The notes under the pieces: generated by a model | The model's database searches: none | Told to the model about the DNA's origin: nothing | Seen by the model: only the letters and a program-made list of their open reading frames with translations | Program-made: the position numbers and the translations under genes | Assembly: GCA_963924565.1 (NCBI GenBank) | Contig: OZ004610.1 | Location: forward strand, 6,076,001 to 6,140,000 | Direction: 5' to 3' | Source of the DNA: Ascidiella aspersa | Taxonomy: Eukaryota | Length of the DNA stretch: 64,000 nucleotides | Shown here: one piece after another, positions 1 to 64,000 of the stretch | Layout of the letters: every line of letters begins with the position of its first letter | Position numbering within the stretch: the stretch's first letter is position 1

Positions 1-249
1 GTACTTTTATGAATACCGATCTTACTCGATAGCGCCGAAAGTGTCTAGATTAGATGGTTGAGCAATTGGGCAGTAAAAACGTTTAAATGTTAAATAAGTT
101 GGCAGAATTATTTTTTTATTTAGGGCAACATTTCTCGAACAAAGCATTTTGTGTTATGCATTTGTTAATTTAATGTGACTTCACTATTGCATATAAACTT
201 TCCTAATACTTTTCATAGAATAGGACAAACGCTCATAAGCCAGGCTTAC

Positions 250-392
250 CTCTGTCAAGCTGCTGCGCATGGGCTCGCGCAATGATGACGTCATTTCGAG
301 TCGACCGGCGCAGAAGCGGCTGACCTCTCGGGCCACGCAGCCCTTTGTACCGGGAAATTCCCGGCACTGATTGGTTGCCTCACTGAGCGAAT
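250..392 (-). CDS. CCNA: Putative cyclin A exon 4 (YSLSEATNQCREFPGTKGCVAREVSRFCAGRLEMTSSLREPMRSSLTE)
   Basis: Acceptor tttgcgcag at 393-394 and donor GAG|GTAAGC at 249. Open in the phase-1 frame left by exon 3, giving NGYSLSE (similar to the cyclin TGY motif). The remainder is not recognisably cyclin. A possible further exon starts at 44 (ctag|ACA CTT TCG...). Confidence 0.45.
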
Positions 393-908
393 CTGCGCAA
401 ATTTAAAAGCAGGTGTGGGTGCTGTGTTTTTCTCGAATGTAATACGCCACTTCCGTTCATCGTAACAACGTCCAATAAAACAGAACACTGACGACGCCAC
501 TTGGGATTAAAATATGGATATTGTTCTGCACATTGATTTGTGCTTGCGGCTGCCAATTTAAGGACTTTCGAATTATGAGCGTCGGTCATTGGTAATATGT
601 CACTGTTTTTTGGTATTATATTACTGATGTACCTGGAGGTGGGTTTTGGTGTTAGCTAAAATGTTGTATAGGACTGATTTTGGTCATTTAAGCCTTATTC
701 CGGCGAATTTGAGACTTATTCCTATTTACGTTGTTGCGACTATAAGGCATTAGTCCTATATTGGTTTTATTCCAAACTGTTTATCACGACGTCCATTTTG
801 TTCTTATTTCGATCTTAAGGCCGAAGTCCATTTATATATCATCGTATATGGTGTAAAACCATTCTTTATTCTATTTCGAAAGTTAGAAACCGTTTAAATA
901 ACACTTAC

Positions 909-3679
909 ATCCGTTGAGATTTGCCGCTGGTCCCCGGACGTGTCGTATGGTGGCGTGGGCCAGGGTGAGAGAGGCTGCTGCCCTGACTGAAGGCAGGAAC
1001 TTAAGGTAGACCTCGTCAAGCAGCATCAGTTCGCCCAGGTAGTTCGACAGGGATCGTAGCTCGTGGCCAACTTTGGCTTTCTAAATTAGAGTTTGTTTGA
1101 TACGAACTTATTAGGAATGTCCGAGTATCGGATCAGAATCGATCCTTGATGGTAAGTGGTAGTATCGGTACTAGGCTGGAATCGGTGCCGACAGGGACGT
1201 CGGAGCGATTGCAGGGCAAGGAGGGCGACTTTTTTGGCAACATAGACCGCAAGCGAGCGTAGCGAGCCGAAATATTGGGGGGTGCGGGGGTATTCCCCCG
1301 GAAAATTTTTTGCGGCCACGTCCTCTAGATTGGCTTAAAATGGTACCAAAAATGTTTTAACAAATGTCAAGCATGTCATTTTACGAATTTTTTTGCATTT
1401 TTCCGTAGCTCAAGCCCTACCCCATTTATGATTTCCGTCGCATAATATTTAACGTTGTGAAAGCAATATATCATTGTTCATGAAAAGGGCACTTTTGCCC
1501 CCCTCCCTTGCAAAGGGCAGGAGGGGCACTTGCCCCCCCTCTCCGGCGTCCCTGGGTGCCGATCCGATACCAAACATGGAAATTTTACCCATGATTTCTT
1601 AATTATTTCAACATTGAAGGTAACTACGCTAACAACTGGCGGTAACTAAATCTCTTAATGTTCAAGCAAATTATGGACTTAATACCTGGCAAAAACGTTT
1701 GAACGTTTAATTTGCTATTTTGCTTGTTTGAGCATAGGAATGACGTCATTGGGTATCGTATCGGATCGCAACCTTTTTGTCAAAAATATCGGGTATCGGT
1801 ATCAGAATAAAATCTCAAGTATCGGACATTCCCAGAACTTATGTATTTGGACACTTTACACGAAAAGGCACATAGCACTCGGTTTGACGAGCAAAAAATA
1901 AAACCCGCGCGTTTTTTATATATCTTTTGAAGGCGAGATTTCACAGACTTTGTGGTATGAGACTGTTCTGCATAAAATGTAATTTTACTACAGCACAGTA
2001 ACTCGTTGCTCGCAGTACAGCCAAATTTTTACTCGTTTTTGTGTTTTTTCTTGCGTCTTGGACTATACTTAAAATGCTATTTTCTGACAATCACACGCGT
2101 ATGACCGCCTACCACTTTAAGTAACCTGTAGATAACAACTCACGTCGCCAAACAGGTCGAGGAACTGGTGACATGTTGGCACAACCAGCTTATAGTCGAA
2201 CACTTTCAGAATAATTCGTTCCATCATCAGAACCTCGGCTCGCGAGTAAGTGTCGGCCGTGACGTAAGCAAACTCGTCAGCGTCTGGAGGGTAGATTTCC
2301 TCGAACTTGGCCGCCAGGAACATGCACGTTGTGCCTGTATTAAAAATGCCACAACGCTGTCCGGGTCTTGCATTATACGATGCTAAAACGTTTTTATTTT
2401 TTGCTTTAAAATACCCAGGATCAGAGTAATAACCCAAGTTAATCGCAATCAATCTGTTCTTGATTTGTGGAGTTAATTTTCCACCATTTTTTCGAGCAAT
2501 CTACCCCATTTTAGCCCAGCTGTCGATTTAATGTTATTATCGTTAGTTTTTCAGAACGTATATCGTTGTACGCAGTATACCAAAATTTTCACTCGTTTAT
2601 ATGTTCATTTTTGTGCCATGGAATACACTCAAAATGCTATTTCTGGCAATTTAAAAAAAATGGTAAATGGTTTTCAATTGGCTTAGCAATTTTGATATTC
2701 AATCTTAGAAAGCTCAACTCAAAATGATAGTTTTGGTGATTAAAATAATCTATTCTAGGTCATGTGGTCCACGAAAGTAGAAAAATGATGTACATTAAGA
2801 TAATGCTGAATTTAGTATTAAAAAAGGTTCAAATTGGACGAGACATATCTGCCACCTACGGTAAATGCACTTTCCCAGTTGCATTTAACGCACAAAACCA
2901 AGCATCTTACCTAGCAACTGTAACTTCGCCCGCGTAACTGACATCGTGGACAGAAATCGATCGACGTACGCGACGGCCAGGTGTAACGTTTCGTTGTGCA
3001 GCTTGTACTCGTCCTGAACTTCAACCAGCCAATCCACCAGTTTGACCCGCATCGGTGCCGTGATCTCGGTCTGGTCGCTAAGGTAATTTGCGCTGGGTGC
3101 GTATTGCACTTCGGACTTTCTCAGGCACTGCATTATGTCAGCGCAATACTCGTCCGAATAATCAAAGCGAAAGTCGACCTTGCCGCCGTAGCATCGCCCT
3201 TGACGCTTTGATTTTCCAGTCGAAATCGGAAACTTCTGCGAGAAGCCTATCCCCGATTCCTGGGACAACTCGGATTCTGGCAGACTTCGGTATGACGAGT
3301 CAGAAGACGTGTCCATGCTAATTGTCTCAGAAATTGGCGGGAAGAAGCGGCCTTTATGAGCTGCCTTGTGGTCATTGTCTTCGAGATTGCGACTGTTATT
3401 TTCAATAACGCTTAGCGGCAGTCGGGGAAACTGATTTTGTCCACGAGTGTAGCTGTTAGTGTTGCAGTTTTCCTGGCCAAACGATTCGTGACTTCCATTT
3501 GAGGACATGGCTTTGTTTAATTCAGCGCAGCCGAGTAGGCCTGGAAAGCAGTTGTCGTTTTGAATGTTTTTGTTGTGCTTTTTCCCCAGCCATTTATGAT
3601 CAGTTTTTGCTGCCCGTGACGGCTGAACTCTTGGCACATTGCTGTCAAGGGTACCAAGCGGCTGACGCACAGCTAGCAT
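909..3679 (-). CDS. CCNA: Cyclin A (A-type cyclin), exons 3679-2911, 2334-2144, 1080-909; continues leftward
   Basis: N-terminal D-box RQPLGTLDSN. Cyclin box MRVKLVDWLVEVQDEYKLHNETLHLAVAYVDRFLS...KLQLLG|TTCMFLAAKFEEIYPP matches the cyclin A consensus. Second fold YLGELMLLDEVYLKFLPSVRAAA in exon 3. GT-AG junctions keep frame (phase 1, 0). Confidence 0.93.
1112..1834. mobile_element. hAT-type MITE (outer element) in cyclin A intron 2
   Basis: TIRs TAGGAATGTCCGA / TCGGACATTCCCA. Perfect 8-bp TSD GAACTTAT (1104-1111, 1835-1842). Subterminal GTATCGG repeats. Confidence 0.85.
1192..1554. mobile_element. hAT-type MITE nested inside the 1112-1834 element
   Basis: TIRs CAGGGACGTCGGAG / CTCCGGCGTCCCTG (1 mismatch). 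Perfect 8-bp TSD GGTGCCGA (1184-1191, 1555-1562). Confidence 0.88.
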
Positions 3680-5240
3680 TTTGTGAGCAGGTGTTCCTAG
3701 CGGAACAGCTGTGTAAATTTAAACATGTTTTGCTCCTATATGCTGGACATTTATTCATTTTAGGCTTAAACGTTGACTTCGTCTGACTTGAATATAATAA
3801 ATTACTCTAAAAGCTAACATATCTAACTGAACAACGTTGTGTGTATAGAACACTATAACAAATATTTAATTTATGTCTACAGGTTTAATTATCTTCGGTA
3901 TGCCTGCACGTACCTTTTCAGATATTCTTACAATTAGACCAGTAACTGTAATTGCTCAGAATTTGACTCAAACTTGCACTTTCATGTGTAACCAACGAAA
4001 TTAGGAAACTACTCTTCACAAACCAACTTTCCAGTTTTTCAGGTTAGTAAAACAAAAACAAATATTAGACAATATGCTGTTTATTCTGTCATAGAGTACG
4101 AAATATATGTTACGGCCTATTGTTTGGTAAAACTGATGTCAACAAACAAGTCAAGTGAATTGCCTTATATATTTGTTATTACGTTTAATCAATAAGATAA
4201 AATTTCAGACAATAGCATAGCATTAGTTTTCCATACTCGTTTTACTTCGAAAGGCCTTTATAGACTTTTGTGTTTAAACTTGTTGTCGGGCCGTTTTCTC
4301 CGAAAAGGGCCTAATTTAAGGGTAAGAAGCATAAAAGGCCTAAATTTAGTTTGAAAAACGAACGATTTGAGGGAGATAATAAACTAACACATAAACTCCA
4401 AAATAAGTTAATTGTTTGCTATAATCTGAAACCACATTCTTAATGGACTAGCAGTAGCAACGATTTTTGTTTTAAAGCCTTTCAGAAACTTGCTTCAAAG
4501 CTGATACATAATTTTTGGTTTTTGTTTAATATTGTCCTGGCATTCTTCAATTTAAACATATTGTTACTTGACTATACTGATGTAATTTGCTATCAGGTCA
4601 AATTGTGGTATTTTTGCCCATAATATGGATTATCGAAATAAATTCCTCATTATTCTTAACACAAATACTGGTTGTGAAAATTACATCCTTAAAACAGCGT
4701 GGTCTAATTATAGGCCGGCCGACTCTTCTTATTGACCCGCGATCTTACTTTTATGGGTCATGCAATTTTTTTTGGCGCTTCGATTAACTCAGCTTGCTAA
4801 CAAGGTCTTATAGAAAATCGTCCGTAAGACTACTTAAATTATGACGTAACCTGTGAATTCATATATAAGATTTGTATGCCCCCCCCCCCCCCCCAAACTA
4901 AAATACTGGATTCGACCTTACAACACTGGTCTGCTATTTGTAACGAATTGCTTCCAACGGTCCGCGATTAAATTAGACCATGCTGCTTTAAAATGTAAAT
5001 CACGAAATATTTCACAAATGCAACTCAATGTTTAGGCTTCTGGGTTGTATTTACAAAAAAGCACCATGACGAAATGGGATGTTTACACCCAACAGTTATA
5101 ATTTATTTTCCGAAATGATGTTCTAATCTACCAGAAAGCACACGCGTCATCTAAGTTGATTCGGTGAAAAGGATCATCTGCAGTTTATCTATTCGATTTT
5201 AAAATTCCTTCCCTGAGCAGTTCGACATCTCATCTGATGT

Positions 5241-8200
5241 TTACGAGCTGATACAACTGGAACTGAAACATAAAAGGTATTTGAGACTGGAAAAGTGTAG
5301 ATGTGGCCTATGTATGCAGAGCCGCACAAAACATTTGCTGGTGTATTTTTATAGAAGCTTTAACTTGGTTGCTAAGTTTTTCAAGAGGTGAAACAAACAA
5401 AAGACTATAGTAGGCTATAAATAACCTTAAGGCCTTGAAATGTGAAAAATTACATTATTTACTCCAAACTTTTATTTTTTCGTTAAACAAGACAAGAAAC
5501 ATCCTTGGTTTTTGGTTTGAGCGTTTATCAGTCAAAACAAAAAAGTAGCCTACTACTGATAGGTTTAGGACCAGGTACTGTATTGCCCTTTTTATTTGTG
5601 ACGCCCTTGGCCCTTTTATACACTCTGTTGAATCTTTCTTATTACTTCTATTATCTAAACTTAATTCCGCGAAAGGATAACCCAACTTTTAAAATTCGAC
5701 TCAGTAACAAATCTTATTTCATGCAAACTCACTAATACGCGTTGTAGTAGTAGCCGTAGCTGGACTGCTGCGGGTAGCACGCCTTCCAGGTGTAATAGCT
5801 GCCGAAGCGATATGAAGGCATGTAGAACTGGGCCTGTCTGCAGCGCGCAGTACAGCTGTAGTGCAGCACCAGTTTGGCGCTGGCGTCGGTCCAGTAGGAA
5901 TCCAAACCGCTAGTTACAGACTTGCAGTAGATGACCAGCTTCTCGGCGTAGGCCTGAACCAGTTCCATTACCTCTTCAGGCAGATTTTCACCGTGGTAGG
6001 CAGTCAGCATAGCGATGTAGTTCTTGAAGTGCGAAAGCTTGGCCTATGAACGAGCGCATTCGTAAGTTTAATTCTGTGCGAGTTTGGTTTCTCAATGGTC
6101 ACGTTTACATAAGTAATGTCGTATTATAAGATGCCGAATCACAAAAGCTCTAAAATGACGCCGATGCATTTCTATTATACCACGCGTAAGCGGTGTAGTG
6201 CTGTTCTTGCCAAACTTATAATACTAGATTTAAACCAAATAAAAACAGTGTTGTAAGGAAGGTGCAAATAAGCAATTATTTCGGACAAATGACAACTCAA
6301 ATTGCATTCTACAGCCAAGCGCGTGATATCGTATTGCATTTTTATCATTTTGAAGCCTAATGACTTAAGGTTATGGTTAGACCTGGACCAGTACTTTCGT
6401 TACCACGTTGAAAATTAATAAAGAATTGTTGGAAACGTTTAAAATATGCTAGCTATACAGCATTGGCTATGATATTACTTCTACTTTGCCACAACAAATG
6501 ACATTTCCAAGCCCTTCCAGTCAAGCTCGACAGCACTCACAGCGGACATCGACGCAATCATGGCGCTCCGCTGGGAGGCGTGCTGCCCGTCGAGCTTCTT
6601 CTTATAGTCGGCGATTCTGGCGGCGCGGTCGGTCAGGCAGGAAGCGTAAGAGGCCACGACACGGTCCAAATAGGACTGTACGTGCTGACGGAAGCGCTCG
6701 ATACTGGCGCTAAACTTGCTCGCACAGTCGACGATAATTTGGGCGAGTTTCTCCTGGTAGTCGGCCACCGTTTTGTTGTACAGCTCAGCCAGCTCCTTGG
6801 TGCAGTCGGCGATTTGCGCCTTCTGGTCGGCGGTTAGCTCTAGGCTCTTGTTCCTGCATATCGATCAGCGGAAGAGATTTCACAAATGCGAATGCCAAAA
6901 AAACAAGCTCATTTAAAGCATAAAGCTTGTAGTTATAAAACGAATATCAAAGCTTGTACAAATGAAATTGGCTTTCGTTAGCGTATCAAGTAGCACAATC
7001 CTTATTGAAAGCGCATTTGTTACACAGAGAGGAATTCGATGTGTTGGTTAAGATCCCTTTTTATCTATGCATTACAAAAGATTGTACAAATTTAATTTCA
7101 ATCAACAAACTGGTTATGCCGCTGTGGCTCGATAGATATACCCTAAAGAAAACGTGTGATCATGTATATTATTATGGGTTTTACTTGAATATACACGTCA
7201 GCTGAACAGTTGTCGGCAAGCAGAAATTATTCAAGATAGCACTCATGCAATTTAAAAATTTTGATTTAGGGTCTCAAAAGTTTTGATTTAGTTTATTAAT
7301 CCATTGTGATAAGAATATTCGCGGAATACAGGTGAAACACTACTGTCTAAAAACCGAAACATTCCTTTGCTTCGTAACGCTACAAAAGAATCCTGAATTT
7401 GTTGCGGTAATAGAACTTTTACCCAACACTGTTCAGGACGTAAGCTTGACATGCCCGCAATCTTGAATGTGAAATCGTGCATTTAAAATATGCATCGGTA
7501 TTGAACGCGCTACTAATCCCCCCTCTCCCCCTCAAAAAATAATCGAGTTCACGACTGGTCCCGTCAACGAACTATATTCATCTTACAAACCTACCAGGCC
7601 TGGAAGGTTTTGACTTTGCTGTCAATCACAAAGGCGTGTCTGGCTTTGACGATTTCCTTGTACTTGTTGTAGTATTCGACGTGGTATTGGACCCACTTGG
7701 CCTTCCACGCAGCAAAGTCGACCACAAACTTGGCCACAGCCTCGTCCAATTTTTTCTGCAATTCGGACTTCACGTCGGCCACCGGCTTGTTTAAGGTGTC
7801 TGAGCAGAACAAAACAACGTAAATTTCCAGATACTGACCTACACGTTCCCTGACTAATGTAAGTGCCCTTTGTTTCGTAAAACGTTATATTGGTAAAATT
7901 GTGAATTTTATTGCATATATATTTTAATGCTCAGAGGTTAAACGCAAAGTAGCTAACTGTTGTAATAAGTAAAAATAAGAGGCGTGAGGTGAATTTACCA
8001 GTCTCAAAAATAACACAAAAACGTGGGTGTAATCGTAGGCTATATGTATGACAAGTAGTTGTAGTATTTGCAAACGCGGAATGTTAGTGACACGGAAGAA
8101 AAGGCATACATCCAGTTTATGGTTAAACAACTTGGTTTGTGGGTAGGCTACTCTTTTTATTTTGGCAGTCAAAAAACACCCCAAAACTTGCAAAACCTCA

Positions 8201-11200
8201 AAATCTTTATTTGTTTTTTTCTAGTTCTTTTAGAGGCATTAGACTGCTTAGCAGTAACCGAGACTGCATCAAACTTTATTTATATTTATCATTCGATGCC
8301 AGTATAGAGCTGGGATGAATGTATAATAATGTTTTTTTCTTGGAACGCATAAAGATTTTTAGGGGGGCAAATCTCATTTTTATAGGAGGTTTTGACAAGA
8401 ATATTGCAAAAAGTTAACGCAATCGGTGAGAAAAACGTCGTTTCTACGTAGCTGAAGTTCAAAGTTTGGAAATCCAAAATAATGCACTTTTCGTAACAAA
8501 ATTGTTTAAAAAATAGCAAAACGGGTTACGATTATAGGACACGCCCGTAAATCATTTGACGAACTGCTCCTTAAAAATAGAGAAATCCTTCTTTGCATAA
8601 ACTTTTGCAACGAGTGTTTTAGTATGATCATCAAGCAGTGGCTTATAGTGACATTTGCACAAAATTGCTATTCTTTTAACACTTACTAAGATCACAAGTC
8701 TTAAGTCCGTTGTAGGTAATTTTGCGCCAGTTGAAGCTGAACTTTCCCATGGAGTAGTTCACGTACTTGTAGCTGCTGTGCTGATACCAACGTCCAAGCT
8801 TTTGACTGAAAACAGTATGCGTTGTCACGTTAAAAATGCGGTAGTTAGGCTATGCGTGCCGTGGCACATAATAGTTGAAAAGTACTAAAAATGATGACAT
8901 TTTACTATTCAAGGATTGTTTGTTTGTGATATTTTTTTATATTTTTTGTAGATCTATGGTCGGCAAAAAGTGATTTCAAATAACTGGTGATAACAAGGGA
9001 ATTAGTGATTTTACACAATTCGCAACAAACACACTTGATTAAATATGAAGAGCTAAATTTTCGACTATATTCGAGTCGGCATGTTTTAATAGAATAAGAA
9101 TGTTTGTCTTTGCGAAATGCAAAACCAGATTCATTTTATTATTTTTTCAGGTTGTTTCAAATCCGGGCCCACACTAGTTAATTTAGAAATGAAACTTGCC
9201 TCAAATTTGTATATTTGCGTCTTATTTGAAGTTTTCGAACACTGTTAACGTATTATAAGCAAGTAAGTTTAGCATAATATACAAATTATAGCTCGAGACT
9301 TTTCAAGTGTGTGTTGGGATATTTAAGCGCCCGGTTTAGATAGATTACCATCCGTTGTAGTAGTAGGCACGGTAGAACTTCAGGTAGGAGTTGGATAGGT
9401 AGCAGCGGTAGGCGCAAGTGTAGAATCCGAGCAATGTGTCTTTGGCAACGAGCATCTGCTTCGTATAGGCCGCCACCATATCCCTGATCTTAAACATTTC
9501 GTGCTTGGCGAAAACAACGATCACTCGATCGACGATGCTGGTATCGCTATCTGGGTTACCTTAAAAAAATGCTGGACTTTGTCAGACATGTGGCCATTTG
9601 GGCAATGCGCGTTTTTAGATCTCTTTATGTTTAGGTATTTTGTTTTCAATTTAAAAAAATTCTAAAAATAATAAAAATTCGCCAATCGTAAACTCTAAAA
9701 AATATTCTACTATATATGATTAGCCATTTTAATCGATCAATAAAAAACAAAACAAATCAAATTTAAAAATAATGGTTATTCAAAAGTTTTCAACAAAATA
9801 TCACTTTATACAATTGTTTTAAAAATACCACCATTAAGGCTTTTTTTCCTAAAGTTTTTTTTTTTTCCAAAAGCAATTAAAGGTCTTAATTATTTATTTG
9901 TAGCAATGACTGTTAGACAATAAGAAGTTAAGGTTTAATTTATTTATGTTATACAATATGCCTGTGGTATCAAACGTCACCTACTAATCCGATATAGAAT
10001 GCAACAAAGTATACTTACAGTCAAGTTTTACAAGGACCTCTTTGTACTTTTGGGACCTGGTCTTGAGTATGGCGAGGAGATACTTATAGTAGTTGATGGT
10101 GTAGTCCTTGATCTTTTTGTTGATTTCCTTTTCGTAATCGAGGATTTTTGCGGCGCGGGTTGCAAGGCACTTCGCGGCACTACAGAGGTGTTAACAAATA
10201 CATTTGCAGGACTGTGTAGCAGACAGTTAGTTACATAGACTTTGTATTGTGTATGGCAGTGCTATTCAAACTTTTTTTGGTTCGGTGAACCTTGAAGGTT
10301 TTGTGACAAATTCATGCACCCTGTTTACTTAAAAGGCAAACTGAGTAAAAAGCGATCTAACAAATCATTATGCTTAACAATATTATCATGTTAATTAAAC
10401 CGAGCGGAGCTGCCGAAGTTTTAAACACTGTCGGTGAGAGTTCGATTATGGCTGCAGGCTGCTTGCGAGTTCTACTACATGTCATAACACAGCATTCAGT
10501 GTTAAACATTAATATTTCATAAAAAATAGTGTGATGCACCCTTATATACCTGTTTGTTCTGGGGCACCCTATTCATACTTTGATGCATACTAGGGTACAC
10601 TGTGCACACCAGTTAAAGAGCACTGATGTATGGTATAATGCCACCTAAGGCATTAAAAATTGTCATGGCAAATTCGAGTAAAGTGATTTTATTTGTAACT
10701 GAATTGTATGAACTTTTCCATTTCGACCTTTGATCAATTATAAAATATTACGATGACACAAAATGTAAAATAAAGTACAACACACTCACAATATTAAATT
10801 GTTAAATTAAACAAATATACTAAAAACAGTTTACTGTAAAGCCAATAAACCCTTCAAAGTAGTAAAAATAACTTCGAAGATTGATTTTCGATAACAATGT
10901 TTTTAGAAAGCAACAGGCAACAAATAATAACAATTATATAAATGATCACTGCATTGACGTTAGTTCAAACATAGCTTGAATATAGCTTGAAAGAGAATAA
11001 ATCAGCAAAACTGGAGCGAGGTCTTTGAAAAGAGTTTGTCAGTGTTTCGCCGTCCAATTTTGGAATGCTGTTGTTCACTGGCATTTTTACTTGGTTGACA
11101 GGAATTTGTGCAAGTAATAATACTGTTTGGGTCACAATTTTACATTATTTCAAGTTTTTCCATTAATTTGTACCACGCTTTATAAATGTGATAATCTGCG

Positions 11201-13965
11201 CTTTGCTGGAGTAGGCCTAATAAGTTCTGTATGGTTAAAAGTCAAATAGCGATTACACCATGCCGCCAAGTTCACTTCGATAAAACAACTAAAGTTAAAA
11301 AAAACTTTCGCGTTTCGAGTTTCACCCGCTGTTATTTTAGAGGTCTTGAAAAAATAAAAGAAAAACAAGACAACTCACTTTTCGACAAGTTTTTCGTGAA
11401 AGGCGATTACGCTCTGCAGTTTGGCGAGAACGGCTTCGCTGAAGGCCTTCAAGGCGTCTGTTCTGCGTTCGTCGAGCTTGGCGTTGTACTCTGCAATCTT
11501 GGCATCTCTTTCCTTGGCGAGCTCAGCCTTTTCTACATCGGTGGCGAACCTGAAAGGGTGGGATTGCTGTTTGCAAACTTTCGTACATATAATTTTAAAA
11601 GAGTGCGTATAGTTTTTACTCAACCCGTTGATAGAAGGTTTCTGTTGATTAATCGCTGCACTGCTGCCGCGTACACAAGCAAGTTGTGAAAATGTTAAAA
11701 AATTAGAGCAAAAAATGGCCTGCTTTCTACTCTAAATGGCATCAAACAAATACTAAACAAAATTAACTTGCTGTTATGTGTATTGTTTTATTTTCCATAT
11801 TTGTGTATTGAATTCTCCCCTTGACGATAGGGCTGTTACTCCTACCCGAATTATATGGTGCAAATTTATATAAATTTAAGAAACCTTTCTAATTATTACT
11901 CTGTGTTTTACTCTGGAAATAAATGTTTGGGAGAGACTCATCAAATTTTCTTCAAAAAAGAACGTGACCACAAGGATTCCCGATCGCGGCCGCGTATGAA
12001 ATTTCGATCGAACTTTATTAACTTGATTTATCGTTAATCAAAGGAAAGATAGTCGCTATTAGATAAAAAAAAACTTTAAGCTTGGTAAAACGGTTACTTT
12101 ACCGCGCGGTAAAGTCCATTAGAGAAATGCTCACGTCATCTTGTAGGCGTAGTACTTGTTCACGTAGAGGGCGAAGGTCTCCTTGTAATCCTTGTGCCTC
12201 TGATCGACCTGCTTCGTCCAGGCGTCGCGCTGTGAGTTCATTTCGCGCGCCACTTTGAGCAAGCTCTCCTTGAGTAGGTTTCTCATTTCGTCAACGGTCT
12301 CGGCAATTGGAGTCTCTGCGTTTTTTGAATACACTCTATACGTAATGTTGACTTTTTTGCCACAAACCAAACTTAAATGCATTCCGTAGAAAGATAATGT
12401 TTTTTTTTAAATTGTTGTTCGCATTAAAATCTAACAACCTTTACTTTTCGCAATTGCTATAAAAACGTCATTTTTTCTGCCTTAAATTAATTTTTGTTGT
12501 TATACCCTAGTGCAGGGATGGCGAACCACTGACCCGCGATGAAAAGGTTCGCCATCCCTGCCCTAGTAAGTCCTCTTCCAAAACAGTTACCCACCATCAT
12601 CCACGGCATTTTTACATCGCATTTTATCTCACCAATAAATTAACAGGGTTTCCCCAAAACAACATGTCGGCAACTTAACTTTGCGTGTATTATTATGTTT
12701 TTTTGCGGTCCACTCGTATCCAATATTAATTCGTTTCATTGTGTCTTTCATTTGTAAACAAAAAGTGACTACATTTAAAGCGAAACTGGAGTTTGCACTT
12801 GAAGCAATTAAATGCAACGGATGAGGTGGTGTTTTAGGAGAAAGATGTGCAAAAAATCATGGCGAAGGTTTTAATTCATAATGTCTGCGGTTACCTGCCG
12901 ACCTAGGAAAGAATATAGGCCTAGTGGATTACAAAACAAAACGCAAAAATACATTATAACGCGAAAACGTTTTTTGTTATGGTTTTCGTTTTATGGGAAT
13001 TATACCCTCCTAAAATTTTATTGCGTATAAAAGCCAATATAATAGGCGCAATCGTGTTTGGTATGCTTACTTATTGTTTTCGTATTGTGCGAACTAGTTA
13101 TATGCTACCTAATTTTTTTGTGTGAAAGTCAAAATAATTCGTAAGGATTCTATAAAATAAAATAACGTACCTTTCCATCCTTCAGTGCCACAATCTTCAC
13201 CGGGATACATTTTGAGGATGGGCGAGTAAAACTTGCTCGAGCACCAATACGGGTTGAACCGAAGGCGATAGTGGTAGAGTTGGTTGGATGGGAAAACACA
13301 GTAGTTCATATGACAGAAGTAACTGTAGCTGTACACGACGGTCGATGCATTTGTTACCTGCAACCGAAATTCAAAACACTTTAGATTGCTGTATTCCAAC
13401 TGATATTTCTTTGATAAGCTAGTTTTGTGGAAGATCTGCAGACCGAAAAAGAAGTAGATCGAAAGAGCATTATTTTCTTGAAGTGAAGACAGTTTTACAA
13501 CAGCGTATACGTTCATTTTTGACGCCATGAAAAAGCTCTATTTAACTACATTGGAAATTCAAACAAACATCTGCCAAATTTTTATTTTCTTTCCAGGCGT
13601 TTGCGCTTATGCAAAATTGAATAGACATTTAGTTTTTCCTGAAAGCGTCTACCTCAAATGACAACTTTTCTTGCTTCGCGTTGACTCTTGGAAAATAGAT
13701 AAAAAAAACGGTTAATTTATTTCAAAAAATAAATTTATTCCAAAAGATAAATAAATTATTCGAATAAATATCGCACTTTTTAGAAAGCGACGTAAGTTTG
13801 AAACACACTATTGTGATTTAGTAGTTAACAGGGGTTTAAACATATTGCTACAAAAGAATACTGAAGATTTAAAATCGTCATGACGAAATTCTGCAGTCTT
13901 TAGTTCTTTAAAAGCAGCTAAATACTTACGGCTATGCAGGCCAAAAGTATTAGGAGCAACTTCAT
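5241..13965 (-). CDS. Paralog P: uncharacterised secreted Tyr/Cys-rich, amphipathic-helical protein, 638 aa. 11 exons: 13965-13930, 13357-13171, 12315-12135, 11549-11379, 10179-10019, 9559-9349, 8805-8687, 7799-7595, 6853-6541, 6043-5733, 5262-5241
   Basis: Hand splicing gives a 1917-nt open frame MKLLLILLACIA|VTNASTVVYSYSY...YSSCISS*. All introns are GT-AG with the same phases as the array copies. Exons 1, 3, 5, 8, 9, 10 have identical lengths (36, 181, 161, 205, 313, 311). Exon 8 is 33/68 identical to the array copies by hand alignment. AATAAA at 5107-5102. Confidence 0.88.
10257..10625. mobile_element. hAT MITE (CAGTGCT-ended family) in intron 4 of P
   Basis: Ends CAGTGCTATTCAA / TTAAAGAGCACTG. 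TSD GTGTATGG/ATGTATGG (7/8). Inverted homolog of 17959-18341. Confidence 0.8.
12513..12560. mobile_element. 48-bp minimal hAT MITE
   Basis: Perfect 15-bp TIRs CAGGGATGGCGAACC / GGTTCGCCATCCCTG around an 18-bp core. TSD CCCTAGTG/CCCTAGTA. Confidence 0.8.
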
Positions 13966-14025
13966 GATGGTCCCTGAGAATTTTTCGTGGCGCGATTCCC
14001 AGCGGCAAAGAAATAATAATAGTCA

Positions 14026-14061
14026 AACTAACGATGGCTTGGTAAGTGGGGGGCTCTTATA
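14026..14061 (-). promoter_or_regulatory. Core promoter of P (TATAAGA + TTAGTT initiator)
   Basis: TATAAGA at 14061-14055 and an Inr-like TTAGTT ~32 nt downstream, ~65 nt before the ATG at 13965. Confidence 0.6.
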
Positions 14062-15468
14062 GCCAACGGAAGAGCGGAGAAAAGGCCCGCGCGTACACGA
14101 GACCAAACAAACAGAAGGCAGTTGTGTGCAGTTACAAGTGATGTTGTGATCCTCGTTGGAACGAGCCGTGACGCAACACGTTGGCAGTTGCGTAGAGTTA
14201 AGCATGCTCAAGTAGCCTCCTGGATGCCTTGTTATTTTTACTATAGGCGTTACATCGCGTTGTTGCTTAACGGGATTAACGCCGTGGCGTACCGAGGTAT
14301 GCATAGGCCGCCGCTTGTCAACCCGCTTACGTATTTCAATCGAGCGATGTGTTTGACAATACAGCGAGTTGTGACGACGATCGCCCTTCGGTCGGATCAT
14401 TATCTTTGTTATTACTGTATTGCAACACTGCGGGTGGCTATCGGTCTTTTACTGCTTGTTTTTCGGCTTTCGATGTCAATAAGTATCTATTCTATGGGTA
14501 TAGCAAGGGTCGAACTGCTGACGTGTCAATTTTTATCCTATAACTTTTTCCCGTGCCAAAGTTTAATAACTAATTCTTTCTAATATTAAAGGCGCTTTTT
14601 TACAAATAATAAAAACGTTTGTTTACAAATGAGTATTATTTGTCTGCTTCTTTGCAAACGTTTGTTTTTGTACTCGAAAGATTGGCCTTAAGCTGTGTGG
14701 TAGTAATGCGCATTATGCATCTAAGTGTCCGTCGCCGTCGGTGAGCTGACTTTTGCTTCTTGCTTCTTCACACCAAGGTTTATAGTTATGTGAAAGTTTG
14801 CCTCCATTACAGTATAATGTTATAAAATCAGCAGTAATTGTTAGTTGTCGCAATTGCCGCGATAGTTATTGTGAATAAACAATGGCAATTGGATGTATAA
14901 TAAATTTATTATTTTTTTCACAATTAGTTGAACAACAAATTTAGTATTTTTTGTTCGGTCATGTGTTGGACGTTTACCCCTGAGCTTACAAAACTTGAGG
15001 TAGCCATTGAAGGGATTTGCTGCGACTTGCAGATGGTAAAAGGCAGGAATAAATTAGAAAATATTTACAGCCTTATCAATTTTTTTTGCTTGACTTTCAA
15101 AATGCAAACGTTAAAATTATTGCAAACCAAATTAGGAACCGATTTGCTAATTAATGACTTCGACAAAAGCGTGTGCAAGCGAATAACAAGACATTTGATG
15201 ATTAAAACTGTCAAACCCAATTGGTTTTAAAACGTTTTAATAAATTAGCAGTAAAAAAATAAAAACTGAAAAGTATGTAAAGTCTAGTATGGGACATTAA
15301 TGTCCTTACTATTCGTGTTAGCCAATATTTCGTTTTTTAATGTTATATTCGCGTACATCAACCAAAGCAGTAAGGGTTGAATTCAATACAATATGAAGCA
15401 TTTACTGTCCACCTAAGGCAAGCGGACCTGAAAAGTGAAGTGCGATGTTTTCGAGTTTAAAAAAACAA

Positions 15469-15636
15469 CGAGTCATTTCGCCACTCGCAAAGTGTGCGCG
15501 TCGCACGCTACGAGTTTCGCTAAACACACAAGCCTCCCTGCATGCGTCAAGCTCGCCTCTCATGCCCACGAGATCCCACTTATGCTAAAAAAACCTGAAC
15601 CAATGCGATGACAGCTCGGCCCATGCAAACATGTTG
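15469..15636. promoter_or_regulatory. Conserved non-coding element (candidate enhancer) upstream of P
   Basis: Clearly aligns with 21876-22038, 29289-29451, 35718-35855 and (inverted) 39170-39308. Shared blocks TACGAGTTTCGCTAAACACACAAG, GCGTCAAGCTCGCCTCTCATG and ATGCAAACATG, although P introns and flanks do not align with the array. Confidence 0.6.
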
Positions 15637-15678
15637 ATCACGCCTCATAAAAAAAACAAAAAACAATCCGTTTTAAAG

Positions 15679-16232
15679 CAGGGGTCGGAAACCTGTGACC
15701 CGCGGGCCGGATCCCGCCATACAGTGAAAATCATCGCGCCCGTAACCTCTTTTTTAAACTTGACGCAAGTTTTTGCCTCATGTTTTTAACTAATTTAACC
15801 ACACGGAAAGGCAAACCATTTTCGCGCCTTATGAGAATCTTGTTTCACTTTGAAGTACATTTTCCTAAAGGGCCATCTCTCTAAAATGAGAGTTTCTCCA
15901 AACTCAATCTAATATAATATTCTGTGATGTAATTCGTATTTTATAACAAACAAGAGTATATAAAATATGTCCATATTTCATTTTGTTTGTGCGCAATGCG
16001 TCACGTCTTCTTGTAAATTACAAGGTTTGCCCTTTTTAACCAAACAAGCGCACTTTTTTCGCGCTTCGCGCGTTGCTCCTTTTTTCAGTTTTTTTAAATT
16101 CAATTGCATAAAACATTTAGGTGCTTTAAAAGCCACACGTTTTTATAACAAAATTGTTAGTGAAAATTTATTACGACCCCCCAAGAATTTACTGAGTTTG
16201 TCCTGTGCCTAGCAAAAGGTTGCCGACCCCTG
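15679..16232. mobile_element. hAT/Charlie-like MITE
   Basis: Ends CAGGGGTCGGAAACCT / AGGTTGCCGACCCCTG and a subterminal CCCGCGGGCC motif. TSD degenerate. Confidence 0.7.
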
Positions 16233-16844
16233 GTTAAAGGGTTATGATTGGTCAACCAAAACAGCGCTCACGTTCACACAGCCATAAAGCAAGCCCACAC
16301 TGTATAGTTCAGCATCCTATTTTTCCACCATTGACTGTATAAAACCCTTTTTAATGATTTTTGCCCGGTTGTTATTATTAGCGCAATGCTTATCATGCCA
16401 TTTTTTTCGCCTTTCAATATAAACATAACGTTAAAACTACATAAAGGCCATATTCAAAAAGTTATGACAAGTTAAACTAAATAAGCGATGCAACCACAGA
16501 TGAACGATGTGATCTTTAGACTGCCAATTTTGTCCAATCTATTTATTGCAGTTTGCTTAACCTTTGTGTGAATTTAAAATCTTCTATGACGATTTGTATA
16601 CGGAAGGCCACTTCTCCAAAGTTTAAATCAAGATGAACGTGATATTTATTTTTCGGTTTTGTGCAGCTGTGTAGTCAATGTCCCTCAACATGTTTACATT
16701 ACCTTAAAAAACACTAGTTAATCGAGTGGTTATGTGCCCAATTCGCCAAGCCTTCTTCTTTAAAAAAAAGTGTTAAAACTAAAAGTGATTTTAATTTAAA
16801 CCAATTAACATCTTTGGAACACTATTTACGGATCTGTTCATAAG

Positions 16845-16983
16845 TTTAATGGTGAAAATAACGGCCCAAATAGACGTTAAAAGCGACATGCTTTATTTTC
16901 AAACGTTTCGGCAATTTCATGTCGCTTTAAAATGAAGCATGTCGCTTTCAACGTCTATTTGGGCCGTTATTTTCACCATTAAA
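16845..16983. repeat. Long inverted repeat / foldback (~55-bp arms, ~29-nt loop)
   Basis: 16845-16899 is the reverse complement of 16929-16983 with 2 mismatches. Confidence 0.9.
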
Positions 16984-17137
16984 TTAACATCTTGTTTTTG
17001 CACTTCGCTCGTTTACACTCAACTCCAATGTATAAATGTTTATACGAATTCTCCCAAGAACGGAAGAATTGTCAGTTACAAAGAAAACCATAATAAAATC
17101 CTCGATTCACTTATTATAAAGTGTCTACTGTCTATAC

Positions 17138-17674
17138 CAGGGGTGTTCAAATGATTTCTGCCATGATTCACCACAGTCAAACCTGACAACATGATGATCC
17201 ACCAAATACGAATAGTAAACATATGGGACACGCTTTAATTTTATGGTGCTTTATTTATTTAAACGCGATAACTTTAATAGTTAATCTTGTTTAGTGTTTG
17301 TTAACCTTTCGAAGTCAGGGCGCACGTGGCGAGCGAAGCGAGTGCGATTTTTTTAGGTATACGGGCATTTCGTTTAAATTTCTTGCAAGTTTTTATTACA
17401 TTGCCGAAAATGCAAAATGTTAAAAAATATATGTCCAATATTTTTTAATGCGTTTTCCATTAACGGTAACGAAGCGCTGATCTAGTTCAAAAGACCGCAT
17501 CAAAACGTAAAAAAGCCGGACGTAGAAAGATGATTCGCACGAAGCGGGAAAGGTTTCGCACTCACGTAGTTAAAATAGTCAAAAGTTATTTGAAATTGTC
17601 AAAGGGGCGGCGGACCGAATGAATTACATTGGCGGGGCACATTCGGCCCGCGGGCCGTAGGTTGCCGACCCCTG
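17138..17674. mobile_element. hAT/Charlie-like MITE (possibly composite)
   Basis: Starts CAGGGGTGTTCAAA, ends GGCCCGCGGGCCGTAGGTTGCCGACCCCTG. Its right half is the inverted homolog of 35363-35712. Confidence 0.6.
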
Positions 17675-17958
17675 TTTTAGACTTTGGGTCTTACAATAGC
17701 ATCGAATTGGGGCTTTCTGTCGCTTACTGATATCCTCAAACGCTCACAAAGATTAGCATTTGGGAGTCTCGTTCTATGCTTGATTTTTTACAAAATTCAT
17801 TAACACTGACAATTGGTATTCACATGGAAATACTGTAAATAAGACTACATTGGAAGATCTGCACAAAACGCTGAAAAGATCCGGAACCGGATCGCAATCC
17901 GCCATTTGAACATGACCGCCGACCGGTCTATATATTGACTGAATGTGGTACTGTAGAT

Positions 17959-18341
17959 CAGTGCTCTTCAACGATGTGCACGGTGCACCCTAGGGTGCAC
18001 CAAAATATTATTGGGGTGCACCATTACTAAAAGGTATACAAGGGTACGTCACAAACTTTTAATGAATCATTAATATTTGACGTTGAATGCTGTTGTATGA
18101 CATGCAATAGTACTCGCAAGCAGCCTGCAGACAAAATCAAACTCTCACCGACAGTGTACTTCGGCAGCTCTGCTCAAAACTTCGGCAGCTCTGCTCGGTT
18201 TAATTGACATTATGACATTGGTATGCATAATGATTTTTCATATCGCTTCTTACCTCAGTTTACCTTTTAAGTAAACAGGGCGCATGAGTTCGTCAGAACA
18301 ACTTTAAGGGTCACCAAACCAAAAAAGGTTGAAGAGCACTG
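17959..18341. mobile_element. hAT MITE (CAGTGCT-ended family)
   Basis: Perfect 14-bp TIRs CAGTGCTCTTCAAC / GTTGAAGAGCACTG. Perfect 8-bp TSD CTGTAGAT. Confidence 0.92.
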
Positions 18342-18423
18342 CTGTAGATCCCCGTGATATAAACTTGTTTGTACTAGCAGGATGTGGCAAGCAATGATGT
18401 CATAGTTGTTTTTAGGCTTGCTA

Positions 18424-18860
18424 ACCACTGAGCCAGTGTAGCTCAGTTGGTGTAGCGAAGGTGCCATTATGGCTAAAGGTCCTGAGTTTAAACCTTACAG
18501 CAGATTTTCCAGTCTGTCTTTCTTTCATCATTAATCGACTGAATCGGTTAGTCTATCGAAGCCTTTCGATCTACTGCGATACGTAAGCCGGTATAGTTGG
18601 TTAAAAATGACTTAATGAGTGAGGGCTATATCACAGTTGCTATACACACATTTCATTAACTGAGTATGTCACCGTTGATATATCCCTCAATATGAAGTTG
18701 CTTGAACAAGCAATGCTTTACTGGTTGTTTGTCGACTCGCTATAACCACTGAGCAGCTTAGCTGAAAGAGCGACGGTTCCAGTACGGCCGGAGGTCGTGA
18801 GTTCGAACCCCACCGCAGGCTAGTTGTTTTTCTAGCCTGCCTTGCCTGCATCTTTGATCA
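18424..18860 (+). repeat. Two degenerate tRNA-derived (SINE-like) repeats, ~18424-18520 and ~18745-18860
   Basis: Both begin ACCACTGAGC, followed by box A-like TAGCTCAGTTGG / TAGCTGAAAG and box B-like GAGTTTAAACC / GAGTTCGAACC. The second is homologous to the element at 26520-26774. Confidence 0.6.
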
Positions 18861-19606
18861 ATCGGTTTAAGGCTTTATTTTATTTAAAAGCAGCCTTATT
18901 TTAATTTTTTTTCTTTGATTTCATACCATCAACGGTTTATGAATATTTTTCACAAAAAATATTGTTCCATCACAAATAACGTGAAAGGGCAGTAACATAA
19001 AATTATTGAGGTAAGTTTAAATAACCTCCATTTTTCATGTCAACATGGGGAAATATAATGCAACAGTACGATTCTACTATATTCTGTCAAGAGGTCCTTT
19101 CCAGAGAAACTTTTTGACCGTCTTTCGCAATTACTAAAAATGTTATCGTGTTTACGTTTCCAAGTATGTATTTAAAAAAAAAAAAATATAACCAACATAA
19201 ATTTTGTTTGGTAAATATATTGCAGTTGTTTTAAATGTTAAAATAAAGCAGGCTATACTTCGTATAAAATTGTGAGGTAAACAGGTTCCATTTTTATCAC
19301 CGTCAAAAAAACTGTTTTATTCTGTTCTGAGTACAAATTAAATTTTATTGCTAAACAACTCCTATGTTTGAAAACACTTACTTTGGAATGCTTCTAATTC
19401 TCTTAAAAATTACATTGAATTCGCCCCAACATTTTATATTGTCACCAACATAAATTAGATATTTCGACTAAATGTTTTTCATTAGAATTGTTATAAATCT
19501 TCGCGTAACGAAGCAAACTGAAACAACACACAAGTATTTTCTGGATGAATTTATTTTTTATATTACTACGGGCATTCGGAATGCGCTACTTTTCTTGGTT
19601 TCAAGT

Positions 19607-20380
19607 TTAGGCGCAGTATCTGTAGTATCCGCTGCAATACCTGACACGGTAACTACAGGTGCGTCTGCAAAACAAAAGAATAAAATTAAATGAAGTAAAC
19701 AATGGAAAATTAACCACGGTAAAAGTCGTTTTACAATGCATGCAAACAGTGCGAAAATTTAACGTTTAAAATAAATCGCTGTGACACAATATTACGTGTT
19801 AAAAGTTCCATTCGTTTTAATTATAAGTTAATTAAAGGTTGGCGTACAATTTTAAAAGCAAAAATGTGGTTCACATAGCAAAATCTGGACCCGAGTAACA
19901 CCATGTAAAACTACCCGATTAGCGAGTCCGACATTCACCTGCGCATGCGCAGTACCAAATTTAATACCTGATATTGCCGCCAACTGTAAATTGTTAAGTA
20001 GCAAATGGTGGATATTTTCCAACCATGTGGCATTAGTGTTTGAATTCTATGATATTCTTATAGGGATTGCCAAAAATCCATCTTAATTTAGTTTTGTAAA
20101 TTGGTAAAATACATGCTCTAGGGTCGGATTCGGTACTCGAAGAAATCGCACATTGAGCCGCAGTCTGACTCGAGACTAGGGAACCGGATTCGGGTTTATT
20201 TTATGGTCGGGGGTGGGACTCGGGAATTAAACTCGGGTTATTTTTAATCAATCCTCAGCCTAGTAGCAAAGTGCGACTTACACATATCTGGTGTAGCAGT
20301 AGCTGTAGGAGTTCACACAAGGAAGTGTGAATTTCCAGCTGAAGTAGCTTCCGTAGCAGAATCTCGGCATACAGAATCTT
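19607..20380 (-). pseudogene. psiL: 3' remnant of the family gene (last ~100 bp of exon 10 + exon 11) fused directly to upstream promoter sequence
   Basis: Exon 11 at 19664-19607 and exon 10 fragment at 20380-20282 (RFCMPRFCYGSYFSWKFTLPCVNSYSYCYTRYV). At 20381 the sequence switches to promoter-type DNA matching ~27523. TATA, exons 1-9 and most of exon 10 are absent. Confidence 0.88.
19835..20262. mobile_element. Probable MITE with ACTCGG/CCGAGT subterminal repeats inserted in the psiL intron
   Basis: About 430 bp of extra sequence relative to intron 10 of intact copies. Repeated ACTCGG/CCGAGT/CGGATTCGG motifs in inverted orientation at the two ends. Boundaries approximate. Confidence 0.5.
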
Positions 20381-21128
20381 ATCTCTTGCTTATCTCTTTT
20401 TCCATGTTGAGTCCCGATTAGACAAACAGGACACACCATACGGATATGATTTGTTTTCCCGCTTCGTACAAATTGATTCAATGATGTTGTAACAAGACAA
20501 AATATTTGGTAACTTGTCGACGAAAGAAGTACACTTGCTGTTCCAAGTTTTTTAACATCTCGTTTTCGAGGTGAGTACCTCATCCGCAATTTACTGACTG
20601 AAGAGGGTCTGATAATTGGTCTACAAGGACACACTTGTTAATCCGACAATCTGCAAAATTTAGATGTGGTTGTTGCAATAACAAAGAAGCGCAATCATCG
20701 TCTCTCTGTAGTGCTGAAGTAGTGATTATGCAAACAGGATGCGCATATGGATATGATCTGTTTTCCCGCAGCGTTCCATGTTAACCAAATCATGTTAGTC
20801 AAATTTAAAATATTGGTAGCTACTGCTTATTGCTACGGCAATAAATGAAGTACACTCTAATTATTCAATGTACACACATTCAAGTTTGTTTAACATAACG
20901 TTTGCGTGTTAAATGTATCATGGCTTGTGCAAAAATCACATCCAGATCGATTTGGTCTGTTTAGTTGCAATTTTGTCGTCCGGTGTTTACTCATAGGTAT
21001 TCGCTCGGATACTTGAAGTGGTGACATCGATGAATGTTCTTCAGTTTGTTCGTCGAATGTCGCGTTTCGAAATGTCAATTTGCGTCACTTGCAATTTTTG
21101 ATGCTTTCTGTGTGTGGTTAGTTTTAAC

Positions 21129-21217
21129 TCAAGCGATAAGTTATTCAGGCGATCAACTGGTCTGCCAACACAAATTCAAGCGATAAGTTATTCAGGCGAT
21201 CAACTGGTCTGCCAACA
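21129..21217. repeat. 42-bp direct tandem duplication (also at 28542-28630)
   Basis: TCAAGCGATAAGTTATTCAGGCGATCAACTGGTCTGCCAACA twice, with a 5-bp spacer. Confidence 0.9.
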
Positions 21218-21875
21218 TTTTTTAATCTACTTACCACTCACGAAATATCGATATAATTAAACAGTTCAGCATAGAGTACATTTTTCACCAAATTTTGTTT
21301 TTAGCCACTGAAATTTAAACCAGGATATGCCTAAACTGAGACTCGTTCAAATTGGTTTAAGGTTTGCAAGTAGGCCTATATTAACTTGTTGTAACAAATG
21401 TGTACAGAAAATCGAACAAATGGAAACATTTTGCTTGTCCTTGTAAAGCGTTAAAGCCGGCGACAGTTTAGGAAATTAAAAGACTCGCCAACTGAAAATT
21501 TAGAAAAGCACTGGCGAAAATTTAATGCCGAAAAACTTACCGCTAAATTCGTTTGAATCCTTGAAACATTTGCTGTAGCTCAGAAAACGTTCTTAGATTT
21601 GCGAAACCTAATTTGAAATCAATTTAAAAAATATGGATTAAAAAACAAATACAATAACATTAGGACACTAAGGAAATATCCAGAGATGGGCGGGGGACAC
21701 AACGCCATACTAAACCTAAACTTTGCGCTACAGTGCCAGTTCGGAAGCTCTAGTTTAGCATCGTATGTTGATTGAATTCGTTTTACAGATTCTTATTGTA
21801 TTATTCTTGAATACTAACCAAAGCGAGACATAGTGTAGTTTAGAAAAAGTGTTTATCATCAGTTGGGGAATCGAG

Positions 21876-22038
21876 CGAGTCATCGCGACAATTGCAACGT
21901 GTGCGCGCCATAAGTTACGAGTTTCGCTAAACACACAAGTCACACTGATTGCGTCAAGCTCGCCTCTCATGGCCACGACAACCTTCCCTTGCAAAATTGT
22001 AAAATTGCGACGAGAACTCGGCCTATGCAAACATGTTG
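21876..22038. promoter_or_regulatory. Conserved non-coding element copy upstream of psiL
   Basis: Homologous to 15469-15636. Confidence 0.55.
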
Positions 22039-23551
22039 CTTAAGTATGTTGCAAGGAAATAAATCTCTTAAAAAGCTTGCAATTGTTCAAAGAAGGCGGT
22101 GTCACCGTTCTCGGAGTAAACATTCCAATTGATCCTGCACAGTCCAGCACGCGTTTGTTTTAGTGTCTTAATCATATCACAACTGCTACTCAATTTGCCA
22201 TTTGTAGACCGTGGCTATGTGAAACGTGACGTATTCCATATTAGTTTAAAATTGAAAAATTATCCATAGACAAGGAGACAACAGATAAAAGCCGCCCCAA
22301 TTTATAATTTTTTCCGACTTGTACCATTTTCTTCTTTATTTGATTTAATTTTTTTGCATCAATTGTACCCGACATGGTTCGAGACCACCGAAAATCTTCG
22401 CATGCTTTCCGTTGTTTAAACAAAACAAAAAACGACCATTTACAAATTAGGTTTTGTTTACTTAAACTATAAATAAACGATGTACCCAAGTGGTAAGTGT
22501 CTGGTGTCCCCCAAATTAAAATCCTGGATCCGCGAATGAAGAAGTCCTGGCGAAAAACCAAACTTGCGCCAAATCAAATATTACTTTTATCACAGTGTAG
22601 GGTACCAAAGAACGAGGTGATTATGGATTAAAACATTTTAGCTTCAGGTGAAAAAAGAATTACTAAACATGAATTAGTTTAGCGATAGACTTAGAAATTA
22701 AACCTAGAGTATTATATTTTTCATAGCGTACAGTCTCCTGGTATCGCGGTATAATAAATTGGATATTTTATGAGGTTCAAATATAATGTCCAAGGCGTGT
22801 TATGTGCGTCTTTTTTATATATTTTTTAGAGTAAATATACTATGGTAGTTGTCAGTGTTGTAATGACTTAAGTTAATGACTTATGACACTAAGTGCACTT
22901 GAGTGATTTCGACAAATGACTTAACAAATTGCTAAAAATGCTGGTAGTTATACTCTACTTGAATCCGTCGAGTACAGCTTCTGATTTAGCAGGCAATTCG
23001 TTTGGACCAGAGTGGCATATTGTAAACCCTGCCAAAAGGTCTTTTGGATAAAATTGTTCATACTACCATACTTGCATTGTTATCAGATATGCCTGAGTTT
23101 CAAGTATATTTGTATGTTGTGAAATTACTTGTTCTTCTGTTTATTTCAATAAAATTATATTGTTTTAACTAAGGCAAATACGAAGTGGTACTTATCTTAT
23201 CAATAGATTAAGTATGTATTTTTTATTTGCATTAAAATTTATCTGTTGTTGAGCGATCGCGTAAATATTTTAGAGGCCAGAGGATTGTGGTTTGCCTAAC
23301 TTCGTTGATGATATGTGTCGATTATTCTTAAGAGTATCTTGTGTCTTTAATTATCTCCACCAAGTGCTAACATTCATTTAACCCCTTAGAACTTTCTTCC
23401 TTAAGAATTATTTCACACAAAAACAATAATGATTTAGATAAAACTTCGAGTATCGAAAAAACTAAAACACCAGACAGGTATATTTCAGATGAATTTATTT
23501 TTCTGTATTACTACGGGCATTCGGAATGCGCAACATTTCTTGATTTCAAGG

Positions 23552-26500
23552 TTAGGCGCAGTATCTGTAGTATCCGCTGCAATACCTGACACGGTAACTG
23601 CAGGTGCGTCTGCAAAACAAAAAAAAAGAAACATCAACAGCAGCAAACAATTTTAAAAGTTACATTACGTCACATGCAAACAGTGCAACAAATTCGAAAT
23701 AAATTATTCTGCGTCAATAAGACGCGTTAAAAGTTCTATTAGTTTTTACTGTATAATAGCTTATGACTGGCATATCAAAGCAAAAAAAGTGTATCATTAA
23801 AACGCAACAACTTACACATATGTGGTGTAGCAGTAGCTGTAGGAATTAACACAAGGAAGTGTGAATTTCCAGCTGAAGTAGCTTCCGTAGCAGAATCTCG
23901 GCATACAGAATCTTCCCACGTAACACTTGGCGCAGCAAGTGTAGTGAAGCACCAACTTGTCGAGGACGTCTGTCCAGTGGGCATCGAACTCAGCAAGGAT
24001 CGAGTTGCAGTAGATCACCAGCTTATCAGCGTAAGCATTACCAAGCACGTTGACCGAATCGGGAAGGGTTTCGCCGTGATGGAACTCATACATTGCAACG
24101 TATGTCTTCCAGAAAGCATTCTTGGACTGCAAACACAATAGTTTAGATCACAATCTTATAAATATGACAAGCTAATAATTTTCTAATAATATAAGATAAG
24201 TTAAAACTTTAGCCAAAAGATGTTTTTTGCAAACCTTGACCAAAGAATCCAACAAAGCTGATCTTTGTTTGTCGCGGCTATCTTCAAGTTTCTTCTTGTA
24301 ATCAGCAATCTTCGTAATGCGAGTGGCTAAGCATTCGGTGTACTTGTCGGTGATGCTCTTGATCATTTCGTTCACCTTAGTTGTGTAATCTGCAATGCTC
24401 TTGTGGAACTTTGCGAAGCATTCGATGAGACTAGCCAACAATTTTGCAGTGTACTCAGCAATTGCTGTATCCATTTTTTCCTTCAATTCCTGGGTAAGGG
24501 CTGCGATTTCTGCCTTTTGTTCATCAGTCAATTCAGTACTGTTGTTTCTGAAACGCAACACAAAAATTAAAATAATATAGATGCGGTTTTTTATAAGGGT
24601 CTAAATATTATCAAACGTTCCTAATATTTTGCGTGTTTTTCTTAAAAATTTTTATAGTTTATCATCAGTTAAGATTGACCAAGATTTTTATCTTACAAGC
24701 AAACGTAGTAAGCAGTCTTTGACTTGATGATGTTGGCGTGTCTTGCTTCGATGATTTCTTTGTATGCCTTAATGTAATCGACGTGGTATTGAGCCCACTT
24801 CGCCTTCCATTCATTGAATTTTGTCGTATATTCTCCTACAGCCTTTGAAAGTTGTGCTTCAAGTTCTGCTTTGATGTCTTCCACGCTCTTGTTAATGGTT
24901 CCTGTTGAAAAACACTTGTAGACAAGGAAAATATTTTATCTTTGTTTTTACATATGATGTAATAAGTTACTGTAATAAGTTACGTAATAACGTCACCACT
25001 TAATTAAGCAAAAAAATCGTGCTGTTTTTTTTTAGTACCATTGTGCAACTATAGTTAAATTAAAGCGCGATAAAATGCGTTAAGTTGTGAACCTTGTCCA
25101 TGTCATATATAACTACTAACTGTATCATACCAACGTCACATGTTTTCAATCCCTTGTAGCTGATTCCACGCCAGCAGTAGGAGTAACCGGACAAGCAACC
25201 ATACATTTTATAAGAGCACCTGGTGTAGCTCCACCAACATCCCAAAGAACGGCTAAAAAGTAAAATGCTCTTTCTAAGCTTTATTGTTATAAGTTAAGTC
25301 AAGCCTTCCCAAATATAATTTGTATTCTGTTAAATCAAAACATGTTTTTTACTGTTATTTTTAAGATCGAATTTCATTTAATATATTTACCAAGTATTGT
25401 AGTAGCTACGTTTGTAGAATTGAAGACAACCGTTGGTGAGGTAGCAGCGGTAGGAACATGTGTAGTAGGAAACCAGCTTGGCTTTGGTAATCAAAAGTTT
25501 GGCCAAATATTCCAGAGATTTGGTCTTGATCAGAATACATTCTTGGTCGTGGAACGACTGGATGACGGCATCGATTTTATCCTTGAAACCTTCGGCGTAG
25601 TCACCTAGGAAAAATATGATCGTTAAAGAATTAAATCTATTTAAACGTTATACATTTGTAATCTAAATTTACCATGAACGACTTCAAGTGTCTTCCTGTA
25701 ACGGTCTTCACGAACCTTGAGGACCGCCAAAAGATACTTGTAGTATTTGTTAACGTATTCGGTAATTTTGGTAGTCAACTGCTCGGTGTATTCTTTGATT
25801 TTTTCTTGTCTGGTTGTCAGACATTTTACGGCACTAAAATATAAATAAACGTTGTAATTTGTTTTTAATTTGTACAATCGGTAATATATTAACATAAAAT
25901 TAGAAATTTATTATTTTATAACAATTAAAACAGCAACAAATTAGTATACTTCTCAAGGAGTTTGGTGTGGTAATCAGTAATAGACTGGATCTTTGCTTCC
26001 ATCGCGGTGTTGTAGCTCTTCAAAGCCTCTGCTTTACTGTTGTCAAGATCGTCGTTGTATTTGGCAATCCTGGCGTCTCTTTTAGCTTCGAGTTCTACTT
26101 TCTCTTCGTCAGTGCTGGCTTTTCTAGAACGTCAAAAATGATTGGAATTCAATAACACTATTACGAGGGACCCAGTAAAAAAAATTTATAACACCAAATC
26201 AAATTACCAGTGATCGCTACACAAACATCTATATACCGATCTACAAATATCACCAATCTACTACTCTAGGTACTGTTATTGTTGATAAAATCAATTTGTT
26301 TGAACTACTTACGAGATATAGTACTCGTAGTATCTGTTGATGTATGTGGCGAAATCGGTCTTGTAATCAGCAATAACCTTCTCAACGTCTGCGATCCACT
26401 CGTTCTTCTTTGTGGTCATTTCGCTAACAATGGTGGCAAGACTTTCTTTGAGCAAATTGCTCATTTCAGTTTCAACTTCGGCGATGGTGCGTTCTGCAAA

Positions 26501-27196
26501 TGAAAACGAATAATATATTCACACCGCAAAGCCATCGCAGACTCGCCGAATATGTCGATCTATGATACAAGCAGAGCAAGCCAGATAAACAACTGGCCTG
26601 CAGTGAGGTTCGAACCCACGACCTCCGGTCAAGCCGGGACCGTCGGTCTACCAACTGAGCTATGCAGGCTCAGAGAGGCCTGCAGAGAGGCCGTAATCGT
26701 TGGTCACAAAGCAACATCCGAGGGGCTAGATCACAGATGTTATTAAACACATATGTTTGTGTGTGCCTTTCATCAATAATATATTTACTTAAGGAAATCT
26801 CACCGTTGCCTATCCTGTAACAATTTGACATTTTACAATTAGTTTCGAATAAGTTATTCTTCCTAAGTTTTAACCTAAAGCATGGCCATTTTGTACCTTG
26901 CCATCCATCTTTTCCGCAGTCATCTCCTGGGTAGTACTTGAGGATGGGAGCGTAGAACTTGGAGGAACACCAGGCTCTGTTGAAATAGATGTTGAAGCAG
27001 AAGGTCTGTGGTGCGGGTTGAACACAGAACTGCCTTCTGTAGTAGTAGGAGTAGGAATAGGTGCAAAATGCGTTTGAGGCCTGAAAAATATTGTCCACAA
27101 TCGTAAGCTAAAGGTCTATAAAATATAAAAAATACTCCTAAAGAAATGGCAACAACTTACGGCAATGCACGCCAGAAGAACTAGCAGAATCTTCAT
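23552..27196 (-). CDS. Copy A: secreted Tyr/Cys-rich helical protein, 652 aa. Exons 27196-27161, 27080-26897, 26493-26313, 26123-25950, 25833-25673, 25604-25391, 25252-25131, 24901-24697, 24547-24235, 24126-23816, 23609-23552
   Basis: Exon lengths 36/184/181/174/161/214/122/205/313/311/58 = 1959 nt, open frame MKILLVLLACIA|ASNAFC...RYCSGYYRYCA*. All introns GT-AG. Upstream TATA/Inr and downstream AATAAA. Confidence 0.9.
26520..26774 (-). mobile_element. 255-bp tRNA-containing retroelement-like insertion in intron 2 of copy A only
   Basis: 11-bp TSD AATAATATATT (26509-26519, 26775-26785). Absent from the same intron in B-E. Internal tRNA-like segment 26669-26596 with box A TAGCTCAGTTGG and box B GGTTCGAACC. 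Confidence 0.85.
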
Positions 27197-27238
27197 CTTT
27201 GTTTCTCTTCCAATTGAATCTCTTCCTTGGGTAGAGCT

Positions 27239-27273
27239 GAATGATTTGCAGTGAGCGCTGCAGAACTTTTATA
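27239..27273 (-). promoter_or_regulatory. TATA box + initiator of copy A
   Basis: TATAAAA 27273-27267 and TCATTC, with its A 31 nt from the TATA start. Confidence 0.75.
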
Positions 27274-29288
27274 GACTTCCATGGCGGTAAACAAGATCCT
27301 CGAATCTTGTAAAAATTACAAATCCATATTGCCGTGAATGACACTTGAATGTTTTGCTTCTTCATTACACGTGGCCACAAGCAGGAACAACTTGCCTCGT
27401 GAACGACTCTGAACGACCCTGCGCACCTGAAATAACAGCTCACTTCACAGAGATAAATCGTATTAAAATGCTCCCTGCAATATTTTGAGTTTGGATCCTG
27501 CAATAACAAATCGTGCAATTAGCTTATCTCTTTTTCCATTTTGAGTCCCGATTAAACAAACAGCACACACATGCGGATATGATTTGTTTTCCGTATCGTA
27601 CAAATTTGATTCAATAATGTTGTAACAAGACAAAATATTTCGTAACACCGACGACGAATGAAATACACTTGTTGTTCAAAGTTTTAAAGCGTTTAACATC
27701 ACAGTTTTCAAGTTGAGTGCAATGAGATGACCGCTGAGGGCTGTTGATCGGTCTGAAAAGACATATAAAATTTTTTATTGGGTTGTTGCAATAACAAAAT
27801 CGTGCAATTATTACATCTCTGAAGTCCCGATTATACAAACAGGACACACCATACGGATATGATTTGTTTTTCCGCTTCGTACAAATTGATTCAATGATGT
27901 TGTAACAAGACAAAATATTTGGTAACTTATCGACGAATAAAGTACACTTGTTGTTCCAAGTTTTTTAACATCTCGTTTTCGAGGTGAGTACCTCATCCGC
28001 AATTTTCTGACTGAAGAGGGTCTGATAATTGGTCTACAAGGACACACTTGTTAATCCGACAACCTGCAAAATTTAGATGTGGTTGTTGCAATAACAAAGA
28101 AGCGCAATCATCGTCTCTCTGTAGTGCTGAAGTAGTGATTATGCAAACAGGATGCGCATATGGATATGATCTGTTTTCCCGCAGCGTTCCATGTTAACCA
28201 AATCATGTTAGTCAAATTTAAAATATTGGTAGCTACTGCTTATTGCTACGGCAATAAATGAAGTGCACTCTAATTATTCAATGTACACACATTCAAGTTT
28301 GTTTAACATAACGTTTGCGTGTTAAATGTATCATGGCTTGTGCAAAAATCACATCCAGATCGATTTGGTCTGTTTAGTTGCAATTTTGTCGTCCGGTGTT
28401 TACTCATAGGTATTCGCTCGGATACTTGAAGTGGTGACATCGATGAATGTTCTTCAGTTTGTTCGTCGAATGTCGCGTTTCGAAATGTCAATTTGCGTCA
28501 CTTGCAATTTTTGATGCTTTCTGTGTGTGGTTAGTTTTAACTCAAGCGATAAGTTATTCAGGCGATCAACTGGTCTGCCAACACAAATTCAAGCGATAAG
28601 TTATTCAGGCGATCAACTGGTCTGCCAACATTTTTTAATCTACTTACCACTCACGAAATATCGATATAATTAAACAGTTCAGCAAAGAGTACATTTTTCA
28701 CCAAATTTTGTTTTTAGCCACTGAAATTTAAACCAGGATATGCCTAAACTGAGACTCGTTCAAATTGGTTTAAGGTTTGCAAGTAGGCCTATATTAACTT
28801 GTTGTAACAAATGTGTACAGAAAATCGAACAAATGGAAACATTTTGCTTGTCCTTGTAAAGCGTTAAAGCCGGCGACAGTTTAGGAAATTAAAAGATTCG
28901 CCAACTGAAAATTTAGAAAAGCACTGGCGAAAATTTAATGCCGAAAAACTTACCGCTAAATTCGTTTGAATCCTTGAAACATTTGCTGTAGCTCAGAAAA
29001 CGTTCTTAGATTTGCGAAACCTAATTTGAAATCAATTTAAAAAATATGGATTAAAAACCAAATACAATAACATTAGGACACTAAGGAAATATCCAGAGAT
29101 GGGCGGGGGACACAACGCCATACTAAACCTAAACTTTGCGCTACAGTGCCAGTTCGGAAGCTCTAGTTAAGCATCGTATGTTGATTGAATTCGTTTTACA
29201 GATTCTTATTGTATTATTCTTGAATACTAACCAAAGCGAGACATAGTGTAGTTTAGAAAAAGTGTTTATCATCAGTTGGGGAATCGAG

Positions 29289-29451
29289 CGAGTCATCGCG
29301 ACAATTGCAACGTGTGCGCGCCACAAGTTACGAGTTTCGCTAAACACACAAGTCACACTGATTGCGTCAAGCTCGCCTCTCATGGCCACGACAACCTTCT
29401 CTTGCAAAATTGTAAAATTGCGACGAGAACTCGGCCTATGCAAACATGTTG
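29289..29451. promoter_or_regulatory. Conserved non-coding element copy upstream of A
   Basis: Homologous to 15469-15636. Confidence 0.55.
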
Positions 29452-30964
29452 CTTAAGTATGTTGCAAGGAAATAAATCTCTTAAAAAGCTTGCAATTGTT
29501 CAAAGAAGGCGGTGTCACCGTTCTCGGAGTAAACATTCCAATTGATCCTGCACAGTCCAGCACGCGTTTGTTTTAGTGTCTTAATCATATCACAACTGCT
29601 ATTTAATTTGCCATTTGTAGACCGTGGCTATGTGAAACGTGACGTATTCCATATTAGTTTAAAATTGAAAAATTATCCATAGACAAGGAGACAACAGATA
29701 AAAGCCGCCCCAATTTATAATTTTTTCCGACTTGTACCATTTTCTTCTTTATTTGATTTAATTTTTTTGCATCAATTGTACCCGACATGGTTCGAGACCA
29801 CCGAAAATCTTCGCATGCTTTCCGTTGTTTAAACAAAACAAAAAACGACCATTTACAAATTAGGTTTTGTTTACTTAAACTATAAATAAACGATGTACCC
29901 AAGTGGTAAGTGTCTGGTGTCCCCCAAATTAAAATCCTGGATCCGCGAATGAAGAAGTCCTGGCGAAAAACCAAACTTGCGCCAAATCAAATATTACTTT
30001 TATCACAGTGTAGGGTACCAAAGAACGAGGTGATTATGGATTAAAACATTTTAGCTTCAGGTGAAAAAAGAATTACTAAACATGAATTAGTTTAGCGATA
30101 GACTTAGAAATTAAACCTAGAGTATTATATTTTTAATAGCGTACAGTCTCCTGGTATCGCGGTATAATAAATTGGATATTTTATGAGGTTCAAATATAAT
30201 GTCCAAGGCGTGTTATGTGCGTCTTTTTTATATATTTTTTAGAGTAAATATACTATGGTAGTTGTCAGTGTTGTAATGACTTAAGTTAATGACTTATGAC
30301 ACTAAGTGCACTTGAGTGATTTCGACAAATGACTTAACAAATTGCTAAAAATGCTGGTAGTTATACTCTACTTGAATCCGTCGAGTACAGCTTCTGATTT
30401 AGCAGGCAATTCGTTTGGACCAGAGTGGCATATTGTAAACTCTGCCAAAAGGTCTTTTGGATAAAATTGTTCATACTACCATACTTGCATTGTTATCAGA
30501 TATGCCTGAGTTTCAAGTATATTTGTATGCTGTGAAATTACTTGTTCTTCTGTTTATTTCAATAAAATTATATTGTTTTAACTAAGGCAAATACGAAGTG
30601 GTACTTATCTTATCAATAGATTAAGTATGTATTTTTTATTTGCATTAAAATTTATCTGTTGTTGAGCGATCGCGTAAATATTTTAGAGGCCAGAGGATTG
30701 TGGTTTGCCTAACTTCGTTGATGATATGTGTCGATTATTCTTAAGAGTATCTTGTGTCTTTAATTATCTCCACCAAGTGCTAACATTCATTTAACCCCTT
30801 AGAACTTTCTTCCTTAAGAATTATTTCACACAAAAACAATAATGATTTAGATAAAACTTCGAGTATCGAAAAAACTAAAACACCAGACAGGTATATTTCA
30901 GATGAATTTATTTTTCTGTATTACTACGGGCATTCGGAATGCGCAACATTTCTTGATTTCAAGG

Positions 30965-33900
30965 TTAGGCGCAGTATCTGTAGTATCCGCTGCAATACCT
31001 GACACGGTAACTGCAGGTGCGTCTGCAAAACAAAAAAAAAGAAACATCAACAGCAGCAAACAATTTTAAAAGTTACATTACGTCACATGCAAACAGTGCA
31101 ACAAATTCGAAATAAATTATTCTGCGTCAATAAGACGCGTTAAAAGTTCTATTAGTTTTTACTATATAATAGCTTATGACTGGCATATCAAAGCAAAAAA
31201 AGTGTATCATTAAAACGCAACAACTTACACATATGTGGTGTAGCAGTAGCTGTAGGAATTAACACAAGGAAGTGTGAATTTCCAGCTGAAGTAGCTTCCG
31301 TAGCAGAATCTCGGCATACAGAATCTTCCCACGTAACACTTGGCGCAGCAAGTGTAGTGAAGCACCAACTTGTCGAGGACGTCTGTCCAGTGGGCATCGA
31401 ACTCAGCAAGGATCGAGTTGCAGTAGATCACCAGCTTATCAGCGTAAGCATTACCAAGCACGTTGACCGAATCGGGAAGGGTTTCGCCGTGATGGAACTC
31501 ATACATTGCAACGTATGTCTTCCAGAAAGCATTCTTGGACTGCAAACACAATAGTTTAGATCACAATCTTATAAATATGACAAGCTGATAATTTTCTAAT
31601 AATATAAGATAAGTTAAAACTTTAGCCAAAAGATGTTTTTTGCAAACCTTGACCAAAGAATCCAACAAAGCTGATCTTTGTTTGTCGCGGCTATCTTCAA
31701 GTTTCTTCTTGTAATCAGCAATCTTCGTAATGCGAGTGGCTAAGCATTCGGTGTACTTGTCGGTGATGCTCTTGATCATTTCGTTCACCTTAGTTGTGTA
31801 ATCTGCAATGCTCTTGTGGAACTTTGCGAAGCATTCGATGAGACTAGCCAACAATTTTGCAGTGTACTCAGCAATTGCTGTATCCATTTTTTCCTTCAAT
31901 TCCTGGGTAAGGGCTGCGATTTCTGCCTTTTGTTCATCAGTCAATTCAGTACTGTTGTTTCTGAAACGCAACACAAAAATTAAAATAATATAGATGCGGT
32001 TTTTTATAAGGGTCTAAATATTATCAAACGTTCCTAATATTTTGCGTGTTTTTCTTAAAAATTTTTATAGTTTATCATCAGTTAAGATTGACCAAGATTT
32101 TTATCTTACAAGCAAACGTAGTAAGCAGTCTTTGACTTGATGATGTTGGCGTGTCTTGCTTCGATGATTTCTTTGTATGCCTTAATGTAATCGACGTGGT
32201 ATTGAGCCCACTTCGCCTTCCATTCATTGAATTTTGTCGTATATTCTCCTACAGCCTTTGAAAGTTGTGCTTCAAGTTCTGCTTTGATGTCTTCCACGCT
32301 CTTGTTAATGGTTCCTGTTGAAAAACACTTGTAGACAAGGAAAATATTTTATCTTTGTTTTTACATATGATGTAATAAGTTACTGTAATAAGTTACGTAA
32401 TAACGTCACCACTTAATTAAGCAAAAAAATCGTGCTGTTTTTTTTTAGTACCATTGTGCAACTATAGTTAAATTAAAGCGCGATAAAATGCGTTAAGTTG
32501 TGAACCTTGTCCATGTCATATATAACTACTAACTGTATCATACCAACGTCACATGTTTTCAATCCCTTGTAGCTGATTCCACGCCAGCAGTAGGAGTAAC
32601 CGGACAAGCAACCATACATTTTATAAGAGCACCTGGTGTAGCTCCACCAACATCCCAAAGAACGGCTAAAAAGTAAAATGCTCTGTCTAAGCTTTATTGT
32701 TATACCTTCCCAAATATAATTTGTATTCTGTTAAATCAAAACATGTTTTTTACTGTTATTTTTAAGATATCGAATTTCATTTAATATATTTACCAAGTAT
32801 TGTAGTAGCTACGTTTGTAGAATTGAAGACAACCGTTGGTGAGGTAGCAGCGGTAGGAACATGTGTAGTAGGAAACCAGCTTGGCTTTGGTAATCAAAAG
32901 TTTGGCCAAATATTCCAGAGATTTGGTCTTGATCAGAATACATTCTTGGTCGTGGAACGACTGGATGACGGCATCGATTTTATCCTTGAAACCTTCGGCG
33001 TAGTCACCTAGGAAAAATATGATCGTTAAAGAATTAAATCTATTTAAACGTTATACATTTGTAATCTAAATTTACCATGAACGACTTCAAGTGTCTTCCT
33101 GTAACGGTCTTCACGAACCTTGAGGACCGCCAAAAGATACTTGTAGTATTTGTTAACGTATTCGGTAATTTTGGTAGTCAACTGCTCGGTGTATTCTTTG
33201 ATTTTTTCTTGTCTGGTTGTCAGACATTTTACGGCACTAAAATATAAATAAACGTTGTAATTTGTTTTTAATTTGTACAATCGGTAATATATTAACATAA
33301 AATTAGAAATTTATTATTTTATAACAATTAAAACAGCAACAAATTAGTATACTTCTCAAGGAGTTTGGTGTGGTAATCAGTAATAGACTGGATCTTTGCT
33401 TCCATCGCGGTGTTGTAGCTCTTCAAAGCCTCTGCTTTACTGTTGTCAAGATCGTCGTTGTATTTGGCAATCCTGGCGTCTCTTTTAGCTTCGAGTTCTA
33501 CTTTCTCTTCGTCAGTGCTGGCTTTTCTAGAACGTCAAAAATGATTGGAATTCAATAACACTATTACGAGGGACCCAGTAAAAAAAATTTATAACACCAA
33601 ATCAAATTACCAGTGATCGCTACACAAACATCTATATACCGATCTACAAATATCACCAATCTACTACTCTAGGTACTGTTATTGTTGATAAAATCAATTT
33701 GTTTGAACTACTTACGAGATATAGTACTCGTAGTATCTGTTGATGTATGTGGCGAAATCGGTCTTGTAATCAGCAATAACCTTCTCAACGTCTGCGATCC
33801 ACGCGTTCTTCTTTGTGGTCATTTCGCTGACAATGGTGGCAAGACTTTCTTTGAGCAAATTGCTCATTTCAGTTTCAACTTCGGCGATGGTGCGTTCTGC

Positions 33901-34332
33901 AAATGAAAGCGGGTAATATCTTTACTTAAGGAAATTTAACTGTTGTCTACCCTGTAACAAGTTGAGATTGATAATTAGGTTTTAATATGTTATTCTTCTT
34001 AAATTTTAACCTAAAGCATGGCCATTTTGTACCTTGCCATCCATCTTTTCCGCAGTCGTCTCCTGGGTAGTACTTGAGGATGGGAGCGTAGAACTTGGAG
34101 GAACACCAGGCTCTGTTAAAATAGATGTTGAAGCAGAAGGTCTGTGGTGCGGGTTGAACACAGAACTGCCTTCTGTAGTAGTAGGAGTAGGAATAGGTGC
34201 AAAATGCGTTTGAGGCCTGAAAAATATTGTCCACAATCGTAAGCTATAGGTCTATAAAATATAGAAAATACTCCTAAAGAAATGGCAACAACTTACGGCA
34301 ATGCACGCCAGAAGAACTAGCAGAATCTTCAT
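30965..34332 (-). CDS. Copy B: secreted Tyr/Cys-rich helical protein, 652 aa, 11 exons
   Basis: Near-identical to A. ATG at 34332, exon 1 34332-34297, stop 30967-30965. Splice sites retained and no stop or frameshift seen. Confidence 0.9.
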
Positions 34333-34374
34333 CTTTGTTTCTCTTCCAATTGAATCTCTTCCTTGGGTAGAGCT

Positions 34375-34409
34375 GAATGATTTGCATTGAGCGCTGCTGG
34401 ACTTTTATA
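34375..34409 (-). promoter_or_regulatory. TATA box + initiator of copy B
   Basis: TATAAAA 34409-34403, TCATTC 34380-34375. Confidence 0.75.
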
Positions 34410-35362
34410 GACTTCCACGGTGGTAAACAAGATCCTCGAATCTTGCAAAAATCACAAATCCATATTGCCGTGAATGACACTTGAATGTTTTGCTTGTTCA
34501 TTGCACGTGGCCACAAGCAGGAACAACTTGCCTTGCGAACGACACTGAAGAGCTCTGCGCACCTGAAATAACAGATCACTCCACATAGATACATCATTTT
34601 AAAGAGTTTTCTGGAATATTTTAAGTTTGTATGCTGCAATAACAAATCGTGCAATTAGCGTCTCTCTTTCTGTGTTGAAGTCCCGATTATACAAACAGGA
34701 TACACAATGCGGATGAGATTTGTTTTTCCACATCGCAAAAAAGTTGATGCAATGATGTTGAGTCCCAATTATACAAACAGGATGCACAATGCGGATATGA
34801 TCTGTTTTCCCGCCATGTACAAAGTTGATTCAATGATGTTGTGAGAAGAAAAATATTCGTTAACACCGACGACGATTGAAGTACACTTGTTGTTCAAAGT
34901 TTTAAAGCGGTTAACATCACATTTTTTGAGTTGAGTACCTCTTCCGCAGTCGCTGACTTCTGAGGGTCTGATGATCGGTCTACAAAGCCAAACTTGTTGA
35001 TTCAACCACCTGCAAAACCTTAGGTTTGGTTATTGTAATAGATATCTCGTGTAATTATCGTCTCTCTACATCACTGATTAGTTACTATGCAAACAGTAAG
35101 TCAATACGGATATCGCCTGATTTCCGCGTCGTTAGATGTTAACCAAATGATGTTCGCTAAAATGAAATTATTGAGTTACGGCAAACAGATAAAGTACACT
35201 CGAGTTCTTCAATGTACACCAATTTAAACCGTTATACGTTGTGTTTGCGAGTTGAGTGTTTTTTTAAAAGCTCGCTGATTGCAAAGGCTCTCATGGTTTG
35301 TACAAGAAACGTCGATTTGGTTTGATTGATTGTACTTGTGTCGTCCGGTGCTTACTCTAGAT

Positions 35363-35712
35363 CAGGGGCGGCAACCTACGGCCTGCGGGCCGGATTCGGC
35401 CGGCCGATGTAATTTATCCGGGCCGCCGTCTCTTTGACAAACTAGACACGAGTCCATTTCACACACTTTTTTACTATTTTAAATACGTCATTGTGAAAAA
35501 TTGTTGCGCTTTCCGTGAATGTTTATTTACGTCCGGTTTGTTTACGTTTTGCTGCTGCCCATTTCAATTAGATTCGAAATTCTTTACCGTTGCGCCGTGG
35601 AAGGCTGCAAAGTGCGTCGCGCAACTACGGAAACGTATTAGAAATATGGGACATATATTTTTTAACAGTTTATTTTTTTCGTTACTGTAATAAAATATAT
35701 ATTTTTTTTGCT
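35363..35712. mobile_element. Truncated hAT/Charlie-like MITE upstream of B
   Basis: Starts CAGGGGCGGCAACCTACGGCCTGCGGGCCGG, an inverted homolog of ~17400-17674. Second TIR missing. Adjacent upstream DNA present in the A-type unit is deleted. Confidence 0.65.
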
Positions 35713-35717
35713 AACAC

Positions 35718-35855
35718 TTGCAACGTGAGCGCGCCACAAGTTACGAGTTTAAGTCCCACTGAAAGCGTCAAGCTCGCCTCTCATGTAAAAACAACCTTCC
35801 CATTCAAATTACACTGTAGCTTTACAACGAGAACTTGGCCCATGCAAACATGGTG
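35718..35855. promoter_or_regulatory. Truncated conserved non-coding element copy upstream of B
   Basis: Homologous to 15469-15636, but clipped at one end and lacking the CGCTAAACACAC block. Confidence 0.5.
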
Positions 35856-36749
35856 CTTAAGCCTTAATGGAAAAAAAATCTGTTCAAACGCTTGCAATTA
35901 ATCACAGAAGATAGCTTCACCGTTCGTAAAGACAAAAATCCAGTGCATCCTGTACAGTCCAGCACGCGCTTGTTTTAATATTATAATTGTATCACAACTG
36001 CAATTCAATTTGCCATTTGTAGATCGTGACTGTGTGAAACGTGACGTATTCCATACTAGTTTAGGCTGAAAATTATTAATAGACAAGGGACAGCAAATAA
36101 AGTTTTCCGTTGTTTAAATATTTTACGTGTATTAACTTAAAAAACCCGAATATAATGACCATTTACAAGTTACGTTTTTGGTACCATGTATCCGAACTCA
36201 GAAAACTTTTATATCCGGTGTCACCTACCATTCGCAATTAAAAAGTCCTGGCGATTAAAGCAAACTAATGACTTGACCTAATTGCACTTAAGTCACTGTG
36301 TTGAAATGATTTGATCAAAGTGATTTGGACAAATAACTTCACATATGTTAAGATCTTTTGTTGAATACTTTTCAATAAAATTGGGTTATTTTAGCCAATT
36401 CTGAAATGTGAAAATGTTGACTTGCTATTTGTTTTGTTTTTGTGTTTGTTTTTAAAAATGTTGATCACAATGTAAAATTCCAAGGTTTAAAAGTTTAATA
36501 TTTTTTATCACTTGGACAGCAAATTATTTGGATTGAGACTTGACTTGCTATTTATTCAAAATCACTCGACTTGAATTTTCCATGTTGTGCAAATGAATTG
36601 ACTAGGTTTTAAGTCATTTACGTTTTTTAGAGAAAAATGTTCATGTATTAAGCGTACCGTAAATGTTATCCTTATTTACATTGTTATGAAGTATATTTGT
36701 CTTTAAATATGTATATATGTATTATTTTAATTTTTATGTTGCGTTTCAG

Positions 36750-37587
36750 AAACAACAGTACTGAATTGACTGATGAACAAAAGGCAAAAATCGCAACCCT
36801 TACCCAGGAATTGAAGGAAAAAATGGAAACAGCAATTGCTGAGTACACTGCAAAATTGTTGGCTAGTCTCCTCGAATGCGCTGCAAAGTTGAATGCTTGG
36901 CCACTCGAATTACGAAGATTGCTGATTACAAGAAGAAACTTGAAGATAGCGGCGACAAACAAAGATCAGATTTGTTGGATTCTTTGGTCAAGGTTCGTAA
37001 AAATCATCTTTTAGCAAAAGTTTAAATTTGTCTTATATAATTAGAGAATTAGTAACTTGTTATATTTCTATTATTGTGATATAAACTCTTGTGTGTTTGC
37101 AGACCAAGAATGCTTTCTGGAAGACATACGTTGCAATGTATGAGTTCCATCACGGCGAAACTCGTCCCGATTCGGTCAACGTGCTTGGTCTTGCTTACGC
37201 TGATAAGCTGGTGATCTACTGCAAAGTTGGTGCTTCACTACACTTGCTGCGCCAAGTGTTACGTGGGAAGATTCTGTATGCCGAGATTCTGCTACGGAAG
37301 CTACTTCAGCTGGAAGTTCACACTTCCTTGTGTTAATTCCTACAGCTACTGCTACACCAGATATGTGTAAGTTTTTGCGTTTTAATGATACACTTTTTTG
37401 TGTATCATTATTTGATACGCAAATCAGTAACTAAAATTTCGAACTTATAATATCGCACTGTTTTCATGTGACGTAATGTAACTTTTAAAATTGTTTGCTG
37501 CTGTTGATGTTTCTTTTTTTGTTTTGCAGACGCACCTGCAGTTACCGTGTCAGGTATTGCAGCGGATACTACAGATACTGCGCCTAA
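36750..37587 (+). pseudogene. psiR: 3' remnant (exons 9-11) with two frameshifting deletions
   Basis: Exon 9 starts at 36750 and lacks 70 bp (AAGTT|GAATGC). Exon 10 lacks 47 bp (TGCAA|AGTTGG). Exon 11 ends at stop 37585-37587. Exons 1-8 are absent. Confidence 0.9.
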
Positions 37588-39169
37588 CCTTGAAACCAAG
37601 AAATGTAGCGCATTTCGAAAGCCCGTAGTAATACAGAAAAATAAATTCATCTGAAATATACCTGTGTGCTGTTTTAGTTATTTTGTTACTCGAAGTTTTA
37701 TCTAAATCATTATTGTTTGTGTGAAATGATTCTTTAGGAAGAAAGTTCTAAGGGGTTAAATGAATGTTAGCACTTGGTGGAGATGATTAAAGACACAAGA
37801 TACTCTTAAGGATAATCGACAAATTATCATCAACGAAGTAAGGCAAACCAGAATCCTCTGGCTCTAAAATATTTGCCCGGTCGCTCAAAAACTGTTAAAT
37901 TTTAATATAAAAATAAAAAAAATACCTTTTAAATCTTTTTTTAAGTACCACTTCGTATTTGCCTTAGTTAAAACAATATAATTTTAATAAAATTAACAGA
38001 AGACCAAGTAATTTTACAACATACAAATATAGTTGAAACTCGGGCATATCTGATAACAATGCAAGTATGGTAATATGAACAATTTTATCCAAAAGACCTT
38101 ATGGCAGAGTTTACAATATGCCCTCTGGTCCGAACAAATTGCCTGCTAAAGCAGATACTCTACTCGACGGCTTCAAGTAGAGTATAACTACCAGCATTTT
38201 AAGCAATTCGTTAAGTCATTTGTCGAAATCATTTAAGTACACTTAGTTCAAGTCATTAACTTATGTAAGTACAACACTGACAAATAGGCTACCCTAGTAT
38301 ATTAACTATAAAAAAAATATATATATAAAAGACGCACATAACACGCATTGGACAATATATTTGAACATCATAAAATATCCAATTAAATTTACTGCGGTAC
38401 TAGGAGACTGTACGTTATGAAAAATATAATACTCTAAGTTTAATTTTCCAAGTCTATACGCTAAACTAAATTCTTGTTTGTATTAATAAAATTCTTGTTT
38501 TACCTGAAGCTAAAATGTTTTAATCCACAATTAACTCGTTCTTTGGGACCCTACACTGTGATTAAAGTAATATTTGGCAAAAAGTAAAAGCGTATATAGG
38601 CATAAGATTGATTTATTCACCAGGACTTCTTGATCTTCGGCTCAAGGAATTTAGTTTGGGGGACACCGGACATAAAAGTTTTCGAATATATGGATACATC
38701 AATGGATGTTAACTTTTTTACCAGTTGGGTACATCGTTTATTTATAGTTTAAGTTAACAAAACGTAATTTGTAAATTTACGTTATACTCGTTTTTTAATT
38801 TAAGCAACGGAAAGCATGCGAGTTTATTTTGTGGCCTCGAACGCTGTCGGGTAAAAGTGATGAAATCAAATAAAAAAGAAAATCTATTTAAATGGTAAAA
38901 GTTGGAAAAACTTTTGTTTTGGCGCGGCTTTGGTCCATGTCAATGGCTAATTTTCCCATCTTAAATTAATACGGAATACGTCACGTTTCACACAGCCACG
39001 GTTTACAAATGACAAATTAAATTGCAGTTGTAACAGGAAAACGTTAAAACAAGCGCGTGCTGGACTGTACAGGATGCTCTGGAATTTTGTCTTTGCGAAA
39101 GGTGACCCTACCTTCTGTGATTAATTACAAGCCTTTGAACCGATTTTTTTCTTTCAATAAGGCTTATGA

Positions 39170-39308
39170 AACATGTTTGCATGGGCCCGGTTCTCGTCAC
39201 AATGCTCCAGGGCATGAGAGGCGAGCATGACGCATTCTGTGGGACTTGTGTGTTTAGCGAAACTCGTAACTTGCGGCGCGCTCACGTTGCAAATGTCGCG
39301 ATGACTCG
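39170..39308. promoter_or_regulatory. Conserved non-coding element copy (inverted) upstream of C
   Basis: Reverse complement of the 15469/21876 element, in the same orientation relative to its gene. Confidence 0.55.
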
Positions 39309-41985
39309 CTGTATGCTTAGACCCAGAAACAACTTGGGCCCGCTCGGTTCCCTGGCTGATGGTGGACAATTTGTTCCTACGTTTCGCTTGGTTTAATATT
39401 CAAGAAGAAAACAATTAAAATCTGTAAAAAAACTTCAAAATACGATGATAAACCAGAGCTTTCGAACTGGCACTGGAGTGCGATGGTTAGGTTCAGTATG
39501 GCGGTGTGTACCCACCCATCCCTGGATGCTTGCCTGATGTGCTAATTTTTTTGTACTTGGTTTTTAATCCATGTTCTGTTTTTTTAACGAATTTCAAATT
39601 AGGTTTCGCAAAAACTAAGAAAGTTTACACAGCTACAGCAAACGTTTTAAGGGTTCAAACGAATTGAGCAGGAAGTTTGTCGGCATTATTTTCGCCAGTG
39701 CTTCTCAGAATTATCAGTCGCCAATTCCTTTTAATTTCCTAAACTAGCACCGACTTGAACGTTTTACAAAGACAAGCAAAATGTTTTTATTTGTCTGATT
39801 TTCCGTGCGCATTTGTTAACGACAAGGTAATATAGGCCTACTCGCCAGCCCTAAAACACTTTGAATGAGTAACAGTTTATGCAAACCCTGGCTTAAATAT
39901 TAGTGTCAATAACAATATTTGGTAACACAATATGTCGTTGCTAAACTGTTTGGTAACATTTCATTATTATAGAATGAAAAGTAGACGTAAAATCTGTGAT
40001 GGAAGACCAGTTGATCACCAATATAACTTATCGCTTGAGTTAAAACAAACCACCCACAAAACGCGACATTCGACCAACAAACTGAAGAAAGTCATCGACG
40101 TCACCCCTTCAAGCATCCGAACGAATATCGATGAGTAAACACCGGACGACAAAATTGCAACTAAACAAACCAAATCGTCGTGGTGTGTTTTTTTAGGACA
40201 AACCATGAGCCACTCAACACGAAATCGCAATGTTAAACGATTAAAATACACCGAAGAAATAGAGTGTACTTCAATTGTTGCCTTAGTGTCTCAGTATTTT
40301 TTTACGTACATCAATTGCAGCGGACTATGGGTAAGCACATCATATCCGCATTTATGTGCTGTATGCATAATCACTAATTCAAAGATGTAGAGAGAAAGAA
40401 ATTGCACGACTTTGGTATTGCATTAACCCAACTTAAATTTTAGCAGGCCGATAAATATTTGTGCCTTTGTAGAGTGAACTCTCTGGCCTTTCAAACACAT
40501 CCCTGTCGGGTGAATCAATTGATCTTGTACTATTCGCCCAGTCTACCGTAGTTTTTCAAATATTTTAATGAATGGATAAGTGGCTGAACAATTTTTTAAC
40601 TTGTGTTCCACTAAGAAAACAACAAAACACGAATGGCACTTCCCAAACTTATAATTCAAAATCAAACATTATTTCTAAAGGGAAACTATTATAAATGTAA
40701 AAGTTGATGCATAAATCAAATACATTTTATATTTTTATGAGTAGGCCTATGTACATTTGTTGAAACATGCTTTGGATTGGTTAAATACCGTAGGATCGTA
40801 TAAGTGGGTGTGTAATTTGCACGCATTAAACACTTTTTCACAGTCTATATCAGATACAAAATAAAGCAAATTATGATAGGAGTTCTACAAATCACTTCAC
40901 CTAAAAAGCTTTATAAATCACTAAATGCACCAAAATGTCAATAATCAAATAAGCCATATTTTCAAACGCGATATAATTCTACCAAGTCAAATAGGATGAT
41001 CAGTATCCCCACTTTAATTATGTAAACAAATATCTCAAGTAAACACTGAACGGAACAAGTACAACTAATCATACCAAAATGACAAGGTGTGTTTTTTGCA
41101 CAAACCATAAGAGCCTTTGCAGTCAGCGACCTTTGAAAAAACACTCAATACGCAAACACAAAGTAAAACGGTTTAAATTTATGTACATTGGAGAACTCGA
41201 GTGTACTTTATCTGTTTGCCGCAACTCAACATTTTCATTTTAACATCATTTGATTAATATCTGACGACGCGGGAAATGAGGCGATATCCGTATTGACTTG
41301 ATGTTTGCATAGTAACTAATCAGAGATGTAGAGTGACGATAATGCACGATATTGCTATTGCAATAACCAAACCTAAGGTTTTGCAGTTGGTTGAATAAAC
41401 AAGTTTGTTTTGTAGATCGATCATCAGACTCTCAGAAGTTACTTAATGGGAAAGAGGTACTCAACTCGAAAAATGTGATGTTAACCGCTTTAAAACTTTG
41501 AACAACAAGTGTACTTCATTCGTCGTCGGTGTTACCGAATATTTTTGTTCTTACAACATCATTGAATCAACTTTGTACATGGCTGGAAAACAGATCATAT
41601 CCGCATTGTGCATCCTGTTTGTATAATCGAGACTCAACATGATTGCAGTAACTTTTTTGCGATGCGGAAAAACAGATCATATCCGTATTGTGTATCCTGT
41701 TTGTATAATCGGGACTTCAACACAGGAAGAGAGACGCTAATTGCACGATTTGTTATTGCAGCATACAAACTTAAAATCATCCAGGGAACACTTTAATATG
41801 ACGTATCTCTGTAAAGTGATCTGTTATTTCAGGTGCGGAGAGTCGTTCAGTGTCGTTCACGAGACGAGTTGTTCCTGCTTGTGGCCACGTGCAATGAACA
41901 AGCAAAACATTCAAGTGTCATTAACGATAATATGGATTTGTGATTTTTGCAAGATTAAAGGATCTTGTTTACCGCCATGGAAGCC

Positions 41986-42020
41986 TATAAAAGTCCAGCA
42001 GCGATCAATGCAAATCATTC
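41986..42020 (+). promoter_or_regulatory. TATA box + initiator of copy C
   Basis: TATAAAA 41986-41992, TCATTC 42015-42020. Confidence 0.75.
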
Positions 42021-42062
42021 AGCTCTACCCAAGGAAGAGATTCAATTGGAAGAGAAACAAAG

Positions 42063-45000
42063 ATGAAGATTCTGCTAGTTCTTCTGGCGTGCATTGCCGT
42101 AAGTTGTTGCCATTTCTTTAGGAGTATTTTCTATATTTTATAGACCTATAGCTTACGATTGTGGACAATATTTGTTGCAGGCCTCAAATGCATTTTGCAC
42201 CTACTCCTACTCCTACTACTACAGAAGGCAGTTCTGTGTTCAACCCGCACCACAGACCTTCTGCTTCAACATCTATTTCAACAGAGCCTGGTGTTCCTCC
42301 AAGTTCTACGCTCCCATCCTTAAGTACTACCCAGGAGATGACTGCGGCAAAGATGGTTGGCAAGGTACAAAATGGCCATGCTTTAGGTTAAAATGTAAAA
42401 AGAATAACATATATCAAAACCCAATTATCAATCTCAACTTGTTACAGGGTAGACAACAGTTAAATTTCCTAAGTAAAGATATATTTCCATTTGCAGAACG
42501 CACCATCGCCGAAGTTGAAACTGAAATGAGCAATTTGCTCAAAGAAAGTCTTGCCACCATTGTCAGCGAAATGACCACAAAGAAGAACGCGTGGATCGCA
42601 GACGTTGAGAAGGTTATTGCTGACTACAAGACCGACTTCGCCACATACATCAACAGATACTACGAGTACTATATCTCGTAAGTAGTTCAAACAAATTGGT
42701 TTTGTGAACAATAACAGTACCTAGAGTAGTAGATTATTAATATTTGTAGATCGGTATATAGATGTTTGTGTAGCGATCACTGGTAATTTGATTTCATGTT
42801 GGTGTGCAACAAATTTTTCCACTGGGTCCCTCGTAATAGTGTTATTCAATTCCAATCATTTTTGACTTTCTAGAAATGCCAGCACTGACGAAGAGAAGGC
42901 CGAACTCGAAGCTAAAAGAGACGCCAGGATTGCCAAATACAACGACGATCTTGACAACAGTTAAGCAGAGGCTTTGAAGAGCTACAACACCGCGATGGAA
43001 GCAAAGATCCAGTCTATTACTGATTACCACACCAAGCTCCTTGAGAAGTATATTAATTTGATGTGGTTTTAATTATTGTAAAATCTTATATTTCTAACTT
43101 TATGTTATTATATTGCTGATGCTACGAATCAAAAAAAAACTTCAACACATATTTATTTTATAGTGCTGTAAAATGTCTGACAACCAGACAACAAAAAATC
43201 AAAGAATACACCGAGCAGTTGACTACCAAAATGACCGAATACGTTGAAAAATACTACAAGTATCTTTTGGCGGTCCTCAAGGTTCGTGAAGACCGTTACA
43301 GGAAGACACTTGAAGTTGTTCATGGTAAATTGAGATCGCAAATGCCTAATCTTTAAATAGAATTAATTCTTAAACGATCATATTTTTGCTAGGTGACTAC
43401 GCCGAAGGTTTCAAGGATAAAATCGATGCCGTCATCCAGTCGTTCCACGACCAAGAATGTATTCTGATCAAGACCAAATCTTTGGAATATTTGGCCAAAC
43501 TTTTGATCACCAAAGCCAAGCTGGTTTCCTACTACACATGTTCCTACCGCTGCTACCTCACCAACGGCTGTCTTCAATTCTACAAACGTAGCTATTACAA
43601 CACTTGGTAAATATATTAAATGAAAATTTCAATTGTTTGTTTCAATTTCTTGGATTTCGATATATCTACTTAAAAATAACAGTAAAAAACATGTTTTGAA
43701 TTACCAGAATAAAAATTATGTTTACAAAGGCTCGATTAATATTATAGCAATAAAGCTACTAACTCGTAAAATGTGACAGAACATTTTACTTTTTAGCCGT
43801 TCTTTGGGATGTTGGTGGAGCTACACCAGGTGCTCTTACAAAATGTATGGTTGCTTGTCCGGTTACTCCTACTGCTGGCGTGGCATCAGCTACAAGGGAT
43901 TGAAGACATGTGACGTTGGTAAGATATAGTTAGTAGTTATATGTCATGGACAAGATTAATAACGTAACGCAGATTTTCGCGCTTTATGTTAACTGTAGTT
44001 GCACAATCGTACTGAAAAAATAGAACGATTTTTTGGCTTAATTAAGTGGTGACGTTATTACGTAACTCATTAGATCATATGTAAAAAACAATGATACAGC
44101 AAAGATAAAAAGTTTTCCGTGTCTACAAGTGTTTTTTTAACAGGAACCATTAACAAGAGCGTGGAGGACATCAAAGCAGAACTTGAGGCTCAACTTTCAA
44201 AGGCTGTAGGAGAATATACGACAAAATTCAATGAATGGAAGGCGAAGTGGGCTCAATACCACGTCGATTACATTAAGGCATACAAAGAAATCATCGAGGC
44301 AAGACACGCCAACATCATCAAGTCAAAGACTGCTTACTACGTTTGCTTGTAAGATAAAAATCTTGGTCAATTTCGATTTAAAAAAAATATAACATTTCAT
44401 AAGAACACACTCAAAATATTAGTAACCTATGTCAATATTTACGTTATTCTAAAACATCGCATTTCTATACTCTAAATTTTTGTGTTGCGTTTCAGAAACA
44501 ACAGTACTGAACTGACTGATGAACAAAAGGCAGCAATCGCAGCCCTTACCCAGGAACTGAAGGAAAAAATGGAAACAACAATTGCTGAGTACACTGCAAA
44601 ATTGTTGGCTAGTCTCCTCGAATGCGCCGCAAAGTTCGCCAAGAGCATTGCAGATTACACAACTAAGGTGAACGAAATGATCAAGAGCATCACCGACAAG
44701 TACACCGAATGCTTGGCCACTCGCATTACGAAGATTGCTGATTACAAGAAGAAACTTGAAGATAGCCGCGACAAACAAAGATCAGCTTTGTTGGATTCTT
44801 TGGTCAAGGTTCGCAAAAAACATATATTGACAAAAATCTTAATTTGTGTTATATTATTAGACAATTAACTAATTACCATATTTGTAATATTGTGATCTAA
44901 ACTATTGTGTGCTTGCAGACCAAGAATGCTTTCTGGAAGACATACGTTGCAATGTATGAGTTCCATCACGGCGAAACCCTTCCCGATTCGGTCAACGTGC

Positions 45001-45490
45001 TTGGTAATGCTTATGCTGATAAGCTGGTGATCTATTGCAACTCGATCCTTGCTGAGTTCGATGCCCACTGGACAGACGTCCTCGACAAGTTGGTGCTTCA
45101 CTACACTTGCTGCGCCAAGTGCTACGTGGGAAGATTCTGTATGCCGAGATTCTGCTACGGAAGCTACGTCAGCTGGAAATTCACACTTCCTTGTGTTAAC
45201 TCCTACAGCTACTGTTACACCAGATATGTGTAAGTTGTTTTGTTTAAATTACACAATTTTTTGCTTTAAAACAACAATCAAAAACTAATTTGTAGTAAAA
45301 ACAAATATATCTTTTAACGCGTAATATTGTCGCAGAATAATTTATTTCGAACTTATTGCACTGTTTGCATGTGACGTAATGTAACTTTTAAAATTGGTTG
45401 CTACATTTGATATTTCTTATTTTGTTTTGCAGACGCACCTGCAGTTACCGTGTCAGGTATTGCAGCGGATACTACAGATACTGCGCCTAA
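42063..45490 (+). pseudogene. Copy C: full 11-exon copy with premature stop in exon 4. Exons 42063-42098, 42181-42364, 42497-42677, 42874-43047, 43164-43324, 43393-43606, 43797-43918, 44144-44348, 44496-44808, 44919-45229, 45433-45490
   Basis: In-frame AGT TAA GCA at 42962-42964, where A, B, D and E read AGT AAA GCA (Lys). Otherwise intact. Could be a null allele or a base-call error. Confidence 0.75.
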
Positions 45491-48400
45491 CCTTGAAATC
45501 AAGAAAAGTAGCGCATTCCGAATGCCCGTAGTAATATAAAAAATAAATTCATCCAGAAAATACTTGTGTGTTGTTTTAGTTTGCTTCGTTACGCGAAGAT
45601 TTATCTGAAATATTATTGGTTTTTGTCTGAAACAATTCTCCAGAAATAAAGTATTTTAAAGGGTAAAATGAATGTCTTGCCAAATTTTGAGCACTTGGTG
45701 GCCAAGATTAAACAACAAGATACTCTTAGGGTCAATCGACAAATACCTTAAACGAACTTTGGCAAACCGCAATCCTCTGGTCTCTAAAATGTTTACGCTG
45801 CCGGTGAAAAACAATTAATTTTAATTTAAATCAAAAAATACATTCTTGGTTTATTCTATGAGACCAATGACACTTCATATTTACCGTATTTACAAACAGG
45901 AAGTTTCGTAAAATAAACAGAAAATTAAAGAATTTCATAACATATAACATATTTAAAGACAGACATATTTGATAACAATGTAAATAAGGTTAATTTTTAC
46001 GGTCCGCTTAATACATGAACATTTTTCTCTAAAAAACGTAAATGGATTAAAACCCAGTCAATTCATTTGCACAACATGGTAAATTCAAGTAGAGTGATTT
46101 TGAATAAATAGCAAGTCTCAATCCAAGTAATTTGCTGTGCAAGTGATAAAAATTATTAAACTTTTAAACCTTATGGGAATTTTACATTGTGATCAACATT
46201 TTAAAACACAAACACAAAAACAAAACAAATAGCAAGTCAACATTTTCACATTTCAGAATTGGCTAAAATAACCCAATTTTATTGAAAAGTATTCAACAAA
46301 AGATCTTAACATACGTGAAGGTATTTGTCTAAATAACTTTGATCAAATCATGTCAACACAGTGACTTAAGTGCAATTAGGTCAAGTCATTAGTTTGCTTT
46401 ATTCGCCAGGACTTTTTAGTTGCGATGAGTAGGTGACACCGGATATAAAAGTATTTGGTTTGTAATCCACGTTTATTAGACGAATTTAAAATCAGTTTTC
46501 GCATAAAACCAGAAAAGTTTACACGACTAAAGCAAATGTTTTAAGGTTTCAAACGAATTTAGCAGGAAATTATTCGGCATTATTTTCGCCAGTGCTTTTC
46601 AGATTTTTCAATCGCCGAGTACTTTTAATTTCCTAATCTAGCGCCGGCTTTAAAGTTTTACAGGGACAAGCAAAATGTTTTTATTTGTCTAATTTTCTGT
46701 ACGCATTTGCAAAATCTGTACAACAAATTCAATCAACACGATGATAAACCAAAGCTTCTGAACTGGCAATGCTGCGCGATGTTCAGGTTTAGTATGGCGT
46801 TGTGTCCCCGGCAAACCCTTCATACTTCCCTGATGTGCTAATGTTATGGTCCTTGGTTTTTAATCCATGTTTTGTTTTTTTAACGAATTTCAAATTAGGT
46901 TTCGCAAAAACTAAGAAAGTTTACAAAGCTACAACAAACGTTTTAAGGGTTCAAACGATTTGAGCAGGAAGTTTGTCGGCATTATTTTCGCCAGTGCTTC
47001 TCACAATTATCAGTCGCCAATTCCTTTTAATTTCCTAAACTAGCACCGACTTGAAGGTTTTACAAAGACAAGCAAAATGTTTTTATTTGTCTGATTTTCC
47101 GTGCGCATTTGTTAACGACAAGGTAATATAGGCCTACTCGCCAGCCCTAAAACACTTTGAACGAGTAACAGTTTATGCAAACCCTGGCTTAAATATTAGT
47201 GTCAATAACAATATTTGGTAACACAATATGTGCTAAACTGTTTGGTAACATTTCAATATTATAGAATGAAAAGTAGATGTAAAATCTGTGATGGAAGACC
47301 AGTTGATCACCAATATAACTTATCGCTTGAGTTAAAACAAACCACACACAGTTAGCATAAAAAATTACTAGTGACGTACATTAACTTTTCGAAACGCGAC
47401 ATTCGACCAACAAACTGAAGAAAGTCATCGACGTCACCACTTCAAGCATCCGAACGAATATCGATGAGTAAACACTGGGCGACAAAATTGCAACTAAACA
47501 AACCAAATCGTCGTGGTGTGTTTTTTTAGGACAAACCATGAGCCACTCAACACGAAATCGCAATGTTAAACGATTAAAATACACCGAAGAATTTGAGTGT
47601 ACTTCAATTGTTGCCTTAGTGTCTCAGTATTTTTTTACTGACATCAATTGCAGCGGACTATGGGTAAGCACATCATATCCGCATTTATGTGCTGTATGCA
47701 TAATCACTAATTCAAAGATGTAGAGAGAAAGAAATTTCACGACTTTGGTATTGCATTAACCCAACTTAAATTTTAGCAGGCCGATAAATATTTGTGCCTT
47801 TGTAGAGTGAACTCTCTGGCCTTTCAAACATATCCCTGTCCGGTGAATCAATTGATCTTGTACTATTCGCCAAGTCTACCGTAGTTTTTCAAATATTTTA
47901 ATGAATGGATAAGTGGCTAAACAATTTTTTAACTTGTGTTCCACTAAGAAAACAACAAAACACGAATGGCACTTCCCAAACTTATAATTCAAAATCAAAC
48001 ATTATTTCTAAAGGGAAACTATTATAAATGTAAAAGTTGATGCATAAATCAAATACATTTTATATTTTTATGAGTAGGCCTATGTACATCTTGTTGAAAC
48101 ATGCTTTGGATTGGTTAAATACCGTAGGATCGTATAAGTGGGTGTGTAATTTGCACGCATTAAACACTTTTTCACAGTCTATATCAGATACAAAATAAAG
48201 CAAATTATGATAGGAGTTCTACAAATCACTTCACCTAAAAAGCTTTATAAATCACTAAATGCACCAAAATGTCAAATAAGCCATATTTTCAAACGCGATA
48301 TACTTCTACCAAGTCAAATAGGATGATCAGTATCCCCACTTTAATTATGTAAACAAATATCTCGAGTAAACACTGAACGGAACAAGTACAACTAATCATA

Positions 48401-49323
48401 CCAAAATGACAAGGTGTGTTTTTTGCTCAAACCATAAGAGCCTTTGCAGTCAGCGACCTTTGAAAAAACACTCAATACGCAAACACAAAGTAAAACGGTT
48501 TAAATTTATGTACATTGGAGAACTCGAGTGTACTTTATCTGTTTGCCGCAACTCAATATTTTCATTTTAACGAACATCATTTGATTAATATCTGACGACG
48601 CGGGAAATCAGGCGATATCCGTATTGACTTGATGTTTGCATAGTAACTAATGAGAGATGTAGAGTGACGATAATGCACGATATTGCTATTGCAACAACCA
48701 AACCTAAGGTTTTGCAGTTGGTTGAATAAACAAGTTTGTCTTTGTAGACCGATCATCAGACTCTCAGAAGTTACTTAATGCGAAAGAGGTAGGCCTACTC
48801 AACTCGAAAAATGTGATGTTAACCGCTTTAAAACTTTGAACAACAAGTGTACTTCATTCGTCGTCGGTGTTACCGAATATTTTTGTTCTTACAACATCAT
48901 TGAATCAACTTTGTACATGGCGGGAAAACAGATCATATCCGCATTGTGCATCCTGTTTGTATAATCGGGACTCAACATGATTGCAGTAACTTTTTTGCGA
49001 TGCGGAAAAACAGATCATATCCGTATTGTGTATCCTGTTTGTATAATCGGGACTTCAACACAGGAAGAGAGACGCTAATTGCACGATTTGTTATTGCAGC
49101 ATACAAACTTAAAATCATCCAGGGAACACTTTAATATGACGTATCTCTGTAAAGTGATCTGTTATTTCAGGTGCGGAGAGTCGTTCAGTGTCGTTCACGA
49201 GACGAGTTGTTCCTGCTTGTGGCCACGTGCAATGAACAAGCAAAACATTCAAGTGTCATTAACGATAATATGGATTTGTGATTTTTGGAAGATTAAAGGA
49301 TCTTGTTTACCGCCATGGAAGTC

Positions 49324-49358
49324 TATAAAAGTCCAGCAGCGATCAATGCAAATCATTC
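49324..49358 (+). promoter_or_regulatory. TATA box + initiator of copy D
   Basis: TATAAAA from 49324, TCATTC 49353-49358. Confidence 0.75.
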
Positions 49359-49400
49359 AGCTCTACCCAAGGAAGAGATTCAATTGGAAGAGAAACAAAG

Positions 49401-52400
49401 ATGAAGATTCTGCTAGTTCTTCTGGCGTGCATTGCCGTAAGTTGTTGCCATTTCTTTAGGAGTATTTTCTATATTTTATAGACCTATAGCTTACGATTGT
49501 GGACAATATTTGTTGCAGGCCTCAAATGCATTTTGCACCTACTCCTACTCCTACTCCTACTACTACAGAAGGCAGTTCTGTGTTCAACCCGCACCACAGA
49601 CCTTCTGCTTCAACATCTATTTCAACAGAGCCTGGTGTTCCTCCAAGTTCTACGCTCCCATCCTCAAGTACTACCCAGGAGATGACTGCGGCAAAGATGG
49701 TTGGCAAGGTACAAAATGGCCATGCTTTAGGTTAAAATGTAAAAAGAATAACATATATCAAAACCTAATTATCAATCTCAACTTGTTACAGGGTAGACAA
49801 CAGTTAAATTTCCCTAAGTAAAGATATTACCCGTTTTCATTTGCAGAACGCACCATCGCCGAAGTTGAAACTGAAATGAGCAATTTGCTCAAAGAAAGTC
49901 TTGCCACCATTGTCAGCGAAATGACCACAAAGAAGAACGCGTGGATTGCAGACGTTGAGAAGGTTATTGCTGACTACAAGACCGACTTCGCCACATACAT
50001 CAACAGATACTACGAGTACTATATCTCGTAAGTAGTTCAAACAAATTGGTTTTGTGAACAATAACAGTACCTAGAGTAGTAGATTATTAATATTTGTAGA
50101 TCGGTATATAGATGTTTGTGTAGCGATCACTGGTAATTTGATTTCATGTTGGTGTGCAACAAATTTTTCCACTGGGTCCCTCGTAATAGTGTTATTCAAT
50201 TCCAATCATTTTTGACTTTCTAGAAATGCCAGCACTGACGAAGAGAAGGCCGAACTCGAAGCTAAAAGAGACGCCAGGATTGCCAAATACAACGACGATC
50301 TTGACAACAGTAAAGCAGAGGCTTTGAAGAGCTACAACACCGCGATGGAAGCAAAGATCCAGTCTATTACTGATTACCACACCAAGCTCCTTGAGAAGTA
50401 TATTAATTTGATGTGGTTTTAATTATTGTAAAATCTTATATTTCTAACTTTATGTTATTATATTGCTGATGCTACGAATCAAAAAAAAACTTCAACACAT
50501 ATTTATTTTATAGTGCTGTAAAATGTCTGACAACCAGACAACAAAAAATCAAAGAATACACCGAGCAGTTGACTACCAAAATGACCGAATACGTTGAAAA
50601 ATACTACAAGTATCTTTTGGCGGTCCTCAAGGTTCGTGAAGACCGTTACAGGAAGACACTTGAAGTTGTTCATGGTAAATTGAGATCGCAAATGCCTAAT
50701 CTTTAAATAGAATTAATTCTTAGACGATCATATTTTTGCTAGGGGACTACGCCGAAGGTTTCAAGGATAAAATCGATGCCGTCATCCAGTCGTTCCACGA
50801 CCAAGAATGTATTCTGATCAAGACCAAATCTTTGGAATATTTGGCCAAACTTTTGATCACCAAAGCCAAGCTGGTTTCCTACTACACATGTTCCTACCGC
50901 TGCTACCTCACCAACGGCTGTCTTCAATTCTACAAACGTAGCTACTACAACACTTGGTAAATATATTAAATGAAATTTCCAATTGTTTGTTTCAATTTCT
51001 TGGATTTCGATATATCTACTTAAAAATAACAGTAAAAAACATGTTTTGATTTACCAGAATAAAAATTATGTTTACAAAGGCTCGATTAATATTATAGCAA
51101 TAAACCTACTAACTCGTAAAATGTGACAGAACATTTTACTTTTTAGCCGTTCTTTGGGATGTTGGTGGAGCTACACCAGGTGCTCTTACAAAATATATGG
51201 TTGCTTGTCCGGTTACTCCTACTGCTGGCGTGGCATCAGCTACAAGGGATTGAAGACATGTGACGTTGGTAAGATATAGTTAGTAGTTATATGTCATGGA
51301 CAAGATTTATAACGTAACGCAGATTTTCGCGCTTTATGTTAACTGTAGTTGCACAGTCGTACTGAAAAAATAGAACGATTTTTTGGCTTAATTAAGTGGT
51401 GACGTTATTACGTAACTCATTAGATCATATGTAAAAAACAATGATACAGCAAAGATAAAAAGTTTTCCGTGTCTACAAGTGTTTTTTTTAACAGGAACCA
51501 TTAACAAGAGCGTGGAGGACATCAAAGCAGAACTTGAGGCTCAACTTTCAAAGGCTGTAGGAGAATATACGACAAAATTCAATGAATGGAAGGCGAAGTG
51601 GGCTCAATACCACGTCGATTACATTAAGGCATACAAAGAAATCATCGAGGCAAGACACGCCAACATCATCAAGTCAAAGACTGCTTACTACGTTTGCTTG
51701 TAAGATAAAAATCTTGGTCAATTTCGATTTAAAAAAAATATAACATTTCATAAGAAAACACTCAAAATATTAGTAACCTATGTCAATATTTACGTTATTC
51801 TAAAACATCGCATTTCTATACTCTAAATTTTTGTGTTGCGTTTCAGAAACAACAGTACTGAACTGACTGATGAACAAAAGGCAGCAATCGCAGCCCTTAC
51901 CCAGGAACTGAAGGAAAAAATGGAAACAGCAATTGCTGAGTACACTGCAAAATTGTTGGCTAGTCTCCTCGAATGCGCCGCAAAGTTCGCCAAGAGCATT
52001 GCAGATTACACAACTAAGGTGAACGAAATGATCAAGAGCATCACCGACAAGTACACCGAATGCTTGGCCACTCGCATTACGAAGATTGCTGATTACAAGA
52101 AGAAACTTGAAGATAGCCGCGACAAACAAAGATCAGCTTTGTTGGATTCTTTGGTCAAGGTTCGCAAAAAACATATATTGACAAAAATCTTAATTTGTGT
52201 TATATTATTAGACAATTAACTAATTACCATATTTGTAATATTGTGATCTAAACTATTGTGTGCTTGCAGACCAAGAATGCTTTCTGGAAGACATACGTTG
52301 CAATGTATGAGTTCCATCACGGCGAAACCCTTCCCGATTCGGTCAACGTGCTTGGTAATGCTTATGCTGATAAGCTGGTGATCTATTGCAACTCGATCCT

Positions 52401-52841
52401 TGCTGAGTTCGATGCCCACTGGACAGACGTCCTCGACAAGTTGGTGCTTCACTACACTTGCTGCGCCAAGTGCTACGTGGGAAGATTCTGTATGCCGAGA
52501 TTCTGCTACGGAAGCTACTTCAGCTGGAAATTCACACTTCCTTGTGTTAACTCCTACAGCTACTGTTACACCAGATATGTGTAAGTTGTTTTGTTTAAAT
52601 TACACAATTTTTTGCTTTAAAACAACAATCAAAAACTAATTTGTAGTAAAAACAAATATATCTTTTAACGCGTAATATTGTCGCAGAATAATTTATTTCG
52701 AACTTATTGCACTGTTTGCATGTGACGTAATGTAACTTTTAAAATTGGTTGCTACATTTGATATTTCTTATTTTGTTTTGCAGACGCACCTGCAGTTACC
52801 GTGTCAGGTATTGCAGCGGATACTACAGATACTGCGCCTAA
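49401..52841 (+). CDS. Copy D: secreted Tyr/Cys-rich helical protein, 654 aa, 11 exons
   Basis: Same structure as C, with the Lys codon intact and an extra in-frame TCCTAC (Ser-Tyr) in exon 2. Stop 52839-52841. Confidence 0.9.
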
Positions 52842-55800
52842 CCTTGAAATCAAGAAAAGTAGCGCATTCCGAATGCCCGTAGTAATATAAAAAAAAAATT
52901 CATCCAGAAAATACTTGTGTGTTGTTTTAGTTTGCTTCGTTACGCGAAGATTTATCTGAAATATTATTGGTTTTTGTCTGAAACAATTCTCCAGAAATAA
53001 AGTATTTTAAAGGGTAAAATGAATGTCTTGCCAAATTTTGAGCACTTGGTGGCCAAGATTAAACAACAAGATACTCTTAGGGTCAATCGACAAATACCTT
53101 AAACGAACTTTGGCAAACCGCAATCCTCTGGTCTCTAAAATGTTTACGCTGCCGGTGAAAAACAATTAATTTTAATTTAAATCAAAAAATACATTCTTGG
53201 TTTATTCTATGAGACCAATGACACTTCATATTTACCGTATTTACAAACAGGAAGTTTCGTAAAATAAACAGAAAATTAAAGAATTTCATAACATATAACA
53301 TATTTAAAGACAGACATATTTGATAACAATGTAAATAAGGTTAATTTTTACGGTCCGCTTAATACATGAACATTTTTCTCTAAAAAACGTAAATGGATTA
53401 AAACCCAGTCAATTCATTTGCACAACATGGTAAATTCAAGTAGAGTGATTTTGAATAAATAGCAAGTCTCAATCCAAGTAATTTGCTGTGCAAGTGATAA
53501 TTATTAAACTTTTAAACCTTATGGGAATTTTACATTGTGATCAACATTTTAAAACACAAACACAAAAACAAAACAAATAGCAAGTCAACATTTTCACATT
53601 TCAGAATTGGCTAAAATAACCCAATTTTATTGAAAAGTATTCAACAAAAGATCTTAACATACGTGAAGGTATTTGTCTAAATAACTTTGATCAAATCATG
53701 TCAACACAGTGACTTAAGTGCAATTAGGTCAAGTCATTAGTTTGCTTTATTCGCCAGGACTTTTTAGTTGCGAAGAGTAGGTGACACCGGATATAAAAGT
53801 ATTTGGTTTGTAATCCACGTTTATTAGACGAATTTAAAATCAGTTTTCGCATAAAACCAGAAAAGTTTACACGACTAAAGCAAATGTTTTAAGGTTTCAA
53901 ACGAATTTAGCAGGAAATTATTCGGCATTATTTTCGCCAGTGCTTTTCAGATTTTTCAATCGCCGAGTACTTTTAATTTCCTAATCTAGCGCCGGCTTTA
54001 AAGTTTTACAGGGACAAGCAAAATGTTTTTATTTGTCTAATTTTCTGTACGCATTTGCAAAATCTGTACAACAAATTCAATCAACACGATGATAAACCAA
54101 AGCTTCTGAACTGGCAATGCTGCGCGATGTTCAGGTTCAGTATGGCGTTGTGTCCCCGGCAAACCCTTCATACTTCCCTGATGTGCTAATGTTATGGTCC
54201 TTGGTTTTTAATCCATGTTTTGTTTTTTTAACGAATTTCAAATTAGGTTTCGCAAAAACTAAGAAAGTTTACAAAGCTACAACAAACGTTTTAAGGGTTC
54301 AAACGAATTGAGCAGGAAGTTTGTCGGCATTATTTTCGCCAGTGCTTCTCACAATTATCAGTCGCCAATTCCTTTTAATTTCCTAAACTAGCACCGACTT
54401 GAAGTTTTTACAAAGACAAGCAAAATGTTTTTATTTGTCTGATTTTCCGTGCGCATTTGTTAACGACAAGGTAATATAGGCCTACTCGCCAGCCCTAAAA
54501 CACTTTGAACGAGTAACAGTTTATGCAAACCCTGGCTTAAATATTAGTGTCAATAACAATATTTGGTAACACAATATGTGCTAAACTGTTTGGTAACATT
54601 TCAATATTATAGAATGAAAAGTAGATGTAAAATCTGTGATGGAAGACCAGTTGATCACCAATATAACTTATCGCTTGAGTTAAAACAAACCACACACAGT
54701 TAGCATAAAAAATTACTAGTGACGTACATTAACTTTTCGAAACGCGACATTCGACCAACAAACTGAAGAAAGTCATCGACGTCACCACTTCAAGCATCCG
54801 AACGAATATCGATGAGTAAACACTGGGCGACAAAATTGCAACTAAACAAACCAAATCGTCGTGGTGTGTTTTTTTAGGACAAACCATGAGCCACTCAACA
54901 CGAAATCGCAATGTTAAACGATTAAAATACACCGAAGAATTTGAGTGTACTTCAATTGTTGCCTTAGTGTCTCAGTATTTTTTTACTGACATCAATTGCA
55001 GCGGACTATGGGTAAGCACATCATATCCGCATTTATGTGCTGTATGCATAATCACTAATTCAAAGATGTAGAGAAAAAGAAATTGCACGACTTTGGTATT
55101 GCATTAACCCAACTTAAATTTTAGCAGGCCGATAAATATTTGTGCCTTTGTAGAGTGAACTCTCTGGCCTTTCAAACACATCCCTGTCGGGTGAATCAAT
55201 TGATCTTGTACTATTCGCCAAGTCTACCGTAGTTTTTCAAATATTTTAATGAATGGATAAGTGGCTGAACAATTTTTTAACTTGTGTTCCACTAAGAAAA
55301 CAACAAAACACGAATGGCACTTCCCAAACTTATAATTCAAAATCAAACATTATTTCTAAAGGGAAACTATTATAAATGTAAAAGTTGATGCATAAATCAA
55401 ATACATTTTATATTTTTATGAGTAGGCCTATGTACATCTTGTTGAAACATGCTTTGGATTGGTTAAATACCGTAGGATTGTATAAGTGGGTGTGTAATTT
55501 GCACGCATTAAACACTTTTTCACAGTCTATATCAGATACAAAATAAAGCAAATTATGATAGGAGTTCTACAAATCACTTCACCTAAAAAGCTTTATAAAT
55601 CACTAAATGCACCAAAATGTCAAATAAGCCATATTTTCAAACGCGATATACTTCTACCAAGTCAAATAGGATGATCAGTATCCCCACTTTAATTATGTAA
55701 ACAAATATCTCGAGTAAACACTGAACGGAACAAGTACAACTAATCATACCAAAATGACAAGGTGTGTTTTTTGCTCAAACCATAAGAGCCTTTGCAGTCA

Positions 55801-56671
55801 GCGACCTTTGAAAAAACACTCAATACGCAAACACAAAGTAAAACGGTTTAAATTTATGTACATTGGAGAACTCGAGTGTACTTTATCTGTTTGCCGCAAC
55901 TCAATATTTTCATTTTAACGAACATCATTTGATTAATATCTGACGACGCGGGAAATCAGGCGATATCCGTATTGACTTGATGTTTGCATAGTAACTAATG
56001 AGAGATGTAGAGTGACGATAATGCACGATATTGCTATTGCAACAACCAAACCTAAGGTTTTGCAGTTGGTTGAATAAACAAGTTTGTCTTTGTAGACCGA
56101 TCATCAGACTCTCAGAAGTTACTTAATGCGAAAGAGGTAGGCCTACTCAACTCGAAAAATGTGATGTTAACCGCTTTAAAACTTTGAACAACAAGTGTAC
56201 TTCATTCGTCGTCGGTGTTACCGAATATTTTTTTTCTTACAACATCATTGAATCAACTTTGTACATGGCGGGAAAACAGATCATATCCGCATTGTGCATC
56301 CTGTTTGTATAATCGGGACTCAACATGATTGCAGTAACTTTTTTGCGATGCGGAAAAACAGATCATATCCGTATTGCGTATCCTGTTTGTATAATCGGGA
56401 CTTCAACACAGGACGAGAGACGCTAATTGCACGATTTGTTATTGCAGCATACAAACTTAAAATCATCCAGGGAACACTTTAATATGACGTATCTCTGTAA
56501 AGTGATCTGTTATTTCAGGTGCGGAGAGTCGTTCAGTGTCGTTCACGAGACGAGTTGTTCCTGCTTGTGGCCACGTGCAATGAACAAGCAAAACATTCAA
56601 GTGTCATTAACGATAATATGGATTTGTGATTTTTGCAAGATTAAAGGATCTTGTTTACCGCCATGGAAGTC

Positions 56672-56706
56672 TATAAAAGTCCAGCAGCGATCAATGCAAA
56701 TCATTC
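56672..56706 (+). promoter_or_regulatory. TATA box + initiator of copy E
   Basis: TATAAAA from 56672, TCATTC 56701-56706. Confidence 0.75.
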
Positions 56707-56748
56707 AGCTCTACCCAAGGAAGAGATTCAATTGGAAGAGAAACAAAG

Positions 56749-59700
56749 ATGAAGATTCTGCTAGTTCTTCTGGCGTGCATTGCCGTAAGTTGTTGCCATT
56801 TCTTTAGGAGTATTTTCTATATTTTATAGACCTATAGCTTACGATTGTGGACAATATTTGTTGCAGGCCTCAAATGCATTTTGCACCTACTCCTACTCCT
56901 ACTACTACAGAAGGCAGTTCTGTGTTCAACCCGCACCACAGACCTTCTGCTTCAACATCTATTTCAACAGAGCCTGGTGTTCCTCCAAGTTCTACGCTCC
57001 CATCCTCAAGTACTACCCAGGAGATGACTGCGGCAAAGATGGTTGGCAAGGTACAAAATGGCCATGCTTTAGGTTAAAATGTAAAAAGAATAACATATAT
57101 CAAAACCTAATTATCAATCTCAACTTGTGTTGTTGCAGGGTAGACAACAGTTAAATTTCCCTAAGTAAAGATATTACCCGTTTTCATTTGCAGAACGCAC
57201 AATCGCCGAAGTTGAAACTGAAATGAGCAATTTGCTCAAAGAAAGTCTTGCCACCATTGTCAGCGAAATGACCACAAAGAAGAACGAGTGGATCGCAGAC
57301 GTTGAGAAGGTTATTGCTGACTACAAGACCGACTTCGCCACATACATCAACAGATACTACGAGTACTATATCTCGTAAGTAGTTCAAACAAATTGGTTTT
57401 GTGAACAATAACAGTACCTAGAGTAGTAGATTATTAATATTTGTAGATCGGTATATAGATGTTTGTGTAGCGATCACTGGTAATTTGATTTCATGTTGGT
57501 GTGCAACAAATTTTTCCACTGGGTCCCTCGTAATAGTGTTATTCAATTCCAATCATTTTTGACTTTCTAGAAATGCCAGCACTGACGAAGAGAAGGCCGA
57601 ACTCGAAGCTAAAAGAGACGCCAGGATTGCCAAATACAACGACGATCTTGACAACAGTAAAGCAGAGGCTTTGAAGAGCTACAACACCGCGATGGAAGCA
57701 AAGATCCAGTCTATTACTGATTACCACACCAAGCTCCTTGAGAAGTATATTAATTTGATGTGGTTTTAATTATTGTAAAATCTTATATTTCTAACTTTAT
57801 GTTATTATATTGCTGATGCTACGAATCAAAAAAAAACTTCAACACATATTTATTTTATAGTGCTGTAAAATGTCTGACAACCAGACAACAAAAAATCAAA
57901 GAATACACCGAGCAGTTGACTACCAAAATGACCGAATACGTTGAAAAATACTACAAGTATCTTTTGGCGGTCCTCAAGGTTCGTGAAGACCGTTACAGGA
58001 AGACACTTGAAGTTGTTCATGGTAAATTGAGATCGCAAATGCCTAATCTTTAAATAGAATTAATTCTTAGACGATCATATTTTTGCTAGGGGACTACGCC
58101 GAAGGTTTCAAGGATAAAATCGATGCCGTCATCCAGTCGTTCCACGACCAAGAATGTATTCTGATCAAGACCAAATCTTTGGAATATTTGGCCAAACTTT
58201 TGATCACCAAAGCCAAGCTGGTTTCCTACTACACATGTTCCTACCGCTGCTACCTCACCAACGGCTGTCTTCAATTCTACAAACGTAGCTACTACAACAC
58301 TTGGTAAATATATTAAATGAAATTTCCAATTGTTTGTTTCAATTTCTTGGATTTCGATATATCTACTTAAAAATAACAGTAAAAAACATGTTTTGATTTA
58401 CCAGAATAAAAATTATGTTTACAAAGGCTCGATTAATATTATAGCAATAAACCTACTAACTCGTAAAATGTGACAGAACATTTTACTTTTTAGCCGTTCT
58501 TTGGGATGTTGGTGGAGCTACACCAGGTGCTCTTACAAAATATATGGTTGCTTGTCCGGTTACTCCTACTGCTGGCGTGGCATCAGCTACAAGGGATTGA
58601 AGACATGTGACGTTGGTAAGATATAGTTAGTAGTTATATGTCATGGACAAGATTTATAACGTAACGCAGATTTTCGCGCTTTATGTTAACTGTAGTTGCA
58701 CAGTCGTACTGAAAAAATAGAACGATTTTTTGGCTTAATTAAGTGGTGACGTTATTACGTAACTCATTAGATCATATGTAAAAAACAATGATACAGCAAA
58801 GATAAAAAGTTTTCCGTGTCTACAAGTGTTTTTTTTAACAGGAACCATTAACAAGAGCGTGGAGGACATCAAAGCAGAACTTGAGGCTCAACTTTCAAAG
58901 GCTGTAGGAGAATATACGACAAAATTCAATGAATGGAAGGCGAAGTGGGCTCAATACCACGTCGATTACATTAAGGCATACAAAGAAATCATCGAGGCAA
59001 GACACGCCAACATCATCAAGTCAAAGACTGCTTACTACGTTTGCTTGTAAGATAAAAATCTTGGTCAATTTCGATTAAAAAAAAATATAACATTTCATAA
59101 GAAAACACTCAAAATATTAGTAACCTATGTCAATATTTACGTTATTCTAAAACATCGCATTTCTATACTCTAAATTTTTGTGTTGCGTTTCAGAAACAAC
59201 AGTACTGAACTGACTGATGAACAAAAGGCAGCAATCGCAGCCCTTACCCAGGAACTGAAGGAAAAAATGGAAACAGCAATTGCTGAGTACACTGCAAAAT
59301 TGTTGGCTAGTCTCCTCGAATGCGCCGCAAAGTTCGCCAAGAGCATTGCAGATTACACAACTAAGGTGAACGAAATGATCAAGAGCATCACCGACAAGTA
59401 CATCGAATGCTTGGCCACTCGCATTACGAAGATTGCTGATTACAAGAAGAAACTTGAAGATAGCCGCGACAAACAAAGATCAGCTTTGTTGGATTCTTTG
59501 GTCAAGGTTCGCAAAAAACATATATTGACAAAAATCTTAATTTGTGTTATATTATTAGACAATTAACTAATTACCATATTGGTAATATTGTGATCTAAAC
59601 TATTGTGTGCTTGCAGACCAAGAATGCTTTCTGGAAGACATACGTTGCAATGTATGAGTTCCATCACGGCGAAACCCTTCCCGATTCTGTCAACGTGCTT

Positions 59701-60188
59701 GGTAATGCTTATGCTGATAAGCTGGTGATCTATTGCAACTCGATCCTTGCTGAGTTCGATGCCCACTGGACAGACGTCCTCGACAAGTTGGTGCTTCACT
59801 ACACTTGCTGCGCCAAGTGCTACGTGGGAAGATTCTGTATGCCGAGATTCTGCTACGGAAGCTACTTCAGCTGGAAATTCACACTTCCTTGTGTTAACTC
59901 CTACAGCTACTGTTACACCAGATATGTGTAAGTTGTTTTGTTTAAATTACACAATTTTTTGCTTTAAAACAACAATCAAAAACTAATTTATAGTAAAAAC
60001 AAATATATCTTTTAACGCGTAATATTGTCGCAGAATAATTTATTTCGAACTTATTGCACTGTTTGCATGTGACGTAATGTAACTTTTAAAATTGGTTGCT
60101 ACATTTGATATTTCTTATTTTGTTTTGCAGACGCACCTGCAGTTACCGTGTCAGGTATTGCAGCGGATACTACAGATACTGCGCCTAA
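56749..60188 (+). CDS. Copy E: secreted Tyr/Cys-rich helical protein, 652 aa, 11 exons
   Basis: Same structure, no stop or frameshift seen. Stop 60186-60188, AATAAA at ~60240. Confidence 0.9.
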
Positions 60189-61408
60189 CCTTGAAATCAA
60201 GAAAAGTAGCGCATTCCGAATGCCCGTAGTAATATAAAAAATAAATTCATCCAGAAAATACTTGTGTGTTGTTTTAGTTTGCTTCGTTACGCGAAGATTT
60301 ATCTGAAATATTATTGGTTTTTGTCTGAAACAATTCTCCAGAAATAAAGTATTTTAAAGGGTAAAATGAATGTCTTGCCAAATTTTGAGCACTTGGTGGC
60401 CAAGATTAAACAACAAGATACTCTTAGGGTCAATCGACAAATACCTTAAACGAACTTTGGCAAACCGCAATCCTCTGGTCTCTAAAATGTTTACGCTGCC
60501 GGTGAAAAACAATTAATTTTAATTTAAATCAAAAAATACATTCTTGGTTTATTCTATAAGACCAATGACACTTCATATTTACCGTATTTACAAACAGGAA
60601 GTTTCGTAAAATAAACAGAAAATTAAAGAATTTCATAACATATAACATATTTAAAGACAGACATATTTGATAACAATGTAAATAAGGTTAATTTTTACGG
60701 TCCGCTTAATACATGAAAATTTTTCTCTAAAAAACGTAAATGGATTAAAACCCAGTCAATTCATTTGCACAACATGGTAAATTCAAGTAGAGTGATTTTG
60801 AATAAATAGCAAGTCTCAATCCAAGTAATTTGCTGTGCAAGTGATAAAAATTATTAAACTTTTAAACCTTATGGGAATTTTACATTGTGATCAACATTTT
60901 AAAACACAAACACAAAAACAAAACAAATAGCAAGTCAACATTTTCACATTTCAGAATTGGCTAAAATAACCCAATTTTATTGAAAAGTATTCAACAAAAG
61001 ATCTTAACATACGTGAAGGTATTTGTCTAAATAACTTTGATCAAATCATGTCAACACAGTGACTTAAGTGCAATTAGGTCAAGTCATTAGTTTGCTTTAT
61101 TCGCCAGGACTTTTTAGTTGCGAAGAGTAGGTGACACCGGATATAAAAGTATTTGGTTTGTAATCCACGTTTATTAGACGAATTTAAAATCAGTTTTCGC
61201 ATAAAACCAGAAAAGTTTACACGACTAAAGCAAATGTTTTAAGGTTTCAAACGAATTTAGCAGGAAATTATTCGGCATTATTTTCGCCAGTGCTTTTCAG
61301 ATTTTTCAATCGCCGAGTACTTTTAATTTCCTAATCTAGCGCCGGCTTTAAAGTTTTACAGGGACAAGCAAAATGTTTTTATTTGTCTAATTTTCTGTAC
61401 GCATTTGC

Positions 61409-64000
61409 AAAATCTGTACAACAAATTCAATCAACACGATGATAAACCAAAGCTTCTGAACTGGCAATGCTGCGCGATGTTCAGGTTCAGTATGGCGTTG
61501 TGTCCCCGGCAAACCCTTCATACTTCCCTGATGTGCTAATGTTATGGTCCTTGGTTTTTAATCCATGTTTTGTTTTTTTAACGAATTTCAAATTAGGTTT
61601 CGCAAAAACTAAGAAAGTTTACAAAGCTACAACAAACGTTTTAAGGGTTCAAACGAATTGAGCAGGAAGTTTGTCGGCATTATTTTCGCCAGTGCTTCTC
61701 ACAATTATCAGTCGCCAATTCCTTTTAATTTCCTAAACTAGCACCGACTTGAAGGTTTTACAAAGACAAGCAAAATGTTTTTATTTGTCTGATTTTCCGT
61801 GCGCATTTGTTAACGACAAGGTAATATAGGCCTACTCGCCAGCCCTAAAACACTTTGAACGAGTAACAGTTTATGCAAACCCTGGCTTAAATATTAGTGT
61901 CAATAACAATATTTGGTAACACAATATGTGCTAAACTGTTTGGTAACATTTCAATATTATAGAATGAAAAGTAGATGTAAAATCTGTGATGGAAGACCAG
62001 TTGATCACCAATATAACTTATCGCTTGAGTTAAAACAAACCACACACAATTAGCATAAAAAATTACTAGTGACGTACATTAACTTTTCGAAACGCGACAT
62101 TCGACCAACAAACTGAAGAAAGTCATCGACGTCACCACTTCAAGCATCCGAACGAATATCGATGAGTAAACACTGGGCGACAAAATTGCAACTAAACAAA
62201 CCAAATCGTCGTGGTGTGTTTTTTTAGGACAAACCATGAGCCACTCAACACGAAATCGCAATGTTAAACGATTAAAATACACCGAAGAATTTGAGTGTAC
62301 TTCAATTGTTGCCTTAGTGTCTCAGTATTTTTTTACTGACATCAATTGCAGCGGACTATGGGTAAGCACATCATATCCGGATTTATGTGCTGTATGCATA
62401 ATCACTAATTCAAAGATGTAGAGAAAAAGAAATTGCACGACTTTGGTATTGCATTAACCCAACTTAAATTTTAGCAGGCCGATAAATATTTGTGCCTTTG
62501 TAGAGTGAACTCTCTGGCCTTTCAAACACATCCCTGTCGGGTGAATCAATTGATCTTGTACTATTCGCCAAGTCTACCGTAGTTTTTCAAATATTTTAAT
62601 GAATGGATAAGTGGCTGAACAATTTTTTAACTTGTGTTCCACTAAGAAAACAACAAAACACGAATGGCACTTCCCAAACTTATAATTCAAAATCAAACAT
62701 TATTTCTAAAGGGAAACTATTATAAATGTAAAAGTTGATGCATAAATCAAATACATTTTATATTTTTATGAGTAGGCCTATGTACATCTTGTTGAAACAT
62801 GCTTTGGATTGGTTAAATACCGTAGGATCGTATAAGTGGGTGTGTAATTTGCACGCATTAAACACTTTTTCACAGTCTATATCAGATACAAAATAAAGCA
62901 AATTATGATAGGAGTTCTACAAATCACTTCACCTAAAAAGCTTTATAAATCACTAAATGCACCAAAATGTCAAATAAGCCATATTTTCAAACGCGATATA
63001 CTTCTACCAAGTCAAATAGGATGATCAGTATCCCCACTTTAATTATGTAAACAAATATCTCGAGTAAACACTGAACGGAACAAGTACAACTAATCATACC
63101 AAAATGACAAGGTGTGTTTTTTGCTCAAACCATAAGAGCCTTTGCAGTCAGCGACCTTTGAAAAAACACTCAATACGCAAACACAAAGTAAAACGGTTTA
63201 AATTTATGTACATTGGAGAACTCGAGTGTACTTTATCTGTTTGCCGCAACTCAATATTTTCATTTTAACGAACATCATTTGATTAATATCTGACGACGCG
63301 GGAAATCAGGCGATATCCGTATTGACTTGATGTTTGCATAGTAACTAATGAGAGATGTAGAGTGACGATAATGCACGATATTGCTATTGCAACAACCAAA
63401 CCTAAGGTTTTGCAGTTGGTTGAATAAACAAGTTTGTCTTTGTAGACCGATCATCAGACTCTCAGAAGTTACTTAATGCGAAAGAGGTAGGCCTACTCAA
63501 CTCGAAAAATGTGATGTTAACCGCTTTAAAACTTTGAACAACAAGTGTACTTCATTCGTCGTCGGTGTTACCGAATATTTTTTTTCTTACAACATCATTG
63601 AATCAACTTTGTACATGGCGGGAAAACAGATCATATCCGCATTGTGCATCCTGTTTGTATAATCGGGACTCAACATGATTGCAGTAACTTTTTTGCGATG
63701 CGGAAAAACAGATCATATCCGTATTGCGTATCCTGTTTGTATAATCGGGACTTCAACACAGGACGAGAGACGCTAATTGCACGATTTGTTATTGCAGCAT
63801 ACAAACTTAAAATCATCCAGGGAACACTTTAATATGACGTATCTCTGTAAAGTGATCTGTTATTTCAGGTGCGGAGAGTCGTTCAGTGTCGTTCACGAGA
63901 CGAGTTGTTCCTGCTTGTGGCCACGTGCAATGAACAAGCAAAACATTCAAGTGTCATTAACGATAATATGGATTTGTGATTTTTGCAAGATTAAAGGATC
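61409..64000 (+). promoter_or_regulatory. Upstream region of a further copy F (coding part outside the window)
   Basis: Matches the E upstream region at offset 7350. The ATG would fall at ~64099. Confidence 0.8.

Follow-up and report, generated by a model that had tools for sequence, protein, structure and literature searches.

The 64,000-nucleotide stretch of Ascidiella aspersa DNA analysed here (hereinafter designated the window) is occupied by a tandem and inverted gene array encoding a secreted, Tyr/Cys-rich, rod-like protein. By sequence homology, the genes are members of the ascidian "Ends" family and kin of CiEnds1 (BAA24829) and its paralog BAA24830, rather than the unrecognised family proposed in the initial annotation. 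Taken as a whole, the locus is probably best explained as an Ends-family array of two-rod secreted proteins made as an endostyle mucus product. The family itself is already known and the array represents a much-amplified new member, not a new kind of system; what the analysis adds is the structural description (a two-fold repeat, hendecad helices, a tyrosine stripe and Cys/Tyr-rich segments), the strong purifying selection and the presence of ~40 copies in several arrays in one ascidian.

The rebuilt gene comprises 11 exons, all of its introns being bounded by GT-AG, and encodes a product of 652-654 amino acids (aa); its leader, MKILLVLLACIA followed by ASNA, is interrupted by intron 1, reproducing the 11-exon gene and split signal peptide that had been read from the sequence at the outset. 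A hydrophobic leader of the form M-K/R-[ILV]-L-... with small residues at its end is common to the 11 homologs and to each array in the genome, and the Ciona proteins bear the name "precursor" in RefSeq; the proteins are made as secreted precursors with a predicted 16-residue leader. The TATA promoters claimed earlier are likewise present, the box being conserved at one distance from the ATG in copies A-E and somewhat farther upstream in copy F, where it is the sole block alignable with the A-E promoters (Table 1).

Table 1. Features of the Ends-family array in the window (positions are those of the window; minus-strand copies run from high to low, remnants and boxes from low to high).
Feature	Position	Strand	Description
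Copy A	42063-45490	+	11-exon gene; TAA at 42962-42964 in exon 4 (AAA in B)
Copy B	49401-52841	+	intact, 11 exons, 654 aa; one additional Ser-Tyr in the N-terminal SYSY run
Copy B exons 1-6	49401-49436, 49519-49708, 49847-50027, 50224-50397, 50514-50674, 50743-50956	+	
Copy B exons 7-11	51147-51268, 51495-51699, 51847-52159, 52270-52580, 52784-52841	+	
Copy C	56749-60188	+	intact, 11 exons, 652 aa
Copy D	34332-30965	-	intact, 11 exons, 652 aa; frame open
Copy E	27196-23552	-	intact, 11 exons, 652 aa; all sites GT-AG, no internal stop; exon coordinates transferred from copy A
Copy F	13965-5732	-	10 coding exons, 631 aa, apparently intact; TAG at 5734-5732
Copy F exons 1-5	13965-13930, 13357-13171, 12315-12135, 11549-11379, 10179-10019	-	
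Copy F exons 6-10	9559-9349, 8805-8687, 7799-7595, 6853-6541, 6043-5732	-	
Remnant R1	36751-37584	+	truncated 3' fragment: part of exon 9, degraded exon 10 (6 stops), exon 11; tblastn with copy B and blastn
Remnant R2	19610-20433	-	only exon 10 3' part and exon 11; tblastn with copy B, residues 597-636 and 637-654; blastn 83%
Start of next 7.4-kb unit	63025-64000	+	promoter region of a further copy; blastn 97.5% identity to unit start
TATA box, copy B	49324-49331	+	TATAAAAG; 77 bases upstream of ATG
TATA box, copy A	41986-41993	+	same box as B; 77 bases upstream of ATG
TATA box, copy C	56672-56679	+	same box as B; 77 bases upstream of ATG
TATA box, copy D	34402-34409	-	same box as B; 77 bases upstream of ATG
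TATA box, copy E	27266-27273	-	same box as B; 77 bases upstream of ATG
TATA box, copy F	14054-14061	-	TATAAGAG; 96 bases upstream of ATG

Of the copies in the window, B, C, D and E are intact and near-identical, and A carries one nonsense codon but otherwise has exons 99.6% identical to those of B. The window also contains a divergent paralog (F, sharing 46% identity with copy B), two 3' remnants and, at the right edge, the beginning of a further copy, with exon 1 lying ~99 bases past the edge. This inventory agrees with the earlier count of at least five intact genes (B-F), one nonsense copy (A), two remnants (R1 and R2) and one copy past the edge (the unit beginning at 63025). Two more full copies are found at locus L036, and exon-10 matches place at least 41 family copies in the genome, in at least five arrays on four contigs; the arrays examined on contigs C3 and C7 consist of collinear, near-full-length genes. 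The proposed tandem amplification is supported.

Copy F has an open frame across 1896 nt (631 codons), with splice sites picked to keep the phases of copy B. It is 41% identical to each of the Ciona relatives P0007 and P0033, and in tblastx against copy A its matches are confined to exon frames, at 42-57% aa identity. The gene most likely ends in exon 10 with a ...YGYYYNAY tail, a reading consistent with the same type of ending in P0007 and P0033; the exon 11 previously assigned to F, which reaches 5241, does not resemble the tail of the family.

The resemblance among the array genes goes beyond chance, because F matches only in coding frames and exons are better kept than introns. When group A/B/C is compared with group D/E, identity is 97.3% in exons against 85-87% in introns, and dN/dS is 0.11-0.13; the exons are under strong purifying selection (dN/dS ~0.12). 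RNA from the same species label (9 reads from ~6% of one run, tissue unrecorded) includes four reads, with two start points, that cross the exon 8/9 junction (51699>51847, GT..AG). The spliced-read check suggested for the predicted junctions therefore gave a positive result at the one junction seen. At three of five variant places, the reads carry D/E-type bases.

Family membership rests on full-length, collinear homologs of 626-670 aa in four other ascidians. When exon 10 was compared with 1.8 billion representative proteins, only 10 matches were returned, four of them full-length (634-670 aa) and from Ciona savignyi, Clavelina and Styela; the C. savignyi match, used as a query in turn, retrieved NP_001107601/BAA24830 and NP_001099017/BAA24829 of C. 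intestinalis, both labelled "endostyle-specific precursor". In tblastn, eight homologs are collinear with copy B across all exons (E down to 2e-59), and the Ciona founder proteins P0040 and P0035 each match it in nine stretches covering exons 2-10 in order (E to 5e-37). Aligned-column identity to the Ciona proteins is 41-47% (~41% to BAA24829/BAA24830). The composition is also family-wide: Tyr makes up 7.8-11.6% of each protein, Cys numbers 22-33, and 27 Tyr and 12 Cys columns are conserved. The exon-10 tree is compatible with orthology to CiEnds1/2 and also with a separate lineage-specific branch. Published qPCR primers for Ends1 (AB010895) and for AB010896 encode peptides found in BAA24829 and BAA24830 (PMC7347631, Table 5). 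Pfam returned no domain above cut-off in any exon or in the 11 homologs, as had been anticipated, and Foldseek returned no structure at E <= 0.001.

Copy B encodes 67 Tyr (10.2%), 31 Cys and 11 Trp in 654 aa, and its mature form has 30 Cys, a pI of ~8.7 and a mass of ~75 kDa. Tyr, Cys and Trp together are densest around residues 1-65, 285-345 and 590-654 and sparse in the two intervening stretches; both the counts and the profile match the initial description of ~66 Tyr (10%), 31 Cys and three Cys/Tyr-rich segments around two helical regions. Alignment of the N-terminal half with the C-terminal half (hhalign) gives a probability of 99% and an E of 8e-18. The sequence is built as a two-fold repeat, in which a ~220-aa helical rod is followed each time by a Cys/Tyr-rich segment. 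The predicted layout has a ~220-aa rod on either side of a central Cys/Tyr-rich segment, with one further such segment ahead of the first rod and another forming the tail, and each rod would comprise three long antiparallel amphipathic helices of ~60, 110 and 44 residues. An AlphaFold2 model of the homolog P0007 (mean pLDDT 76) places helices at 74-132, 136-242, 249-292, 360-427, 434-546 and 553-595, packed in closed bundles, with the Cys/Tyr-rich segments at low confidence.

Hydrophobicity along the rods has a period of 3.62-3.74 residues (hendecad-like), in keeping with the amphipathic helices proposed earlier, and no power at 3.50, where the spectral value is 4.8; rod 1 gives 60-90 at 3.6-3.62, and rod 2 gives 50 at 3.67. 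A heptad coiled-coil fibrous protein, of the intermediate-filament or coiled-coil silk kind, was rejected on the value at 3.50. Tyrosine spacings peak at 7, 14/15, 22 and 29/30 residues (z scores 3.5-5.4), and the tyrosines appear from this pattern to form a stripe along the apolar helix face.

The endostyle is the pharyngeal gland that produces feeding mucus, and it continuously produces a very regular filter net. The Ciona family members were reportedly cloned as "endostyle-specific" genes by Ogasawara and Satoh in 1998; since then, to our knowledge, they have been used to mark the endostyle but have had no structural or functional study. Since the homologs are these Ciona "endostyle-specific" proteins, the endostyle is the expected site of expression. 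As judged from homology, the protein is most likely secreted in bulk by the endostyle and may contribute to the feeding net; a role in tunic, adhesive or egg coat is less likely. The genes would be expressed in the glandular endostyle, with many copies probably retained to feed the continuous secretion of pharyngeal mucus.

In the initial annotation, the protein was seen as cross-linked material with a structural or storage role in the tunic, the adhesive organ, the blood or the egg coat, its Tyr being converted to DOPA, dityrosine or halogenated forms and its Cys to disulfides. While the composition of the mature protein (10% Tyr, 30 Cys) suits such a role, as do the secretory leader and the gene amplification, the family members with recorded expression are all named endostyle-specific, and homology to these Ciona proteins moves the proposed site to the endostyle. 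In addition, the rod tyrosines sit at fixed positions on the apolar face, so that most of them are probably structural and not free for cross-linking, leaving this reading unlikely. The array products, being Tyr-rich and presumably released by an organ in which protein is iodinated, might instead serve as a substrate for iodination or as a thyroid-hormone precursor functionally analogous to thyroglobulin. This is very unlikely, as the hormone precursor of Styela clava was found by experiment to be a 630-kDa protein with Tg1 domains, in zones 7-9 (PMC12992692), and Tg1 and ChEL domains are absent from every exon and the 11 homologs in Pfam. A pharyngeal defence protein, that is, an antimicrobial or agglutinating mucus component amplified and diverged between arrays under pathogen pressure, would account for a large, lineage-specific, tandemly amplified family and a basic product (pI ~8.7). 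Pfam and structure searches, however, gave no similarity to known immune families, and a dN/dS of ~0.12 with near-identical copies points to dosage, not diversification; we regard this as highly improbable.

The helices themselves raise the further idea of an apolipoprotein-like, surface-active protein whose hendecad helices would open out over lipid or other hydrophobic particles, making the mucus sticky to oil droplets and cells. The family profile matches ApoA-I in the PDB (E 1.5e-5, profile positions 432-529), Apolipoprotein A1/A4/E is the top weak Pfam match for exon 9 (E 3e-4), the hydrophobic period of 3.6-3.7 fits, and ascidian nets trap oil droplets (PMC12741560). Apolipoproteins A-I, A-IV and E (PF01442) share with the array proteins long amphipathic helices, an 11/22-residue rhythm and an acidic-Tyr-x-x-Lys-apolar motif, but the Cys/Tyr-rich segments have no counterpart in them and the Pro breaks that punctuate their helices are absent here. 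PF01442 scores reach only 21 bits (exon 9) and 17.5 bits (P0007) against a gathering cut-off of 90, biased amphipathic repeats give such similarity, and the AlphaFold2 bundles are closed. The likeness is one of helix construction, not of common descent or membership, and a lipid-binding role is quite unlikely.

Within the endostyle reading, it is possible, though on balance doubtful, that the rods are filament units of the net, with the Cys/Tyr-rich segments connecting them by way of disulfides and perhaps of peroxidase-made Tyr links. More tentative still is the proposal that Ends proteins in general are the structural units of the ascidian feeding net, rigid two-rod molecules set end to end via their three Cys/Tyr-rich segments. 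The joints would then be disulfides, possibly with Tyr links made by an endostyle peroxidase, and copy number, at least 41 in this genome, would be matched to how fast the net is made. The literature searched yielded no identification of feeding-net proteins; the net-unit hypothesis is now concrete and within reach of ordinary methods.

Among PDB structures, Foldseek and VIA-align gave no specific fold relative. Elongated antiparallel packing is shared with helical bundles such as the C-terminal coiled coil of PLC-beta (6ird), the winter flounder antifreeze protein Maxi (4ke2), ClyA (6mrt) and phasin (5ip0), at VIA-align Z scores of 8.8-10.3, where by the tool's own note a helical-bundle Z below ~13 may reflect a common arrangement alone. 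Relatives without described function, including Ciona LOC100186110/H2YRI4, Clavelina lepadiformis LOC143452698-701 and Styela clava LOC120332193-195, are full-length (626-670 aa), yet only 30-47% identical to the array proteins. They too appear clustered, the Clavelina LOC numbers being consecutive and the proteins of each species lying on one long contig, and copy F has a short ...YGYYY tail in common with the LOC100186110 group. The closest comparison is with CiEnds1 (AB010895/BAA24829/O44236) and its paralog (AB010896/BAA24830/O44237), which at 650 aa, against 652-654 aa here, likewise have a secretory leader and show the same exon collinearity, Tyr/Cys richness and two-fold repeat. The difference lies in copy number, with at least 41 copies in at least five arrays in the Ascidiella aspersa genome compared with the ~5 genes returned for Ciona.

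The 11-exon gene with an N-terminal leader proposed in the initial annotation was rebuilt from the sequence of copy A, which contains ten introns, all with GT-AG ends (10/10), and a coding sequence of 1959 nt. The leader is split over two exons as originally described, with exon 1 encoding MKILLVLLACIA and exon 2 going on with ASNA/FC... When the exon coordinates of copy A are lifted over, copies B, C, D and E yield open frames of 652-654 aa; copy A itself carries one nonsense codon (TAA), at a place occupied by AAA in B. The N-terminal SYSYSY run (42193-42228 in A, 49531-49572 in B) is six bases longer in B, amounting to one added Ser-Tyr and a small length polymorphism within a codon repeat; positions 49530-49571 of copy B were marked as repeat and skipped in the read analysis. 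The divergent paralog F has 631 open codons with intron phases as in the other copies, and its TAG stop lies within the counterpart of exon 10, giving a protein tail ...YGYYYNAY; two Ciona relatives (P0007 and P0033) have the same kind of C-terminal end. An exon 11 of F reaching to 5241, as initially annotated, was dropped, as no family-like sequence is present there and the frame stops in exon 10.

Scanning the window for motifs in six frames and comparing it with itself gives the unit layout, with a repeat unit of 7.4 kb. The + strand carries three units arranged head to tail that share 99% identity, and the two - strand units are ~88% identical to these. The region of copy F (- strand, ~5.7 to 14 kb) resembles the main copies at the protein level only, with 42-57% identity per exon. 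Two more full copies lie past the right edge of the window. No long open frame was found in the spacers between genes. Every + unit carries in its 4-kb spacer a ~260-bp block in two occurrences, 82% identical, and the - strand units have this block in their spacers too. On the left flank, a cyclin box is encoded in two open frames, and therefore a cyclin A/B-type gene adjoins the array on that side.

Features of the array and its relatives in the A. aspersa genome (window coordinates unless a contig, C1, C3, C4 or C7, is named)
Feature	Location	Strand	Remark
Copy A	42063-45490	+	near-identical gene
Nonsense codon of A	42962-42964	+	TAA
Copy B	49401-52841	+	near-identical gene
Copy C	56749-60188	+	near-identical gene
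Copy D	34332-30965	-	near-identical gene
Copy E	27196-23552	-	near-identical gene
Copy F	13965-5732	-	divergent paralog
Stop codon of F	5734-5732	-	TAG
Head-to-tail units	41000-48400, 48327-55748, 55675-63098	+	three
Fourth unit	begins at 63025	+	from self-comparison
3' remnant	36751-37584	+	tblastn-type match, short fragments
3' remnant	19610-20433	-	tblastn-type match, short fragments
Spacer block	46451-46709, 46853-47111		two occurrences
Cyclin box	2117-3679	-	two open frames
CAAGTG core	49250-49255		copy B
TGTTTAC core	49304-49310		copy B
Window array	C4, 6.08-6.15 Mb		exon-10 matches
Two distant copies	C4, 11.57 Mb		exon-10 matches
Two C3 arrays	C3		about 14 and about 6 copies
Stretch L032	C3:8133000-8142999		second C3 array
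C7 array	C7		8 copies
Lone copy	C1		1 exon-10 match

Exon 10 matches 41 places in the 308-Mb genome, and the stretches retrieved from the C3 and C7 arrays contain collinear, near-full-length genes. In a tree of exon 10, copies A-E cluster with F (support 90/87) and each array forms a tight, recent cluster, the branching leaving no array assigned to particular Ciona genes. The leader exon in the second C3 array lies ~3 kb 5' of exon 2, compared with 82 bases in the window, and the C7 genes are compact (~2.5 kb).

Between the A/B/C and D/E groups, exon identity is 97.3%, intron identity is 85-87% and dN/dS is 0.11-0.13. Nine reads came from about 6% of a single RNA run labelled as this species, with the first mate on the - strand in 9/9. 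Four of the nine, which begin at two different points, make the precise jump 51699>51847 between GT..AG ends at the exon 8/9 junction, the one junction of ten with RNA support from these reads; the other nine are supported by conservation and by equally long full-length homologs whose annotation is independent. At five places (51649 and 52357-52386) the reads depart from copy B; three of these carry the D/E bases and two match no assembly copy, so the probable source of the reads is a D/E-type copy or an allele of one.

Single exons and database homologs served as queries for searches and fold predictions, and exons were joined for alignment and to compute composition and dN/dS. From 1.84 billion representative proteins, exon 10 of copy B retrieved ten matches in all, and no relative outside ascidians appeared in this single-exon search. 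Four of the ten are full-length, uncharacterised proteins of 634-670 aa from Ciona savignyi, Clavelina lepadiformis and Styela clava, aligned at their C-terminal ends. The C. savignyi protein in turn retrieved two 'endostyle-specific precursor' proteins of Ciona intestinalis, both 650 aa: NP_001107601/BAA24830/O44237 (P0035) and NP_001099017/BAA24829/O44236 (P0040). The source paper for the Ciona endostyle-specific genes is reportedly that of Ogasawara and Satoh in 1998. In a published qPCR table (PMC7347631), AB010895 appears as Endostyle-specific gene 1 and AB010896 is entered as a further endostyle-specific gene; the primers given there translate to peptides within P0040 and P0035, respectively. 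Literature searches for Ends1/Ends2 by name returned unrelated papers only, and supplements of two endostyle transcriptome papers do not name these genes.

Eight homologs align to copy B by tblastn collinearly over all exons (best E 2e-59), with cross-matches between the halves as well. Within the family alignment, identity with copy B is 41-47% for the Ciona proteins, 36% for Clavelina and 30% for Styela; every member contains 7.8-11.6% Tyr and 22-33 Cys, and conserved columns comprise 27 Tyr and 12 Cys. A search with this alignment added one new protein, its candidate list being dominated by low-complexity words. The array genes are thus new members of a known, functionally unstudied ascidian family. 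The earlier picture of a secreted, amplified protein holds, but that of an unrecognised family gives way to named endostyle-specific relatives in C. intestinalis; the claimed novelty, to be checked by a full-length match to a characterised family, is narrowed to function, since the family has a name and a Ciona expression site on record. Pfam returned nothing over cut-off for each exon and the 11 full-length homologs, in line with the statement that no domain was recognised. The C-terminal 60 residues of P0040 (CiEnds1) depart from all relatives beyond ~residue 590 of the alignment, which looks like a frameshift in an old cDNA record. Two exon-10-like open frames (P0002 and P0004) come from 21- and 11-kb contigs filed by JGI/IMG as metagenomes; presumably these environmental or host-associated samples contained ascidian DNA.

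Copy B contains 67 Tyr (10.2%), 11 Trp and 31 Cys, 30 of which belong to the mature chain; its pI is about 8.7. The Tyr and Cys numbers agree with the hand count of ~66 Tyr and 31 Cys. Aromatic residues and Cys are densest at residues 1-65, 285-345 and 590-654. The two intervening stretches (hereinafter designated rods) have hydrophobic periods of 3.62 and 3.74 residues, as expected of the amphipathic helical regions noted initially; power at 3.50 is almost nil, and a heptad coiled coil is ruled out by this lack of a 3.5-residue period. Rod Tyr spacings of 7, 14/15, 22 and 29/30 residues are far above those of shuffles (z 3.5-5.4), and rod Tyr residues sit in a recurring apolar-x-acidic-Tyr-x-x-Lys-apolar motif; in helices of hendecad type they therefore line the apolar face as a Tyr stripe, a position that makes these tyrosines probably structural. 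When the family alignment is split, profiles of its N and C halves match over 231 columns (probability 99%, E 8e-18), thus revealing an internal two-fold repeat.

An AlphaFold2 model of P0007 from an 11-sequence alignment (mean pLDDT 76, pTM 0.38) predicts three long helices per half (74-132, 136-242 and 249-292; 360-427, 434-546 and 553-595), and a short hairpin opens the first Cys/Tyr-rich segment following a rod, the Cys/Tyr-rich remainder being of low confidence. Foldseek against the PDB returned nothing at E <= 0.001, and a wide VIA-align search found generic long helical bundles only (Z <= 10.3, under the meaningful level for helical proteins); P0035 had no usable match in the ESM Atlas.

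Wherever exon 1 was found in the C4, C3 and C7 arrays, it encodes the same 36-nt leader followed by a GTAAGT or GTGAGT donor. A TATA box, as initially reported, lies 72-77 bases upstream of exon 1 in these arrays and 96 bases upstream in F. A CAAGTG core (Nkx2-1/TTF-1-type), 151 bases upstream of the ATG in B, and a TGTTTAC forkhead core, 97 bases upstream and right before the TATA box, are both conserved in A-E (5/5). CACTTG occurs at -175 in F and at -226 in a C3 array gene, and the C7 gene lacks it over 400 bp. The putative Nkx2-1-type core is present in three of four independent promoters, only slightly more often than chance would give. Even so, the promoter cores offer a lead, given that regulation of the endostyle by Nkx2-1 and FoxE has been published.

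The array encodes a secreted-type, strongly conserved, dosage-amplified protein in which a pair of long, amphipathic helical rods is combined with three Cys/Tyr-rich segments. From the Ciona records, we infer that it would be made in the endostyle. The many near-identical copies and low dN/dS fit a demand for output, not diversity. Speculatively, rods might be joined end to end into feeding-net filaments via the Cys/Tyr-rich segments, an arrangement suited by the even Cys number and by the position of these segments, two terminal and one central. A role as thyroglobulin analogue or thyroid-hormone precursor is unlikely, since the Styela precursor is a Tg1-domain giant (PMC12992692). The family profile matches ApoA-I among PDB sequences (E 1.5e-5) over ~98 residues in the second rod's long helix, but the Pfam apolipoprotein model scores 17-21 bits for the family against a cut-off of 90, and we read the resemblance as a shared way to build amphipathic helices rather than as membership.

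Follow-up and report, generated by a model that had tools for sequence, protein, structure and literature searches.

A conserved non-coding module in a tandem gene cluster

We describe a 168-bp module, common to the diverged gene P and a tandem array of its paralogs in Ascidiella aspersa, that is better kept than its surroundings and, judging by the pattern of conservation, is probably a distal enhancer. In the window, i.e., the whole 64,000-nucleotide stretch analysed (GCA_963924565.1, contig OZ004610.1, positions 6,076,001 to 6,140,000), a preliminary description had claimed five copies, upstream of P, psiL, A, B and C, and all five were located at those sites (Table 1). A sixth lies beyond the window end (G000:C4:6144835-6145000), ahead of the intact gene G, bringing the total to six, every one of them within the gene cluster in the 309-Mb genome searched. 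The claim that the element keeps the same orientation relative to its gene holds in all copies, with genes P, A and B on the minus strand and gene C on the plus strand, and the distances from element to start codon (1504 bases for P, 2093 for A, 1386 for B and 2755 for C) agree with the 1.3–2.9 kb reported earlier. The remnant psiL has neither a start codon nor a promoter; measured from the joint of its deletion, at 20410, the distance to its element is 1466 bases. The copies are GC- and CpG-rich (GC 0.49–0.55 vs 0.37 for the window), and chance likeness is excluded by the BLAST E-values between the P and array copies within the window (1e-25 to 1e-32).

Table 1. Genes, element copies and associated features of the cluster (positions count from the first letter of the window)
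Feature	Position	Strand	Remarks
Gene P	5240..13965	-	11 exons, with one base of uncertainty at the last junction; 638-aa model; TATAA at -96
High-copy repeats between P element and P promoter	14498..15001		read depth up to about 1700
Wider P-array homologous tract	15332..15679	+	core and decayed flanks, the latter 50–61% in forced alignment
P element core	15469..15636	+	168 bp; GC 0.54; 14 CpG
Long runs of P core identical to array majority	15509-15532, 15542-15571, 15615-15636
Insertion splitting distal flank of P tract	15679..16232		MITE-like; terminal inverted repeats; high-copy
P-array homology resumed past insertion	16231..16325	+	7.9 bits vs 2.8 bits for the best control in 430 kb
psiL remnant	19553..20380	-	end of exon 10 and exon 11 only
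psiL element	21876..22038	+	99% identical to A element
Gene A	23508..27196	-	11 exons; 652-aa open frame
A element	29289..29451	+
Gene B	30921..34332	-	652-aa open frame
B element, damaged	35714..35859	+	gene-proximal end absent; 12-bp deletion in first block
C element	39170..39308	-	28-bp deletion in long spacer
Gene C	42063..45534	+	stop codon at residue 164 in the GCA_963924565.1 assembly
Joint replacing element-bearing stretch before D	46451..46711	+	again before E (53799-54057) and F (61149-61407)
Gene D	49401..52885	+	open frame; without element
Gene E	56749..60232	+	open frame; without element
Gene F	start 64099		past window end; open, full-length; without element
Gene G	start 71072		past window end; intact; carries sixth element

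Conservation of the element between P and the array

The proteins of P and the array are 45.2–45.7% identical, in keeping with the earlier statement that they share about half of their residues. Their coding DNA is 55% identical (61% at first and second codon positions), and 63–67% of the four-fold sites differ, a distance that is inflated because the GC3 of P differs from that of the array (0.72 vs 0.59). As had been claimed, the introns do not align: none of the ten introns of P finds a counterpart in the array (best E 0.85), and the promoter and 3′ flank of P likewise show no alignment to those of the array. The 168-bp core is nonetheless 79–81% identical between P and the array copies. Within one and the same P-array tract it has 139 of 167 matches as against 50–61% in the flanks (scan p 5e-5), where identity is biased upward because only the alignable parts are seen. 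The mismatches are also clustered, leaving match runs of 30, 24 and 22 bases (p 0.002 for their sum; the longest run taken alone gives p 0.06). In decayed form the homology extends past the core to about 440 bases in total, across the MITE-like insertion, whose read depth is about 840 vs 5–8 at its left end. In a tree of the elements P forms the longest branch and falls outside all array elements. The second haplotype differs from the P element at two of the 168 bases, both outside the blocks; the deficit of polymorphism is not significant (2/168 vs 17/467, p 0.18, among the 40 of 122 entries listed).

A comparison confined to the array copies A, C and G, with P left out, yields 119 invariant columns of 140 in the core vs 803 of 1168 in the flanks, and the best-kept window in the scan (68836-69001 in extended coordinates; p 0.003) is the very core defined from P. 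The spacers between the blocks differ by 7–15% in the array vs 20–23% for the flanks, and the blocks have no clear advantage over them (7/76 vs 13/87 for A-G; 7/71 vs 5/69 for C-G); nor do sites invariant in the array predict the matches in P (p 0.33). Gene conversion among the array copies could also lift the identity of the core. Core conservation is thus in excess both between P and the array and within the array alone, and this argues for a cis-regulatory module under selection, in support of the proposal that purifying selection acts on a non-coding element.

Under the proposed regulatory logic, transcription factors bound to the three motif blocks would boost a TATA promoter 1.4–2.8 kb away. 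The words themselves fared less well than the element: TAAACAC and GAGTCAT, singled out in the preliminary description, are found in five of the six copies, B having neither, and ATGCAAAC is present in all six. Consensus words for the factors named there are ATGCAAAT (octamer), TGASTCA (AP-1) and RYAAAYA (Forkhead). A true octamer, ATGCAAAT, and a true AP-1 word, TGASTCA, each occur in none of the six copies, which weakens both labels, and the RYAAAYA match sits in ATGCAAACA, outside the TAAACAC context to which the Forkhead label had been attached. This match recurs in 6/6 copies, but 0.71 are expected per 168 bases; a Forkhead factor might bind the ATGCAAACA block. The middle block may resemble Pax2/5/8 and CRE/C-EBP sites.

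Genomic distribution and loss of the element

The prediction that BLASTN would hit family loci only is borne out by two DNA searches and two pattern searches with 20–23-base words across the genome; besides the cluster copies they yielded two isolated two-mismatch words without flanking similarity. A pattern scan of metagenomes gave five matches, just the 20–23-base word without flanking similarity, which we attribute to chance. The description of the element as family-specific did not stand, as 30 of the 41 matches to the gene family lie at other loci and none of those examined has an element; 340 kb holding 22 of these 30 outside matches gave no element hit at E up to 10.

Even inside the cluster the element is absent from three of the seven full-length array genes, there being no trace of it ahead of the full-length open copies D, E and F. 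These lost it through one deletion, and the joint recurs before each of them; the replaced stretch measures about 580–720 bases, depending on which duplicated piece is counted as the joint. Two of the five array elements are followed by dead or stopped copies (psiL and C). The loss of the gene body in psiL exemplifies the deletion and conversion that are common at the cluster. In a second animal (read run X18) the genes number about 11–13 copies and the array element 1.5–1.8 copies. On the stretch from F to G, runs X3 and X6, which carry other organism labels, show few differences, with no piece across the element. Run X4 covered repeats alone in the sequence upstream of P and was left aside.

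The gene family and its relatives

An alignment of three exon rows, used as the HMMER query, recovered the gene family in 13 hits; one of them, P0009, is a repeat protein without relation to the family and was excluded from the trees. With exon 10 as the query, a word-based protein search recovered none of the 19 candidates. The Ciona intestinalis "endostyle-specific precursor" (NP_001107601.1 / BAA24830.1 / O44237), which we take to be CiEnds1, is a full-length homologue, with 41% identity to the array and 37% to P over about 640–650 residues. A second Ciona paralog, LOC100186110, scores higher, and the protein tree leaves orthology between the cluster genes and the endostyle-specific precursor unsettled. 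The name of this Ciona relative suggests that the cluster genes may be made in the endostyle, and the P protein has a start that looks like a signal peptide. Pfam gave sub-threshold helical matches only on the family exons, and the ESM Atlas no usable match for the Ciona homologue. The initial idea that these might be epidermal marker genes (HrEpiC) found no support in the literature; a search that reached few subscription papers returned no cis-regulatory study of the family.

The position of P was not settled in a first protein tree. In a second, from which JGI_P0013, win_G and one Styela row were dropped and to which six other loci of the same genome were added, P is sister to the array (support 92/91, not starred). 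At 1.34, the path in this tree between the P and array proteins is longer than those of the Ciona orthologue pairs (0.44 and 0.85), and the next branch, the C7 cluster, is slightly deeper than the P-array split and has no trace of the element.

Origin and function of the element

In the likeliest course of events, P and its neighbouring array would be sister lineages that both inherited the element; the blocks of P would have stayed unchanged, the many-copy array would have let the element decay, and its surviving elements might perhaps serve neighbouring genes. A different origin for the same function, whose probability overlaps with that of the enhancer reading, is a transfer between the array and P, in either direction, long after the gene split. 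It could have come about through ectopic conversion, or an array gene could have been deleted so that its upstream sequence ended up next to P; the transferred piece would then have been kept as an enhancer of P. Such a transfer is possible, if on balance doubtful. In its favor, the spacers of P differ from those of A, C and G by 32–34% where the four-fold sites differ by 63–67% (p 2e-5), although the spacers are no clean clock because they are also constrained within the array. The decayed flanks retain homology on both sides of the MITE-like insertion while no other non-coding DNA aligns, the protein path from P to the array exceeds those of the Ciona orthologue pairs, the C7 cluster at only slightly greater protein depth has no element, and deletion and conversion are common locally, as witnessed by the lost body of psiL and by array exons that are mutually 97–100% alike vs 70–83% for upstream DNA. 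Set against it are the place of P outside all array elements, the partial constraint on the array spacers, the GC3 difference that swells the four-fold distance and the upward bias of the flank identity. A compound scenario, which we regard as rather unlikely, is that the enhancer moved between the long-separated paralogs by local rearrangement, thereby coupling P to the array, and that one or two surviving array elements drive at least ten element-less genes in the manner of a locus control region. Were the transplant and sharing real, this would be the first cis-element for an endostyle family of secreted filter-net proteins, and nature would have supplied a set of deletions for the study of enhancer sharing.

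That the element is a neutral relic, i.e., functionless upstream DNA of the array duplicated beside P and alike through recent copying and conversion, is unlikely. It would fit the dispensability of the element in D, E, F and most copies of the second animal, the unremarkable blocks within the array and the polymorphism test, but it is countered by the contrast between core and flanks, the clustering of mismatches and the independent peak of conservation inside the array. An insulator, silencer or other chromatin element between the tandem units is a still poorer fit. In head-to-tail units the element does lie past the 3′ end of one gene and ahead of the next promoter, and sequence conservation does not tell an activator from a boundary; however, its orientation tracks the downstream gene even at P and where B and C are divergently arranged, and there is none between C, D, E and F.

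We consider a small non-coding RNA gene or an unannotated upstream exon very unlikely. Base composition and constant orientation are what such a gene might show, but the RNA alternative raised earlier gained no support: the element has no Rfam match, changes on both sides of a pair number 0/27 and 1/36 in the consensus folds with an unfavorable covariation term, and z is above -1.5 in all eight folds. A shared reading frame is excluded because the copies differ by indels of 28, 5, 2 and 1 bases. The lack of RNA reads on the element in run X19 speaks weakly in the same direction, as this run barely contains the cluster genes (a single exon site is listed, with 4 reads). Two weak Rfam matches were noted in L001 (E 0.16 and 0.31), at least 1.2 kb from the element. 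Finally, a fragment of a dispersed transposon is extremely improbable, a very old family that has since vanished being a remote possibility: high-copy repeats adjoin the P and B elements, but the genome matches are the cluster copies and the two isolated words, and the element is single-copy in raw DNA reads (depth 7.8 at P vs 5.2–6.3 expected for a single copy), the adjoining repeats reaching 840–1700.

If the element is an enhancer, it offers a compact 168-bp candidate driver for the secretory endostyle, an organ related to the thyroid. Moreover, the cluster constitutes a built-in deletion series, with the element intact at P, A and G, damaged at B and absent at D, E and F, and with diagnostic sites in the exons that tell A/B, G and D/E/F apart; therefore, enhancer loss or sharing could be measured by allele-specific expression in this copy-number-variable array.

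Comparison with known systems

A conserved upstream module common to neighbouring paralogs is in itself an ordinary kind of object. In locus control regions of tandem gene clusters a few elements serve many gene copies, and the ratio in run X18, with few elements and many genes, resembles that arrangement. A likeness may also be drawn to amphioxus Gdf1/3-like and Lefty, described as enhancer hijacking by a duplicate gene (PMC10794066), in that rearrangement may give a gene the regulatory DNA of a neighbour. The amphioxus gene, however, is reported to have moved beside the enhancer of an unrelated gene and reporters were run, whereas in the present cluster it is the element that would have been copied from one paralog to another.

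The element is conserved above the neutral background, is non-coding and corresponds to no known RNA, as is typical of conserved non-coding elements. It most resembles the ciCNEs of Ciona in being short and about 80% identical amidst background that does not align; these are reported to be 71.0–96.8% identical (median 81.7%), some drive reporters, and they are linked to developmental regulators and were identified by comparing orthologous loci in two species, with duplicated elements left out (PMC3836708). Unlike the ciCNEs, the present element is common to paralogs within one genome, stands beside a predicted secreted structural protein and spans a protein distance, 1.34, exceeding that of the Ciona orthologue pairs.

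A cluster-restricted element and its constraint

Self-comparison of the window recovered all five copies of the element that the preliminary description had placed upstream of the diverged paralog P, the gene remnant psiL and the tandem array genes A, B and C. The copy at P matches those of A at 78% over 168 bases (E 3e-32), psiL at 77% and C at 80% over 122 bases; the B copy is alignable, but has a 12-base deletion and has lost its proximal end, where a CAGGGG-ended MITE-like insertion adjoins it. The 309-Mb genome, searched twice with DNA queries and twice by pattern (counts being lower bounds), added a sixth copy 2072 bases upstream of an additional array gene, G, two lone words that carry two mismatches and have no similarity in their flanks, and nothing else. 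In 340 kb holding 22 of the 30 family matches outside the cluster (the 5′ flank of one being cut off), an element profile gave no match with an E of 10 or below. Thus, the element is cluster-specific and not, as had been proposed, family-specific. It is a genuine non-coding module, under constraint and confined to the cluster, and would likely act as an enhancer.

The described divergence of P was borne out: it has 638 residues at 45% identity to the array with matching exon sizes, and none of its 10 introns, nor its promoter or 3′ flank, can be aligned to an array-copy profile. At 139 of 167 sites the P core carries the base held by most array copies, as against 50-61% in the flanks (scan p 5e-5), and its 28 mismatches are so placed that identical runs, or blocks, of 30, 24 and 22 bases remain (p 0.002 for their sum, p 0.06 for the longest by itself). 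In a comparison of A, C and G without P, 119/140 core columns are invariant versus 803/1168 in the flanks, and the top window of a blind scan of these three shares its ends with the core (p 0.003), when promoter-proximal windows near the homogenised exons, which score equal or higher, are excluded. The earlier claim of purifying selection is supported for core against flanks, both between P and the array and among A, C and G alone, but not by block preference within the array, where blocks are no better preserved than the spacers between them, nor by polymorphism, the deficit over P's element (2/168 vs 17/467, from 40 of 122 rows) being non-significant. Array-invariant sites did not predict P matches (p 0.33). 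We read these results as block-level constraint that was strong along the lineage of P, with a weaker constraint in the redundant array copies.

All words named earlier are present, TAAACAC and GAGTCAT in five of the six copies each and ATGCAAAC in all; the true octamer and AP-1 consensus words occur in 0/6 each. Forkhead RYAAAYA lies inside ATGCAAACA in every copy (0.71 such words expected per 168 bases), and TGCGTCA in 5/6. They are of interest solely because they lie in conserved DNA, and any assignment of factors would be a guess.

Origin and alternative readings

P is sister to the array in the protein tree (92/91) and its element falls outside all array elements, positions that agree with inheritance. 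A serious, if less likely, rival is that the element was later transferred to P from the adjacent array and then selected. It is serious because the spacers differ at just 32-34% of sites, versus 63-67% at four-fold sites (82-88 sites), P-array homology resumes past a 554-base MITE-like insertion (7.9 bits; best control 2.8 in 430 kb), the protein path from P to the array is 1.34, longer than between Ciona orthologues (two pairs, 0.44 and 0.85), and no element trace is present in the next branch, the C7 cluster. The position of P's element in the element tree counts against it; roughly 80% identity is typical of Ciona conserved elements (PMC3836708).

The element is unlikely to be a promoter, since every gene carries a separate TATAA 77-96 bases upstream of its start codon. 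A dispersed repeat is rejected: the many genomic hits by which the preliminary description would have recognised a transposon fragment are lacking from the four genome searches, whose counts are lower bounds and whose matches are confined to the cluster copies and the two isolated words, and P's element has single-copy depth (7.8; single-copy DNA 5.2 measured, 6.3 expected) in X18, a raw DNA read run of another animal, with repeats on either side at 840-1700. The non-coding RNA alternative falls together with an exon, given no Rfam match on the element, covariation at 0/27 and 1/36 pairs of the consensus folds, folding z between -1.43 and +1.71 (eight folds) and indels disrupting every reading frame.

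Array dynamics

Each of the genes A-G consists of 11 exons with 652-654 codons in all; of psiL just exon 11 and the last part of exon 10 survive, and the stop in C may reflect an allele or a mistake in the assembly. Across the array, exons are 97-100% alike and upstream DNA 70-83%, with mosaic tracts at 90-99%, which we read as concerted evolution by conversion. In D, E and F one common joint deletes the element-bearing stretch, and their upstream DNA holds no element trace; therefore, an intact element accompanies an intact gene only at P, A and G. Depth in X18, a measure blind to reads less than 80% alike, is 68-fold over gene exons and introns, 52 over the D/E/F-type joint and 9 over the element-holding bin. 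Per haploid set these depths amount to 11-13, 8-10 and 1.5-1.8 copies, so most gene copies in that animal are without element. Three readings fit: a single element may act on several genes, copies without one may be weaker, or the array may hardly need it. The RNA run X19, which barely contains array reads, has none on P exon 1 or on either of the two elements examined.

Array copy number and make-up vary between animals (seven full genes in the assembly, ~11-13 in X18, over L030:1-9800), and G-type upstream DNA is nearly absent from X18. The tRNA-like sequence in A, with close copies in three other stretches (L009, L012, L015), is probably a tRNA-derived SINE.

Features of the cluster and family (window positions unless a contig, C, of the genome assembly G000 is named)
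Feature	Position	Strand	Remarks
Tandem array	23508-60232, and stretches L006-L007
Sixth element copy	G000:C4:6144835-6145000
Second gene remnant	36202-38071		Parts of exons 9-11; internal inversion at 36890; between B and C elements
tRNA-like sequence, intron of A	26521-26773		Rfam 40 bits; ARAGORN tRNA-Ala
Nonsense change, gene C	42960-42962		Single base; residue 164; in none of the other copies
Cyclin gene downstream of P	~2100-3720	minus	Cyclin_N matches in two exons
Related MITE-like insertions	15679-16232; 17391-17681; 35356-35695		CAGGGG ends
Family places	C1:3.77 Mb; C3:7.47-7.61 Mb; C3:8.07-8.17 Mb; C4:6.08-6.15 Mb; C4:11.57 Mb; C7:25.10-25.16 Mb

Relation to the endostyle-specific-like family

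Exon 10 has 41 matches in this genome, of which 11 fall within the present cluster and 30 are spread over five further places; the six places are mostly tandem arrays of near-identical copies, and Styela and Clavelina also have several such copies on one contig. Repeated independent amplification of a Tyr/Cys-rich helical protein may be of greater interest than the element itself. The literature searched, with most subscription journals outside its reach, yielded no cis-regulatory study of the family. Named homologues are exclusively ascidian (Ciona savignyi, Clavelina, Styela), and one from Ciona intestinalis is recorded as ‘endostyle-specific precursor’, which we take to be CiEnds1, expressed in a glandular zone. 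According to PMC9953650, TTF-1, Pax2/5/8, FoxE4, FoxQ1 and FoxA are expressed in endostyle zones.

Follow-up and report, generated by a model that had tools for sequence, protein, structure and literature searches.

An anciently duplicated ascidian protein matching the endostyle-specific (Ends) family: predicted helical hairpins and a candidate building block of the mucus feeding net

The ascidian Ciona produces endostyle-specific secreted proteins of about the size of the protein that we consider here. Glandular cells of the endostyle make the mucus net, as passages of two papers describe (PMC12205476, PMC9953650), and Table 5 of PMC7347631 gives primers for four endostyle-specific genes, including Ends1 (AB010895) and “Endostyle-specific gene sp1” (AB010896.1; Ends-sp1 hereafter). 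Across the full texts searched, one paper names the Ends genes and none describes their sequence architecture, repeat, fold or function; the primary Ends papers, which possibly note a repeat, lie outside those texts. Gel-forming mucins and vWF-like endostyle proteins, treated in part of PMC8462739, are likewise secreted, cysteine-rich and found in the mucus of the same organ. In contrast to gel-forming mucins, the protein described here lacks a PTS region (Ser+Thr 14%, Pro 1%), and Pfam finds neither a vWD nor a cystine-knot domain in it. It is encoded in a window of 64,000 nucleotides of the Ascidiella aspersa genome (assembly GCA_963924565.1, contig OZ004610.1, positions 6,076,001 to 6,140,000), and it appears to add a member to a named family for which no architecture seems to have been described. 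On balance, we lean towards reading it as an ascidian protein of one anciently duplicated unit that matches Ends, forms two helical hairpins and serves as a secreted building block of the mucus net.

The gene (42063-45490, plus strand) comprises 11 exons (Table 1), whose spliced frame encodes 652 residues with a hydrophobic, signal-like start; exons 3 to 10 make up the span (42497..45229) to which the original prediction referred. All 10 introns are GT-AG, with phases 0,1,2,2,1,2,1,2,0,2. By eye, a 15-residue hydrophobic start is common to all full-length members, pointing to a signal peptide. A TATA-like site is found in 5 of 6 subfamily promoters against a background of 0.26 of 200-bp windows, while neither Fox sites (4/6 versus a background of 0.43) nor Nkx2-1 sites (2/6 versus 0.18) are enriched in these promoters, and a search for Otx enrichment in promoters likewise showed none. 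RNA from the gene amounts to 9 reads among the 7.8 million records of a single run, whose tissue is not stated; all 9 are on the expected strand, and 4 span the joint of exons 8 and 9. The copy carries an in-frame TAA that the original prediction passed over. Since five other copies read AAA and position 42962 is A in contigs of three sequencing runs (X1, X2, X4), this stop is either a private null allele or an assembly error.

Table 1. Features of the gene, its promoter and its relatives in the window; helices are as predicted.
Feature	Position	Strand	Remark
TATA box, 77 bases 5' of ATG	41986..41992	+	TATA-like site
Exon 1, putative signal peptide (residues 1-12)	42063..42098	+	Judged by eye; named homologues share hydrophobic start
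Exon 2, N-terminal Tyr/Cys/aromatic segment	42181..42364	+	37 matches in genome
Exon 3, helix A1; residues 87-130 are the stretch matching the Ciona Ends-sp1 primer pair	42497..42677	+	
Exon 4, long helix B1, part one	42874..43047	+	
Premature stop TAA, codon 164	42962..42964	+	In the 42063-45490 copy only; five other copies AAA
Exon 5, B1 part two, invariant Cys196 and Arg200	43164..43324	+	
Exon 6, helix C1, ends in YxCxYxC (Cys295, Cys299)	43393..43606	+	
Exon 7, Tyr/Cys-rich linker joining the two units (Cys355 in 15/17)	43797..43918	+	
Exon 8, helix A2	44144..44348	+	4 RNA reads (2 starts) cross joint 44348-44496
Exon 9, most of long helix B2, Cys498	44496..44808	+	
Exon 10, B2 end, helix C2 ending HYxCxxxC (Cys594, Cys598), Tyr/Cys tail	44919..45229	+	
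Exon 11, coding part and stop	45433..45490	+	
Intact tandem copy, 654 aa	49401..52841	+	About 99% identical DNA
Intact tandem copy, 652 aa	56749..60188	+	Reference model
Intact inverted copy M1	23552..27196	-	
Intact inverted copy M2	30965..34332	-	
Diverged paralogue P, exons 1-10 with same phases	5733..13965	-	Last exon placed without confidence

The gene is one unit of a 7.35-kb tandem array whose DNA is about 99% identical, adjoined by an inverted pair that is 87-93% identical, and the four neighbours of the stop-bearing copy in the window are intact. Exon searches of the genome returned 37, 37, 38 and 41 matches for exons 2, 6, 9 and 10, clustered on four contigs mostly as tandem arrays, for a family of about 35 gene copies. 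Gene models of other subfamilies keep the 11 exons and their phases; the C1 gene has one extra intron, which we considered as a counterpart of intron 4 and rejected, as it is of phase 0 and lies in a different place. Values of pN/pS are 0.13-0.31 across the 15 pairs formed by six near copies, and about 0.13 between the inverted blocks. The near copies are under purifying selection.

The original prediction had read the protein as an internal two-fold repeat, and comparison of the halves bears this out. Four motif pairs stand in the claimed order and places: STDEEKAELEA at residue 137 and LTDEQKAAIAA at 432 (offset 295, 6/11 identical, 7 residues off the main diagonal), KCLTTR.. at 195 and ECLATR.. 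at 497 (offset 302, 8/17 identical), EVVHG at 242 and EFHHG at 544 (offset 302, 3/5 identical), and KLVSYYTCSYRCY at 288 and KLVLHYTCCAKCY at 587 (offset 299, 8/13 identical). Paralogue P contains the corresponding CLATRAAKILDY and CLTDRAARIADY, again as predicted. As single sequences, the halves reach a local alignment score of 215, which none of 500 shuffles of each of four kinds attained (maxima 75, 115, 126 and 169), and a reversed half scores 75. Profiles of the halves built from 17 sequences align over 242 columns with 99.5% probability (E 3.3e-23), scoring 167, whereas none of 30 block-shuffles exceeded 63 and the reversed control reached 38. Segment by segment, A1 matches A2 at 87.5%, B1 matches B2 at 98.6% over 108 ungapped columns and C1 matches C2 at 96.1%, against 3.2, 4.2 and 22.9% in the respective reversed controls. 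Invariant Cys, Arg, Ile, Tyr and Leu columns, together with the YxCxxxC motif, are paired at fixed offsets between the halves; the three Tyr/Cys-rich segments align with one another only over the 13-residue YxCxxxC motif. It had also been claimed that each half opens with a phase-1 and then a phase-2 intron, as is the case: introns 2 and 7 (phase 1) and introns 3 and 8 (phase 2) are equivalent between halves to within 0-3 codons. Only these two introns correspond between the halves; introns 4, 5 and 6 lack counterparts at 9 and 10.

Might such a repeat be an artefact of periodic amphipathic helices? Off-register profile alignments do reach 95.5% and 87.5%, and block-shuffled controls 94.9% probability. 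Among single sequences, the score of half against half exceeds the maximum of block shuffles in 14 of 17 members (100 shuffles each) and does not exceed the 11-block shuffle maximum in P0005, P0032 and P0043 (52 versus 70 in P0043). Against this stand the profile score, the paired invariant columns, the match of helix lengths and turns between halves, and the two introns at equivalent places; we regard the artefact as highly improbable and have set it aside on the scores and paired columns. Off-diagonal segment pairs are weaker than those on the diagonal and stronger than their reversed controls, by a wide margin in 11 of 12 cases and by probability in 12 of 12. Each long helix also matches within itself, half to half, at 84% and 70%, and the sequences hint at an older unit of about 50 residues behind the long helices.

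The duplication is ancient, as had been proposed. In a tree of 34 half-sequences from 17 proteins, all N-halves separate from all C-halves (support 100/99), a split as low as which was seen in none of 500 label shuffles, and the duplication thus predates the divergence of Ciona, Clavelina, Styela, Ascidiella and a distant environmental clade. The named homologues are all ascidian and share the two-unit layout at 30-48% identity over nearly their full length: H2YML8, H2YLM1 and H2YRI4 of C. savignyi, LOC100186110 of C. intestinalis, LOC143452699 of Clavelina lepadiformis and LOC120332195 of Styela clava. They are uncharacterised, carrying neither a protein name nor a Pfam domain in database records. 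In Styela, a single 20-Mb contig carries many near-identical members, and unnamed marine (environmental) records form a 22-25% identical clade of the same layout. A profile of exon 10 found 28 matches in 1.84 billion representatives, with no single-unit homologue among them within the sensitivity of the search; among the 21 of these 28 whose sequences were examined, the short matches were exon-sized or lacked a signal peptide. A word search from exon 10 for longer homologues gave none among 17 candidates, a profile of exon 6 gave five, and an ESM Atlas search with P0004 gave no usable match. Two candidates were discarded along the way: P0034 is an unrelated repeat protein, and the copy at 8.07 Mb on contig C3, in which first-half exons are joined to second-half exons as in a single-unit gene, is a deleted pseudogene that has lost splice donors.

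For structure prediction, the natural homologues P0025 and P0060 stood in for the spliced window protein. The AlphaFold2 model of the Ciona homologue P0025 (46% identical, 77-row alignment; pLDDT 82.7, pTM 0.48) has helices at 75-133, 137-243 and 250-293 in unit 1 and at 361-424, 431-544 and 551-593 in unit 2, that is, 59/107/44 and 64/114/43 residues, and within each unit of this model helices A and C together are roughly as long as B. The two long helical arms of the original prediction, with matching element lengths, are thus reproduced in the model. A Styela fragment with the second unit shows the same helix pattern (pLDDT 83.6, pTM 0.60). At a pTM of 0.48 the model does not fix how the halves pack against each other, and predicting half 1 and half 2 as a complex, with the alignment unused, scored 0.00 and gave no verdict. 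The original prediction further supposed a disulfide-bonded beta core built from the N-terminal, middle and C-terminal segments. The two models have strands of only 3-5 residues, several of them where confidence is low. Large parts of the N-terminal and middle segments are placed with confidence (residues 31-70 at a block pLDDT of 72-94) yet scored as coil. With the Tyr/Cys segments appearing as coil or short strands and no sheet, the beta core is unsupported within the modelled chains, although sheets may form between molecules.

Hydrophobic residues recur with a period of 3.64-3.69 in helices A1, B1, A2 and B2 and of 3.74-3.78 in the short C helices. Power at period 3.5 is 0.0-2.3 compared with 8.4-19.0 at the best period, which does not agree with a heptad coiled coil, and an 11-position hydrophobic pattern (11/3 period) runs unbroken and in the same register through B1 and B2. 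Such helices recall the exchangeable apolipoproteins, and one could imagine amphipathic 11/3 hairpins that, once opened, wrap around lipid or hydrophobic particles secreted by the endostyle. The period itself fits this possibility, 12 of 22 members have a Pfam Apolipoprotein match (best E 3.4e-13), and ApoA-I, A-IV and E lead a sequence search of the PDB (best E 3.5e-6). These weak matches are, however, what any 11/3 amphipathic helix yields. Exon 9 scores 20.5 bits against PF01442, whose gathering cut-off is 90, and P0025 has no Pfam match. The Pro-punctuated 22-mers are also missing, the helical parts holding 0 Pro in 218 residues and 1 in 230. Unlike apoA-I, A-IV and E, the window protein adds near-invariant cysteines that suggest a locked fold, Tyr/Cys segments and a two-fold 300-residue repeat, and we consider an apolipoprotein-like role unlikely. 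Structural comparison singled out no solved fold: Foldseek returned no match with E <= 0.001 for either model, and the best VIA-align Z values of 9.4 and 8.8 lie within the background for helical bundles, although the absence of a standout match to predicted models does not show that the fold is new. The hyperactive antifreeze protein of winter flounder is a dimer of hairpins with 11-residue repeats. It, too, forms a long helical hairpin (PDB 4ke2; Z 8.4, rmsd 3.2, 138 aligned), and at 5% identity and a Z within the helical-bundle background it serves only as an analogy for the packing of one hairpin on another.

Three cysteines are near-invariant in each half: Cys196, Cys295, Cys299 and Cys594 are present in 17 of 17 proteins and Cys498 and Cys598 in 16 of 17, a conservation suggesting that they form disulfide bonds. 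The helical parts are about 30% charged, and the N-terminal, middle and C-terminal segments hold 24 Lys/Arg versus 4 Asp/Glu. That excess would suit a protein of pharyngeal mucus defence, in which microbes would be bound or killed by the cationic Tyr/Cys segments, with the helical rod as carrier or membrane-inserting part; the arrays would suit it as well, immune genes being commonly arrayed. The endostyle's zone 6 has, moreover, been termed an antimicrobial epithelium in a passage of PMC10980280. We nonetheless hold a defensive role to be quite unlikely, because the copies are homogenised and under purifying selection rather than diversified, as the value between the inverted blocks illustrates, and a long uncharged helix suited to insertion was not seen in the helical parts.

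The sequence match to Ends comes from the primers. Peptides encoded by the Ends-sp1 pair fall on residues 87-130 at the exact 132-bp spacing, with 10 of 14 residues identical and a score of 45 versus at most 28 in 30 shuffles, and in 8 of 14 proteins that same stretch is where the pair outscores its own shuffles. With the Ends1 pair, 8 of 14 residues are identical in P0025 (44 versus 30); this pair agrees on one place in 7 of 14 proteins, outscoring its shuffles in only 3 of these, and on the window protein it chooses another place (25 versus 31 in shuffles). The Ends3 and Ends-sp2 pairs are above their own shuffles in 0 of 14 proteins. Encoded peptides of Ends-sp1 and, less surely, of Ends1 from the primer table in PMC7347631 fall on this family at the exact amplicon spacing, with 14 residues per gene compared. 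Over such a length, the window protein is a probable homologue of AB010896, and the gene matches the ascidian Ends family at a level of sequence comparison that leaves orthology to Ends1 or Ends-sp1 unsettled. Membership in the Ends family was not part of the original prediction. A further lead, the epidermis gene HrEpiC, was dropped, as the literature search led to unrelated papers. The homologue accessions were found neither in the full texts searched nor in the searched portions of the supplements of PMC13225635, PMC7401272, PMC10980280 and PMC8462739.

Expression of a family member can be read from Table S1 of PMC9953650. The Ciona gene KY.Chr12.60 (LOC100186110, our P0006) stands there at 1435.7 RPKM in one organ and does not exceed 0.13 in the ten others, as the best match of a Styela gene whose own endostyle value is a modest 5.5 and whose peptide is, by eye, the end of P0061. 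The column holding 1435.7, the fourth, is headed “heart.” Yet the filter described in the same paper removed genes above 0.5 in any organ but the endostyle; in the 34 of 104 rows examined, no Ciona column but the fourth rises above 0.5, as it does in 7 of the 34; and the source data, as given in Table 1 of PMC8462739, list the endostyle fourth. From these three points, we infer that the fourth column is the endostyle under a shifted header, on which reading a member of this family has endostyle-specific expression. If the header is shifted in this way, as is probable, genes of the endostyle would pass for heart genes in a publicly available expression table.

How might such a protein serve in the net? 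As modelled, each unit consists of helix A (about 60 aa), a long helix B (about 110 aa) and helix C (about 45 aa). Judging by helix lengths and cysteine register, A and C would each fold back along one half of B to give a two-stranded rod of about 16 nm. The ends of A and C would meet at mid-B, where Cys196 could bond with Cys295 or Cys299 and, in unit 2, Cys498 with Cys594 or Cys598. The hydrophobic stripe left over may be buried by hairpin-on-hairpin packing, within or between molecules, giving bundles and filaments, and the cationic Tyr/Cys-rich segments could glue or cross-link these, by disulfide or by dityrosine made with endostyle peroxidase. Gene arrays would supply the dosage for continuous secretion of the net; about 35 arrayed copies set the gene apart from Ciona Ends1 and Ends-sp1. 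A filament subunit is the best fit to an abundant secreted rod with a spare hydrophobic stripe, cysteine locks, cationic Tyr-rich patches and that copy number. The place of the protein in the net, its assembly and its cross-linking are what we infer from these properties, and endostyle expression does not fix function.

Tyrosine makes up 8-12% of residues in 12 of 12 ascidian members and 3.6-6.5% in five environmental relatives, which weakens the case for a universal Tyr cross-link. A Tyr-rich secreted protein could also be an iodination scaffold of the endostyle, on which a thyroid-type peroxidase forms iodotyrosines, and so a functional stand-in for thyroglobulin; the ascidian Tyr content is in keeping with this, and tunicates are not known to have thyroglobulin. 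According to passages of PMC9953650 and PMC12205476, iodine is concentrated in the endostyle, which also expresses a thyroid peroxidase-like gene and produces iodinated proteins. About 35 copies, however, suit bulk material more than a hormone precursor. Ends expression, moreover, lies in glandular zone 6, not zone 7. A scaffold of this sort is in our view very unlikely to be the protein's main business, and iodination is compatible with a net component as a side role. A bolder version of the net reading would make Ends the filament protein of the tunicate net, built of disulfide-locked 11/3 hairpins that arose from an older helix of about 50 residues repeated eight times, and cured by the endostyle's thyroid-type peroxidase through its tyrosines; taken as a whole, this is a speculation that we would not expect to hold.

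As a candidate component of the net, the protein bears on an organ of wide interest: ascidians and related pelagic animals feed with the endostyle net, the endostyle is the forerunner of the thyroid, and the net's protein filaments go without names in the portions of the literature examined. What can be put forward is an abundant, ascidian-wide, heavily amplified family tied to the endostyle, with a testable architecture of two 16-nm 11/3 hairpins, cysteine locks and Tyr-rich patches that is unlike that of mucins. Were the peroxidase-cured filament to prove true, net hardening and iodination would draw on a single substrate, at the root of thyroid chemistry.

The array within the window is arranged as two blocks placed head-to-head, one at window 20400-35400 and the other at window 39400-64000. 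Since silent-site differences between copies amount to approximately 1% within a block and approximately 8.5% between blocks, this pattern suggests that the copies have been homogenised within each block. In one copy (window 49519-49708), the SY repeat of exon 2 is expanded by 6 bases, encoding Ser-Tyr. Two environmental relatives (P0039 and P0043) carry low-complexity repeats of the GGKSMG type N-terminal to the conserved body.

Disrupted copies occur both within the window and elsewhere in the searched genome, G000 (see table). One of the near-identical tandem copies bears a nonsense codon at window 42962-42964, which may represent either an allele or an assembly error; an in-frame TAG is also present in exon 9 of a C7 array copy (L010, G000:C7:25115121). 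The pseudogene on contig C3 is devoid of exon 4 and of everything between the middle of exon 5 and the middle of exon 9.

Disrupted family copies
Feature	Location	Remarks
Broken partial copy, exons 9-11 with deletions	window 36200-38600	at inversion junction
Exon 10-11 remnant, interrupted by repeat DNA	window 19600-20430	partial copy
Pseudogene	L040:1700-4830 (G000:C3 8.07 Mb)	splice donors lost

With respect to the Ciona organ expression values, the 'heart' column of PMC9953650 Supplementary Table S1 behaves like endostyle in the 34 rows examined, and the organ headers appear to be shifted.

The paralogue on contig C1 (G000:C1, minus strand) possesses an additional phase-0 intron within exon 9 (L037:5875-6214). 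This intron consists of minisatellite, the repeat unit of which contains AG|GTAAAG, and it looks like a case of intron gain in which a proto-splice site was duplicated in tandem.
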